Source of the DNA: Octopus vulgaris
Taxonomy: Eukaryota
Assembly (NCBI GenBank): GCA_951406725.2
Contig: OX597822.1
Coordinates: 61,132,001-61,196,000 of the forward strand
Length of the DNA stretch: 64,000 nt
Reading direction: 5' to 3'
Made by a program: the position numbers and the translations under genes. The notes beneath the pieces were generated by a model, which saw nothing but the letters and a program-made list of their open reading frames with translations, did no database searches and was not told the origin of the DNA. Of this stretch, positions 1 through 64,000 are shown one piece after another; position 1 is the stretch's first letter; every line of letters begins with the position of its first letter.

Positions 1-155
1 GCCTTTACGTTCTGAGTTCAAATTCCTCAGAGGTCGACTTTGCCTTTCATCCTTTCGCGGTCGATAGATTGAGTACCAGTTACGTACTAGGGTCGATCTA
101 ATCGATTGGGCCCCTCTCCAAAATTTCGGGCTTTGTGCCTAGAGTAGACAAGAGA
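1..155 (+). mobile_element. SINE with Nin/Deu-like central domain (cut by window edge)
   Basis: gttctgagttcaaatt...ggtcgactttgcctttcatcctttc...gtcgat...gtaccag, a motif repeated many times in the window. Confidence 0.75.
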
Positions 156-189
156 TATTGTTCTTTGATGCTGAAACTGCGATTCTATA

Positions 190-745
190 ATAGTATGCTG
201 GTGTATTAGTGCTGTGAAGGTTTGGTATGGTGTGAAGGCTTGGTGGTATGTTGTGTTGGTATGGGAACAATGTGATGGTGTGTTATGATGGCGTTGTAAT
301 AATCGTGTAATTGTGGTAAGGTTGCAATGATGTGATAAAGTAATGGAGTTTGTTATAATGTTGTGATAATGTTGTGATGATGCAATGGAATAGTACTGTG
401 ATGGTATTGCAATAGCGTGGCGGTATAGTGATATAGTGATGGTGTTGTGATGCCGTGATGGTGTGACGTTGTCTTGATGTTATGTTGTGATGATGTTTTA
501 GTTATGATGGTGTAATATTGTAGAGTTGTAAATGCGTGATGTATAGTGTTGTGACAATGTTATGGTATTGTAATGGTATTGCAGTGTTGTGATGGTAGAG
601 TTGTAGTATTGTGATGGTATTTTAGTGTTGTGTTACGTCGTACTGAATTGTAGCAGAGATATAATGGTGTGAGATTGGGATGGCGAAATTTATGATAATA
701 CTGCGGTGTTTGATGGCGTTGGCTTGTGTTGGAGTAGTGTTGTGA
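190..745. repeat. degenerate GT-rich low-complexity tandem repeat (tgtgatggt-like units)
   Basis: recurrent tgtgatggtgt / gttgtgat units. Confidence 0.75.
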
Positions 746-746
746 T

Positions 747-1065
747 CAGGCCCATCGAGGCCCTAAGCACTTAAAAGATTTTGGTGTCCCTATAAAAGAT
801 TATGTAATTTAAAATATGAACAATAACAAATCATAAAATACATTTTTATTTTTCAAAACGAAACAAAACAGTAAGAGGGAAAATAATGTTTATTTTTGTG
901 TACTTTCACTTTATTTATATTTGAAAAGTTTCTTCCTACTTTTTTTAAATACAAAGTCTTTGTTCAGAGCTTCAAAATTAATCTTAGGTAACACATCTGC
1001 ATCTATACTTAGTGCCGTAAACCATCCTTCCCTTGATGTCGTAAGCACAAGGTTATTTTGCTTAA
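747..1065 (-). mobile_element. hAT transposon remnant (C-terminal dimerisation-domain fragment)
   Basis: ORF 911-1102 contains ALSIDADVLPKINFEALNKDFVFKKSRK, resembling hAT transposase C-termini; CAGGCCC-like end at ~747. Confidence 0.55.
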
Positions 1066-2273
1066 TGGTTAATCCAGTGCTGGTTGTGATGGTGTGAAGC
1101 ACTGCTCAAGGACTTATGGACGGACGAACTGTAGACAGGAACTTCGGTGCGAGATAGCTGGGGAGCTGGTCTGCAGTGAAGCGGACTTCCGGTGAGGCGA
1201 AACTTCTTCGAAGCACGAGATGACCGACGGCTCCCACCCTCATGCGTTTAACTAAATGTAACTAAATAAATCTTTCGCCAACACACTGTGATTCTCCGTT
1301 GATTTTTTTGTGTATAGCTCAGCTAAAGCTATAATGGTATGATTTTTGTGATGACATGATGTCATAGTGTTGTTTGCGAGAAACCGCCAGTGATATTTGG
1401 AATCAGAACTTTAGTTTGAGCTGTAATAAAACCCTTTACGTGATAATTTCTTTTCCCTTCTTTTTTTTCTTTTTTTTTTTAGTGCATACTAATTTGATAC
1501 GGTGACCCTTCATAATAGCGATTAGCAATGTTAAAAACAGTGCGTGTGAATGTAACTAGGAGTGCTTTATTTTGACATCCTTTAGGAGTAATTTCATTGT
1601 TGTCAACAACAAAGCACATGAATTGTTCCCCACGTCCTAATTGGTTTTTCAAGTCACATTAACTCATGAAGTGGCTTTCATCACATCGCCAAATTCTGAG
1701 CTAAAAACAATGCAAAAATAAAACCCAGCTCACTATGGCTTATTAATGTTTGCACATCACATGCCCATTCCTGACCAATCGGCGATGAAACACATTCGGT
1801 GCAATTTACTTTTAGAATGCTGTCGCTTGGAGTCCACGTTTAATCAATAAATAGAGATGACATTATTTCATTTTCTAGAGCAGTGAACCGACAGAATCGT
1901 TAAGAGCGCTGGAAAAATGGTTTGCGGGATTTTTTCTGGTATTTTACATGCTGAGTTCAGATCCCATCGAGATCATCATGACCGTTCATCCCTCAGTGAG
2001 TTGATGAAATATAATACCTGTATAGCACTGTAGTCCGTGGTATTGACTAACACCTCTAATCTAAAGTGCTGGCCTTGTGACTAAAGTTTAAAGCAATTAA
2101 GAGTGGCCAGCTGGCCGATTCGTTTAGATCTTTGGACATTTGTTCCAGCTCTTAAAATTCTGAGTTCAAAATCCGCTGAGGTTAACTTTGCATTTCTGAG
2201 ATCGATAAATTAAAGTACACGCCAAGATCTGTGGATAGTGGTATTCTCCCCACACCCATACACCCTTCAAAAA

Positions 2274-2324
<51 letters not shown>

Positions 2325-2642
2325 GAACAGAGACAGTCCCCAGTGTCAGACAAACAATTTATTAACTGTACCTGACACATACCAGAACGTTTTAATAACC
2401 ATTGCTATAATTATCATTATCAGCATCATCAGCATCTAGATCGTAGTCGTAATCATGATCACCCTCATCATCATTCTCCTAGTTCAAAGGATAGACTTTA
2501 ATTAAATTTGAATACAAAAAAAAATATATTCCAATATAATTATTTTTCAGAAGGCTGCACTCAGCCCTTCGTAAGTACGCAAGTTCCCCACTTCTGAGGG
2601 AGATTAATATCACAACTTGTGAATTTTATTATTGTTAACTAC

Positions 2643-2968
2643 TGGAACACTCCGTCGGTTGCGACGACGACGGTCCTAGCTGATACGATCAACGGAACAG
2701 CTTGCTCGTGAAATTAACGTGTAAGTGGCTGACACTCCACAAACACATGTACCCTTAACGTAGTTCTCGGGGAGATTCAGCGTGACACAGTGTGTGACAA
2801 AGCTGGCCCTTTGAAATACAGGTACTACTCCTTATTGCCAGCTGAGTGGACTGGAGCAACTTGAAATAAAGTGTCTTGCTCAAGGACACAACGCGCCGCC
2901 GGGAATTGAACTCACGACCTTACGATCATGAGCCGAATGCCCCTAACCACTAAGCCACACGCTTTCAC
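2643..2968 (-). mobile_element. tRNA-derived SINE (gtgtccttgagcaagacactt family)
   Basis: A/B-box-like head on minus strand; same family at 3455-3762 (+), ~39950-40160 (+) and 59415-59735 (+). Confidence 0.75.
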
Positions 2969-2984
2969 TTTGCTAACTATATGA

Positions 2985-3175
2985 GGGCGGCGGACAGGCA
3001 GAATCGTTAACACAACGGGCAAAGTGTTTAGCGGCATTTCGTCCGTCTTTACGTTCTGAGTTCAAATTCCGCCAAGGCCGACTTTGCCTTTCATATTTTC
3101 TGGGTCGATAAAATAAATACCAGTTGAATACTGGGGTCCCCTACCCCGCCTTGTTCCAAAATTTGAAACCATTAT
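2985..3175 (+). mobile_element. Nin/Deu-domain-type SINE
   Basis: ggcggcg...cagaatcgtta head plus core. Confidence 0.75.
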
Positions 3176-3389
3176 TGTTAACTATATGTTGCGTACACAT
3201 TTTAAAAATAATATTCTTTAATTCAGGTGAATTTAGATGCGTTACATTTAGGACATGTATGCATATATATGTGAAATAAAAAATACTCCTATATCATATT
3301 TTAGTTTTTACAGAAGCACAGTTATCTGGAAGTAATTTTACCTTGAGAAAGAGATTAAAGGGTGTATTACTAAGTACCTCTTACATGCG

Positions 3390-3440
<51 letters not shown>

Positions 3441-3454
3441 ATGCGTGTGTGTGA

Positions 3455-3762
3455 AGGCGCGTGGCTTAGTGGTTAGGGATATTCACTCACGGTCGAAATG
3501 TCGTGAGTTCGATTCCAGACAGCGTGTTGTGTCCTCGAGCAAGATACTTTATTCCACGTTGCCCCAGTTTTTTAAGCTGTCAAAAATGAGTAGTACCTGT
3601 ATTTCAAAGGGACAGCCTTGTTACATTTTATGTTACGCTGAACCTCCCTGAGAACTACGTTGAGGGTGTGCGTGCCTGTGGAGTGCTTAGCCACTTGCAC
3701 ATTAATTTCACGACCAGGCTGTTCCGTTGATCAGATCAACTGGAACCATCGTCGTCGTCGTC
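3455..3762 (+). mobile_element. tRNA-derived SINE
   Basis: ggcgcgtggcttagtggttaggg...gttcgattcc head; flanked by (CA)n and (TA)n. Confidence 0.75.
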
Positions 3763-3800
<38 letters not shown>

Positions 3801-3805
<5 letters not shown>

Positions 3806-4165
3806 GGTTCAAAGAGCCATGGAAAGGTCAATGCTTGGTATCTCGTTGAGAGAGCACATCAGTAGCGAGATCATCAGAAAGAAGTCTGGCGTGAGGGATG
3901 TCATCGCAGAGTATACACGCAGCAAGTTTAGTTGGGCTGGACACGTCGCCGGGCTCACCGATAATCGGTGGACCCGCGCAGTTGTCGAGTGATACCCGCG
4001 CGAGCGGAAAAGACCATCCGGAAGGCCTCCACGACGGTGGAGTTACGATTTCAGGAGGACGATTGGGATCACGTGGATGAGAAAGACGCGACCCAGAGAG
4101 GAGTGGACAGCGTGCTGTGACCAGCGGTGTCAAATAGATGCCCGACGGACTGGTCGGTCAAGGTG
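3801..4165 (+). mobile_element. RTE-clade LINE 3' fragment
   Basis: QRAMERSMLGISLREH...WAGHVA..TDNRWT..VVE*YPR..KR..GRPPRRW, typical RTE C-terminus; embedded in (TA)n. Confidence 0.8.
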
Positions 4166-4877
4166 ATATATATATATAGCGAGTGAGAGCGGGTGGGAGA
4201 GAGAAGCAGGAATTTGGTATTTTTTTTACATCTGTTAAGAACGTTTCTGCGATCAATAATAGGTAAACGACGATGGCAAATTGTAAATGCGACAATACGG
4301 TAACTTTGTCGCGCACCTAGAACATCCATATCCACTGACACACATACACACGCACGCGCACACATACATACAGACATACGTATGGGCACACACGCACGCG
4401 TATGTGTCTGAAAATTATGAACAGCCTTCATTGATTTTCGAAACTTATAGGGTTCTTATCAGAACTGTCTATATTACTTGACTAATCTCAGAGAAACAAA
4501 CTGCCACTCTGTTTATATACAGGGGGGAGCTACAAAAAAGAAAAAAATGCAAAATACCACTGTTTTAGATTTTCTAAAATTTCACCGCATTATGCGTCAA
4601 AGTTCGTTGTATAGAAAAATTTTATATTTGCAGCATATGATGCCTTGTCCTATTGTCCCATTAACATGAAAATTCTATACTTCTTTTGTTCACCAATTGT
4701 AAACAAACATGGTTCCCTCTTTCTTCTTTCTCTGCTAGTTAAAATTGTTCTACATATTTCTAATTCATACTATCCCCCATTGTTTCATGCGTTTTATTTC
4801 AATGTACTACTGTAAGTGTGTGAGTCAGGAATGGATGAGGTTAAGTATCAGCTATTCCAATTTGGATAAATAAAAAT

Positions 4878-5128
4878 AAATGCGCCCTTTTAAAGCTTAG
4901 CCAGGCTCATGGGCCCGGTTTCACATTTTCAATGGCGTATGTGTTCCCCAGCTGGACGGGACGCTAGTCCATCACAGCGTTACACATTTTTGCCAGCTGA
5001 GTGGACTGGAGCAACGTGAAATGAAATGTTTTGCTCAAGAACACAACGCGTCGCCCGGTCCAGGAATCGAAACCACAATCTTACGATCATGATGTTGACA
5101 CCCTAACCACTAAGCCACGCGCCTCCAC
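4878..5128 (-). mobile_element. tRNA-derived SINE (tail cccatgagcctggctaggctttaaaagggcgcatt)
   Basis: closely similar copy on + at ~58530-58770; related pieces at 51170-51447 and 63925-64000. Confidence 0.75.
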
Positions 5129-5389
5129 AGACTTTTGGATAAGGCTCGATTTATCGGACATAGACTTTTGTCGAATAATTTTAGTCAAACAGTGAATGAA
5201 AGCGCTCGCTTTCTGACATTCGATAATTCGTTATAACCACAGTTCAAATTTTATTCGTGATTTCCACCATATGCTGTTATTCTGAATCCTCTTCTGAACC
5301 TGTTCTTCTGAGACGTTTTCACTAGCTGTTTTGGCTCTACCGATGTTGACTTCTTTGACACCAGACATATTAATATTTCTCTTGTTTTA

Positions 5390-5652
5390 GCTCTCTCTTT
5401 CTCTCTCTGTCTTTCTGTCTCTCTCTCTGTCTTTCTGTCTCTCTGTCTTTCTGTCTCTCTGTCTTTCTGTCTCTCTGTCTTTCTGTCTCTCTGTCTTCCT
5501 GTCTCTCTGTCTTTCTGTCTTTCTGTCTCTCTCTTTCTCTGTTTATGTGTGTAAGCATATTTCTCCTTGTGTAAGAGAGGAGGTAAAGTGTTTTTGACAA
5601 TTGTGTTCAATAATTAAATTAATCTCTCTCTCTCCCTCTCTGTTGCACTCTC

Positions 5653-5720
<68 letters not shown>
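5390..5720. repeat. CT-rich minisatellite (ctctctgtcttt 12-mer) and (CT)n
   Basis: directly visible tandem units. Confidence 0.85.
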
Positions 5721-5721
<1 letters not shown>

Positions 5722-5959
5722 ATCTATATATTTTGTATGTTTCTGCGTGTACTAGTCTCCAGCGCTAAGACAGGCTGAATGTTCAGTCAGCCGTATGTCA
5801 AATCGTTAGCGTCCAACCAGTTGCGCCCAATCATCTCTCTTGCCACAGAAGATTGAAAAGTTATCCATTGAATATTATGGGACACGATTGCCTAAATCAT
5901 TTGGCTCCGATCTGAATTAAACGAACATACACAAATGCAGTTCTGACGCGAAGATATCA

Positions 5960-6305
5960 GGTGTGGCTGTGTGGTAAGAAGTTTGCTTCCCATCCACGTG
6001 GTTCCTGGTTCAGTCCCACTGCGTAGTACCTTGGATAAGTGTCTCCTGTCTCAGACTGACCAAAGCGTTGTGAGTGGATTTGGTTGAGGAAAACTAAAAG
6101 AAGCATGCCGTGTGTGTGTGTGTGTGTTTGTCTTGACGACTGGTATTGATGTATTTACGTCCCAGTAACTTAGCGGTTCGGCAATAGGAAACGGATAGAA
6201 TAAGTACCAAGCGTAAAAGAGGTAGATTCATTCGACTAAAAATTCTTCAAGGTGGTGCTCCAGCATGGCCACAGTCTAATGACTGAAACAAGTAAAAGAT
6301 AAAAA
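5960..6305 (+). mobile_element. octopus-type tRNA-derived SINE (gtggctgtgtggtaagaag head)
   Basis: same family at 9505-9905, 21338-21705, 54895-55290 (+) and 31460-31990 (-). Confidence 0.75.
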
Positions 6306-6491
6306 TATTCAGCTTTAGGAAGGAAAGGAAATCTTTGAGCTCTTATTTGGTCCTTATTTAGCTTGGTTAGTTTAATCAATTTGTTGTGCAATCTTTAGGT
6401 TTAGCGGACAATTTGAAAAATTTTCAAACAAAAATGCTTGGCTTCTGTCTCCGCTTCTCCTCGGAAAAGTTTGTCTATAGATCTATATATA

Positions 6492-6708
6492 TTGGTTTGG
6501 TGCATATTTATTGCAGCTTTTTTTTCAACAAATTTTATTCAACAACATGTAACAAAAACATCTTTAAATGATTATTCTGGAGCATATTCCCCGTCTACTT
6601 CAATTACTGCTTCCCATTTGCTTGGCAGACGGTCAGACCGTCATTAAAGATGTTTTTGTTGGATAAAATTTGTTGAAAAAAAGCCGCAATAATTATGCAC
6701 CAACCCAA
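6492..6708. mobile_element. mariner-type MITE
   Basis: long TIRs TTGGTTTGGTGCATA(T/A)TTATTGC...GCAATAATTATGCACCAACCCAA flanked by TA on both sides. Confidence 0.85.
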
Positions 6709-8599
6709 TACTACTGTTAGTTATTTTGTACACTTTTTGACTGTTCTTTTTTTTTGGGGGGGGGGGGTTATGTAGACTTCCTAGTACTATATTTTTATGT
6801 AGACTTTCGCTCGTACTATTCGGAGGTCTCCCAAAGGTCGACGCCTACATTCTTGTTATCGCTCATCCGCGAGCTACCTTCACAATAAATAAAATGTAGC
6901 TTTCTTCGGCTGAATTAAACTTATGCGTTTTCGAGATGAAGAATAACTTCATTGTAAAAATAATATTTGTTTATTTCGTATCAAATAAAGATACTGAATC
7001 AAATAGCCATTTGTTATTGCATAAAGGGACCAACTTTTCGGGCAGATTATTTTTCTCTTCTAGAAATTAATGGTTTCTAATTTATGCACAGGACCAACAA
7101 TGTTTTCGGTGAGGGAAGCATGTCGATATTATTGATCCCAGTACTTGATTGGTACTTTACTTTATGGAAGTGAACCTAGTATGTAAAGAGTCGAAACAAA
7201 TTTTGCAAAGCATTTTTCCTTCGCTCTAACGATCTTGTCCGAGCGCCGCCTTTCTTTTATATAATGAACAGTTTCAGTTTCCAAAATTCACGCTGAATCT
7301 GAACTTAGAAAAACCTGATCGCCATATTTCGTATATGACACTTTACAATATTTTCTGAATTCTTAGCTATGTAATGTTTTTGCTCTAATTTTATACACAC
7401 ATTTGACAACCGATAATATGCTGCAGTTTTAAATTTTCCTCATGTAGCAAGTCTTGGTGCATAATGCAGTAATATTTTGGAAGGAAACGAACTTTTTGAA
7501 GTGCTTAGTCGATCAAATCGAGCCCAGTACTTATTTTAAGTCTGACATTCATTCTATCGGACTCTATTTGCCGAACCGTTAATTTACAGACGCAAATACT
7601 TTAACGTCACTAGTCAAACGGTGCGAGGCAAACATAATCACTGAGGCACGCGCACTCCCCCACCCCGCACTCATATTCGTACATACTTATTTACGACGGA
7701 CTTCCACACGGTTTCCATCTGTCAAATTCACTCACAAGGCATTGGTTGGCCCAGGAGCCCAGGACGATTGGAGAAGACACTTCCTCAAAGTGCAGAGCGG
7801 TGGGACTGAACTCGAAGCCAATTGGTCACTTCTTAAGCACGTTTCCATGTGTATTTTCTCTGCCCACTATTTGTAGGAGGGTCGTGAAAATAGTGTCCTC
7901 AAGCACCTACACAATAAAGTACGATCAGAAACAACCGTCATTACATTATCCTGCTGGACTCCCAAGCGTGTCCAATTAAGGCGATGGATATTATTGGGCG
8001 ATCTCGTTCGAGGTCTCCTTCTGGTTGGCTCGCCTTCAAAAATCCGTATTGCGATCCTTTCCACAGCATTCTAATCACATGACCGTACTACCGAAGCTGT
8101 GACCTCCCAATGTGGAGAAGTAGCAGCTCGACCGGGAGAGGGTTCCTGAACTACGTACCCCCTTGAGTAACATTACTTCAAAGATATTTCGGAGGATCCC
8201 CATTTCGGTCGCTTGTATTCGTGATCGTACACTTTAGGTCGTTACTCAACTTTCACGAAGGATAGCGGAGGATAGGCACGAAATCGAAGATAGCAAGTTC
8301 AGCTTTTTATACTAATTTCTCTTCTATTGATCGAATGTTGACGCTAGCGCATTACTGTATCGGTATTAGCAATTCTTTAGAAGGAATATGACCGCATACC
8401 GCAGGACATGCTGTGCACTAGCGAAACTAGATTGTGTGCCAACTGGGGCGGCCCTTCCGTTTGCCGCTCCCGGATCCCACAAAAAACATATTACCTACAG
8501 CAGACCCAAAAGTGGTGGCCCTTTAAAAGTGCTGCCCGGGGCGGACCACCCCTCTCTAGCTACGTAGTGATGTTGTGGAAGATTTTGCTGGAGTTTGAA

Positions 8600-9025
8600 A
8601 TGAATAGGTAATTTGCGGTTGCTGTGAAGTTCCTATACGAATATTTGTGTTCAGGTAGAAGTTGTTAAATTGAAACCTTTCGACGTGCATGTTGGACTTC
8701 GACAGGGATGCATATTGTTACCTCTCTTTACTTATAATTTTTATGAACTGGACCGACAAACTTAACGGTCGTGGAAGTGCTATCACAATCGGTGAGTTTA
8801 AGATCGGTTGGCCAATATTTGCAGACGTCATGGTGCTACTTGGCCTCCAGCATGCACAGAATGGGTTCGCTGCTGAGTGCTGTAAGGTAGGGATTAGAAT
8901 AAGTGTTACGAAGACTGAGACATTGGTCCTATCTAGAAAGTATTCTCATGCCTTCCATCATTGAAGTGGAGCAGTTTAAGCATCTCGGAGCCGTATTCAC
9001 GAGTGATGTAAGGCTGAATTGGATG
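8600..9025 (+). mobile_element. degenerate RTE-like reverse transcriptase fragment
   Basis: GLRQGC, FAD(D) region, KTETLVL and VEQFKHLG remnants spread across frames. Confidence 0.6.
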
Positions 9026-9327
9026 ATACATACATGTGTGTGGAGAAACACACACACACACTCACACACACACACACACACATTAAGATTTCACTTTGGC
9101 ATAACGATACAAATAACCTGGCGTTAGAATTCAATACACATGTGCTTCAGTATAAAGAATTAGGCTAGTAGAAAGTGTTATAATAAATGAGAAGGAAACA
9201 AGAATTATATAATGAACTTCGTTAGCTTATAACTAAGCTTCTTCGGAGCATATAAAACTTTAGAAGCTCCGAGGAAGCTGAAAGGTAGAGCACTGTACTT
9301 TACAGTGGAAATGGCTGTTTATATATA

Positions 9328-9490
9328 GTTGAAATTTACAGAAAAACAAAAGATGAAGACAGGTGCATAACAACAAGCAGGTGTATCAGTTTGACGCTCG
9401 GGAAGGTGAGAAAGTCTTTAACGTTTCGAGCCTACGCTCTTCAACAGAAAGGAACACGCGGAAATAGACACAGAGAGAATAAAAAAACTT
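9328..9490 (-). mobile_element. Penelope-type terminal repeat with hammerhead-like motif
   Basis: minus strand cctttCTGTTGAAGAGCGTAGGCTCGAAACGTTaaagac; further copies at 9915-10072, 58860-59043 and 59860-60036. Confidence 0.55.
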
Positions 9491-9504
9491 TATATATATA
9501 TATA

Positions 9505-9905
9505 TAGGCGCTTGAGTGGCTGTGTGGTAAGTAGCTTGTTTACCAACAACATGGTTCCGGGTTCAGTCCCACTGCGAGGCACCTTGGGCAAGTGTCTTCT
9601 ACTATAGCCTCGGGCCGACCAATGCCTTGTGAGTGGATTTGGTAGACGGAAACTGAAAGAAGCCCGTCGTATATATGTATATATATGCGTGTGTGTGTTT
9701 ATGTGTCTATGTTTGTCCCCCTAGCATTGCTTGACAACCGATGCTGGTGTGTTTATGTCCCCGTTACTTAGCGGTTCGGCAAAAGAGACCGATAGAATAA
9801 GTACTGGGCTTACAAAAGAATAAGTCCCGGGGTCGAATTGCTCGATTAAAGGCGGTGCTGCAGCATGGCCGCAGTCAAAATGACTGAAACAAGTAAAAGA
9901 GTAAA
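9505..9905 (+). mobile_element. octopus-type tRNA-derived SINE
   Basis: full head-to-tail copy ending aagtaaaagagtaaaaga. Confidence 0.8.
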
Positions 9906-10235
9906 AGAGATATATATTTTCTCTCTCCTTGTTTCTTTCTGTGTTCCTTTCAGTGGAAGAGCGTAGGCTCGAAACGTTAAAGACTTTTTCACTTCCCAAG
10001 CGATATAGTAATACATCTGTTTGTTGTCTACACCACCTGTCTTCGTCGTTTTTTTTTTTTGTGAATTCTCCCTACACACACACACACACACACACACAGA
10101 TATATATATATGTATGTATGTTTGTATATACACACTTGTAAATGGAGGCGTGGTGTTCAATTAATTAAATGATAATAAATAAAATATTATTATTATATAT
10201 ATGTGTGTATATACGCTCTTCAACAGAAAGGAATA

Positions 10236-11411
10236 CTAGCATTAAAGACCCGTCGTTGCCGGGTCATAGTGCTAGTGCATGTATATACGTGTATATATAT
10301 ATATGTGTACATATTACATGTACATCTATATATATATACATCTACACATAAAATACAAAATACAAAGTTATATGTTGATATCGCTAGTGATAACAATACT
10401 CAAAATATATAACAGACTGGAATTGTTAGCCCGTCTCTTGTAATTTCGATCAATTGTATCTTGTCCTCCCTCTTGTATAGAAGTGTAGCTACAATCCAGC
10501 CTACCTCTACTTCTGGGGTGGGGTGGGGGCATTTTAAATTTTTTTCCGGGATGTCCTACGTCCCAGATATAAAGGTAAAAATAAAATATTTCCACTTTGC
10601 AAGTTCGAGTCGAGTACTCCCTTGCACGCTCCGTTGACTCGAACCTGGCTTCTATTGTGGCAAATTTACCGCCTCTGATTAGATACCTTTCATAGTCGCA
10701 CCAAGACACTTTTCGAAGGTGCTTTCCTCCAGGTGTTCAAATCTTTTTTCTCTACATTGTATATACTTTATAGACAATAGTCTTTTCTTTAATTTAATTG
10801 TTTATTATCCATCTGGACTATTCCATTTCTGCACGTTAATTTTATTTTTAATTTATCCCCATTCATGTGAAACCACTTATTCAAGTTTAAATCATTGATG
10901 CAATTTTATACCAATTGCTATTTTTACCTTTACCATGTTACTTTAGTTTGATTTTAATTATTACTTACTACATATAATTCAATTGTTATTATTATTTTTA
11001 TAGTTAAAGTGAAAGTATCTGACATAAAATAGAGAAACGTTGTTGTTTCACTTTTAACACGTAATACTGAAATAGTGGAGAAGATATGATATTGCTATGG
11101 GCTCGCTCTAGGCAAGAAGTTGAACACTTTTTTTGCCCATGAAACTACATGGACCCTAAGTAAGGCATGTGTAAAATTTGAATGGAATTGGTTGTGTAGT
11201 TCTCAAGTTTTAGGGAATCGTAGTGGAGAAGATATGATATTGCTGTGGGCTCGCCCTAGGCAAAAAGTTAAAAAATTTTTTTTGCCGATGACATTCCCCG
11301 GACCCTAAGTAAGGCATGTGTAAAATTTGAATGGAATTGGTTGTGTAGTTCTCAAGTTTTAGGGAAAACACACAGACAGACAGACACACATTCTCAGTTT
11401 TATATATATAA

Positions 11412-11414
<3 letters not shown>
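10236..11414 (-). mobile_element. non-autonomous Helitron with internal ~148-bp tandem duplication
   Basis: minus strand A|TC...(TGTC)n 5' end; 3' hairpin GACCCG-GCAACGA-CGGGTC then CTAG|T; duplication 11073-11220 / 11221-11365. Confidence 0.7.
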
Positions 11415-11484
<70 letters not shown>

Positions 11485-12096
11485 ATCATATACGCATATG
11501 CCTGCGTAGTAGACTTTCGGTATTGGCACGTTAATTATTTATGTTCATTCGTCACCAGATAGATTCCTTGAGAAGACCCATGTTATTGTTAGTAATTGAC
11601 CATGTCCCTTCAATATTACGAGGGTGACTATCATTAATCTCGCTGGGATATGAAAATAACGAAATTAAAGAAGAGGGAAGTAGATGAATGCATCTAAAAC
11701 ATAAAGATCAACAAACACAAAATTCGAAAGAAGCACAGTGGATCTGATGCACCAAAAATAATGTAGCAATAACAAAAGAACACATTCACACATGTCTATG
11801 TGAGCGCGCGAGCAAGTGTGTTTTATCTAAATGAGCATTTGTTTCCATATGCGGTCATGTGTCTGAGTGAGTGCGTGTATGTGTTGCGCGCGCTCACAAG
11901 TGTGTTTATTATGTATTTCCATTGTAGTCATGTGTTTGCGTAGATATATAAGTGCACGCGCGTATGTGTGTGCATACATGCAGGATCACTAGTCGAAAAA
12001 TTGAAATTAGCGTAAAATGGTTAGGTACATAAATAAAAGTAAAGCCGCAGCGAAAACGACGCAGAAGAAAAAGACTACATGCAGCAGCAGCAGCAA

Positions 12097-12167
12097 TAGT
12101 AGTAGTAGTAGTAGTAGTAATAATAGTATTGGTGGTGGTGGTGGTGGTAGTAGTATTGGTGGTTATG

Positions 12168-12210
<43 letters not shown>

Positions 12211-12264
12211 ATAATAGTATTGGTGGTGGTGGTGGTGGTGGTGGTAGTAGTATTGGTGGTTATG

Positions 12265-12310
<46 letters not shown>

Positions 12311-12490
12311 TAATGAGTGGTGGTGGTTGTGGGTAGTAGTAGTAGTAGTATAATGAGTGGTGGTGGTTGTGGGTAGTAGTAGGAGTAGTAGTAGTAGTGG
12401 TGTGGTGGTGGTAGTAGTAGTAGTAATGGTGGTGGTGTAGGTGGTGATGGTGAAGGTAGTAGTAGTAGTAGTAGTATAATGAGTGGTGGC
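12097..12490. repeat. compound (TAG)n/(TGG)n microsatellite upstream of gene A distal promoter
   Basis: directly visible. Confidence 0.9.
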
Positions 12491-12662
12491 AGATGCAAAT
12501 GAAAGAAGGAGAAGGGAGGGAGGACTATGACAGTGGAATGTAGCGAACAATTAAATATATATATATATATATAGTCGTCGAACTACTTACTATGCACACA
12601 CATATATGTAAGCGCATACACGCACACATATACATATGCAGATACACGCAGGTACGCATACG

Positions 12663-12670
12663 TATATAAA
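12663..12670 (+). promoter_or_regulatory. TATA box of gene A distal promoter
   Basis: TATATAAA about 24 nt upstream of TCAGAC and the first-exon homology block. Confidence 0.55.
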
Positions 12671-12686
12671 CCACTGACACCGATTC

Positions 12687-12863
12687 AGACATTCAAAACA
12701 AATCTTCGGCCTCATAAAGGATACATCAAGTCCGTGTGAGCGAATATTGCTGTACGACTACTGCTACTACAACTTCGGCGGTACCTACTCTAACAACAAT
12801 CACTATCTTCTCGATTTCATCTTTGTTTTTCGAATATCTTGAACGAAATCAAAAGCCACTATG
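12687..12863 (+). other. TUBA: gene A distal alternative first exon (5'UTR plus ATG only; ATG 12861-12863)
   Basis: gccactATG|gtaagatt donor; UTR alignable with 19893-20075; TATATAAA at 12663-12670; no other + strand tubulin body lies between it and 24160. Confidence 0.72.
12711..12740 (+). promoter_or_regulatory. conserved 5'UTR stem-loop, copy 1
   Basis: CTCATA-AA-GGAT-ACATCAA-GTCC-G-TGTGAG. Confidence 0.7.
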
Positions 12864-14314
12864 GTAAGATTAATTTCTTTTAACTTTCATCTGTGACGCA
12901 TTATCTAAAGAACGGAAAGTTTTCTTTCCTCTGTCAGGTGGTAAGTTCTGGCGAAAGAATTTGCGTAGTAAACGCAGTTGGTAAAAACCTTCGTCAGTTT
13001 ATTTAAGTATTATTTGAAGATGAATGTGATAGAGAGCGATATGCTGTCCTCCAGTAAATTTTATGAAATTTGTGAGAGAATGGCAAAATTTACATGGCAA
13101 AAGGGATTTAATTACTCTTAACTATGCAGCAAAAAAGAAAAAAAAAAACCCTGGGAGAACGTACTTGCTTTTGGTATGCCAAAACAATCCGTTGATGTGC
13201 GTGATCACCCTACAAGGTTCCACCACTTCAACATTTCGGGAATCCCTTTTACTTATTTTGTACTATAATTATTTATTAAGATTTTGTTGATTTCTCCTAT
13301 TTACTCGATGTAAATACTCCCTCTCTTTTCTGTTTCATTTTCTAATTCGCCTTTGTTCTGCCCTCAACATAAGTACCAGTCAAGCGCGGGGGGTCGATAT
13401 AATCGATTATCCCCCCATAAAATCTTCTAGCCTTTTGCTAAAATTTAAAACCGTTATTGTTATTTAACGAGTGTCCGCTATTTCCGTTTCGAGGTCGAAT
13501 TTATTATTCAGCTAGGTCATAAATATTATGAAAATTGTTCTTTAAAAAATTGACACCAGCTTTAGTTCTTTCTCGGCGCTTAAGTTTTATTTTATTTATT
13601 TTTTTTTTGTGATTATTGTTGTGGTTGCTGGTTCAGGACATAACCATCTCATCAATTTGTTTGTCTAGAACTCCATTATTTCAATGTGTTCTTCCTTTTA
13701 TATTTCAAGACTATCTGGTATGGTTTGGGTTTCTTTTCTTTTCTTTATTTCTAGTAGCTTAACCAAGCAAAGACTCACTCACTGGTTTATATATGTGGCA
13801 GTTTTGTGCTTCAACCACTAGCGCGTTCGAATGGACAAGGGATCTGTGAAATCTACAAATCAAAATTAAATAATTTGTAACAAAAGAAAAAACAAATAAT
13901 AGTGGTGATGAAGACAGTAGTTGTGATTTTAAGGGGTGATTATTTAACTTAGCTCTGGCAGCTCCTGTCACTGCATAGACATTCATGGACATACATTTAT
14001 CTTTGTATCGTGTCCCACCCCCGCACATTCATAATTAGTCAACATAACTTTTTATAACCCTGGGTTCCATAAAATGTGTCAGTAGCTTTTCCTCTGGTCG
14101 GCAAACTTGAATTAAAAGTATTCTTTTTTTTTTTTTTTTCTTAAACGTTTGAGGAGTGTCTTTCAAAAGATGTGCTAGTGCGTGACAGAGAGAGACATAG
14201 GTATGCCAAATATATAATTTAAAATAAGACTTGAGCGTCATTGTACGCCATTATAATTTAATACAATATACTAAACGTCTACTTTTTCACCCTCCAAATT
14301 TGAAGCCTAAAAGA

Positions 14315-15088
14315 TTGAGAACCACTGCATTGGACTGATTTGAACTTTTTTAGCTGCTATTTCGGGCTACTACGTAAAGCTCTCTCATTGGCTCTTATAG
14401 AGTCTTGATAGGTTAAATAGACAAACAAACCTGTTACTCGAACGCTTGAATGCCCACAAACCGTATAAGATTCAACAATATTCAAATAACCCAAGGCGGC
14501 GAGTTGGCGGGCGAAATGCTTAGCAGTATTTCGTTCTGAGTTCAAATTCCGCCGAGGTCGACTTTGCCTTTCATCCTTTCGGGGTCGATTAAATAAGTAC
14601 CAGTTACGCACTGGGGTCGAGCTAATCGATTTAATCCGTTTGTCTGTCCTTGTTTGTCCTCTCTGTGTTTAGCACCTTGTGTGTAGTAAAGAAATTAAGT
14701 ATTTCGTCTGTTTTTACGTTGTGAGTTCAAATTCCGCCGAGGTCGACTTTGCCTTTCATCCTTTCGGGGTCGAGAAATTAATTACCAGTTCCGTACTGGG
14801 GTCGATCTGATCGACTGTCCTCCTTCCCAAAAATTTCGAGCCTTGTGCCTAGAGTTGAAAAGAATATTTAAACAACCCCTTCTTCTGCAAAAATATGTTA
14901 AAATTTAAAATAAGGAGAGATTGCCAAATATTAAATAAAATTTATTGATAAATAAGTAAAAAACGTCTTGCATTCGTCAATTATGCCTGTTGTGATATAA
15001 AATATGTATGAACCAACTCATAACAGATAAGATGAAGAGATCCGTTGCCAGAAGTCGAATCAATTATCGATCGCTATCCTACAGAGAG
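14315..15088 (+). repeat. left arm of local inverted duplication
   Basis: reverse-complement match to 16727-17292, including non-SINE AT-rich sequence. Confidence 0.9.
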
Positions 15089-16726
15089 AGAGAGAGAGAG
15101 CACTAGTCGTTCAGTCTTCATGTTAACATGTTGTTAATACATTATTAATAATATAACGGAGTATTGAACAAAAGTTGAACAAGAAAACATTTACAGCTTT
15201 GCTGATCTGTTATTGTAGAGTTTTTATTTACTACACACACTAACTTTATTTAGCGCCACATACAGAACCGGTTTAAGACCAATTGCTAGGTCTAAGCACA
15301 ATCAAACAATAGCGTATATGTATGTCCTCTACGTCTCGACACCTCCATTGTTAACTGAAACAAAAGATCTAAGTGCTTTGGATGAAATTATAAAAAATTT
15401 ACGTTTCTGTTTGGTCGACCGTCCACCAAGCCAAACCTTACAACTGTATCAAATACAGCCAATTTCATAATTGTGTTCAACAAAGCAATTCATTTACCAA
15501 GCATTGGGTGGGATGAGGGATGCAAACTTCCAACAGTTTCATTCATTAAAACAATATTTTACCGTTCGCACCAGAATAAAATTGCAAAAGCAATTTTCGC
15601 CTCTGCTCTCGATACCCTAAGTACGTCTTTATGTTGATTATTAGTTTAACTGAGTCCGGTCACATGTTGCTATTCTGACACAGATCAGCCATGCTCTAAG
15701 AAGGCCTGTCATAACCATCTTAGCCTTCTCTTTTCAAGACAGTAGAGTGTAATTTGAGAGATTTGTGGATGTTAATTTTAGCAGATGAAGCTACAACGTA
15801 GTCATTCTCAATGACATTGATATATGTACAGGAGAAATTGGCAATATCGATCCTAGTACACAACTGGTAACTATTTTAACGGCTACCGATGTCTTTTGAA
15901 CACAAAATATAAAGAGAGGAAACTAAACTCACAGATTCTGCTACTTCACACGAAATATAAATACCAAATTTATTAAATACAAGCGTAGTACCCGTCGAAA
16001 ATGACGAGGTCTATTTCGTTGCCATTCAGTAATTCTTAATCAATTGCTTCTGTTTCTTGTACTGTGTTGTTTTGCAACACTATTTCCCTGCATGGAATAT
16101 TCAATTCCCATGATAATCTCTGTTTGCTCTGTATGGCCTGGAATAAATTTGTTTATAAGAAATACCTTGTCATCACTTATGCTTCTTCATTGTTCGTGTT
16201 CACTTACATGATTATTTCTTCTCTTCCTCTCCCTTTATATAATTTCTTCTCTTATGCTCTCTCTCAAAATCTCTCGTATACCGACGCATACACTTCAGTA
16301 TTATAAATGCATTTTATCTTTATCATTTACCCATTACAATTGTTTTATCACGTTTCACCTCCAATTTCCCTTCACTCTATTAAAACAGAGCTTTGTCTTC
16401 TTTCAGCTCGCATCTCTTTCGCAAAATTCTCTTATGTATGTATGTATGAACAATTGTCTGAATGCAAGGCAGTCAATGACATTGTTTGGACATCCGATAG
16501 AACGCATTGCAATGTATTGCGTCTCTACTTTTCAGATACTACCAATGTCGATTTAGCCTTTCGTAATTTTAGAAATATATAGTACCTAGCGAATTTTGGA
16601 GAATCTCTCACTCTCTCTTTCTCTCTCTCTTTATAATCTAAATAGGACGTTGCGACGGGTCATAGAATACAATAAAAAAGCACCCAAGTCCTTCCGTAAT
16701 AACTAAGCAAAATTAGAAATTTCCAA

Positions 16727-17292
16727 CTCTCTGTAGGATAGCGATCGATAACTGATTCGACTTCTGGCAACGGATCTCTTCATCTTTTATCTGTTAAAAG
16801 TTGGTTCATATATATTTTATATCACAACAAGGATAATTGACGAATGCAAGACGTTTTTTTTACTTATTTATCAATAAATTTTATTTAATATTTGGCAATC
16901 TTTCCTTATTTTAAATTTTAACATATTTTTGCAGAAGGGGTTGTTTGAATATTCTTTTCTACTCTGGATATAAGGCTCGAAATTTTTGGGGAGGGTGCCA
17001 GTCGATCAGATCAACCCCAGTACGCAACTGGTACTTAATTTCTCAACCCCGAAAGAATGAAAGGCAAAGTCGACTTCGGCGGAAATTGAACTCACAACGT
17101 AAAGACAGACGAAATACTGCTAAGCATTTCGCCCGCCAACTCGCCGCCTTGGGTTGTTTAAATATTGTTGAATCCGATACGGTTGGTGGGCATTCAAGCC
17201 TTCGAGGTTTGGTTGTAAGAGCCAATGAGAGCTTTACGTGGTAGCTCGAAATAGCTAAAAAGTTCAAATCACTCCAACGCAGTGGTTCTCAA
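16727..17292 (-). repeat. right arm of local inverted duplication
   Basis: reverse-complement match to 14315-15088; lacks one ~180-bp SINE unit present in the left arm. Confidence 0.9.
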
Positions 17293-19892
17293 TTTCAGAG
17301 AGAGAGAGAGAGAGAGATCTCATCTACCACTGAAGCTGCAAGATTACACTATCCCACCACAGGCGCCCTCCATAATCTGCTAACAGATGTTACAAAGAGG
17401 CAGATATAGATATCGCATCTGTCTGTGTGTTCTGTTTAGAGATGTATTTGCCAATTCATCCTGTCCTAATTTAAGATGGCAGGGTGCGATTTGAAGAAAA
17501 GTTTGCTATGCTCTACAAGTCGCGTTCACGCAGTGGCTCGAAGTAAACACCGGTGCTGTTGTGTAGCCCCCAACAAACCACCTGTAAAAATAAAATTATG
17601 ATGAAAGGCACTCCAGTCGTGACAATTCCGTGGTTTGTATATTGGGAACTATATTGTTCAATGCAGTCTGGGTGTGATTTGTATAGTTTTGAGAGGCGCT
17701 GTTTTCTGCATATTAAGCGACAACTGCATTATGTGTTGGGTGCTCCAGCATGGACACAGCCTTTGCGCTGAAACATAAAAGAAAACCCTGACATTTCTTA
17801 CGCTGAAAGTGTTAGCCATAACTGCAATACGTCGTGCGGTTTATGTACGTATATAGATTATCGATTTCAGAGTAAAAGAAAGTTGGGTGAGGAACGAAAT
17901 TGTATTAGAAAAGTCAGTAAAAATCTTTTCCCGTTCCATGACAGTAGACCTCATCTGAGATATCACATACTGTGACACCATCTCCATCGACAATTTAGTG
18001 TTAATCACCAGGTTCCGCTGCTTGTCGGGCTGAGAGAAAAAAAACTGTCAAGATATCGGTTGCTTTCCAACAAGTTTATGGTAAGCCTGTGGCAGTTGAG
18101 ACTTGCGGTGTTCTTGGCTCCGGACCATATCCCAACTCATCGGTATCGGGGCAGAGATTACTGTCTGCAAGTGCGAGCCCCATGAATCAGAATGGCAATC
18201 TCCTGGGCGACGCCTTTTCCATTTTGTCTCTTGGTGCCATAAATGTTTATACTTTCTGAGAGACACTTTTATTTTTATTGGAATTAGTTTTTCCTTTATT
18301 TGTATTTAATGCATTTAGTTAGGTATACCTCAGCAAGATATTCGCTTTTTCATGGCATTTTAACAAATTATGAGACCATTTTGCAGAGTTAAATTATCTC
18401 CGTTTAGGAGCATGTTAGACAAGGTCTAAAGGTCTTTGGTTAAATCTCTGGTTTCTGCAAAGTAATGAAGTTTTTTGCTTTGGGATTTACTGATCGAAAT
18501 CTCACTAGTTTCACTTTAGGGAGGATAGACAAGGAAGTTCTTGCGATCACACTGCGCGCACACACATGCATACATGTGATCGTTGTGTGTGCGTGCGCTC
18601 TTTACTCCTGTTCCAGTTATTGGACTGCGGCTATGCTGGAGCCTTATAGATTGAATCTATCCTAGTACTTATTTTACGTTTAGTATTTATTCGATCGGTC
18701 TCTTTTTGCTGGACCTCTAAGTTACGGAACGTAAGGAACTTAATACCAGTTGACAAGTGGTGGAGCAGACCCACACATTCATATGAGCGCGCGCGACGGG
18801 CTTTAAGTAGTTTCCATCAACCAAATACACTGCGTCAGTTAATATATGCATGTGTTCGTGTATATAATAATCTTTAAAGATACTTCTAGTGTTTATCGTT
18901 GTCTGCGTGTTTACGTTCGAATGACAGTATATGTGTGTCTGTTATGGTAAATTACTTATCTAGATTGTGTATTTGTGAATGTACATGCCTTTCATATTTT
19001 ACTCCTCTTTAGTGTTTGTGCAAATGTTTCTTGTTTAATCCTAGGTCAGACCTGATTGAGCAAAGATATTACAGCAATCACTGTCTCATAGTCATACTAC
19101 ATGTAGGCATACCTCAACATAGATCGATAATTGCTTCCAAGAAACAACTTAACACGAAAAGACATTTTCCAAAAAAGTTATGTTTTAATAAATGGTTTCT
19201 ACGTATTTTAACGTGTATTATTTGATATTCCTCCTCGGTAAAGGTATTTAAGTGGGGTTTTTTATTTTCATAATTTTAAATGTTTGGGATCGACGTAGTC
19301 GGATAAAAATCTAATGGAGTCGAGGTTTATTTTTTCCATTGATTTCTTTTCAAAAAGACGTAACTCGAAACTGCGTATGTTATATAGTATGTATAAGACT
19401 ATATTATCAAATGTGGCCTTCTCTAAAACGTAGATACACTGCTATTTCTAGCTAGTAGGACAACCACATAGATGTTCTTATTGACTATATTACATAATTT
19501 TTAGTGTCTACATGTGTGTGTGTGTGTGTGTATATATACACAAATACATGTATGATTGTTTCAATGTCTCCTGTCGTTTGTATGTTTGTGTATGAATATG
19601 ACTATTTCGGATCTGTGTTTGTGAAAAGACGCATTCGTAAACAAAATGAAAGATAGATGTCGCAGAAAAAAAAAAGCGGGTTGTTGTAGTGGTGATGGTG
19701 GTTGTAAGATCCAGCACTGAGTTTCCGAAATGGTGGAAAAGAGGAAGTGGAAAACGACACTTCGTTTTGGATCTAGTAAATAATGATATAATAAATAAAT
19801 ATAATCGATAAATATTGTGTAGGATAGTAGTTATAGGAGGCGCGCTCACACACGCATGCACACATATACACTCAAAATCATGGTACCATCTC

Positions 19893-20075
19893 AGACGTTC
19901 ATAACCAATATTTGGCCTCATTAAGGATACATCGAATCCATGAGCGAACATTGTAGTACTGCTACAACAACCATACCTTCCAGCGACTGCTACAACTGCA
20001 GCATCTACAACAACTAATACCACTACAATCTCATCTTCGTCTTTCAAATTATCTTAAGATCCAAAATCCATTATG
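19893..20075 (+). other. TUBA: gene A proximal first exon (5'UTR plus ATG only; ATG 20073-20075)
   Basis: atccattATG|gtaagatt donor; splicing to 24160 gives MREC; homologous to three other ATG|gtaag exons; start inferred from TCAGAC initiator-like motif. Confidence 0.82.
19917..19944 (+). promoter_or_regulatory. conserved 5'UTR stem-loop, copy 2
   Basis: CTCAT-TAA-GGAT-ACATCGA-ATCC-ATGAG. Confidence 0.7.
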
Positions 20076-21783
20076 GTAAGATTAATTTTAATTATCATCA
20101 GTGATATCATCATTATTATTATAGTGAGTGACCGCTATTTTACGTTTTGAGGTTGAATTTATTATTCAATTAGAAGTAGAATGCTAAAGAAATGTCGGGA
20201 TGGTGAACCGACTTATTTCTTTTTACATTTATAAATTTTGAATTCTTGGTTCTTTTGTGATTATTCTTTTCTTAATTAGCCCTAGGCTAGCCCTGATAGA
20301 TGAGCTCTGTTGATCAGAGGCTTTTAAATCGTGATCATCTCTCTTCTTGCATATCTAGTACTCCACTGTTAAATGTTATATAATTTAGAAGGAAAAATTC
20401 AGTAGGGTGTGATTTAAGTGAAATTTGGCTGTTATTTCTTACAATTCGATCAATCACTTAGGAGCTCTCTCATTTTCTCATTTTTAAATATTTTCAACTG
20501 TTATAAATTCATTTTCATATAAGCAAACAAATGAACAAGAAATCTGTCAATAAAATTATTTATGGCAGTTTGATATAATTATGCTAGTGATTGGTGGTGT
20601 GATTTGATGGCTGTTTTTTTTTTAATGTATTCTGACCATCGTTGTTAACCACTGATGCAGGTCTATCTATACTGTAACCATGACCATCCTGCTTGTATAT
20701 ATACGATTACATTGTCTAATATGTCATCCCCTTTCTTAAGACAAGTAGAGTATGTTTTAAGGGAGATTTGACTGCTATTTCTAGTAGGACAAACTGTTAG
20801 AGAGAGAGAGAGAGCGAGTGACAGAAAATTGTTAATGAAACATAAAGAAACATTGCATAGAACATACAGGTAAATTTACTGTCAATACAAACCTCATTTT
20901 AACATTCATTTTTCTATGCCTGCATGGGTTGGACAAGATTTGTTGAAGCAGATTTTCTACAGCCAGATGCTCTTTCTTCATCTCTTTCCCAATGGCCAGA
21001 CATTTTTCACAGAAGATGGGGAATGATTGATGCTCATTTACAATCATCATGTGAAATCAAACTAAGAGTACACAAACGCATACACACTGCAGGCTTCTTT
21101 CAGTTTCCATCTCCCAAATTCACTCACAAGACTTTGATTGGCCCAAGACTGTACTAGAAGACAATTGCTCCTATACCTGCATCATACTACTAAACATTTC
21201 CAATAAAACAATGCTTCTCAAAATGGGCAGTACTGCCCCATGGGGTAGGAAGTGGGGATAGATGCATATATAGTTTTCTTAGTTTGACCCCCCTATTTAA
21301 ATATTGACTTGAGAAATATTTAAATATATATATATATGCAGACATGGCTGTGTGATAAGAAGCTTATTTCTCAACTACATGGCTCTGGGTTCAGTCCCAC
21401 TGCATGGTACCTTGGACAAGTGCCTTCCACTATAGCCTCAGGCTGATCAAAGCCTTGTGAGTGGATTTGATAGATGGAAACTGAAAGAAGCCCATCGTGT
21501 GTTTGTGTTTGTTGCCCCAACACCACTTGACAACCAGTATTGGTGTGTTTACATCCCCCGTAACTTAGCAGTTTGGCAAGTGACCAATAGAATAAGTACC
21601 AGGCTTTTTTAAAAAAATAAGTACTGGGGTTGATTCATTTGGCTAAAAAATTCTTCAGAGCAGCCCCAGCATGGCCAGTCTAGTGACTGAAACAAATAAA
21701 AGATAGTATTGATAAACATTTGTTAGCCATAAAACATCAACAATAGTAATAGATTTTGAAATGTGAATAAACAAAACAATGTA

Positions 21784-22646
21784 TGAGAGGGTGTCAAAAA
21801 GTTCCCAGACTAGTTTTGTAGTGTACCAATAGATGGCAGCACATGGTTGTGTGCACCGTGAGAGCTAGCAGTGACCTTCATGAAACAGTGTGCTAAGTAA
21901 CATTGCTGGGTTTACTTTGCAAGTTGTGAAATTTGTGTTTTTGTGATCATGTGTATGCTGTAGTCTGCGATTTTGTCATAGATGGGAACAAAGAGAGCCA
22001 ACATGAAATTTTGCTTTAAACTTGATAAGTTTGCTATTGAGACACTAAGCGTGTTTCAGCAAGCTTATGGTGATGAGGCAATGAGTCGTGTGCAATGGTT
22101 CAAGTGGTATGGGTGCTTCAAAAGCAGGAGAACATCCTTGAAAGACAATCTGGGAGATCTGCCATAAGCATCACTCCCAGAAATGTGGTAGTGTGCATCA
22201 AGAATTCATCCCCCAGGGTCAGATCATCAATCGAGAGTTTTGAAGCATTTGAGGGAAGACTTTCGGCAAAAGTGACTGGATCTGTGGAGTGTGAAGAATT
22301 GGCTTCCTCACTGAGCTCTCCTACCTCTTGAGTTTCTCATCAAAAACATATTGCTTCCGTACCTGCTCTATTCACCAGATTTAGCACCTTTGATCTCTTC
22401 CCCAAGATGAAAATGCAACTCAAAAGTTACTGTTTTAATACCATTGTCAAGGTCCAGAGCAAATTGCAGAAGGCTTTCGACTCGCTTATGGAAAACGACT
22501 TCCAGGCCAGATTCCAAAAGTAACAGGAACACTTGGACTGGTGTATTGTGGTGCAAGGTGACCATTTCAAAGGAGTTGATGCTAAAATTTAGATGTTATT
22601 TTTTATTAAACATAACTAGTCCTGGAACATTTTGATGCCACCTATG
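21784..22646 (+). mobile_element. internally deleted mariner (Tc1/mariner) transposon
   Basis: imperfect TIRs with TA flanks; RANMKFCFKL...QQAYGDEAMSR.Q.FKW HTH-like N-terminus and YSPDLAP motif. Confidence 0.85.
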
Positions 22647-24093
22647 TATATAAATTATTAACAAAAGTATAATTTAAAAGACAGGGATACCTGGCTGGCT
22701 GACTGGTCACATACTTCTGTCATTTAGGCACCTCTGATCCAGTCATTTCTCCACTTCTTGTCTTAGTACATCCAACTCTCCCTTTCTTCAGTCATGTTTT
22801 CCTTGCAGGTGTTGACTTACAACATTTGAAACAGAACATTAACAACATCAATATCACCACTCTCAGAAGGCCTGCATTTATTGCTTGCTACTTTTTACCA
22901 TCACTCATTTATTACTACCCTTCACTCTCTTCCATTAATTCTTCCATACCACACTTACACTCTTCTAACTCTTGTTTTCCTCCTCAACCTGTTATACTTT
23001 TTCTGTTCTCTTTTGTTTATTTCCTTGCTCACATTTGCCCTGAACAAATAGGAACAACAAAGAGATCTCTTTTTGCAGCCTTGTATAGGACACGTCAACT
23101 TCTTTAGTGTTGGTGCCATGATAAAATGAACCCAGTATGTTGTTAAGTGGTTGGTGAATGAAATTAAAGAGATTTTTAATCTTGTTGAGGATGTTGCAAA
23201 TTTTATAATACTTGTACGATGTTAAAATCATCTACACTTTGTATAGTTGTAAATATTTGCAAGGACACTTAGCCATAGGAAGCATGGAATAATGAACTAA
23301 ATGCAAGTTTTAGTCTTCTAGCATGTCTAGGAAGGCACTAACTCCAAATATGGATTAACTCAGAATGTGATAACCTGTCCAACTTGTGCCAATATGGCAA
23401 GCAGGTCTAAATTGAGGATTAATGGATATCTATCTTGCTAGTTTAGTGGCTTACCAGCCATTATGATAACAGAATCCATAAAGAAAAGGAACATGTCTAA
23501 TGGTTACAAGAGTTACATGACTTAAGTAATTTGCTTTGTAATCATGTGGTGCAAGGTTCAGTCCCATTTACCTGGTATCTTGGACAAGTTCTTTGACTTT
23601 CAGGTCAACCCAAGATTTGTGAGTAAAGTTGGGTAAGTAGAAACTGTAGAAGCCTATTGGATTGTACATTGTGATACAAAATAAACCAGCTTTATCACCC
23701 TGTGTCAAGCTAGATCTGATTGACAGTTATGTTCAGAGAGCATGTATTTATGGAATACTTGATCACTTACACAGTAATTCTATAAGTAGGTAGTTCAATG
23801 ATTAAAGAATGCATTGATGGAATCAACTAAATTCCATTGATGTTTTTATATCAACTTAATGATTCATTCATCTCTAGGGTCCAATAAAGTTAAGCCTAAT
23901 AAAAACTGTCTCCAGGGTTATCTCTCATACTTGCCATTGATTATTGAAATTACGTTATTGATCAGAAGTCTTTTCCTAACTACAGAATTATTTCAGATGA
24001 CATTTTTAATGTTCATTATATATATATATATATATAAATGTGAATTTACTACATACATATACTCGTGTAGAGATGATGTTTATGTATGCTTAG

Positions 24094-25612
<1,519 letters not shown>

Positions 25613-25645
25613 ATCACTCAGTGATATTGTGACCACTCTCCAACA

Positions 25646-25651
25646 AATAAA
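25646..25651 (+). terminator. polyadenylation signal of gene A
   Basis: AATAAA about 34 nt after the stop, followed by a U-rich tract. Confidence 0.7.
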
Positions 25652-28600
25652 GAACTAAATACTTCACCTTGGTTTTTTTTTATTCTTTCTTTCTTATTTG
25701 TCAGAGTGGCAAAAAAACAATAGGGCACAGATTAATGTTCAGGGAAATATAGTCATCATTCTAAATCCTGAATTAAAATCTTAAGAATTGACTTTTATTT
25801 CGTATATTTCTTTTAATCAACAAAATATCAGTTATCCACTGAGATTATCCAATTCCTTATACTCATCTCTTTGCTGCCTCCTGGCAAAAAAAAAAAAGAA
25901 AATAAAAAGCATTTGTAATTCTATTCAAATTTGTGAACTCTTATTTGGTAGGCATTCAAAAACTGTATTTTTGATAAAACTATTCACATTGTTTATTATT
26001 GGGAGAATAACAGCATGGTTCTTGTTAAAACTGTAGATGACCAAGTTAACATTCCAAGCATTTAATACACTCAAGTTCCAACTGATTTAGTCTGTAGAGC
26101 TGAAAATAAGTACCATAAACAAAGTACATGTAATTAATTGTAAGCTGAGGAAGCTACGTATATTTCATTAGCATGTTGCATATGATTCAGCTCATCTTGT
26201 GAGTATGACTTGGAGAGATGTCAGTTCTGTGATGTCTTCTTACCCCAAATGCACAACATTTAAGATAGTTCTTACATAATGATGTTACTACTTTTCAGGA
26301 CAGTCATAAGATTTCAATACCAGGTTATTCCGACCAAATTTGACAGCTAATCATTGGAATACAAGGTGGTTAATAATGGTAGGCTACAACTTGCTGAGGA
26401 GATAGTCTAATCTTCTGTTATGATTGCATTTACACTAGGAAGATTTATTGGAATATCAAATTGGTCCCAGTACTTGACAAGTGTTTTATTTTATTAACCC
26501 CCAGGAAGATGAGAAACTATGTAGGCTTTGATGGAATTGAACTTGGAATGCAAAGGGACTTAGCTAAACACAGTAGGTATTTTTGTCCAATGTTTTAATG
26601 CTACTCCACATCCACTGCCTATAATCAATTTTTATTGATCTCAGTACTTGCACGGATTTTATTAAAGGAAGTTGTGACTCCAGATGGATTTTTAACTCCA
26701 AACTTTTGAAAAACAATAAGTGATGAGCATTTCTCCATCACTCACCAATTCTTTTGTGATCGTTTAACCCAGTTGGAAATAATAGTTAAATCTTCAAATA
26801 AAGCCTTACAACCCCAGTCTAAAAAAATTTTGCATGATATAATCATTGATGAATGATGTTTGAGAGGATTGGATAGTCATGACTTGAATGCTTTTATTCA
26901 ATGTCTGTAGTTCCTTACTGCCTAATTGATTGACAGCTAAACACCAAAGATACACTGGGCAACATAACAACACAGTTTCTGATAATACATAAAGAGCGAA
27001 ATGTTCATTGCTGAAATACCTCTGATCAGGGTTGGCCTGGTGCCAATCTGAAAGCAGATAATTAATAATTATGTCATTCCAGTAAAATAAATAAAGCTTG
27101 TTTATGTATTTAGTGCACATATAAAAGTGAGATTGAAGCAGGATGACATAGGACCTTTTGGACCAGAGTGCTCCGAGAACTTATGGTGGCCACACATTAG
27201 CACTGCAGTGCTCATGAGCGATTATGTGAGTTTGCTGACTGTAGACAACGCATCCTATACAAAACAAACTAATAACGTTGACTGTGGTATGGTTGCAAAT
27301 ACAATTGAGGGTATGAAGGGCCATCTGCTCAAAATAATTGGCATATTAGTCAATCTATCAATGACTGCTTTAGTAGTGTCACAGGCAACTGGTAAAAGAG
27401 ATGCACTAGAGAGGTAACTAAGGAAAAATGAAATTGTTAGATTTAGTTATGAAAGTTACGGAAAGGGTAATTAAAAGGACTTGCTCTAGACGTGGTTCAG
27501 ATTTGTTCCACGAAGTACTACTGATACCATCTTCCTAGCAACATAACTGCCAAGAAAATAGATGTCTAGGAAATTACTGCTGTGTCTATAATTCATCTAT
27601 CTGGTGATGGTCCTTTGACAGAATTTTGTGCAGTGAAATCTAGTGGTTGCTAAGGTGACTAGGCATAGAGAAATCACTCGTGAGAGCCGTACAAGCCATG
27701 TGAGGATGTGCAGTGAGTAATGAATTGTGTGAGGAATTTAGTGTGCAGTGAAGGATCCATTAGAGCTCAGTTCGCAACTTCTGTTTATTACAGTATTGGC
27801 TACACAGGAGTTTTAAACCCATCTCTGGGAAGTCCTATATATATCGACGACCTAGTTGTTATAGCTGAATTTATAGACTTAGAGCAGAAATTCCAAATAC
27901 AGAAGCAAAAACTTGCAATAGAGAACTAAAGTGTTAAATATTGATCTTAGGAAGTTGAACTTCACGAAGGAAATGGCAAAAACCATCGGGACTGGCAACA
28001 AAATCCAAGCGAAGACTCATCTACTGATACAAACGCAACAAAACAGTCGTTAAAATGGTGGTGGAAGCTGAGATGTATAAGTTAACTAACTGGGATCTTT
28101 TGTATTCGCTCATTATATTCCTTTTAAATTGCTATCTACTGCCCTTTTCGTTAGTCTCTTTCCTACTCTCACCCTCTCGGTCCAGTTTACCTCGAAACAA
28201 CGGAAGCAAAAAGAGAAAATTCTTTTGCCCTGCTGGGGACAAAGCAATCCCTTTCTCTCCCCCACTCCTCTCTCTTTCTATCTAGTGATGATGCCAAAAT
28301 AAAATGCACACGGTACACTGTGAAGTGGTTGGTTTAGGCAAGAGATCCAATCTACGGAACCAAGACAAAAACGAAGCGTACAAACGAAACGTTGTCCATC
28401 GTTCCACTAGGTGGGCAGTCATTCCGAATAAAAAATTACGTTGACCTTATTGACCTGTACAAGCTGTTAAAGATCTTTTATGATCTTTAGATCTAGACAA
28501 TGGATAGGTGCTATTGAAAAAAATTATGATTTAGGTAATTTGTAATGTCATAGTTTACTGCTCAACTAGTATCTTGGATAATGTGTTTCTTACAAACCCT

Positions 28601-29059
28601 TCATCTTTGACGTATGTGCCGAGGAAATATTAATGAAACAAACTTACCTGATTTGTAAATGATACTGAAACCACCTTTGGGAGGATTTGAGATTCATTTC
28701 TGATTCGAAAAGTGTCACAGTAAAGAGAGGATCTAGCCATTTCTTCGATGTATCGTTGAACTGCAAATTGTTCGTTCTGATTGATGTTGTGTCATAGGAA
28801 CACCAAATCGCCGAGGACATGCTCTGCTCCCAACATTTATCAAATTAAGCAACTGTTCTTCCGACATGTTTTCTTCTCGTACTCGATTCCTTTCTCGACT
28901 TTTTTTTTGCCGGTATTCTACCTGCTGTTCATCGTTCATGTTTCGCAGAACCTCTCTCTCTTTCTCTCTCTCTCTCTGTGTTGTCGGGGGATTATCTTGG
29001 TTTCGTTTTTGCCTGTATCATTGCATTTCCTTCTTGTAAGTTTTGTTCCGAGGTGAAGT

Positions 29060-29345
29060 TTGTTTTAAATGTAAAATGAAAATAAATATTATAGTGCAAA
29101 AATTTGGAGAAACATTAAAAGTTGAAATGAACATAGGATTTCTAGTAGAAAAAAATTTCCCCTCATGATGGTTTTGAACCATTATTTCGAGATATTAGAT
29201 CCCGTTCACTCTCTTTATTAGATAAATAAAACTTTTACTTATATTGCTAAGGAAAGACTCTTACACATTTTGCCTTGGAAAGTTGTTTAAATGTTAAGTG
29301 AGAATAAAATTTATAGTGCAAAAAAATTGCAGAAGTGTAAATCAA
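29060..29345 (+). repeat. dispersed repeat, copy 1 (empty site for the piggyBac-type MITE)
   Basis: aligns with 32560-33015; single TTAA at 29287-29290. Confidence 0.8.
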
Positions 29346-32300
29346 AAATCCTTGAAAAAGAAAATGAAAGCTTCGTTGTACAATAAAACGGTCTGTAACA
29401 TATCTAACATGTCATGCAATATAAGGCATCATACCTTCACATTAGCTAGATAAGAGTACAGACGACACTAGAAAGGTACAACTTACAGCATTCATTTACC
29501 ATAAAGATGCTTACAAAAGTATGTTCACAGTTCCTTTGTTGCCTTGGATTCGAAAGTACAGCTATGGACATCTTCAACTGTACAAACTGAGAAGCTTCGG
29601 TGAGAATTTTGTGTTGCTACATCCAACGATAGCACCAAAGGCGAGAGAATATTTTAAAGGTTTCATTGTGTATGCATTGTAAGAAGAAGCTGGCTTTCAT
29701 TTCAACTCGCGATTTGATCGCAGGGCTTTTATATAACGGACTTCCGATATTTATCACACTGTATTTAAACTGGAAATGATTAATTTTATCAAATCAAGAT
29801 GTTCACATTTCTGCTTTGCTACAGCTTTGTAATGCGATGGAAACTCAATTTCTCCCACTTTTGTTTCATACCAAAATGCGTAGGTTGTCCTACAGGGCAA
29901 TGCATTTAAGAACCAAGAGAGCAAAAACCTGTATGCGCTCGATATTTAACAGGTTATTTGATGTGCCCAACTAGGATATCTCGTTGATATATATTACTCA
30001 ACTAAACCACTGTCGCGATGATATGGAATGGTATCCTGGTAAGATAGCTTGTCTGAGTCGAGTCACCATCGTCACGAAGAAAAGTAGCCGGTAGAAACGT
30101 AGGACACTTTCATAGTATCTAAATTCTAGTCATTAGTGGCTTATTCTAGAGATAGGAACGAACTGGTCTTAAAAGAAAAATGAGATGCGAGTTTATCCGA
30201 ATCTAATCACACTTCTGGTTTGCTTTGAACAAGAGTGCTATTATGTGTCTTTAACTGTGTTTAGTTAGCCATTGGTTTTCTTGGGGCGAGAAGCCAGCAG
30301 ATGTGAATCTGCCGAATCTTGCTAAGCCTCTGCCCTGGTCTGGTTTTCTAATGGCGAGAGTTGAGATGTGCGTTCCTTGGTTGCTCTCTACTTCTGCGAA
30401 TGTTTTTAACGCCAAACTGCTTACTCAGAGAAAAGGGTAAGAATCTCAAGGACATCTGAAATGATATTCTCATCTCGGTTTCAAAGTTTGGCACAAGGCC
30501 ATAAATTTCGGGGAAGAGACTAAGTCGTTTACATCGACGTCAGTATTCAACTGGTACATATTCTATCGACTCCGAAAGGATGAAAAGCAAAATCAACCTC
30601 GGCGGATTTGAACTCAGAACGTGCAGACAGACGAAATGCCGCTCAGCATTTTGCCCGGCTTGCTAACAATTCTGCCAGCTCCCTGCTCTATTCTTTTCTC
30701 ATAATGTGATGACTTTGTGCCATGATCTCCTACAAACCGATTGGTCAATAAAAAGAACATGCGTGTGATAATTGCATATTTCATTCGTTGTACTAACCAG
30801 ATAACATAAAGACAGGGGTTCAAATCCTAGGTCTTGCTATACCACCATAACGAATCAGTGTAGGGAATACTAGAAAATTTGTTTCGACATGCGAGATCGA
30901 GGCCGTCTCCAGAAAACGGTGTCTTAAAGTGACACTCAGAAGTGAGACTTCAGCGTGTTTCCGTGATTTTACAATGCAGGCGCAGTTGATCATGCAAAGG
31001 TACAATAGTGAGCATTCATATGTGAGCATTGAACTTACCTATAAAACTGATTATACTTTGGTCTTTTATTTATTTATTTTGTCTTCTTGCCAGTAATTTT
31101 CAATGCGCAGTTACCCCATTATTTGTGGGTTTTCATGATAATGCTAATTTCATTGGAGCAGAATAAGACCAACTAACCGACATATCCGGTGTTACTTCAT
31201 TGAAAAATCAAAATTTGCAGGACTATCGATTGACATTTGCTGAATATTAATAACACAAAAGAAATATTCAGACATTGTAGAACAGGTTTTAAAAGCATAG
31301 ATTTCCGAGTTAGAGCTGTTAACAAATATCAAAATGAAGTGAAACTGAACTACACAATTACTCTGTCAACTAGTCTACGATGACCGAATATATAAATCGC
31401 ATCGAAGTCACGTGTCCTTCAGTTTAGTTACGCAATATTTAATGTCTGCTGCTTTTTACATTATTAGACTGCAGCCGTTCTCGGGCACCACCTTGAGGAA
31501 TTTTAGTCGAACTAATCGACTCCGGTAGCCGTATTTCGTCTGCCGTTACGTTCTGAGTTCAAATTCCGCCGAGGTCGACTTTGCCTTTCATCCTTTCGGG
31601 GTCGATTAATTAAGTACCAGTTACGTACTGGGGTCGATGTAATCGACTTAATCCGTTTGTCTGTCCTTGCTTGTGCCCCCCCTGGGTTTAGCCCCTTGTG
31701 GGTTGTAAAGAAATAGGTACTTATTATTATTTTTGTAAAGCCTGGTACCTATTCTAGCGGTCACTTTTGCCGAACCGTTAAGTTACGGGGACCTAATCAT
31801 ATCAACAACGGTTGTCAAGCGGGGGTGATGGGACACACACACATGACGGCCTTCTTTTAATTTCCGTCTACCAAATCCACTCACATGGCTATAGTAGAAA
31901 ACACATGCCCAGGATGCCATACAGTGGAATTGAACCCTGAACCATGTGGCTGGGAAGCAAACTTCTTACCACACAGCCATGCCGGCGCCTATATATTGTT
32001 TAGTCTTTGATTTTACATGTTTGTGTCATATTCTAGGCATAGAATTATTATTCAAGATCTTATTATTCTAGGCAAGGCAAGACAATACGATGTAGTTTGA
32101 GGGAGATGTTACTGCTATTTCCAGCCGGTCGAGCCACCAAGAAGAAGATTTTCATTGGTTCATACTTTTGTGGGAAGAACTAATAAAATAAGACCAGTTG
32201 ATTGCCATGATACTTTAGGCGACAGACCCCATTGCTGTATCAATGGCTACAAAATATATGCTAGGAAATGATCTACGAGCTTAAGTGATACCAAAAGAAA

Positions 32301-32739
32301 AATATCTTTAGAAGCGTTGAGATGTAATCCGAAACTAATGGAACAAGAATTCAAAACAGATGAAAATTCAATTACGGCTGTGTAATTTAGATAATCCTTA
32401 GAACATGAAAATTTATTTCATTCGCCGCTACGATTGAAGGAGGGCCCACAATTTTGTGTGTAAGTGATTTCAGACCAGAACGATTTCAACAGCGTGTACC
32501 TCATTAAATCAAGTAAAATTACAACAGATTAAACATGATTGAAACAAGCAGAAAGAAAAGCTTTAAAAGTTGAAATGAACATAGAATTTCTAATACAAAA
32601 AAATTTTCCCTCATGATGGTTTTGAACCATTATTGCGAGATATTAGATCCCGTTCGCTCTTTTTATTAGATAGATAAAACTTTTACTTTTTTTTGCTAAG
32701 GAAAAACTCTTACACTTTTTGCCCTGGAAAGTTGTTTAA

Positions 32740-32960
32740 CCCTTTAGTGTTTAAACTGGCCAAATCCGGCCCAATATATTCTAGATGTTTTATATTCAAC
32801 CTGGTGATATCTAGCCTCTCACACCTAACCTACAATGCCATTCTAAAAATAAACAATCACATCATTGAAATCTCAAAGCTATAAGATAATCCAGGATTAA
32901 TTCAAAACAATTTGAATGAAAAAGTATTACATTTAACAGAATAATCTGAACACTAAAGGG
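32740..32960. mobile_element. piggyBac-type MITE
   Basis: TTAA|CCCTTTAGTGTT...AACACTAAAGGG|TTAA; absent from the paralogous copy at 29287. Confidence 0.9.
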
Positions 32961-35069
32961 TTAAATGTGAGGTGAGAATAAAATTTATATTGCAAACAAT
33001 TTGCAGAAGTGTAAAGATTTGACGTGTTCGTTTTTGAAATTTATAAATCCTAAATAATTTAAGTGACTTTTTTCTCTTATGGAGATTTTAAGTATGTTTT
33101 ACAAGACTTCACATTCCTTCGTGCCGTTTTCATCAAATCTGCACTTCACCACTAGACCTCGTAGAATGCACAATATTCTATGGTATCAAGGATTAATGAG
33201 ATGTCAGCACAATGTTTTGATCGTCTATTAATCGTATAACGTAAGAGATCGGGGCATCTTGTTATAACTGCATAATGTGTGAAAGAGGTTGCGTCGTGCT
33301 TATCAGGTTAAGTAGTTTTATTTAAACCACGTGGTTCCAACTTGACAAGTTTCTTCTGATATAGCATCAGACTGACTTCAACGAAGGTTCATCGATTTAT
33401 ATATCTTTTCGTTACTATAGTGTATTATAGAATTTATTTTGTGTTGCAACGGTTTTAGATAATACGTCTAATCAATCGTCTGCGGACAGAAAAAGAAAAG
33501 CTGTACACGTGTTTCGATTCTTGTTGCATTTAGGACCAGTAACTGTACTTTCCTCACCTATCCACGAACACACTGCCTATAAAACCACTAATATTAGGGT
33601 TAAAGTAAACTCGATAAACCAATTTGCATATTTTAACAATTTTGTAAGCAGCGGGATCATTAAATTACAGATATGTTAATGGGGTTTTGTCACATTGCTA
33701 TAAGGTACCATAGAATATACCTATAAGTATTAGCCAGCATTACGATTGTAAAACAATTCAACTCTTGGACAGAAAACATGCTGGCTAAAAGAATCTCCAT
33801 AGATATGTGCTAAAGAACATTAAAGCAATGAAACGAAACTATTAATATACTAGTAATTCAATCGTTTTTGCCTATTTTTCCATGCTTCAATAAGAGACAG
33901 ATCTTCCCCGGAACATTATCTCACCATTTGAGAAAACTATTGTCAAATTCAGCCTCCGGAGATCATCGTGTCCTTAATCTTCGTTTTCCATTTAGATTGT
34001 CTAACGCTTCATCCAAGTGTCATTTTCGACATCTGCTGCAGCTCAGTCTTGTCTTTTGCAAACATCTTATTCGTCTTATACCCATTTTACTCTGTTCATG
34101 TGTGTCTATAAATCATGTCCACTAACATTACATATCCAGTGGAGCATGCCGACCTCGTACCACTTTTACAGGTGGCAGTTGAGTCCCGTCTTTTTTCTCT
34201 GCTAAGACTTGTCTTTACAATGTCCAAGTGAAGATTCCTTGATTCTAGTTTTGCTCTCATATTTGGAATTTCTTTCTTTCAGCAGAATTAGTTTTGAGAA
34301 CTAGTTCGTTACTATGGACGGCTAACCAAACTCTTCTGTTATGAGGTGGCTGAGAATCAAATCTTGACAGACTCCTACCTATACACAAAATTCTTCAGTG
34401 AATTTGTTGCTAGCTCACTTTGATAACAGCATCTCTGTAAATGGGTTTGCATTGCTCTCACAAGCAACTCGTCTATATCTAGTTTTCTTAGTGTCCAGAC
34501 TATAGTGTAGTGTTCTCTGTGTCAACAAATGCTAAGTCCAGTACATTGTTCTCAATGATATGCCAATCTGCATCTCCACTAAGCTAATTTTCGTCCTAAT
34601 TAGTTGTGTTAATTTCTGCTTTCACAATTTAGTACATTAGTTTATTACACCTTATTAGAACATTGATGAGTCAATGACAAGCATGTCAATAGTGTCATGT
34701 GATGAACTTAAGGGGGAAAATGCCTCTTTGCAATATCATGTTAGAAAGCCTTAACGTTCAGCATTGAGCTAAATTCAATTCAGTAGTAGGTATTCCTTTT
34801 GGGGGTACTTGGGGATATATATCAATAAATATCCTTAAAAAAAAAAAACTTTGTACGTTGACCGCTGAAAATGCTTAATAAACTTGATAATATTTCCAGT
34901 TTTTCAATGTCATTTAAATTAATTTCACTATTCCGCAGATAGCTGTGCACTTATTTTCTGAAAACGGAATGTGTGTGTGTGTGTTGTTGTTGTTGGGGGG
35001 GGGCAGTTAGTGGCGTATTGGCTCCTATTTCTAGCAACCCACGAACTGTCTATTTCACAGTAATGTCTA

Positions 35070-36333
35070 TATCCTTATAAAAAGCAAAGTTCGTTTGTAC
35101 ATTAACCGATGAAAACACTAAATATAAAAAGCAAAGTTTGTTTCTATGTTGACTGTTGAAAACACTAAATAAAATTGATATTTCAGGATCTTCGTGTCAT
35201 TTAAATTAATTCGACCATTCCACACATAGCTGTGTACTTATTTTCCGAAAACGTATTTTGGTGGTGTATTAGTTCCTATTTCTAGCAAACCAGCTATTAT
35301 CTATTTCGTCATAATGCTTTTTATAAAGTGAAAAATCCTCCACCTATCACTTAATCCACCACCAACTTTCTCTAACTTTAGTCATATTTATTCTTTTGAA
35401 ATCGCCGCTGGCCCTATGCTTTTTCTGTCTATTGTCCCGCTTTATGCCTATCTCTCTCACTACCTCTACTTCTTTTTCTCTCGAGAAAACACATGCGAGG
35501 AGAAAGGAAGTTACAGACAAAAAACAAGTGCGGCGCTGGACCTCTGCTTTCTCAGTCTATATGCCCTTCTCTATATCTCTATCACTATCTCTGACTGGTT
35601 GTATGTGTCTTTCTCACTACCCCTACCACTATCTCTTTAGAGAAAAAATACACAAGACAGAAAGGAGGTTAGGGAGAAAAAAAGAAACTAGTGAAACAGA
35701 GTGGGGATGAAGGTAACCACATCTATAAATCTATCGACGCGGACAATGCTGTTCATTATCCTGTTGAATTCCTGAAGTCTGGAAGCGTCCAGAATGCGGC
35801 CACATAGCTTTGAAGTGAAGGGCGCAATCATCATGCTTCTCAGAAACCTGGATCAGCCAAGATTGTACAATGGTACAGATATGCTTGTGACTGAACTATA
35901 GCTTCACATTATTGAAGCAAAAATCCTCATTGGATGCAGAAAGAGAGACATCATATTTATACCGAGAATACAGTTAATACAACACATGTCTCCTTTCGTT
36001 TAAAACGATTGCAATTTCCAGTGAGAGTCAGTTACTCAATGACCATTAACAAGTGTCGGTCTCCATCTAGAAGAAGGCTGTTTCTCACATGGTCAAGTGC
36101 ATGTAGGTTGCTCCAGAGTAGCAAGCCCACAGAAACTCTTCATATATGTTCTGAAGGAAAAAGTTTAAAACAGTGTATATACTGAAGTTCTGTAAATGTT
36201 TTATAATTTTTGTACAATACATTTCTCTGTTATTATCTATATTACTTTCTGTATTTAGATATTCTAAACAACTTTTATTGTAAGGAAAATGGGCATTATA
36301 ATAGATGCCTACAGACTGGGAGGCATCCTTTAG
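35070..36333 (+). mobile_element. Helitron remnant with PIF1-like helicase fragment
   Basis: 35820-36125 encodes IIMLLRNLDQPRLYNGT...IIEAKILIG...IFIPRI...RLQFPVRVSYSMTINK...FSHGQ..VGCSRV with frameshifts; 3' hairpin GATGCCT..AGGCATC at 36304-36327; 5' boundary uncertain. Confidence 0.75.
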
Positions 36334-36455
36334 CACGGTTAAAGACCAAATATTAAACAAGTAAAAAGTTGAATAGAATTGCTAATTTAATTAATGGTGC
36401 ATTGTGTTAATTAAAACAAGAACAAACAAAATTTCATTTGAACCTGAAAGGTGAC

Positions 36456-36461
36456 TTTATT
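36456..36461 (-). terminator. polyadenylation signal of gene B
   Basis: minus strand AATAAA about 37 nt after the stop, followed by GU/U-rich ttttgtttgttcttg. Confidence 0.7.
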
Positions 36462-36497
36462 TTCAAGCAATCGTTCTTGCAAATGTCTTTAAATCAT

Positions 36498-37624
36498 TTA
36501 ATATTCATCGACGTCTTCATCTTCAGCATCAAATGTGTCAACTCCAACCTCTTCATAGTCTTTCTCCAGAGCTGCCAAATCCTCACGAGCTTCAGAGAAC
36601 TCACCTTCTTCCATACCTTCTCCTACATACCAGTGAACGAAAGCACGCTTGGCATACATCAGGTCAAACTTGTGGTCCAGGCGAGCCCAGGCCTCAGCAA
36701 TGGCTGTGGTGTTGCTCAGCATGCACACAGCACGTTGAACCTTAGCAAGATCACCTCCTGGAACAACAGTTGGTGGTTGGTAATTGATACCAACCTTGAA
36801 GCCAGTTGGACACCAGTCAACAAACTGGATTGACCTCTTTGTCTTGATAATTGCAATGGCAGCATTGACATCTTTGGGAACCACGTCACCACGGTACAAC
36901 AGGCAGCAAGCCATGTATTTACCATGGCGAGGGTCACATTTCACCATCTGGTTTGCTGGTTCAAAGCATGCGTTTGTAATCTCAGCTACATTCAACTGCT
37001 CATGATAGGCTTTCTCAGCAGAAATGATTGGTGCATAAGTAGCCAATGGGAAATGGATCCTAGGATAAGGTACCAAGTTGGTCTGGAACTCAGTCAGATC
37101 AACATTAAGAGCACCATCAAATCTCAAAGAGGCAGTGATTGAACTGACAACCTGAGCAATCAAACGATTCAGGTTAGTATAGCTGGGTCTTTCAATATCA
37201 AGATTTCTTCGGCAGATATCATAGATGGCCTCATTATCCACCATGAAAGCACAGTCAGAGTGCTCCAGGGTGGTGTGGGTGGTCAGGATAGAATTGTATG
37301 GTTCTACAACAGCAGTTGCTATTTGAGGAGCAGGATAGATGGAGAATTCTAGTTTAGACTTCTTTCCATAGTCAACACTGAGACGTTCCATAAGAAGAGA
37401 TGTGAATCCAGAACCAGTACCACCACCGAAACTATGGAAGATCAAGAAACCTTGAAGGCCAGTACATTGGTCAGACAATTTACGAATTCTGTCAAGAACC
37501 AAATCAATTTGTTCTTTTCCAACAGTATAATGACCTCTGGCGTAGTTATTGGCTGCATCTTCCTTTCCTGTGATGAGTTGTTCAGGATGGAAAAGTTGTC
37601 TGTACTGACCGGTACGAATCTCAT
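36498..37624 (-). CDS. TUBA: alpha-tubulin gene B, terminal coding exon 3
   Basis: ctttcag acceptor; same length as gene A exon 3 (1127 nt); ends ...[18 protein letters not shown]. Confidence 0.98.
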
Positions 37625-37741
37625 CTGAAAGTAAAAAAAAAAAAAAAAACCTCATTTGAATCATTTGTTCAAAAAGTTGAATGAAATTAAAATTTCCAAA
37701 ATTTAACAATAAGATACAGAAATACATATGAAAATACTCAC

Positions 37742-37964
37742 CAACAACAGTGGGTTCCAAGTCTACAAAAACAGCCCTGGGAACATGTTTTCCAGACCCT
37801 GTTTCACTGAAGAAAGTGTTGAAAGAGTCATCTCCACCGCCAACTGTTTTGTCAGATGGCATCTGACCACTTGGCTGGATTCCATGTTCCAGACAATAAA
37901 GTTCCCAGCAGGCATTACCAATCTGGACTCCAGCCTGTCCAACGTGGATACTGATACATTCCCT
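37742..37964 (-). CDS. TUBA: alpha-tubulin gene B, coding exon 2
   Basis: minus strand ttttcag|AGG GAA TGT ATC = [12 protein letters not shown]...; 223 nt; ends G|gtgagt; K40 motif present. Confidence 0.97.
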
Positions 37965-39046
37965 CTGAAAAAGAGAAAAAAAATGAATTCAATTAATTTA
38001 AAAGAAATTAATTAATTTTTTTTAAAGGGGCCTCATTAGATAAGACTACAGAAACAAATTGAATCCTTTCAACGACACTGTGTGGGTGCAGTGTTGATTG
38101 AACTACAATTTCATTAATTCTCAGCTACTTGATGGATTAGGTCAGAGGTCGCCAACCACTAGATTGCAAACAAAGCAGTGGATCATTTGGTACCAAGCTG
38201 CAGAGAACAGATAAACTTTTTTTTACATCTTACTGTTTTTTTACTGGCTACCACAGCTGGATGTTTTTGTACTATATGTGTAATATGATCTGATAATCAT
38301 ATTACATATGCCTATTGAGGTTTATTATCCGCGGCACAAAAAAAAAAAAAAAAAAAAAAGAAAATGATTGAGTTTCACTGGTACATTAGCTGTATTGTTA
38401 CTTGGCCTAGATCAGCCTTAATGGAGCAGTCAGGACCATCTTGTCATTTTAAGAGTATCTAGGAATATATTAAGCATATATCCCACGCTTCTTTATGACA
38501 GCAGGGTGTGACTTAAGGGAGATTTGGCTGATATTTCTAGCAGAACAATCGACCAAATAGAGGCCTCCATTCGATGGCTTGTAAATGTACTGTCAGGAGA
38601 GATAAAATTGATGTGTACAGACAAGATACTATTGTCTAGTATCTGTCGGAGTTTATCACATGCAAGCGAGATATCTAGAGAGAATAATGAATATTGCTCA
38701 TATGAGATGCAAAAATATCAAATCAGAAATAAAAAAAATTCTTAACGAGACGAATAAAAGTTTCATTGATGAAATTAGTCACACAACCAAACTACTAGAT
38801 TTGTGTAGAAGTTATCTCCCTTACCATCCTACGTATCATTCACTACATCTAACATGACCAAAACTCATAACGCTACTTTTGAAAGAACAGAGTGGTCGAA
38901 CGAGCGACAGAGAGAGAAAGAGAGAGAGGTCACTGAAGTTTGGAAGCATCAGTTTCAATGTTAGGTTTAAAGAGTGTTGGAATGCTATACAGCATTTTAT
39001 TACCATACACAGATCAAGTATTGCATGCTTGAAAAGTTCGAGAAAA

Positions 39047-39104
<58 letters not shown>

Positions 39105-39900
39105 TAAACCATATACATGATTAGCATTCTAATTTTATTTAATGACTATATACGAGATGAATGATTGTTAATCTTCGTTGGATGTGAAGTCCGAACTTTG
39201 AGTGCCACCAATTTCCTCAGACAAGAGTATTTAGTTTTTTTTTTATATCTTACTTCTGGCCATGTTGGGGCACCATCTTGAGGGTTTTTGTCGAATAAAT
39301 CAACCACCCAGTACAAGGTACTTATTCAATTGGCCTCTTGTGTCACACAATCATATTACGTTGACCTGAACTATCAACACCGGTTGTTAAACAGTGTGGT
39401 GGGGAGAGACAAACATGCGCGCACACACAACGGGCTTCTTTAAGCTTCCACATATCAAATCTACTTACAAGGTTTTGGTCAGACTGGGTCTATAGTAGCG
39501 ACACGCGCCCAAGGTGCCACGTAGTGAGACCGAACCCGAAACCATGCACTTGGAAAGCAAACTCTTTACCACACATCTACACAATATGTTCGAGAGCCAT
39601 GGTTTCTACATATTCTTAGAAAGGGTTTTAAGTACAACTCCATTACCAATACTATACCTAATGCCATAAACAGTGTTCAGTCAATTTATGGACTGAATAT
39701 ATTCAAATTACTAAGGCATGTGAACCCCACCCATGTTTTTTTAAACAGCGATGATCGAGGAAGGTGTGCCTCTAAAATCTGCTGAATACGAACTTATTTG
39801 CTGAACACATAGGAAACCATGGAAAATAAAAGACACACCTTTGGGTGTAATGTAGGTAGATAGAGTCTATTCGTTCGAAAGTGATGATTCACTAATTGCC

Positions 39901-39939
<39 letters not shown>

Positions 39940-40559
39940 ATTTTGTTCAAGAGTTCGATTTCCCGCAGCGCGTTGTGTCCTTGACACTTTATTTAACGGT
40001 GCTCCAGTCCATTTAGCTGGTAAAACGAATTTCCCTGAGACGTATGAGGAGTACGCGTGTCTGTGGAGTTCTCAGCCATTTGCACGCTAATCTCACGAGT
40101 AAAGCTGTTCCGTTGATCAGATCAACTGGAACCCTCGTTGTCGTAAGCAACGAAGTGCCAGTTTATATATATATATATATATATATAAACGATTAAGAGA
40201 GCCACGTTCGAAATTAGTCTCCAAAGACTTCATACGTCGACATACCAACACACACTTGATAACTATGGTACTCATATCGTAATTTAGCCGTTTGTTGTTA
40301 TTTCCAGTCCGTTTCATGCCTACGACGGTCACCACTGACCTACATATTCTATTAGCAATCCTCAAGAACACAAACAGAAAGACTACTTTTATGCTTGGAG
40401 CATTAATGCGTATAAACATGAGTCAAGCCACAGGAAGTCTGAACAAATGTGTAGCAGTAACAATTATTGTTTAGACAAAATGCTCCAACAATCACTACTA
40501 CCACCACCCTTTTACACTTCGCCAACATCACCTCCTTTTCACAGAGAGTCAAGTGGAAA

Positions 40560-40700
40560 AAAAAATGAAATAACTTCCTCTCGGTCTGGCCTTGTCTGAC
40601 TCAGACTGAGTCACGTCATCCATCAATTCTTAGAATTCATTCGGCTCAGGCAATTGACCCACCCAACACCAACAGGAAATACATTTTTGAGAAAGAGTGA
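40560..40700. promoter_or_regulatory. candidate intronic enhancer (two AP-1, CRE-like, STAT and ETS motifs)
   Basis: TGACTCA 40597, TGAGTCA 40607, TCACGTCA 40611, TTCTTAGAA 40627, ACAGGAAAT 40672 within about 110 nt. Confidence 0.4.
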
Positions 40701-43366
40701 CTCTCAGATGATGATGCCAATTATCTGATAAGTTGTTTAACCCCAAATAAATCTCTGTAGAGCAGATATATGACCAAAAGGCATTTCAGCCAAGATCCGT
40801 CTGTATTTTTCAGGATTAGAGTATCTAAAATTATAATACTTAGTGTCTTGTCTTTTCAATGACTGTAGGATGATTTGTGAGAGATTTGGCTGATAGTTCT
40901 AGCAACCACGCAGAGGTTCTTTCTTTAGCTTGTGATGATATGCTTTTCTATACTGATTTAATTATTACAACATCGTATTACCATTTCATCCATCCCTCAT
41001 TGTTCCCTACTCCTATATCTGTCCACCATCTTTATTCTTATGTATTCACGCTCTTTTCCCATCACCACAATGGACTTGTTGCTTGGATTTCGTCACCACG
41101 ATATTTATCTCTCTTAGGGGCACCATCTATTCACCCAAGACATCCATGTAAAATGTGAGGTAGCCATGATTTCCCACATAAGTAAACTCATTCCTGCTTC
41201 TTTCATCATACTTATTAAACTTCTCAATACCTTACTTGTAGCAATGACCCTATCTCCTACCCTCTCTCCCAGTTAAGGGAACTTTTTAGTCTTGCGAGTT
41301 ACAAAGCGACTTCATTAGTGTTAATTACCACAGGAAAAAAAAAAAAAAGCACTTCGTACACAGTAAAATGGCTGGTGTTAGGAAGGGTATTCAGCCAGAG
41401 AAACCATACCAAAACTGAGACATTTGTTCCCAAAGAGTGGTCTTTCGACCACTTAGATTAGGTCAAAATGAAAAACGGCCGTAATAATGGTGATCGATGC
41501 TGATGTCGTTATGTTCAGGATTCAAATACTGCTTTAGTCAAAATAGGAAATTATTTGGAGCAATTAGTTTAAACTGGGGTAGAGGTTGCATTCTTCTTGC
41601 AATGAATGCTACAGATTTTTGAAATTTTGTTACTCATCTTTCTAAAGTAATGTGTCACTGACATAAATAACGCCTTTAAAATAAATACATAGTTGTAGAG
41701 TGATTCTTAATTGCCACTTATACGAAGTAATGATTATAGGATAGGCCTAAAAGTTGTAGCAACAGCTGTGTGTAGCAGCAACAACTGGTTCGTCATATAA
41801 TTCAATAGAAGGCGGAGATGGTACTGAAAAATTGAATGTGTAGACAGGGATGTATGGAGAGGGGATTAAGAAAAAATCTCAAATGCTACAAAAATCTTGA
41901 TTTTACTGTCAGTTTTGAGAAACTAAATTAAACATTTTACAGATATACGAGCATAAATATGTATTGCTATATTCAAGTGTGTGTATGTGTGTTTTAATAT
42001 CCCCAGTAATACCTCACTATTTTTTAATATCAACCCTAGGTTTGGGTTCAGTGAACAGTGAGTGGGAAGTTATGAAAGATTACATATAACAAAATAGACA
42101 TGCCTGTATAGTTAAGTAGTTCTCTTCGCAATAACGTGGGCAAGAGTTCGATCACACTGTGCGGTTACTTTAGACAAGTGTCATTGGTAGAAGACACCTT
42201 AAAATTTGAGAAATGAGTGGAAACCCGCCAGATATTTGGTTACTGTTTCTAATAGGTTTTAATAACTACGTAAAAGTCCCCTCGTTTGGATCAACATAGA
42301 TCACTTAATATTAGTTTCAGATTTTGGCACAAGGCCAGCAATTTGGGGTGGGGGAATAAGTATATTACACCGACTCCAGTATTCGTCTGGTACTTTATTT
42401 TATCGATCCCGAAAGGATGAAAGGCAACGTCAACCTCTGCAGAACTTGAACTCAGAACATAAAAGCAGACGAAAATGCGAATATTCATTTTGCCCGGCCT
42501 GCTAACGGTTCTGCCAGCGCACCGCCTTAGATTACTTGATATTAATCACGTGGCAACAAGAACAAAAATAATTAGTAAAAAAAAAAAAAATTAAAATTAA
42601 GGCAAATTACATAAAAATTTGATGAAGATTTAATCTGAGACTAAACAACGAGGAATACATATTGGATACGAATGACTCATACGTGGAAGTGGAATCTCTG
42701 TCGGTTTCTACGAGAAATGTATGTACTATAATGTAATTTTCAGGCCGAAGTGGTATGACGAAGTGACACGGCTGAACCTTCGAATTCCATGTACAATGAG
42801 TGGGGGGGGGGGGTGAACACTCAGTATCGCTACTTTATTACGTAATGATTAAAGGCAAAATTGACTCCGACGGGATTTTAAACTTAAGAGAGCAGAGAAG
42901 CAAAGCAAGAACTGCAATGCTTTTGTTTCCGATCCGATGATTCTAACAACTGCTAATTCCACCGCCTTTATGATGACTCACACACTCATTCATACACCAG
43001 AATAAAAATAAAAATGTGTGAGTCATTTGAGTGTAGATCCATTTAGCTAATGAAACCGAATACACTTTTGTACAAATACATGCACTTGACAAATACAAAA
43101 TTCGAAATTATCAAAAGATAAAATTACGAAAATCATTTTTCAAAAAACAAAATGGAGTACCAAAAAAAAAAAAAACTGCCTCGTTGAAATGAACATTTGT
43201 AACTACTAGTTTCGTTTGTAAAATCGTTCTTTAAAAATGGCTGTTTTTGCGTGAAAGTTTATACACGTACTATAACCCATACACACACACATCATCATCA
43301 GTCATTGTATTTAATTTCAACAACCGCACCCATCCATCTAATTCTATCAAAATGATAAGAGTTTTT

Positions 43367-43412
<46 letters not shown>

Positions 43413-43532
43413 CACACACACAAATATATCATAAGACAGGCAACCGGTCATATCTGAGGATTGTATGTTATATGAAGTTTAGATTCTAAACGGAAACAAA
43501 CGGCAAGATATTATCTATCTATCTATACATAT

Positions 43533-43563
<31 letters not shown>

Positions 43564-46500
43564 AACAGCTTTCACAGCTGTTTGTAACTACGCACTCGTT
43601 TATAAGTTGTAATTCCTATTTCCTTTTAGATTCCTATGACGTTCTATTCCAGATATAACCGGTTGCTTGTCAAACGATATATCCTGCTCAACACACTTAT
43701 AGTAGAAAATCCACCATCAATACGATATATGTAACATAATTGGCTTAAAAACAAAATTTGATATGAGAAGTAGACATAGACATATATTAGTTCCGTCGCT
43801 GGGTCTTTATGTATTTTATTTATTTATTTTTTAGCAGTATCAGATTAAATGTTAGTAATAGTTACGTTTAACGTGTTCATAAATCCTATTCGTCATATTT
43901 CATAGACATTCCTAAATATGCGTGTTTGTAATATACAACAGAACACACCCTTTTGTACAGACTGACATTGTGTACATATCTATACGTATGAATAAATAAT
44001 AATCCACGTATTTTCAATAATGCTTGGAGAGCTATACATTAAAGACTACAACAGATTTTCATTCATTACACGCACCAAGCAAAACCCTAACACATTCATC
44101 ATACACACACGAGAATATACATGACTCATACAGCCACACAAAGAATATTCACAATGTGGGAATGTGATGTAGGTGTGGCTTGACCTTACTCTAAACAACG
44201 AATTTAGATAAATCTATTTTGATTTGATTTGTCTTTGTTAAAACAGACACTTAGTTGTCACCGCTCCTAGTTTTTTTTTTTTTCCGTTTCTTAAATGATA
44301 AAAGTATTTAAAGTTTAGTTTTCAGGTAGGAAATAAGAGAAAAGAATGCAATAAAACAGATGGCTATAAAATAGAATTTGATGGAGAAAAGATAAATTTT
44401 CAGATTAACTCTGAGTATTTTTTTTTTTTTTTTTTTGGTGAAAATCGTGCGGGTGTTAATCTGAAAATTTACCAAATGTTTAAATATCTTTATTTGTCAT
44501 ATCCGACAAGACTAGTTAATTGCCTTGGTTTCTTTTACTAACATCTCTTTTAATAATCAGTCACAAGTTTTTTCTTTTTTTTTTTTTTCTTTGCCTGTTC
44601 ATCTTGCCGCAACTTTTTAACCGATCCTGTTTTGAAAATGTATATTTCTCCACGTAAACACTTGGGTGACGTATCTTTTACACTCTCATTCGAACGGTTA
44701 GAAAATAGCAATCAAATCTCCCTAAAATCACACCCTCACCCTACCTTCTTTAAAATCGAAGGAAAGATATACTGAACAATATAACACATATACATCAAGA
44801 CGGGCATGGTTGGAATTACTTGATCATAAGTCTGTTCGATCAGTTCTGGAGTGGGCCCGAACTACAATATATGCATTTGCACCAATGATCTAAAATTTTA
44901 TGAATCCAGTAAGAATAAAGTATTTTGGTCATGATAGAATCACTTTTGTGGAAATTTTATTTTGCATAACGTACGAAGAAATTGATTTCAAAAGACAAAA
45001 ATTTATTCCAGACTTGTTAGGGAAGTTCAGAATTTTAAGCAAGTTAACTGTGATCGCCCAGGCCTTTGATTATTGTATTTCAGCCACAACCATCAAAAAT
45101 TTTTTCTTTACTAAGAGGGTAGGTGTAATACGAGGTAGATTAGGCTGTTGTTTCTAGCAAGCCGAGTGGCTTCATTATGAACGCCTCGTTAGCTCGATAA
45201 GAATTTCTTATCTTAAAAGAAAAAAAATCTTGGACTTAGCTTTGAATATAAAGATTCTTTTCCTCAAAATTACCAAAAAGTAGAGGATAGGTGACAGAGA
45301 AGGATGAACTTATTACTCATCAATAAATGTATAGAATCCCTAACGATGAATAATCACTATTACTACTAGACAGATTATATCGCCATTCCTAACTGATTTT
45401 GAAGGCTAGCTCGTCGCTCAACCTGCCAGAAATAGCAGTCAATTAAACCCAACTGTATTGAAAATTCAGAGATTCATAACGTATACTACTAAAATACGCA
45501 GTGCCTGCGACGGTTGACACATTTCGCTCGCAACGTCTTTACAGTTACACCAGTGAAGTAAAATAATGAATTAACACGACTCCTCAACCAAATTTTAATC
45601 AAACTACATTCTATCGTCTTAAAATAAATAGGGACACACACTAGATGCGCTGAAAAAGCAGGATGCTCTAGATTGTAAATCCACATTGATCCAGGACATT
45701 GCTGGTGTGGAGCCCCTCTACGTGCTCTTTCATCTAGCTAGAAATAGCAGCCAAATCACTTTAAAAATGTTTTTTTTTTTTTTTGTTAGTCAACAATAAT
45801 TTGAATATAGTTTTGCAGTGCAAGTTCATTAATGAACTATGCTACACTTTTCAGTCGCACCAATGTCTGCTTCAAAATCATCGTATTTTACTTTTGGAAA
45901 AACACAAAGGTTACAGCTGAAAAACCTTCTGAAATACATCTGCTATCGGGGATTATCTGGGATTAAACAGCTGATTTCTCTTGTCTATAGGCCTCAATTG
46001 AATTGACTAGATAGGCACGTTTGGCATCACATCGACAAGTGAAAAAGAGAAATATAAAGAGGGTAGTTATTTATACTAAAGCCATATAACGAAGCCATTA
46101 ACGGTAACTAGAATTCCTTATAAAATCGCAAATTATTTCGTGAGACAAAAGCCGTAATTTCTTCGGATGTGTATGCTTTAAGCATCGTTAATTTCGATTA
46201 GAAAAAAAAAATCCCACCACCGTTCTGTAATTTTTCAAGCCTAATTTGATTTTTTTTTTCTTTCAAGATCTATGTTTTTAACGGTTGCGATAATATTTTT
46301 TTAGAAACTGCATAACTTCTTAGCACAAATCTGAAAAAAGTTTCTGGAAGAAAATTAAACTGAAAAATTACGGAAAAGGTAAGCAAATAAAACTCCAAAT
46401 TTTTTTTCTTTCTTTTTTTGATTGATTATAAACTGCGATGTTTCATTTGAAGAAATGTTGTTTTTTTTTTAACAATAAAATAATTTTTCAGTCTATTCAT

Positions 46501-47002
46501 AAGGACTAGTAAAGTTAATATACCAATTGGGATTTTCGACACAATACAGACGAAATTTTAAACTTTATCACAAATTCACAATTTTGCAAACTGGAAGGGA
46601 GGATATGATCGCTTAAATCGATACCAATACGTTACCTGGCACTTATTTTATCAATTTCAGTGATACACACAAAAAAAAAAAAAAAATCTGGGGGAACACA
46701 CAACGTAATTAAATATTCGGAGCTCAATATATTTCGGTAGTACACAATCGTAATATTTGGGGTGAGGGAGGGTGAAACAAATCGGTAACCTTTGGGATAA
46801 GTGTCTGCATTAAAGCGATTACTGTCAATAAATCGTATTGACTATAACCATTGCAGAGACGAGAAGTAAAGATTAGCAGCATCGTTTGAGATTTAAGTTC
46901 AACATTTCAAAAGTGTCAAAACTAATGAAGAAATTAAAAGTAGTAATTGTTGCATAATAAATTGTCATACATTGTTACTTAATTGTTACATAATTAACTT
47001 AC

Positions 47003-47150
47003 CATAATGGATCTGATGTGTTTTCAGTTGAACAAAAAGTAAAAGAAATTTGAAGAGATTTTTTTCTTTTTTTGTGTGGGAAAATAGCACGGCAGGCGGC
47101 GCTCACACAGATATGAGGTATCTTTCGTGAGGGCGAAGCTGCTTGTAACT
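47003..47150 (-). other. TUBA: gene B proximal first exon (5'UTR plus ATG only; ATG 47005-47003)
   Basis: minus strand gatccattATG|gtaagtt; TATAAAA 28 nt upstream of a CAGTT initiator-like motif; carries the shared UTR hairpin. Confidence 0.85.
47102..47131 (-). promoter_or_regulatory. conserved 5'UTR stem-loop, copy 3
   Basis: minus strand CTCACG-AA-AGATA-CCTCA-TATCT-G-TGTGAG. Confidence 0.7.
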
Positions 47151-47171
47151 GCTGGTGCCGAAAACACTCCG

Positions 47172-47178
47172 TTTTATA
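47172..47178 (-). promoter_or_regulatory. TATA box of gene B proximal promoter
   Basis: minus strand cTATAAAA, 28 nt upstream of the A of GCAGTT. Confidence 0.7.
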
Positions 47179-47893
47179 GTGGAGGAGTTTTCCCCTCTTC
47201 TCTCCTACATATCTCCCCTTCTCTTGTACCGCCTTATGAAATTCTCTCTCTCCCATTTCCTCTGATTTATTTGTAGGCAAATCTTGCTTAAAACTCAGCC
47301 AATATTATATTTCACCCATACTTTCTCATTCGTCCACGATATGTTCGAAACCAACCCCCTCCCAACCAAGCCGACCGCTCCGCCAGCATCTCCTAATTAT
47401 TACCTCACCCACCTCCATTACCTACGATTCTTCATAGGCTTACCTTCTTCCGCTTCAATATTTTTTACACTTATCTCTTACTCTCGCTTGCTTTTCAAGT
47501 ACTTGTCCCTCCGCCACCACCACTACCACCAGCCACTTCTTACCCGCATCTTATCTTGATTAACATGAATATCTAAGTTGAAAAAATAAGATAAAATGAA
47601 TGTAAAAAAAGCTGTTGCTGTTTAGACTATCATTCTAACCACGACCATCCTATCTGAGTTCCCATCCTTCGAAAGTAGGAGTAATTTTAAAAGAAATGCT
47701 GCTATTTTTCACATGAAGTGTCATTGAAGCACCACTGAAGACAGCCTGCTCAGCATGTATCTTAGAGCCTGTTTAGCTTGAGCTCAATATAGAGACACTC
47801 ATCAATTTCACAGTGCTGCTGCGACCAACAACGATTATCTACACTTTAGCTGTAACTATTTATAGCAAAGTGGGTTAGGTTGTTTAAGATTCA

Positions 47894-47965
47894 TTTGACG
47901 AAGTCATTTATAAACGAACACAAATTTAGTTTGACGAAGTTATTTAAAAACGAACACAAATTTAG
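47894..47965. repeat. 36-bp tandem duplication upstream of gene B proximal promoter
   Basis: tttgacgaagt(c/t)attta(t/a)aaacgaacacaaatttag twice. Confidence 0.85.
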
Positions 47966-49899
47966 TTCCTGGATAACTATAATTGATTTGATCATGTTCA
48001 ATAAAGTTGAAAATAGAGAGAAATAGAGAGAAGAGGCAAAGGGAGAATTCCCGCGAATGTTATCGACATTCTATCTAATTCGAGATTTTGAATCGGATCA
48101 TAACGAGGAAATATAAACATTCCAGAATTCATATTATTTTTACAGCTGGATACTCTCCTGCGCAGTAGTTCTACCTACTAGAAATAACAGCTAAACTTCC
48201 CCCAAATCACACCCAGTGGATTATGCGCTGGATTACAGGACAAATAAAGGGCTGGGTGGTTTAAGGTTGACTGGAACGTTGTTGGTTAGGGGTAAACAGC
48301 AACAGCCGCCAAAATAACTGACTTTTTATGGCATTGCTTATCTTTTCTTTAATTTCACCTACTTAAATCTTCTGACATGTTTTTCTTCTCTGTAAGGAAA
48401 ACTAAGTTATTTTAAAATAATATAAATAATATATAAATATATGCATATATACATACATATATGTACATACCTACATATATATGTATATATACATATGCAT
48501 ATATGGGTACAGGACATAAAAAAAAACGTTGAACACAATGAGAAATAAAAACATAGAAACGAACTTTTTTTCGAACAACGAGACCCCCCCCCCCCCCGAG
48601 AAATGAGACATACAACATAAAGAATATTCCCCTTCTTCAGTTGTCCCTGTTTCATCTTCTCCACGTTTAGAAAGCAAGGACAAGACGCAACTTAATTGAA
48701 ACAGTCCTTCCCGCAAAGCAAACTAAATAAAATTTGGGGTTTTTTTGCGGAGGGTGAAAGTGGTAACAAGAACAGGACAGTGAGAACAAAACAGTAAAAA
48801 CAAACGGCGAGGGCTGTTAAGTCGAGACGATAACCCTGGTTTTATTCTGCAAACATTCACATTTTGTCTCATGGTCAGTAATTTGTCGATTACATCGAGC
48901 CTAGTACTTTATTCTATCAACCTCGAAAGGAACAAAGGCAAAGTTGACCGAGGCAGAACATAAACACAGAACATAAAAGAGCCAGAAAAATACTGCAAAG
49001 CATTTTGTACCATGCGTTCTTTATTCTGCAAGTTTGCCCGCCTGGCATCATAATATATGAAAGTGAATTTAAGGTGGCGAGCTGGCAAAACCGTTAGCAC
49101 GCCAAGTAAAATGCTTAGCGGCATTCCATCCGTCTTCAAGTTCTGGGTTCAAAAGTCGCCGGGGTCGACTTTACCTTTCATCCTTTAAAGGTCGATAAAA
49201 TAAGTACCAGTTTAACAATGGGATCAATGTAATCGACTTGGTCCCCTGAAATTTTTGGCCAAGTGCCAAAATTTGAAACCAATATACAAAAATGAAGTTG
49301 TAGATCATAGTTTTGCACCAAGGTGGTAACGGAAATTTTGCCTAGGACTTTTTCTGAATCTTATCAAAAATATTAAAAACTCCAAGCACTGCAGTAGACA
49401 TTGGAAAAGGTTATTGATGAGAAAAATAGTTCATTTCAAGCATTGATGCAAATTAAGTAAAGTATTCTGAAAAATCAGTTTTCTCAGAAAATATTTCTTA
49501 AAAAATGTAAGAGGAAAAGTTTAATTTTAGGTTACACGTTTGTTTGCACATTCATATAATCAATTTGAATGGGCTTTAGATTTGCAACAATTCATGGTGA
49601 GTCGACATTCCCAGACCAACTAGAAATTATCAGCAACTTTAAACCCATTTCCATACACATCCATGAGGTGGGTGTCATCATCGTTGTGGCCAAACTTGTA
49701 ACATTGAGGGTGACTACTTACCAAATCTTCTAGATCAAAACATGTAACTACAACAATAGGCTCTCTCATACATCTTGGATCTTGATCTCCCCAACAAAAA
49801 ATGATAAGTTAACGATGAAATTGGTCATGTGTGACGATGGAGTTATATTGTATTTTTAACAAAACTGAAGATTTTCACCAGAAATAAAATGTGTCCTTT

Positions 49900-50540
49900 T
49901 CGTGCGGTGATGATTAACACGATCTTCGAGAATTTTCTCATTATATTGGGCTACAGATGGATGAAATTGTTGTTTTGCTGAAAGTCCTAATCCGACAACC
50001 CTATGGGCGGTGTGATTCATTGGGCTATTGTTTTGTAGCTCTAGCGGCATCCTTTTGTCGAATCTTTTCTTTATTTGGCTTTCAAATGTGGTGCAAATGT
50101 CGAACAACTGTTGAATGGTTAAGGTTTAGTTGTTCTGCAATTTTCCGAGTCGTTTTGTGCGGATCTACTTCAATAATGGACCTCAATTGGTCGTTGTGAA
50201 TGGCAGAAAGTCGCTAGCAACCCTCCTCCTCTTCAAAGCTCTCATCTCCTCTACGAAATCTTCGGAATCAATGTTGAGCTGGACGTTTGTCGTCGGTCCC
50301 CTGGCCAAATATTCGGTTGATATTGTCAATAGTTTCTGCCATTTTGAAGCCTATTTTGATCTCGTATAAAAATATAGCTCGAATTTGCTTTTTATTCAGC
50401 TTTAATCTGACATAAAACAATAGATAAATTTGCATTTCGAAATGGTGTATAACATACACAAAAATTTATTCTAAAATAAGCATTCAAGTTTAAAATTTAT
50501 TAAAAAAAAAGAAAACCACAGAAATATTTTCTGCATCAAT
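49900..50540 (-). mobile_element. mariner transposase remnant (Hsmar1-like N-terminus)
   Basis: KKQIRAIFLYEIKIG.KMAET..NIN..FG motif on minus strand. Confidence 0.75.
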
Positions 50541-50905
50541 TTAATATCGTTCCTTCTTCTTCACCCTGTAGAAAATCATACTATGCACATCCACGTGTTT
50601 AAGTCAACCATGGCCTAGTATCAGGCCTATCAGCGATGAAGATTCCAGTTCCCACCCAGATGGTGTAATCTTTGAAGACTACATAGTTTAATGTAGCCTT
50701 GCTTTCAATACTGTAGGATGTGATTTGAGAGAAAGATATGGCTACTCATTCTATCAGTCAAGTGATCGCGTTCAGGAATCGCTTTTTTTAATTTAACAGC
50801 AGGCATTGCTGCTGTAGGGGGAGTGGAATACGATTTTTAGAAATCTGTATAGGATGCAGATTTTTTTTTTCTAGATTTTAAGATAAGTACACAGTTTTAT
50901 TGGTC

Positions 50906-50963
<58 letters not shown>

Positions 50964-51604
50964 AATTGAAGGAATGCAGTATTTAGACTAAATTATTAAA
51001 TTATAGTTTTGTCACACCAAGTACGGGCTAAAAAGTCAGCTCCTTGTTTTCAGCCACACTTGTAGCCATCTTCAGAGTATTGCAGTTAAGGAAAAAGAAG
51101 TTCGTTGCATGAATGAGCAACCATCGATTAAGAGTTGTTTTGCTATATTTTATATGCTTGTTTTATATGCCTGGCTCATAAGGGCCGGTTTCTCGGTTTC
51201 ATTGGCGTATAGGTTCCCCACCTGGACGGAACGCCGATCTGTCGCAGGTGAGCTCCTTGATGCAGGAGGAAAGAGTGTGAGAAAGTTGTGGCGAAAGAGT
51301 CAGCAGAAGTCTGCCATTACCCTCTGCCGGAGCCGTGTGGAGCTTAGGTGTTTCGCGCATAAACACACGTCGCCCGGTCTGAGATTCGAACCCGCGATTC
51401 CTCGACCGCGAGTCCGCTTCTCTAACCACTAAGCCATGTTCCTCCAATTATATGATATCATTTTTCTTTGTAGCCTTTGACTGAAAATGGATTCTCTTCG
51501 ACAAACTACGACATTCCGAGCAGTAAGATGAACTGAGGCGAAACACCAAAACACTTTTCCAAACCGAAAGTACGTCAAATGGATGTTACGGCCATTGCTT
51601 GGAG

Positions 51605-52400
51605 CCAATCGATTAGATCGACCCCAGTACGCAACTGGTACTTAAATTATCGACTCCCGGTGGAATTTGAGCTCAGAACGTAAAGACAGGCGAAAGACCT
51701 ATTTCTTTACTACCCACAAGGGGCTAAACACAGAGGAGACGAACAAGGACAAACAAACAGATTAAGTCGATTATATCGACCCCAGTGCGTAACTGGTACT
51801 CATTTAATCGACCCCGAAAGGATGAAAGGCAAAGTCGACCTCGGTGGAATTTGAACTCAGAACGTAGCGGCGGACGAAAGACCGTTAAGCATTTCACTCG
51901 GCGTACTAACGTTTCTGCCAGCTCGCCGCCTTAAACTCATTGCAAAATTACAAATACTGCATGGCAGCGAGCTGGCAGAACTGTTAGCACGCGGCACACC
52001 GGGCAGAATGCTTAGCCGCATTTCGTCCGTCTACGTTCTGGGATCAAATTTGGCCGAGGTCGACTTAGCCTTTCACATTTTTCGAGGTCGATGAAATAAG
52101 TACCAAATGAGCACTGGGGTCAATGTAATCGATTAATCCTGTTCCCTGAAATTGCTGGCCTTGTGCCAGAATTTGAAACCAATATTGTGAAGCAGCAAGC
52201 TGGCAGAATCGTTAGCACGGAAAAGGCTTAGTCGCATTTCGTCCGTCTTTAGTTCTGGGATCAAATTTTGCCGAGGTCGACTTTGCCTCTCATCCTTCTG
52301 GAGTCGATAAAGTAAGTACCAGTTGAATACTGTTGTCGATGTAATCGACTTAGCCCTTACACCAAAACTGCTGGACCTGTGCCAAAATTTGAAACCAATA
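51605..52400. mobile_element. cluster of Nin/Deu-type SINEs in both orientations
   Basis: dimeric copy on - (51605-51932), two copies on + (51960-52185, 52190-52400). Confidence 0.8.
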
Positions 52401-52829
52401 ATTTCCTTCTTTGCAGGCTTTTATATCCTTGGGATACACGTTAGATATATAATTTAACGATGCGGTGGTTAAATCAATGTGTTCGTATGACGTACTTCGC
52501 ATGACTACCAAAACACTCAATTTCTTTTATTGGCCACACAGGGCCCAACACAGGAGAGACGTCACAAGGACAGACAAGCGAACACACACACACTGTGATT
52601 ATAATGAAATGACAAATGTAATGAAATGAAGGAAAATTTTTGAATTCTTACAGAAAGCGAGATAATAATTAAAAATTCCATATTTTATACATTTTTTACA
52701 TCACCGGGTTAATTCACCCACCGCTATTATCCGACGTATCCCCCTTGGATGGCTGCAATTAGTCATTTCCATTCATTCGCAACTTTCTTACTACGTTCGT
52801 TCATCTACCAATCGTACTACGCGACAGAA

Positions 52830-54190
52830 ATTTTACCCACCCGCTCTAAGGTGTAGCACATGAGGTGGAGATTGTCGTATATCGCCCTGCCAGGGATGGC
52901 CCATGTTAGCGCTTCCCCAACAAGACTGCCTACGACCCGCGCTTGCCTCTTTGCCAGCACATTGGCCAAAATCTTTACCTATGTGTTTAACAGTTATGGG
53001 CCTAAAGTTACTAATAATGTCCCTCTTGCTTGGATTCTTTCTGATCAGCGTCACCCCCACCCCCCATTCCGGCTCGCAGCCTTTGGAATTCTCCCATTCT
53101 GCTGCCAGTTGGTATAGACGCTGGCCAGTAGGTGCCCGAACAAATCTGGCATACTTTTGAAAAACTCTTAGGGTAGACCATCAAGTCCCGGCGACAGTCC
53201 CTCTATGACCTTAGCCGTGATCGATCCTTCACAGCACTCAACCTCTCGTACCGAGAGACGCGGGCCACCAGCCAGGAAGTCCCGAAGGGGCTCACCATGG
53301 TCCAGCGCCTCACTCCTCCCTTACTCGGCAAAGTGCTTGTAAAGGATCTTACACATCTCATCTTGTCCTTCGATCAAACGCTCCTGTCCATCGACCAAAG
53401 ACCCAAGTGTGGCATCATTGCAACAGTAATTTCCTCGCAGCCCAATGTACGCACTTTAGTCCGAACTCTACATCCCTCGTGTTTGGCTTTGAGGTGTCGG
53501 TCCAAGGCCGATCTTGCTGTCAAAACTTGGGATGCAGAGCCCATCCTTAATGCCTCTTCTAAATCCTTGACTAGATTCCCTTCTATTCTAGCCTTATCTA
53601 AACTTAGCTACTGGCTAAATCTAATCGACTCAAGTCGAATGGCTCGTTTGAGGGTAAACCACCACCTGTTATTTAACACGTTGCCGGTTAATGCTCTCAT
53701 GACTAACTCCTTAATCTGACTACGGTATGCCTCACAAGACAAAATAGTCATGTTTAGCTTCTAGTAGCCAGATCCCTGTCTATGTACTCTATCTATGTTC
53801 ATCCTACACGTCACTGGCCTGTGATCCGTGTAGGAGACCAGAACAAGCTGTGGACAACTAAAACTAGACTTATCTCGAGTACGAATTATTATTCTATCTA
53901 TATAAGACCTGAACGACTTGTCGCCATTACTCCAGAACGACCAGCCCATCTTCTGGGTCTACAAAGATTGTACTTGCCTGCAGAGCCAAGCTTTTACGGA
54001 GCAAAACTACTACCCTCCTCGACCTCCGGTCTAGTTAGGAGACATGATTTTCTCATAGCCATTCAGGAGAGCCGAGAAGGTTTGTAGTCTGTCCAGCTTG
54101 ATCTCTGTAGCAACAATCACATCTATGCTATGAGACCTGAGGTCGTCGCAAAAACAAGCTTGCTTCTACTTCAGGAACTCAGGTACAGTC
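52830..54190 (-). mobile_element. L1/Tx1-like LINE ORF2 fragment (APE endonuclease and start of RT), degenerate
   Basis: minus strand YIDRII, YTDHRPV, GSGY*KLN, SPGLDGLP, TLIRK...NFRPIT remnants with stops and frameshifts. Confidence 0.8.
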
Positions 54191-56498
54191 ATTTATACAC
54201 GAAACGGGGATCAGGTACTTACCTGTTTTTAACAAGCGAAGGAGGGATTGTTCTTAATGTTATAGAACTACTCTCCTCCTTGTTTTTCTCCCTTTCCTCG
54301 TCGGTTTCCGGCGGTGGGTCTATCAGTTTGAGCATCTCACTTATTTTGTGGATGCCCTCCGGTCTCCTGTCTGGAATCTTACTTCGAGGACAACATGCCG
54401 TAAAAAGTTTGATACCATGAACGAGTTATTTCGAAGTTTTCCTTGTGTATGCTGGTTGCCGCAGTAAAATTTTTAACACCGTGATTAGTTTGGTCACTGA
54501 ATTGGTTTCTTTTAGAGCCATTCGCTCTTTTAGTATTTCCACATATAGAAGAGACATTATTTTTCCAGAGAAAAACACAGATATATATTTTTGAAAAAAT
54601 TCTCACAAAGGGAACTAATTCTTTTAATAAATTCTCACGAAAGTGAATTCAAAAAGTTCATTTTCCTCCCCCGTAGGGTAAAGGACACAGTTCACAAAAA
54701 AGATTTTGAACAAGTTGCAACAGCAGAAAGCTATGTTCAAGTCTTTCCCCCGTAGGGGAAAGCACGAAATTTCAACAACGGCCTGCCAAGCAAGTAACAG
54801 TTTTCAACAGACAATAAACTACAATAATTTCAACGCCAGGGGTGTCAATGACTCGCGTCACAACACAGGCCTAACCGAATCCTAAAAAAAAAATGACGTG
54901 GCTGCGTGGTAAGAAGCTTGCTTCCCAACCACTTGCTTCTGGGTTCAGTTTCACTGTGTGGCATCTGGGCAAGTGTCTACTACCATAGCCTCGGGCTGAC
55001 CAAAGCCTGGTGAGTGGATTTGGTTGACGGAAACTGAAAGAATCTCGTCATAGATGTGTGTGTGTGCGTGTGTATTTGTGTCTGTGCTTGTCCCCCCACC
55101 ATCGCTTGACAGCCGATGCTGGTATGTTTACTTCCTCGTAACTTAGCGGTTCGGCAAAAGAGAACCATATAATTAGTCCTAGGCTAACAACGAATAAGTC
55201 CTGGGGTCAATTTGTTCGACTAAGACCCCCTTAAGGTAGTACTCCAGCATGGCCACAGTCATTTAAATGACTGAAAGAAGTAAAAGAATAAGAGAATAAA
55301 AAATAATGGTCATGGTGGATTAATTAATTATGTAACAGTTTGAAGATTTGTTTCCAGGCCAAGCATCGCGACCAATTCTCTGTTGTCTCTAATAAGTCAT
55401 TCAAAAACAACCAAAATCGACTTAATTCTCCGAGATAGATAACACAAATACACGTCATGCGCTGGGATCAGTTGGACACTATGTCGACAATTCCTCTTTA
55501 GGTGGCTGGTTGTAATATGAAGAAGATTTGGCTACTATTTCGTTGAAGAAACATTTTCCAATCAATCCATGCTGACACACTTCACTTATTAAAAAGAAAA
55601 ATCTTCCTAACTATCGGCTGTTAGCAGTATATTAGCAAATCTTGATTTTCGTATCTCGTAAGCGACACATTTTCATATCGACATTTTCTTTTTGCAGCAG
55701 CGGTAGACAAAGCAGAATATAAATTAAATTGTTTGGTTCTAAATATTCAACATTGATCGAAAAATATGTTCCAGCTGTGACCATAATGTTTGTTTATTTG
55801 AGTTAAATAAGTGTAGTTAGAGCTAAATTAACCATTGTGTTTGTTCATTTTCATGAAAAACATTTGGGTGCGATTTGATAATTATTTGTAGCAGGTTAAA
55901 CGACCGCGAAAACAAAAAGTACAACCGGTGAGATAATACTAATATACACAAAAACACCTCAAAAGTAAATAGACAACATTTTTGAAAGATTTATTTATTT
56001 CTGGAAACAACAAGTTTTAAATACTAGAATATAGTAAACACGAATTGGATTGGATTGCCTATTTTCAGTCCACTGCAGGACGAAGGACTCAGCATGTTCC
56101 CTCCACCAACCACGGTTCGATGTAAAAGCCGTGAATTTGAGCTTGAGATTATACTTGTTTGATGAACCTACTTTGCTACACTGGCTCAACATGGCTTGGC
56201 AGAAGGATTACATCGAGCCCAATGTTCAACTGGTACTTATTTTATCGAGTTTGGTAGGATGAAAGCAAAGTCGGCCTCGGCGAAATTTGAAGTGAGAACG
56301 TGGGGACGAAATAAATAACGGCTTAAGCACTTCGCCCGTGCTAACGATTCTGCCAGCTCACCGCCTTAGTAGACGTATCTTGTGCAAAATGCAGTAACAA
56401 GGTGGTAGGACCACTTAGTGTCCGCGCAGATAAACCAGTATAATGAGAGGTGTGTGTTTATTTTTGATATGTCTGTGTATAATAAATATCGAACTTAC

Positions 56499-56634
56499 CA
56501 TGTTGATATACTTTGTTTAGACAGTCGAATGAAGTAACAGCGGTCAGTGCTTAAACAGAGGTATTTACAGTTCAGTGGGTGCTCACACGGATTTGATGAA
56601 TCCTACGTGAGGGCAGAGATTGATTTGAAACACT
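56499..56634 (-). other. TUBA: gene B distal alternative first exon (5'UTR plus ATG only; ATG 56501-56499)
   Basis: minus strand tcaacATG|gtaagtt; TCAGTG initiator-like motif; carries the shared UTR hairpin at 56611-56582. Confidence 0.72.
56582..56611 (-). promoter_or_regulatory. conserved 5'UTR stem-loop, copy 4
   Basis: minus strand CTCACG-TA-GGATT-CATCA-AATCC-G-TGTGAG. Confidence 0.7.
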
Positions 56635-56640
56635 GAAATG

Positions 56641-56710
56641 ATGTATGTATGTATGTATGTATGTATGTATGTATGTATGTATGTATGTATGTATGTATGT
56701 ATGTATGTAT
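56641..56710. repeat. (ATGT)n microsatellite abutting the gene B distal first exon
   Basis: directly visible. Confidence 0.9.
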
Positions 56711-56740
56711 GTGTGTGTTTGTCTATATAAATACATATAC

Positions 56741-56941
56741 AACGCCGGGTCATAGTGCTAGTCGGTTTATCGGTTTTTTAATGGCTTTCTGGGGTGACTG
56801 GGGAAATGAAAAGATCTTCACGACCACCCTCAGACAATTTTGAAAGGCCATAGAAAATTCGAGCCTTTTACGTGAAAAACTATGGATTTGAATAAAGGAC
56901 ACACAGATACACAGACATTTTGGCGTTTATAGATATAGAGA
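56741..56941 (-). mobile_element. short non-autonomous Helitron-like element
   Basis: shares gccgggtcatagtgctagt with 10258-10276; minus strand TCTCTATATCTATAAAC...tgtctgtg 5' end. Confidence 0.5.
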
Positions 56942-57028
56942 TATATGCTTACACACACCACACATATACACACACTCAGAAAGCAGCATACACAAATATG
57001 TGTGTGCTTGTGTGCGTGTGCGTTTGTG

Positions 57029-57066
<38 letters not shown>

Positions 57067-57409
57067 CGTGCGTGCGTGTGCGTGTGCGTGAGTGTATGTG
57101 TGAAATTGTGTAGCTAAATTTTAAGATGTCGGGTTCACGAAAATTTCCTCATAGTTTCGATTTCTGAACTTCGTTGTACGTTGTGTGCTTAAGCAAAACA
57201 TTCCATGTTGCTCCAATTTATTGAAATGAAATCAAGACCAGCTGATACTAACGATTATATACGCTCTACAAACAAATAGTGCAGTACATATAGCTAATTC
57301 GTCCTCGATTCCAAATGACAGCTGTACTTTATACAGGTATACACATACGCACGCGTGTTTATAAATACATATCTATTTCTCAATATATATGTATATATAT
57401 ATATATACA

Positions 57410-57585
57410 TCGCTGCTTTCTTCCAAGGAATCTAATGCTCTTAGCTTAGTTTTTCTTTGGGGCTGGCCAGATTGGAGCAATCTCGAGTATATCCAGCCGA
57501 AATTGCAAAGATAATCTGGAATTCGACTGAGGAAAGAAAACTTTTTTTCTTTGTATCGTCTATCTGGCTGTTTTGCATTCTTGTC

Positions 57586-57660
<75 letters not shown>

Positions 57661-57764
57661 AGTACATATTTCTTTAAATTTGGTACCACTCTATAACACT
57701 GTCTCTCTCTCTCCCCTCTCCTACATTTCTCTGCCTTTCACACTTTGCACTCCACTTTGATCTG

Positions 57765-57806
<42 letters not shown>

Positions 57807-58480
57807 CCTCCTCCTTTTCTCTTTTCTTGCCTCTGATTCTTTGGCCTCCTCTTCCCCAACTCTCTCACATTTCTCTGTCTTTCTCACTTTGCACCTCACT
57901 GATTCTGTCGCCAAGGCAATCCTTGGCACGCTCTCTTTCTTCTCCCCTCTTTAATTCCTTCTTTCTCTCTCTTCTCCCCCCTTTGGTGCCTTTGTCTCTC
58001 TTTTTCTCTCTCTCTTTGATTCCTTTGCCCCTTTTTTTCTCTTTCATCTCCTCTCACGTGACCGCTGGTCAACCAGCCTTTCGGCTTCTGACCACCGCCA
58101 CGAGAACACCGTTTTCTTCGTCTGCCGAAAAAGGCATTGTTTTCCAAATACGCCAGTTAAGCTAAGTTGTACAACTTAGCTTAGCTGTTTTTGTCCTGTT
58201 ATTACTATTATTGTTTTTTGTATTTATATTCGTGTAGCATCGTCCGTTTCTCTGTCCTTGTTTCGTATACATTCGATATTTTTTCCAAGAAATCTAATGC
58301 TCGTAGCTTGGTTTTTCCTTGGGGCTGGCCGGATCGGAGCGATCTCAAGATTAATCAGCCGAAATTGCGAGGATGATCCGGTTCTTGACTGAAGATTGAA
58401 TGCTTCGAATGTCCCGTCCGTGTTTTTTGTATCGTCTTCTAAATGCTTTGCGTTCTTGTCCCAGTTTGTATTTTTTTACA
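57410..58480 (+). repeat. two copies of a (TA)n-embedded repeat (57410-57590, 58260-58480) separated by a CT-rich tract
   Basis: tccaag(g/a)aatctaatgctc...ggggctggcc...cagccgaaattgc...ttcttgtccca in both copies. Confidence 0.7.
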
Positions 58481-58796
58481 TATACATATATATATATACT
58501 TATGTGTGTGTGTGTGTGTGTGTGTGTGTGGAGGTGCGTGGCTTAGTGGTTAGGGTGTCAGTATCATGATCGTAAGATTGTGGTTTCGATTCCTGGACCG
58601 GGCGACGCATTGCGTTCTTGAGCAAAACACTTCATTTCACGTTGCTCCAGTTCACTCAGCTGAGTAACGGTGCGATGGACTGGCGTCCCGTCCAGCTGGG
58701 GAACACATACGCCATTGAAACCGGGAAACAGGGCCCATGAGCCTGGCTAGGCTTTAAAAGGGCGCATTTATCTATATCTATATCTATATATCTATG

Positions 58797-58827
<31 letters not shown>

Positions 58828-59741
58828 ATATATGCCCTGTTGATTCGCTAGCTTCTGCACGTATTTTTTTTTCTCTCTTTGTTTCTCTCCGTGTTTCTTT
58901 TCTGTGTATCTTTCTGTTGAAGAGCGTAGGTTCGAAACGTAAAAGACTTGTTTTATTTATATTCCTGAGCGCCATACTAATACAATTGTTTGTTTGTATT
59001 CCACCTGCCTTCGTCTTTTGTTTATTTTCATAAAGCTTCCCGTTATATATATATATATATCGGCATATTGACACAAGTGTGCCTCCACCTGTCAATTTAC
59101 TTTCCTTCTTATTCCCATATAACCATAATCTACATCATCTGAAAGGTATTTGTAGAAAATTTCATTTGAAAATACCCATTTTCCTGAAAGTTATGAGGAA
59201 ACAAAGATGATTCGTATGAATTTTCCGAAACTCCTCTTCCAACTATCGGAAAAATATTTTCGCCACAAATTCCGATATAACTTGAAGGTATACCATCTGA
59301 AGCGTATATATAGAAAACTTCATTAGAAAATACCAATTTTTCTGACAGTTATGAGTAAATAAATTCAGTGGGGCACATTTGTCTAGGTATTTTTATATCT
59401 GTCTGTCTATCTGTGAGGGCGCGTGGCTTAGTGGTTAGGGCATTCGGTTCATGATCGTAAGGTTGCGAGTCCGATTCCCTGCGACGCGTTGTGTTCTTGT
59501 GCGAGACACTTTATTTCACGTTGCTCCAGTCCACGCAGCTGGCAAAAATGAGTAGTACCTGTATTTCAAAAGGCCCAGCCATGTCACACTCTATGTCACG
59601 CTGAATCTCCTTGCGAGCTACGTTAAGAGTACGCGTGTCTGTAGAGTGCTCAGCCACTTGTACTTTAATTTCACGAGCAAACTGTTCCGTTGATCGTATC
59701 AGCTGGGACCCTCGTCGTTGTAACCGACGGATTGCACCTTA

Positions 59742-59742
<1 letters not shown>

Positions 59743-59816
<74 letters not shown>
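59743..59816. repeat. (TCTA)n microsatellite
   Basis: directly visible; (GATA)n also at ~61334-61410. Confidence 0.9.
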
Positions 59817-59817
<1 letters not shown>

Positions 59818-60164
59818 GTCCGTGTGTGTGTATGTGTTAAACCGTTAATCCCTAAAAATCTTTTTTCTCTCTGTTTTTTCGTCCTCTCTCCATGTTTCCC
59901 CCTCTCATCCCTTTCTGTCGAAGAGCGTTGGCTAGAAACGTCAAAAACTTTTCAATTCTTCCCGAGCGCCAAACTAACACACCTACTTATTGTTACCTCA
60001 CTAGCCATCGTCTTTTGTTTTCTGTAAATTTGAACTACGCGCGCGCGCACACACACACACATCTCAAAAGTAAATAGGTAACCCTATAATGCAGTTTTTT
60101 CAATTGCATGAACTAAAAGTCGGAGGGGGACGGTATAAGTTATCTGCATCAACTTGCTCTAAAG

Positions 60165-60382
60165 CAGTGTTTCCCAACCTTTTTTCCCGGCGCCCCACTT
60201 TTTCATAGCAAAAGTTTTTACGCCCCACCTTTTCCCATGTCCACTCACATTTACAAGTACATGTGGGCCTACTTACAATTGAAAAAAAATCAAAAATTAA
60301 AAATGTACAAATATTTTCACAGCCCACGTCTATGCCCCGCGCCCCACCTGAATTTTCTCAGGCCCCACCTTGGGAATCACTG
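60165..60382. mobile_element. hAT-type MITE
   Basis: TIR CAGTG(T/A)TTCCCAA with perfect 8-bp TSD CTCTAAAG (60157-60164, 60383-60390). Confidence 0.9.
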
Positions 60383-60479
60383 CTCTAAAGGCAGGTATCA
60401 ATTTTACCTTGTCTTTATTCTTAGTGCAAGTTTCGAAGAGTGCAGCTCAATATTAACAGTTATTCTTTCAATAAAAGCA

Positions 60480-61222
60480 ACAAGGCAACGGAAAATGCGA
60501 GGAATATTAATACAGTATATGGGGATTGGACAACGAGGGTAAGCTAGTGTCAACGGTGGTTCCAGAGATGTCGAGTCAGAAACTACAGCCCAGAAGACGA
60601 GCCTCGTCCAGGAAGATGTGTAGAGCTCAACGAGGACGTCCTGCGAACCCTGGTGTAACAAAATTCCATCGTAACCGTTGAAGAACTAGTAGAGAAGCTT
60701 GGATTTGGTCATTCAACCATTCATTGACACCTGCATGCCATTGGAAAAGTCAGCAAAATTGTGTCAATGGGTTTCTCACAAACTTTCCATGTCTAATCGC
60801 GCTTGAGTCAGTGCTAGAAGAAAAACGACCATCTTTGTTTTCAAGACGAAAGGTGTTCTTCCATCAGGATAATGCTCAACCACATACAGTGAGGTTGACA
60901 TTACAAAGGATAGAGTAGTTTGAATGGGAAACGATGCTCCACCCACCATATTTGCCAAACATTGTCCCATCTGAGTATCGTTTATTCCGCAGTCTTTAAA
61001 ATCATTTGACGGGAAAAATATGCATTTTGTAGACGAGGTCAGAACAGTACTGGAGGAGTATTTTTCATCGTGGACAAGTGATGCAAGTCTAACAAATAGC
61101 TGAAAGATCATTGTAGAAAATGAAGGAGAGTACGTTTTGGATTAAAAAAACAACTTTGTTTATCTCGATTTTGAAAAATAAAAGAAGTTTTAAAAAAACG
61201 CATTGTATTTGGGATGACCCAA
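60480..61222 (+). mobile_element. mariner transposon remnant
   Basis: FFHQDNAQPH and PPY.P..PS.Y.LFRSL motifs; ends ...gatgacccaa|TA. Confidence 0.8.
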
Positions 61223-61332
61223 TATATATATATATATAATTCATAGCTTCATGTGATGTACCTCGAGTGCCAGTATCTCAAAAGAGAATACATCTATTTA
61301 TCTACACACACACGCACACGCATTTAGATTGT

Positions 61333-61410
<78 letters not shown>

Positions 61411-62338
61411 TTTTCCGTGGGTGAGCATCTGTAGAGCTCGACGAGGACGTCCTGCAAACCCTGGTGTAACGAAATTCCATCGTAACCACCAATGATTCTC
61501 ACCTACGGAAAATGGCACCTACGTATCTCAACGACCCAAAGCGCTCTACCGGTGGGAGTTTTACTACTGGTAGAGCTAATCAGGCCCAACAGGGTTTAAC
61601 AGCCCTTGCAACGGACCTACTTTGCTAAATGACAATCACCATCACAAAATGAGAAGCATCATGGTAGCCGTACAGTTTTGGCGGAGGATTCAGTTAAACA
61701 ATGATAAACAGTGAGACTTACAAGATGCTGCAAATAGAATCATGCCAATGATACTGACTACGACCAGTTGGTTCGAATAGTGAATCATTGCTAATATCTA
61801 TAGAGCTGGCACTCGCAGATGTCACTCCGCTACCGAAAGATTTAGCATAGCATTACACTATCTAGATGTTCATCCAGTATCACTAGTTACACACTCAAAG
61901 AAGAACAGCGTCCTATTGTGGCTTCGGTTTTTACCGTGGTGCTCGAAAAATATGAAGCAAGCCATTATATTTTCAGTTTTACATGCTTGCATCTCCCAAC
62001 AAGTCTCGAAGGCCAAGTAAAGGGTAATGGACACACCCTCTTCTCCTGATGAAAGGGTATTGGAACAAAAGAAAAATACTGATATCTTGGGTATTCAAAA
62101 TCCCTGATTTTATTTATAATGAATTAGAACTCAAGCATCATGACACTGATAATAACAGGACTTTTGCATATAACTCCGTATGGAAAAAACTTTATTAATA
62201 GGACAATCGATGGAGTAGAGGCCACATAGCCTGAAATAATAAGCAAAAATTCTCCCTCAAATGAAAATTGCCAATTTTAATTGAAATACTTGCACGAAAA
62301 TTATGTAGACTTCCATCTGAAACTCTCCTCGATATATA

Positions 62339-62573
62339 TCTATTTCTTTACTACTCACAAGGGGCTAAACACAGAGGAGACAAACAAGGACGGGCAGACG
62401 GATTAAGTCGATTATATCGACCCCAGTGTGTAACTGGTACTTAATTTATCGACCCCGAAAGGATGAAAAGCAAAGTCGACCTCGGCGGAATTTGAACTCA
62501 GAACGTTACAGCAGACGAAATACGGCTACGCATTTCGCCCGGCGTGCTAACGTTTCTGCCAGCTCGCCGCCTT
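62339..62573 (-). mobile_element. full-length tailed Nin/Deu-type SINE with 15-bp TSD
   Basis: TSD tctcctcgatatata at 62324-62338 and 62574-62588. Confidence 0.85.
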
Positions 62574-64000
62574 TCTCCTCGATATATACCAAAATCTAAA
62601 GTTTTAGAGAGAAAGAAAATACGAATGCACAAAATGGATGTAATGGAAATCACAAATCTTCATTTCACAAAGCAAGTAGAGTAGTCACCATTTGGAAGGA
62701 TTTACTTCAGAAAATGAACTATTGTGCTTAGATACAAATTCCCGTGGAAAGAATGCTAAACTATGAACATACACTTACCCAAATGGAACGAAAATTCAAC
62801 TTATGTATTCATAAACCGAAAGTAGATTAGTAGTGAGATGAATTGTGAAATTTTAAACCAGTAGTTCCCAAAGTGTCCACCACTCTTTACTGGGTCTTCG
62901 AGGCTGGTTGACGGGGATGCAAGCATTTAAAATTGAAAATATAATGGTTTGTTTCATATTTCAGTAGTCCAGATTTATTTGAGTGATTTTTTTCGAACTC
63001 TATGATAATAGCCGAAACCACAACAAGACACTCTTCTTCTCTGAGTATGTGACTAGTGATGCTGGGTAAACATCTAGATAGTGTAATGCCATGTAAAATC
63101 TTTCAGTGGCGGAATAGCATCTGTGATTGTCAGTTCCATAGATATTAGCAATGGTTCACTATTCGAACCAGCAGATCCTGATTAGTATCACTGACACTAT
63201 TCCCTCTTCCAGTATCTTGTAAGTTTCACTGTTTATCATTGGGGGCGTTGGAAAAAAAGGGTGGTGACAATGGGGTGACCAAAAGGGAGTGGTAATGGGG
63301 TGGCCAAAAAGAGGTGTAATGGATGTAAAACCAACAAAATAATGGGTCAGTTAGGGAAAGTTTTATTTGTGAATTACAGTTGTTTTGAATTTGCTGCAAA
63401 AAGTGCTCTATGTCTGTGGTGATGAATTGGGGTGGGGGTGAGGGCGCTAGAGAGGTAGCCTGAGAATCAAGGGAGCGGCAGCTTGAAAAAGTTTGAAAAC
63501 CACTCATTCTGATCATCAAATACGCAGTAATTAAAATTTTCAAAAACAATAACCAAAATATCAAAATTAATTTATCCATCCATCTTCATCGCCCACTTAT
63601 TCAAGTGAAGGGAAGAACATTCCACAGAGACGTAAACTTTCAATGCAATTCTCGAGGAGAATCACCATGACTGCGAGACTCGAACGATAAACCTTCGAAA
63701 TTGCAGGTATAGGTTTACCCAATTTCACTAACACAGCATCAGGCGACTCAAGCCTATAGTAAAGACACTTACTCAATATGTTTTGTACAGGGGTACCGCC
63801 TTGAAAAGCTTTTAGTCGAACGAAACGACTCCAGTACACATGTGGGTCTCTTTCAGTTTCTGTCTATAGGGTGGTCCGAAGGTCTTGTCACCCCCTACCG
63901 AAAAGTAATATTTGTTCCTTCTCGAGCCATGCCTGGCTCATAAGGGCCGGTTTCCTTGGCGTATATGTTCCCCACCTGGACGGGACGCCGGTCCGTTGCA

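Follow-up and report, generated by a model that had tools for sequence, protein, structure and literature searches.

Paired homologous first exons ending at the start codon, upstream of two octopus alpha-tubulin genes

An intron directly after the start codon is common in animal alpha-tubulin genes. Alternative 5' exons of a mammalian alpha-tubulin were reportedly described by Dobner et al. in 1987 (NAR 15:199), in a study said to concern the testis form of TUBA4A, and its title indicates that one of these exons denies the initiator methionine. That gene resembles the octopus locus described here in having differing 5' exons on one coding region, as enabled by the post-ATG intron, whereas (going by the same title) it differs in that here both exons supply the methionine and are homologous duplicates.

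Drosophila hydra has nine duplicated alternative first exons, no fewer than four of which are used as alternative starts (PMC1904467). Hydra is similar to the octopus locus in that homologous first exons arose by duplication upstream of one body, and its TATA-less copies are still used; it differs in that it is a testis gene of recent origin whose first exons are nine codons long and lie beside DINE-1 elements, whereas here an ancient conserved tubulin has a methionine-only exon and one extra exon resembling exon 1 of another paralogue. In UGT1, GCNT2 and the protocadherins, tandem related first exons are spliced to common constant exons and evolve by birth and death (PMC1885805). In those genes a large part of the protein is encoded by the variable exons, which diversify it, whereas here the two exons per body leave the protein as it is. 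The octopus locus does have two sequence-related first exons upstream of each body, but these encode methionine only and it is not a coding cluster of the strict UGT1/protocadherin type. Duplicated alternative first exons are thus already known, and the architecture here is a variant rather than a new kind of system.

Two tubulin bodies and four first exons

We analysed a 64,000-nucleotide stretch of Octopus vulgaris contig OX597822.1 (the window), which contains one alpha-tubulin body on the plus strand (A) and one on the minus strand (B).

24160..24382, plus strand: body A exon 2 (sequence, contig splice junction)
24486..25612, plus strand: exon 3 of body A, through the stop codon, with AATAAA at 25646-25651 (sequence, Pfam, PDB)
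36498..37624, minus strand: body B exon 3 to stop codon (sequence, Pfam)
37742..37964, minus strand: body B exon 2 (sequence)

Joined to an ATG, A and B each give an intact alpha-tubulin of 450 amino acids; the two differ at 16 residues, and their C-terminal acidic tails end in DEEY and VDEY (A and B), with an aromatic last residue. Pfam finds Tubulin GTPase and Tubulin_C domains in A exon 3 and in B, and among the 60 PDB matches listed for A exon 3 every entry with a stated type is alpha-tubulin (best E 3e-247). Two first exons, distal and proximal, lie upstream of each body (D+ and P+ for A, D- and P- for B).

12663..12670, plus strand: TATA-like box of D+ (sequence)
12685..12863, plus strand: D+ first exon; initiator-like TCAGAC, hairpin 12711-12740, ATG 12861-12863, donor GTAAGA (5' end predicted; contigs of runs X2 and X6 show splicing to 24160)
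13456..13510, plus strand: intron-1 element, 84% identical to the copy at 20112-20168 (two genome matches, i.e. the query and this copy)
19891..20075, plus strand: P+ first exon; TCAGAC, hairpin 19917-19944 with a 2-nt deletion, ATG 20073-20075, donor GTAAGA, TATA-less (5' end predicted, may be further upstream)
19940..20017, plus strand: predicted 25-codon out-of-frame upstream ORF in P+, with its ATG at the hairpin deletion (sequence)
20112..20168, plus strand: intron-1 element, second copy (sequence)
47003..47150, minus strand: P- first exon; TATAAAA 47178-47172 upstream, hairpin 47131-47102, ATG 47005-47003, donor GTAAGT (5' end and splicing predicted)
56499..56636, minus strand: D- first exon; TCAGTG, hairpin 56611-56582, ATG 56501-56499, donor GTAAGT (splicing predicted)
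56641..56716, no strand: 4-nt microsatellite at the expected TATA position of D- (sequence)

The six positions on which the original prediction was built are correct, i.e. ATG/GTAAG at 12861 and 20073 on the plus strand and at 47005 and 56501 on the minus strand, and acceptor AGs ending at 24159 (plus strand, A) and 37965 (minus strand, B). Methionine is the sole residue encoded by D+, P+, D- and P-, with no variable protein segment, and both bodies give 450 amino acids, which bears out the proposal that the choice of exon 1 leaves the protein unchanged. Exon 1 stops at a phase-0 donor and every body here starts at a phase-0 acceptor, so that any co-oriented upstream copy can splice in frame. 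The post-ATG intron is demonstrated by a junction for A, and the 17 listed bodies with printed context start at codon 2 after an AG. The claim that no further tubulin coding sequence lies between the exons also held: searches of six intervals between and around the first exons by tblastn, blastn and a CDS profile gave no tubulin remnants, and what else they matched was for the most part repeat-like fragments or the flanks of the query itself. Pfam recognised no family in 11 non-tubulin open frames (of 30 listed).

All four exons are homologous and have in common a 30-nt hairpin-forming motif. Of the features said to be shared by the four, the hairpin and donor are present throughout; the initiator-like TCAG is clear in three of the four, P- having a weaker form (GCAGTT, at 47150). 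TATA boxes precede D+ (12663) and P- (47178) and are absent from P+ and D-. By itself, ATGGTAAG is a weak indicator, with six occurrences in the window against 2.6 +/- 1.8 in simulations, and two of the six, at 18078 (plus strand) and 38827 (minus strand), were rejected as first exons because they are without the shared motif, as was a further copy at window-relative 121423 (minus strand). When a pattern derived from the present exons and their relatives is run over 2.8 Gb with one mismatch allowed, it matches at seven places, each of them upstream of an alpha-tubulin body, and the reversed control matches nowhere; P+ is missed owing to its 2-nt deletion. We conclude that the shared first-exon motif is not due to chance.

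The hairpin, present in 11 first exons at three loci, offers a specific target for testing with reporters how tubulin mRNA is controlled. Around 12 alpha-tubulin bodies of greater divergence (C1, C2, C4, C11) it was not seen within the stretches examined, and the window has no Rfam match at gathering score. In two alignments, with P+ omitted from the first and misaligned at its deletion in the second, 94.5% and 90.7% of the hairpin cells pair, and covariation does not exceed the shuffled controls, its score being reached by 111/500 and 200/500 shuffles.

Splicing of the plus-strand exons

The anticipated junction 12863>24160 is present with GT..AG in contigs from two of the four runs examined (studies P1 and P2); these contigs place the joint at 12862>24159, which is equivalent when shifted one base to the right. 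The X6 contig runs on from D+ through exon 2 (24159-24381) with no mismatches, and A and B differ at eight sites there; position 24169 is G in A, with an A at the corresponding site of B. D+ is therefore not an orphan exon, and the suggestion that the distal exons are orphans of deleted tubulin copies fails for D+. These data are contigs of four of the 14 runs presumed to be RNA (out of 20 runs, all of them lacking a record as RNA) and bear on the plus-strand gene; they carry no start sites, strand or levels.

For P+, a contig of run X14 (study P5, 371 letters) covers 19744-20074 with no mismatches and exits the genome at the P+ donor; 40 letters are left over, against about 41 expected if it continues into exon 2 as far as the first 31-mer that B also has; the joint itself is not among the 15 listed, with 124 more beyond the listing. 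D+, which is seen spliced, and P+, for which the evidence is indirect, are taken to be real alternative first exons of gene A. Depths in X2, X13, X14 and X6 are 316, 18, 0 and 96 for D+ and 4, 26, 73 and 0.2 for P+; contig depth and missing cover cannot rank exons, and a reading of tissue-specific D+/P+ use from bin depths was set aside on this ground.

The P+ intron has a CpG observed/expected ratio of 0.21, compared with 0.94 for the stretch from D+ to P+ and 0.82-1.06 for three other first introns. Gene-body methylation in octopus is a mark of genes highly expressed across tissues (PMC9476566). The TATA-less P+, with its CpG-depleted intron, may be a long-standing broad promoter, and the TATA-containing D+ a regulated promoter of gene A.

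The minus-strand exons and the origin of the layout

The original prediction viewed the four exons as one symmetric, mirror-image design. Such a layout, with four homologous exons, is what might be inherited from an ancestral two-promoter gene duplicated in inversion, which would pair D+ with D- and P+ with P-. The closest relatives do not pair across the mirror: local-alignment scores are 211 for D+/P+ but 119 for D+/D- and 72 for P+/P-, P- instead matches exon 1 of paralogue T1 at C9:61.099 Mb (score 186; hairpin 97%), and D- is closest by pairwise identity to exon 1 of paralogue T4 at C9:61.219 Mb. Body B is likewise closer to T1 (94.5% over 1521 bp) than to A (91.4%), and the two first introns show no low-copy homology beyond short repeat-like pieces. 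The single mirror design is not supported, and its inheritance by inverted duplication is highly improbable, appearing largely refuted by the exon pairing already.

D+ and P+ group together with support 85 in a maximum-likelihood tree of 11 exons, and they share an intronic element absent elsewhere in the genome. In the same tree the partner of D- is a long-branch C6 exon (support 84), not T4 exon 1; five of its eight supported nodes stand at 36 or less, too weak to order events. Because the tree failed to recover the pair, the kinship of D- and T4 exon 1 is taken from pairwise identity, which is 93% for the hairpin (z 13.4) and 100% for the donor region (z 10.4); microsatellites may have raised their local-alignment score, and patchy identity among the bodies confounds body trees. 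The upstream and intron flanks of D- and T4 exon 1 are at shuffle level (z 1.2, 1.0 and 0.2).

The plus-strand pair may have arisen by tandem duplication of exon 1 plus the start of intron 1, and D-, as a relative of T4 exon 1, would have come to face B in one of two ways, having been copied in inversion as an exon alone or having outlived a gene copy that was lost. The two events would be independent and the symmetry incidental, the mirror image probably reflecting a chance combination of separate histories.

An alternative explanation restricts the possession of two working first exons to gene A and takes D- for an orphan, silent or nearly so, of a tubulin copy whose deletion was recent. A microsatellite in place of the TATA box and a cluster with repeated duplication and patchy body identity are consistent with this, but D- retains its hairpin, initiator-like motif and perfect CATG/GTAAGT, with no upstream ATG, while its flanks are unalignable to its closest relative. 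An intact core with diverged flanks looks like the pattern of selection rather than of decay, although D- could owe this conservation to a body whose loss was recent. In the 9.3 kb separating D- from P- neither a body nor intron 2 nor a 3' UTR has left a trace, the interval from D- to B contains neither a body remnant nor a Pfam-recognised gene as another partner, and the equivalent distal exon on the plus strand is used; we regard an orphan D- as unlikely.

We favour the interpretation that A and B each have two homologous ATG-ending first exons, D+ being spliced to A, and that all four probably serve as alternative promoter/5' UTR cassettes that leave the proteins unchanged. Alternative first exons are likely on both genes; in-frame splicing, observed for D+ to A, is predicted for the other three exons. 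More tentatively, the methionine-only first exon could be a portable regulatory cassette, duplicated and captured between paralogues (i.e. D- of the T4 lineage now driving B), with bodies homogenised by gene conversion and expression reshuffled independently of the protein, each cassette's previously undescribed conserved 5' UTR hairpin controlling tubulin mRNA translation or localisation. Copying or inheriting a first exon that holds only the start codon would be a simple route by which a gene with a protein hardly able to change gains new expression domains. Isoforms with different first exons are indistinguishable to coding-region probes.

The surrounding tubulin cluster

The window is part of a cluster with five bodies and seven first exons, one degenerate candidate for paralogue T5 being counted, and a tubulin gene count by coding bodies underestimates the promoters here. 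At two other loci with the motif each body has a single first exon (C9:42 Mb, 3:3; C6:70 Mb, 2:2; together 5:5). The cluster bodies are 90-94% identical across more than 1.1 kb, and the assembly could have missed or misplaced a body among such near-identical genes, in which case D- would belong to another gene, for example T5, whose body is intact but lacks a complete hairpin exon in the 184 kb upstream. T5 does, however, have its own candidate exon 1 34 kb upstream, there is no N within 264 kb, and the D+ to A splice matches the assembled order exactly, so that misassembly is very unlikely. The T5 candidate has the best half-motif score in the 184 kb and lies 48 nt before ATG/GTAAGT, its predicted junction being C9:61275907>61241855; only 10 sites score as high in 1.73 million positions, and the other nine are tubulin first exons. 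The cluster also shows repeated duplication, with patchy identity between its bodies.

First exons and alpha-tubulin bodies

On re-checking, the four first exons, each coding for Met only and ending at ATG plus donor, and the two alpha-tubulin bodies (exons 2 and 3 each) were all found at the coordinates of the original prediction.

Features of the two tubulin genes, from sequence
ATG 12861, + strand: D+, distal first exon
ATG 20073, + strand: P+, proximal first exon
24160-25612, + strand: body A
37964-36498, - strand: body B
ATG 47005, - strand: P-, proximal first exon
ATG 56501, - strand: D-, distal first exon

With an ATG added to each, A and B encode intact alpha-tubulins of 450 aa that differ from each other at 16 residues, and no more tubulin sequence is present in the window or in the six intervals examined, in line with the prediction that none lies between the exons. 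Six copies of ATGGTAAG occur in the window where 2.6 are expected, and this string is thus weak proof by itself; the exons are set apart by the common motif that had been proposed, 28–30 nt long and 110–156 nt upstream of the ATG. A pattern made from such motifs has seven matches in the 2.8-Gb genome, all at alpha-tubulin loci (control, 0).

An AG with a pyrimidine-rich tract lies 10 nt before the P- donor (47015-47003, -) and 17 nt before the P+ donor (20058-20075, +); use of these AGs as acceptors by distal-exon transcripts would shift the frame. Intron 2 of B (37741-37625, -; 117 nt) is in frame and stop-free, and exons 2–3 read through form a 496-aa frame, probably by chance, since the matching intron of T1, a paralogue outside the window, is 118 nt.

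Splicing of the + gene

Transcripts were checked for the + gene only, using contigs from four runs of four studies, which we took as RNA by guess. The predicted 12863>24160 junction was recovered in runs X2 and X6 as a 12862>24159 joint, which is GT..AG when shifted one base right and jumps 11,296 bases, P+ included. The X6 contig runs on through exon 2 with no mismatches, and this exon is A's because A and B differ there at eight sites. A processed DNA copy is an unlikely source of the joint, as A exon 3 matches the assembly at 100% only once. The spliced joint, the A-specific exon 2 and the improbability of a processed copy together indicate that D+ is a working first exon; the suggestion that the distal exons are orphans of deleted tubulin copies therefore fails for D+. 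An exon that codes only for Met and has a phase-0 donor thus splices to A across 11 kb, past a second such exon. Contigs crossing the D+ donor unspliced are also present. Splicing of P+ to A is indicated indirectly: an X14 contig covers 19744-20074 without mismatches and leaves 40 letters over, and running on into exon 2 would leave about 41; the P+ joint itself is not among the 15 of 139 joints listed.

Probable promoter roles and the D- exon

Dual first exons are supported for A, directly by D+ and indirectly by P+, and are likely for B; sequence features suggest that D- is likely in use. D- folds into the same hairpin, a 5' UTR motif shared by the first exons, and has no upstream ATG; it resembles exon 1 of the outside paralogue T4 in the hairpin (93%) and the 15-nt donor region (100%), with upstream and intron flanks at shuffle level (z 1.2, 1.0 and 0.2). 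Against its use, a microsatellite occupies the TATA box position, and the conservation of D- could date from before a body that it once served was recently lost. Pfam and tubulin-remnant searches found no other recognisable sequence between D- and B.

Each first exon would have its own promoter, and exon choice would alter the 5' UTR and expression while leaving the protein the same. P+ is the more altered copy of the + pair, with no TATA box, a 2-nt deletion in the hairpin, a predicted out-of-frame upstream ORF of 25 codons beginning at that deletion, and a CpG-depleted intron (0.21, versus 0.94 between D+ and P+). Gene-body methylation in octopus is described as a mark of genes highly expressed across tissues (PMC9476566). 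From these traits and this pattern, P+ is likely an old broad promoter and D+ a regulated one.

CpG depletion extends over both bodies (20001-28000 and 34001-38000), reaching up to P+ on the A side, and like dips occur at window-relative 78–82 kb and 120–124 kb without a tubulin body. The stretch from D+ to P+ also contains two segments in inverted orientation to each other (14314-15088 and 16727-17293; 92% over 395 bp and 78% over 328 bp), which are repeat-derived, judging by their very high contig depth.

The principle of duplicated first exons is known already, the tubulin case being a variant of it, and Dobner et al. 1987 reportedly described alternative 5' exons on an alpha-tubulin. The Drosophila gene hydra (PMC1904467) and variable-first-exon clusters (PMC1885805) work in the same way, although the latter diversify the protein, which is not so here. 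The literature searched yielded no paper on paired first exons in cephalopod tubulins or on their hairpin; these isoforms may already be modelled in sources beyond that search, such as subscription articles, supplementary files or annotations of public genomes. An octopus retina paper concerns 3' UTRs only (PMC2493028).

The wider cluster and the shared hairpin

A and B belong to a five-body cluster with T1, T4 and T5 (C9 is the contig of the window, which spans C9:61132001-61196000).

Cluster members outside the window
C9:61.094 Mb, - strand: T1 body, one motif exon 4.5 kb upstream
C9:61.225 Mb, + strand: T4 body, one motif exon 6.7 kb upstream
C9:61.242 Mb (G000:C9:61241855; L015 5855-5633), - strand: T5 body, intact

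An X13 contig has exon 1 of T1 joined to a tubulin exon 2. No full motif lies within 184 kb upstream of T5; the top score there is a candidate exon 1 (C9:61275909), 34 kb upstream, in which the hairpin's 5' arm is gone and a half-motif stands 48 nt before ATG|GTAAGT. Only nine other sites in 1.73 million positions reach its score, all tubulin first exons. Including this candidate, the cluster has seven first exons for five bodies, versus 3:3 at C9:42 Mb and 2:2 at C6:70 Mb, and two exons are thus surplus, A and B having one each.

The N-terminal loop of T5, MPVDTFIPGG, differs from the A stretch and is without Lys40, the acetylation site. Eight divergent alpha-tubulin copies (~83% to A in exon 3) lie on C11 (23.26–23.32, 24.20–24.24 and 26.65–26.72 Mb), with no hairpin exon found near them; two of the eight align in split pieces and may contain frameshifts.

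The mirror layout was not borne out as one inherited design, as the closest relatives of the exons do not pair across the mirror. The nearest relative of D+ is P+, and that of P+ is D+ (69% identity over 224 nt; tree support 85), and their introns have a common 57-nt element absent elsewhere in the genome. P- is closest to T1 exon 1 (hairpin 97%; 74% over 139 nt), and B and T1 are 94.5% identical over 1521 bp. By hairpin and donor identity D- is closest to T4 exon 1, with which it lies back to back, 30 kb between them; an 11-exon tree did not recover this pairing and placed D- with a long-branch C6 exon (support 84), most remaining nodes being weak. Differences among bodies are patchy (between A and T4, one 150-nt block has 0 and a second has 19), suggesting gene conversion. 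The simplest account is a single tandem duplication at A and a separate gain at B, the symmetry of the layout being incidental.

Three loci carry the hairpin, in 11 of their first exons altogether, and it has no match in Rfam. Folding z-scores for six copies range from -1.1 to -3.8, and 90.7% of cells pair in the 11-row alignment (10 unpaired). All 11 one-sided changes keep the pair, as they do by definition, 10 of them to G-U, and covariation in this alignment is not above shuffles (200/500). The loop is conserved as well as the stem, and the motif may therefore be a sequence read by protein instead of an RNA structure. One first exon at C9:42 Mb (G000:C9:42227201; L029 7201-7255) repeats part of the 3' half of the motif ~40 nt past the hairpin.

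Follow-up and report, generated by a model that had tools for sequence, protein, structure and literature searches.

Cellular hairpins of the size considered here that lie close to the mRNA cap act mostly on translation. In tubulin mRNAs, the nascent peptide MREC/MREI is the feature of the autoregulation mediated by TTC5. As outlined in PMC9930134, this route comprises a ribosome-bound protein and mRNA decay, with no UTR structure. The matching of α-tubulin synthesis to that of β-tubulin in animals is explained only in part. A translational self-repression of α-tubulin without mRNA loss was reported in 1996 for CHO cells, in an abstract that names no cis element (PMC2133965), and light-dependent changes in α-tubulin protein, unexplained by its 3′ UTR, were described in the octopus retina (PMC2493028). 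Regarding leader hairpins, two systems offer the closest comparison: the iron-responsive element (IRE), with its definition and the 22 SIREs loop motifs given in Table 2 of PMC12230718, and the collagen 5′ stem-loop bound by LARP6, which according to PMC4813270 spans 48 nt, is placed 75–85 nt from the cap, includes the start codon and has been described for vertebrates.

A 64-kb window of Octopus vulgaris contig OX597822.1 was analysed, in which the original prediction had placed four copies of a stem-loop. All four were found in the sequence at the predicted positions and strands (Table 1), and folding reproduced each as a lower stem, an internal loop, an upper stem and an apical loop. The prediction also assigned them to four α-tubulin first exons. 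Each copy does lie 80–128 nt upstream of ATG|GTAAG, where the first exon of α-tubulin genes ends after a single codon, but the window holds two α-tubulin coding bodies and not four genes, arranged tail to tail (gene A, plus strand, 24160–25612; gene B, minus strand, 37964–36498), so that each gene has a pair of candidate first exons (A1 and A2, B1 and B2). Splicing was seen for A1 only: contigs of all four runs, whose RNA origin is a guess and not on record, joined exon A1 to exon 2 (12862/3 to 24159/60, GT..AG, 11.3-kb intron). No A2 joint was among those listed, which is no evidence of silence. The A1-spliced contigs extended upstream of hairpin A1 by 110 nt or more, beyond the TATA-like box, hence they cannot place the cap. 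In run X3, which carries a second species label, three base differences and two indels occurred around A1, none inside the hairpin, too few to count. ATGGTAAG was present at 18078 and 38827 without the motif, and both places look like chance.

Table 1. Features of the α-tubulin locus in the 64-kb window, in window coordinates
Feature	Position	Strand	Basis
TATA-like box, 48 nt upstream of hairpin A1	12663..12670	+	sequence, distance; putative role
Hairpin copy A1, first exon A1	12711..12740	+	sequence, fold, within contigs carrying the splice joint
Start codon at end of exon A1, then GTAAG donor	12861..12863	+	splice joint in 4/4 runs
Hairpin copy A2, 2 nt shorter, with upstream AUG, candidate alternative first exon A2	19917..19944	+	sequence
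Exon A2 candidate start codon, then GTAAG	20073..20075	+	sequence
Gene A exon 2, α-tubulin (RECVS...)	24160..24382	+	protein match, splice joint
Gene A exon 3 through stop, α-tubulin	24486..25612	+	protein match, run contigs
Gene B exon 3 through stop, α-tubulin	36498..37624	-	protein match
Gene B exon 2, α-tubulin (RECIS...)	37742..37964	-	protein match
Exon B2 candidate start codon, then GTAAG	47003..47005	-	sequence
Hairpin copy B2, 47 nt downstream of TATAAAA box	47102..47131	-	sequence, fold, distance
Exon B1 candidate start codon, then GTAAG	56499..56501	-	sequence
Hairpin copy B1, 23 nt downstream of TCAGT initiator-like site	56582..56611	-	sequence, fold

The motif was confined to α-tubulin genes at the genomic scale. 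A tight pattern matched only the four window places in 2.8 Gb, with no match in reversed controls. A protein search returned 34 matches, 23 of them α-type (E below 1e-28), and scanning the DNA upstream revealed six further copies, one each in the first exons of genes C, D, F, G, H and I. Genes C and D share a cluster with A and B, F and G are on contig C6, and H and I belong to a second cluster on C9. A loose pattern then gave exactly ten matches in 2.8 Gb, all in α-tubulin first exons, where about 1.4 chance matches were expected and reversed controls gave none; as it was built from these ten copies, what is informative is that no further place matched. The ten first exons belong to eight α-tubulin genes, that is, 8 of the 23 α-type genes and 8 of the 10 in three tandem clusters. 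Allowing one mismatch in the 30-nt pattern added a single place, a decayed orphan on C10 with C-C and A-C oppositions in its upper stem and no tubulin gene within the 30 kb examined around it. These results rejected a transposon fragment and also a dispersed repeat, the alternative named with the original prediction. A covariance model run over 458 kb, 225 kb and 73 kb of DNA returned the orphan besides the ten copies used for training, everything else scoring E 0.3 or worse, with nothing at the β-tubulin starts examined. The genome-wide pattern found no copy for 15 of the 23 α-type genes, a minority of which had their first exon located. In gene J the motif was degenerate, and for gene E only its 3′ half was preserved, in a candidate exon at a distance of 34 kb. 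The motif is thus supported as a conserved element specific to α-tubulin first exons. Among metagenomes, the pattern matched 97 loci, none with tubulin by tblastn, which were read as chance, and no α-tubulin was found in viral contigs and plasmids.

The ten copies share one architecture of 28–30 nt: CUCAY, 2–3 nt, N-G-R-U, a 7-nt loop W-C-H-U-Y-R-H, R-U-Y-Y, 0–2 nt and RUGAG. The upper stem has 4 bp, the 5′ internal loop ends in A in nine copies, and 13 of the 30 columns show no variation, C2 and U4 of the loop among them. The window copies had predicted energies of –5.7 to –10.9 kcal/mol and z scores of –2.1 to –3.9 in tightly cut and hence favourably chosen windows; with 25-nt flanks, the z scores shrank to –0.8 to –2.6. 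RNAalifold recovered the same nine pairs as the hand alignment (–7.07 kcal/mol, covariation share –0.37). In folds of the full UTR, the helix probability was low in A2 and H (0.1–0.2), the upper stem of F and G reached no more than 0.2, and the antisense strand folded better in four of the ten copies. Readings as a miRNA or an ADAR substrate were dropped, the stem being too short for either.

The motif is placed 74–128 nt upstream of the splice donor and AUG. A start 20–25 nt downstream of the initiator had been claimed for all copies; that range rests on chosen initiators, and a predicted initiator-like A was found 10–28 nt upstream in five of the ten copies. A TATA-like box occurs 39–50 nt upstream in seven copies, in five of them at 45–50 nt. 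Given these boxes, the usual 30-nt rule would put the hairpin about 10–20 nt from the cap; in the preferred reading, the distance from the putative cap is about 10–25 nt.

The position and the palindromic shape of the motif also suit a DNA element, in which an interrupted palindrome (outer arms CTCAY...RTGAG, inner arms GAT...ATC) would act as a downstream promoter element, be bound by a dimeric factor or a TFIID-like complex and drive α-tubulin transcription. The invariance of its outer half-sites, with no covariation, is what such a site would present, and the four outer pairs of the lower stem, which never vary, are silent on structure and fit a DNA site equally. The preferred 45–50 nt from the TATA-like box, the presence of the motif in all copies lacking a box, and the fit of the 5′ arm of some copies to RGWYV, taken here to be the DPE consensus, point the same way. 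Against these observations stands the pattern of substitutions. In the hand alignment, 87 of the 90 stem cells are paired, and the eight one-sided stem transitions, in four columns, all produce G-U on the mRNA strand and never A-C. A DNA palindrome predicts no preference for G-U over A-C on one strand, which is why this 8:0 pattern, read from the alignment, favours pairing in the sense-strand RNA. The probability of such a bias is 0.004 with independent cells and 0.06 with one event per column, and a transcription-linked mutation bias could explain part of it (p 0.017 at a 60:40 strand bias). Furthermore, the half-sites are spaced by 18, 19 or 20 nt, the distances to initiator-like sites (10–28 nt) and TATA-like boxes (39–50 nt) vary, and the combined specificity over 30 nt is long for a single factor. 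The element is probably an RNA element, and a transcriptional DNA site is accordingly rated as quite unlikely, although even then it would be an undescribed control site common to a gene family.

The compensatory changes put forward in the original prediction were overstated. Three two-sided changes do keep a pair (G-C to A-U at one pair in two copies, C-G to U-A in A2), but most of the variation is G-U wobble, and the best covarying pair, G-C to A-U, is broken in three of the ten copies (C, F and G). Formal covariation was not above that of shuffles, of which 70 and 62 in 500 reached it, with automatic alignments in which A2 was out of register. The broader claim of a cis-regulatory RNA is partly supported, by its specificity for the gene family, its conservation and the G-U count of 8 against 0 for A-C.

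Conservation was compared among the three clusters, whose coding regions are separated by fourfold-site distances of 0.57–1.12 (0.09–0.27 within clusters). Copies from different clusters share 74% identity within the element (28 pairs), whereas the 30 nt on each side are 29–30% identical; the conserved island stops where the hairpin stops. Paired columns were 84% identical and unpaired ones 62% in the hand alignment. Downstream of the motif, the UTR had been described as mostly not alignable between genes, and this was borne out, with an identity of 0.52 against 0.50 after shuffling; A1/A2 (69%) and B2/C (74%) were the exceptions. Such values bear on the possibility that the motif is a relic without function, left from an ancestral first exon, whose copies stayed similar through recent duplication or through gene conversion. 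The closeness of coding regions within a cluster is compatible with that history, and E, J and the orphan show that copies can decay. However, the identity between clusters, on two chromosomes, is about the same as the 79% observed within them, the flanks are at background and 40–58% of the fourfold sites differ between clusters. The identity of 74% against flanks of 29–30% at those fourfold distances makes a neutral remnant unlikely, and the chance assigned to this history is slim.

As an RNA, the octopus element resembles the IRE in its size of about 30 nt, its lower stem, asymmetric interruption, short upper stem and conserved apical loop, its placement in the 5′ UTR near the putative cap and its sharing by a set of mRNAs. 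It differs in that the 7-nt loop contains neither CAGWGH nor any of the 22 hexaloops at the loop position (ten loops compared by eye), the 5′ strand lacks a bulged C five base pairs from the loop, the upper stem is only 4 bp, and the element occurs only at α-tubulin genes. The sequences UAGGAU and CCGUGU occur in stem arms of octopus copies, where they are unable to close an IRE stem. The loop, the missing bulged C and the lack of a match to an Rfam IRE family rule out IRE identity, in agreement with the original prediction. Like the collagen 5′ stem-loop (PMC4813270), the element is a 5′ UTR hairpin specific to a gene family, with two stems around a central bulge (a likeness of architecture only), in mRNAs for polymer subunits that need a coordinated supply. 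It is shorter, however, is nearer to the putative cap and lies 74–128 nt upstream of the AUG without including it. With the TTC5 route, as presented in PMC9930134, it would share the post-transcriptional control of tubulin supply, and the octopus genes also begin with MREC. The α-specific, translational repression without mRNA loss summarized in the abstract of PMC2133965 is the behaviour that such a hairpin could produce, although that system is mammalian. By analogy, the octopus element would work like the IRE or the collagen stem-loop, yet without their defining features.

The original prediction had not recognised the motif as a member of any described family. Rfam gave no match at the gathering score in the window, and its 47 weak matches, in eight loci, included no IRE family and were driven by microsatellites or far below threshold. 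No description of the element was found in open-access literature text, and the portion of PMC4613772 consulted makes no mention of tubulin. The element is real and, within the open-access text searched, undescribed; supplements of genome-wide RNA-structure screens may list it.

A hairpin at this place could also act as RNA outside translation, either in the nascent transcript within the promoter-proximal pausing zone, recruiting elongation, capping or splicing factors in a TAR-like manner, or as a signal for stability or for localisation to axons. The evidence for RNA structure applies equally to such roles. The motif would lie at about +10 to +55, and its 5′-side bulge, 4-bp stem and 6–7-nt loop recall HIV-1 TAR, in which the start of a Pol II transcript likewise forms a stem, a bulge on the 5′ side, an upper stem of 4 bp and a loop. 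The one-codon donor that closes the octopus exon precedes 0.5–19 kb of intron. TAR is unlike the octopus element in sequence, no Rfam match links them, and TAR is viral and found at a single locus. On the other hand, the distance to the splice donor varies over 74–128 nt and known cellular hairpins of this size act mostly on translation, and a non-translational role is rated as unlikely.

The reading preferred here, to which an even chance is given, is an undescribed leader hairpin that would be bound by a protein and gate the initiation of translation on α-tubulin mRNAs. The first-exon motif would fold in cells near the mRNA cap as a stem, an internal loop, a 4-bp stem and a 7-nt loop, and would offer a protein a place to bind. 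Hairpins of –4 to –11 kcal/mol, as these are, are too weak to stop ribosome scanning alone; a protein would therefore be needed, as the invariant C2 and U4 of the loop also suggest. Once bound, the protein may gate ribosome loading on α-tubulin mRNAs as a group, a proposal drawn from the weak stem, the fixed loop bases and a position like that of IRE-type repressors. The signal read might be free tubulin or the α/β balance, which is the most speculative part. In practice, a 30-nt element confined to α-tubulin leaders offers a direct handle for probing, mutation and use as a pull-down bait, and it is a candidate for the α-tubulin changes in the octopus retina (PMC2493028).

A bolder and quite unlikely version of translational gating is that of an old protostome α-tubulin operator, in which free α-tubulin or its sensor would bind a cap-adjacent loop of CAUYA type, stop translation and so match α- to β-tubulin, an insect form being present in a moth leader. 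If true, the feedback on translation described in 1996 would gain a cis element. Among contaminants of prokaryote assemblies, 40 α-tubulin loci were found, and three contigs carry one moth-type cDNA whose protein is identical to Diatraea and Papilio records. Roughly 14 nt into the contig, its leader presents a hairpin (z –3.57, equalled by 0 of 200 shuffles) whose loop CAUUAC occurs also in octopus copy F; the upper stem, with A-U, G-C, C-G and U-A, has the octopus frame with the third pair swapped. The moth hairpin differs in its lower stem, in an internal loop of 1×2 and in a loop longer by one base, and the octopus covariance model did not detect it in the DNA scanned. A descriptor relaxed after this hairpin had been seen fitted 6 of 20,000 shuffles and matched five times in a further 200 kb of octopus DNA. 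The beetle leader (82 nt, possibly cut short) and the leader of L269 did not fit it, leaving the moth as the only one of three animal-type leaders that did. The moth hairpin may thus be taken as a lead, not as proof of homology.

Regarding the age of the element, proteins of Argonauta and Enteroctopus group with genes A–D in the protein tree (95/92; most other forks are weak). This grouping suggests that the clusters, and hence the element, are older than the divergence of these octopods. α-Tubulin proteins were also found for the mollusc genera Argonauta, Littorina, Solemya and Plakobranchus.

The alpha-tubulin genes of the octopus genome (G000) included three tandem clusters and a divergent, near-identical set on contig C11, and the first-exon hairpin was absent from the eight divergent C11 genes.

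Alpha-tubulin gene groups in the octopus genome
Group	Genes	Location (G000)	Exon 2
Tandem cluster	5	C9:61.09-61.24 Mb	
Tandem cluster	3	C9:42.17-42.23 Mb	
Tandem cluster	2	C6:70.60-70.63 Mb	
Divergent, near-identical genes	8	C11:23.2-26.7 Mb	71-74%

Degenerate forms of the hairpin were observed in the first exon of gene J (L061:3223-3256) and in a candidate first exon located 34 kb from gene E, which retained only a remnant of the 3′ half (L046 near 9945, minus strand). An orphan copy, matched when one mismatch was allowed, was found at L175:1501-1530 (G000:C10:59894789), surrounded by microsatellite DNA and with no tubulin gene in a 30-kb stretch around it. Among the ten copies it most resembled copy D, its homology extended only about 9 nt 5′ and 4 nt 3′ of the hairpin, and its upper stem was broken.

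The candidate alternative first exon A2 of gene A may be weak or decaying. It lacked the TATA box present in A1, and the shorter 3′ arm of its hairpin created an upstream AUG; the 25-codon frame starting there ended 5′ of the tubulin AUG (window:19940-20017, plus strand). The copy I hairpin contained an AUG directly followed by UAG, a start-stop element (L058:4222-4227).

Intron 1 of gene A carried high-copy repeats (window:14530-14870, 17020-17070 and 21310-21700), which dominated the contigs aligned to this gene. Short frames at window:21982-22164, 60682-60915 and 52800-54400 appear similar to parts of a mariner transposase and of a LINE reverse transcriptase. Finally, the eukaryotic alpha-tubulin encoded at 40 loci of prokaryote reference assemblies (L233-L272) is contamination, and several of these loci were spliced insect cDNA.
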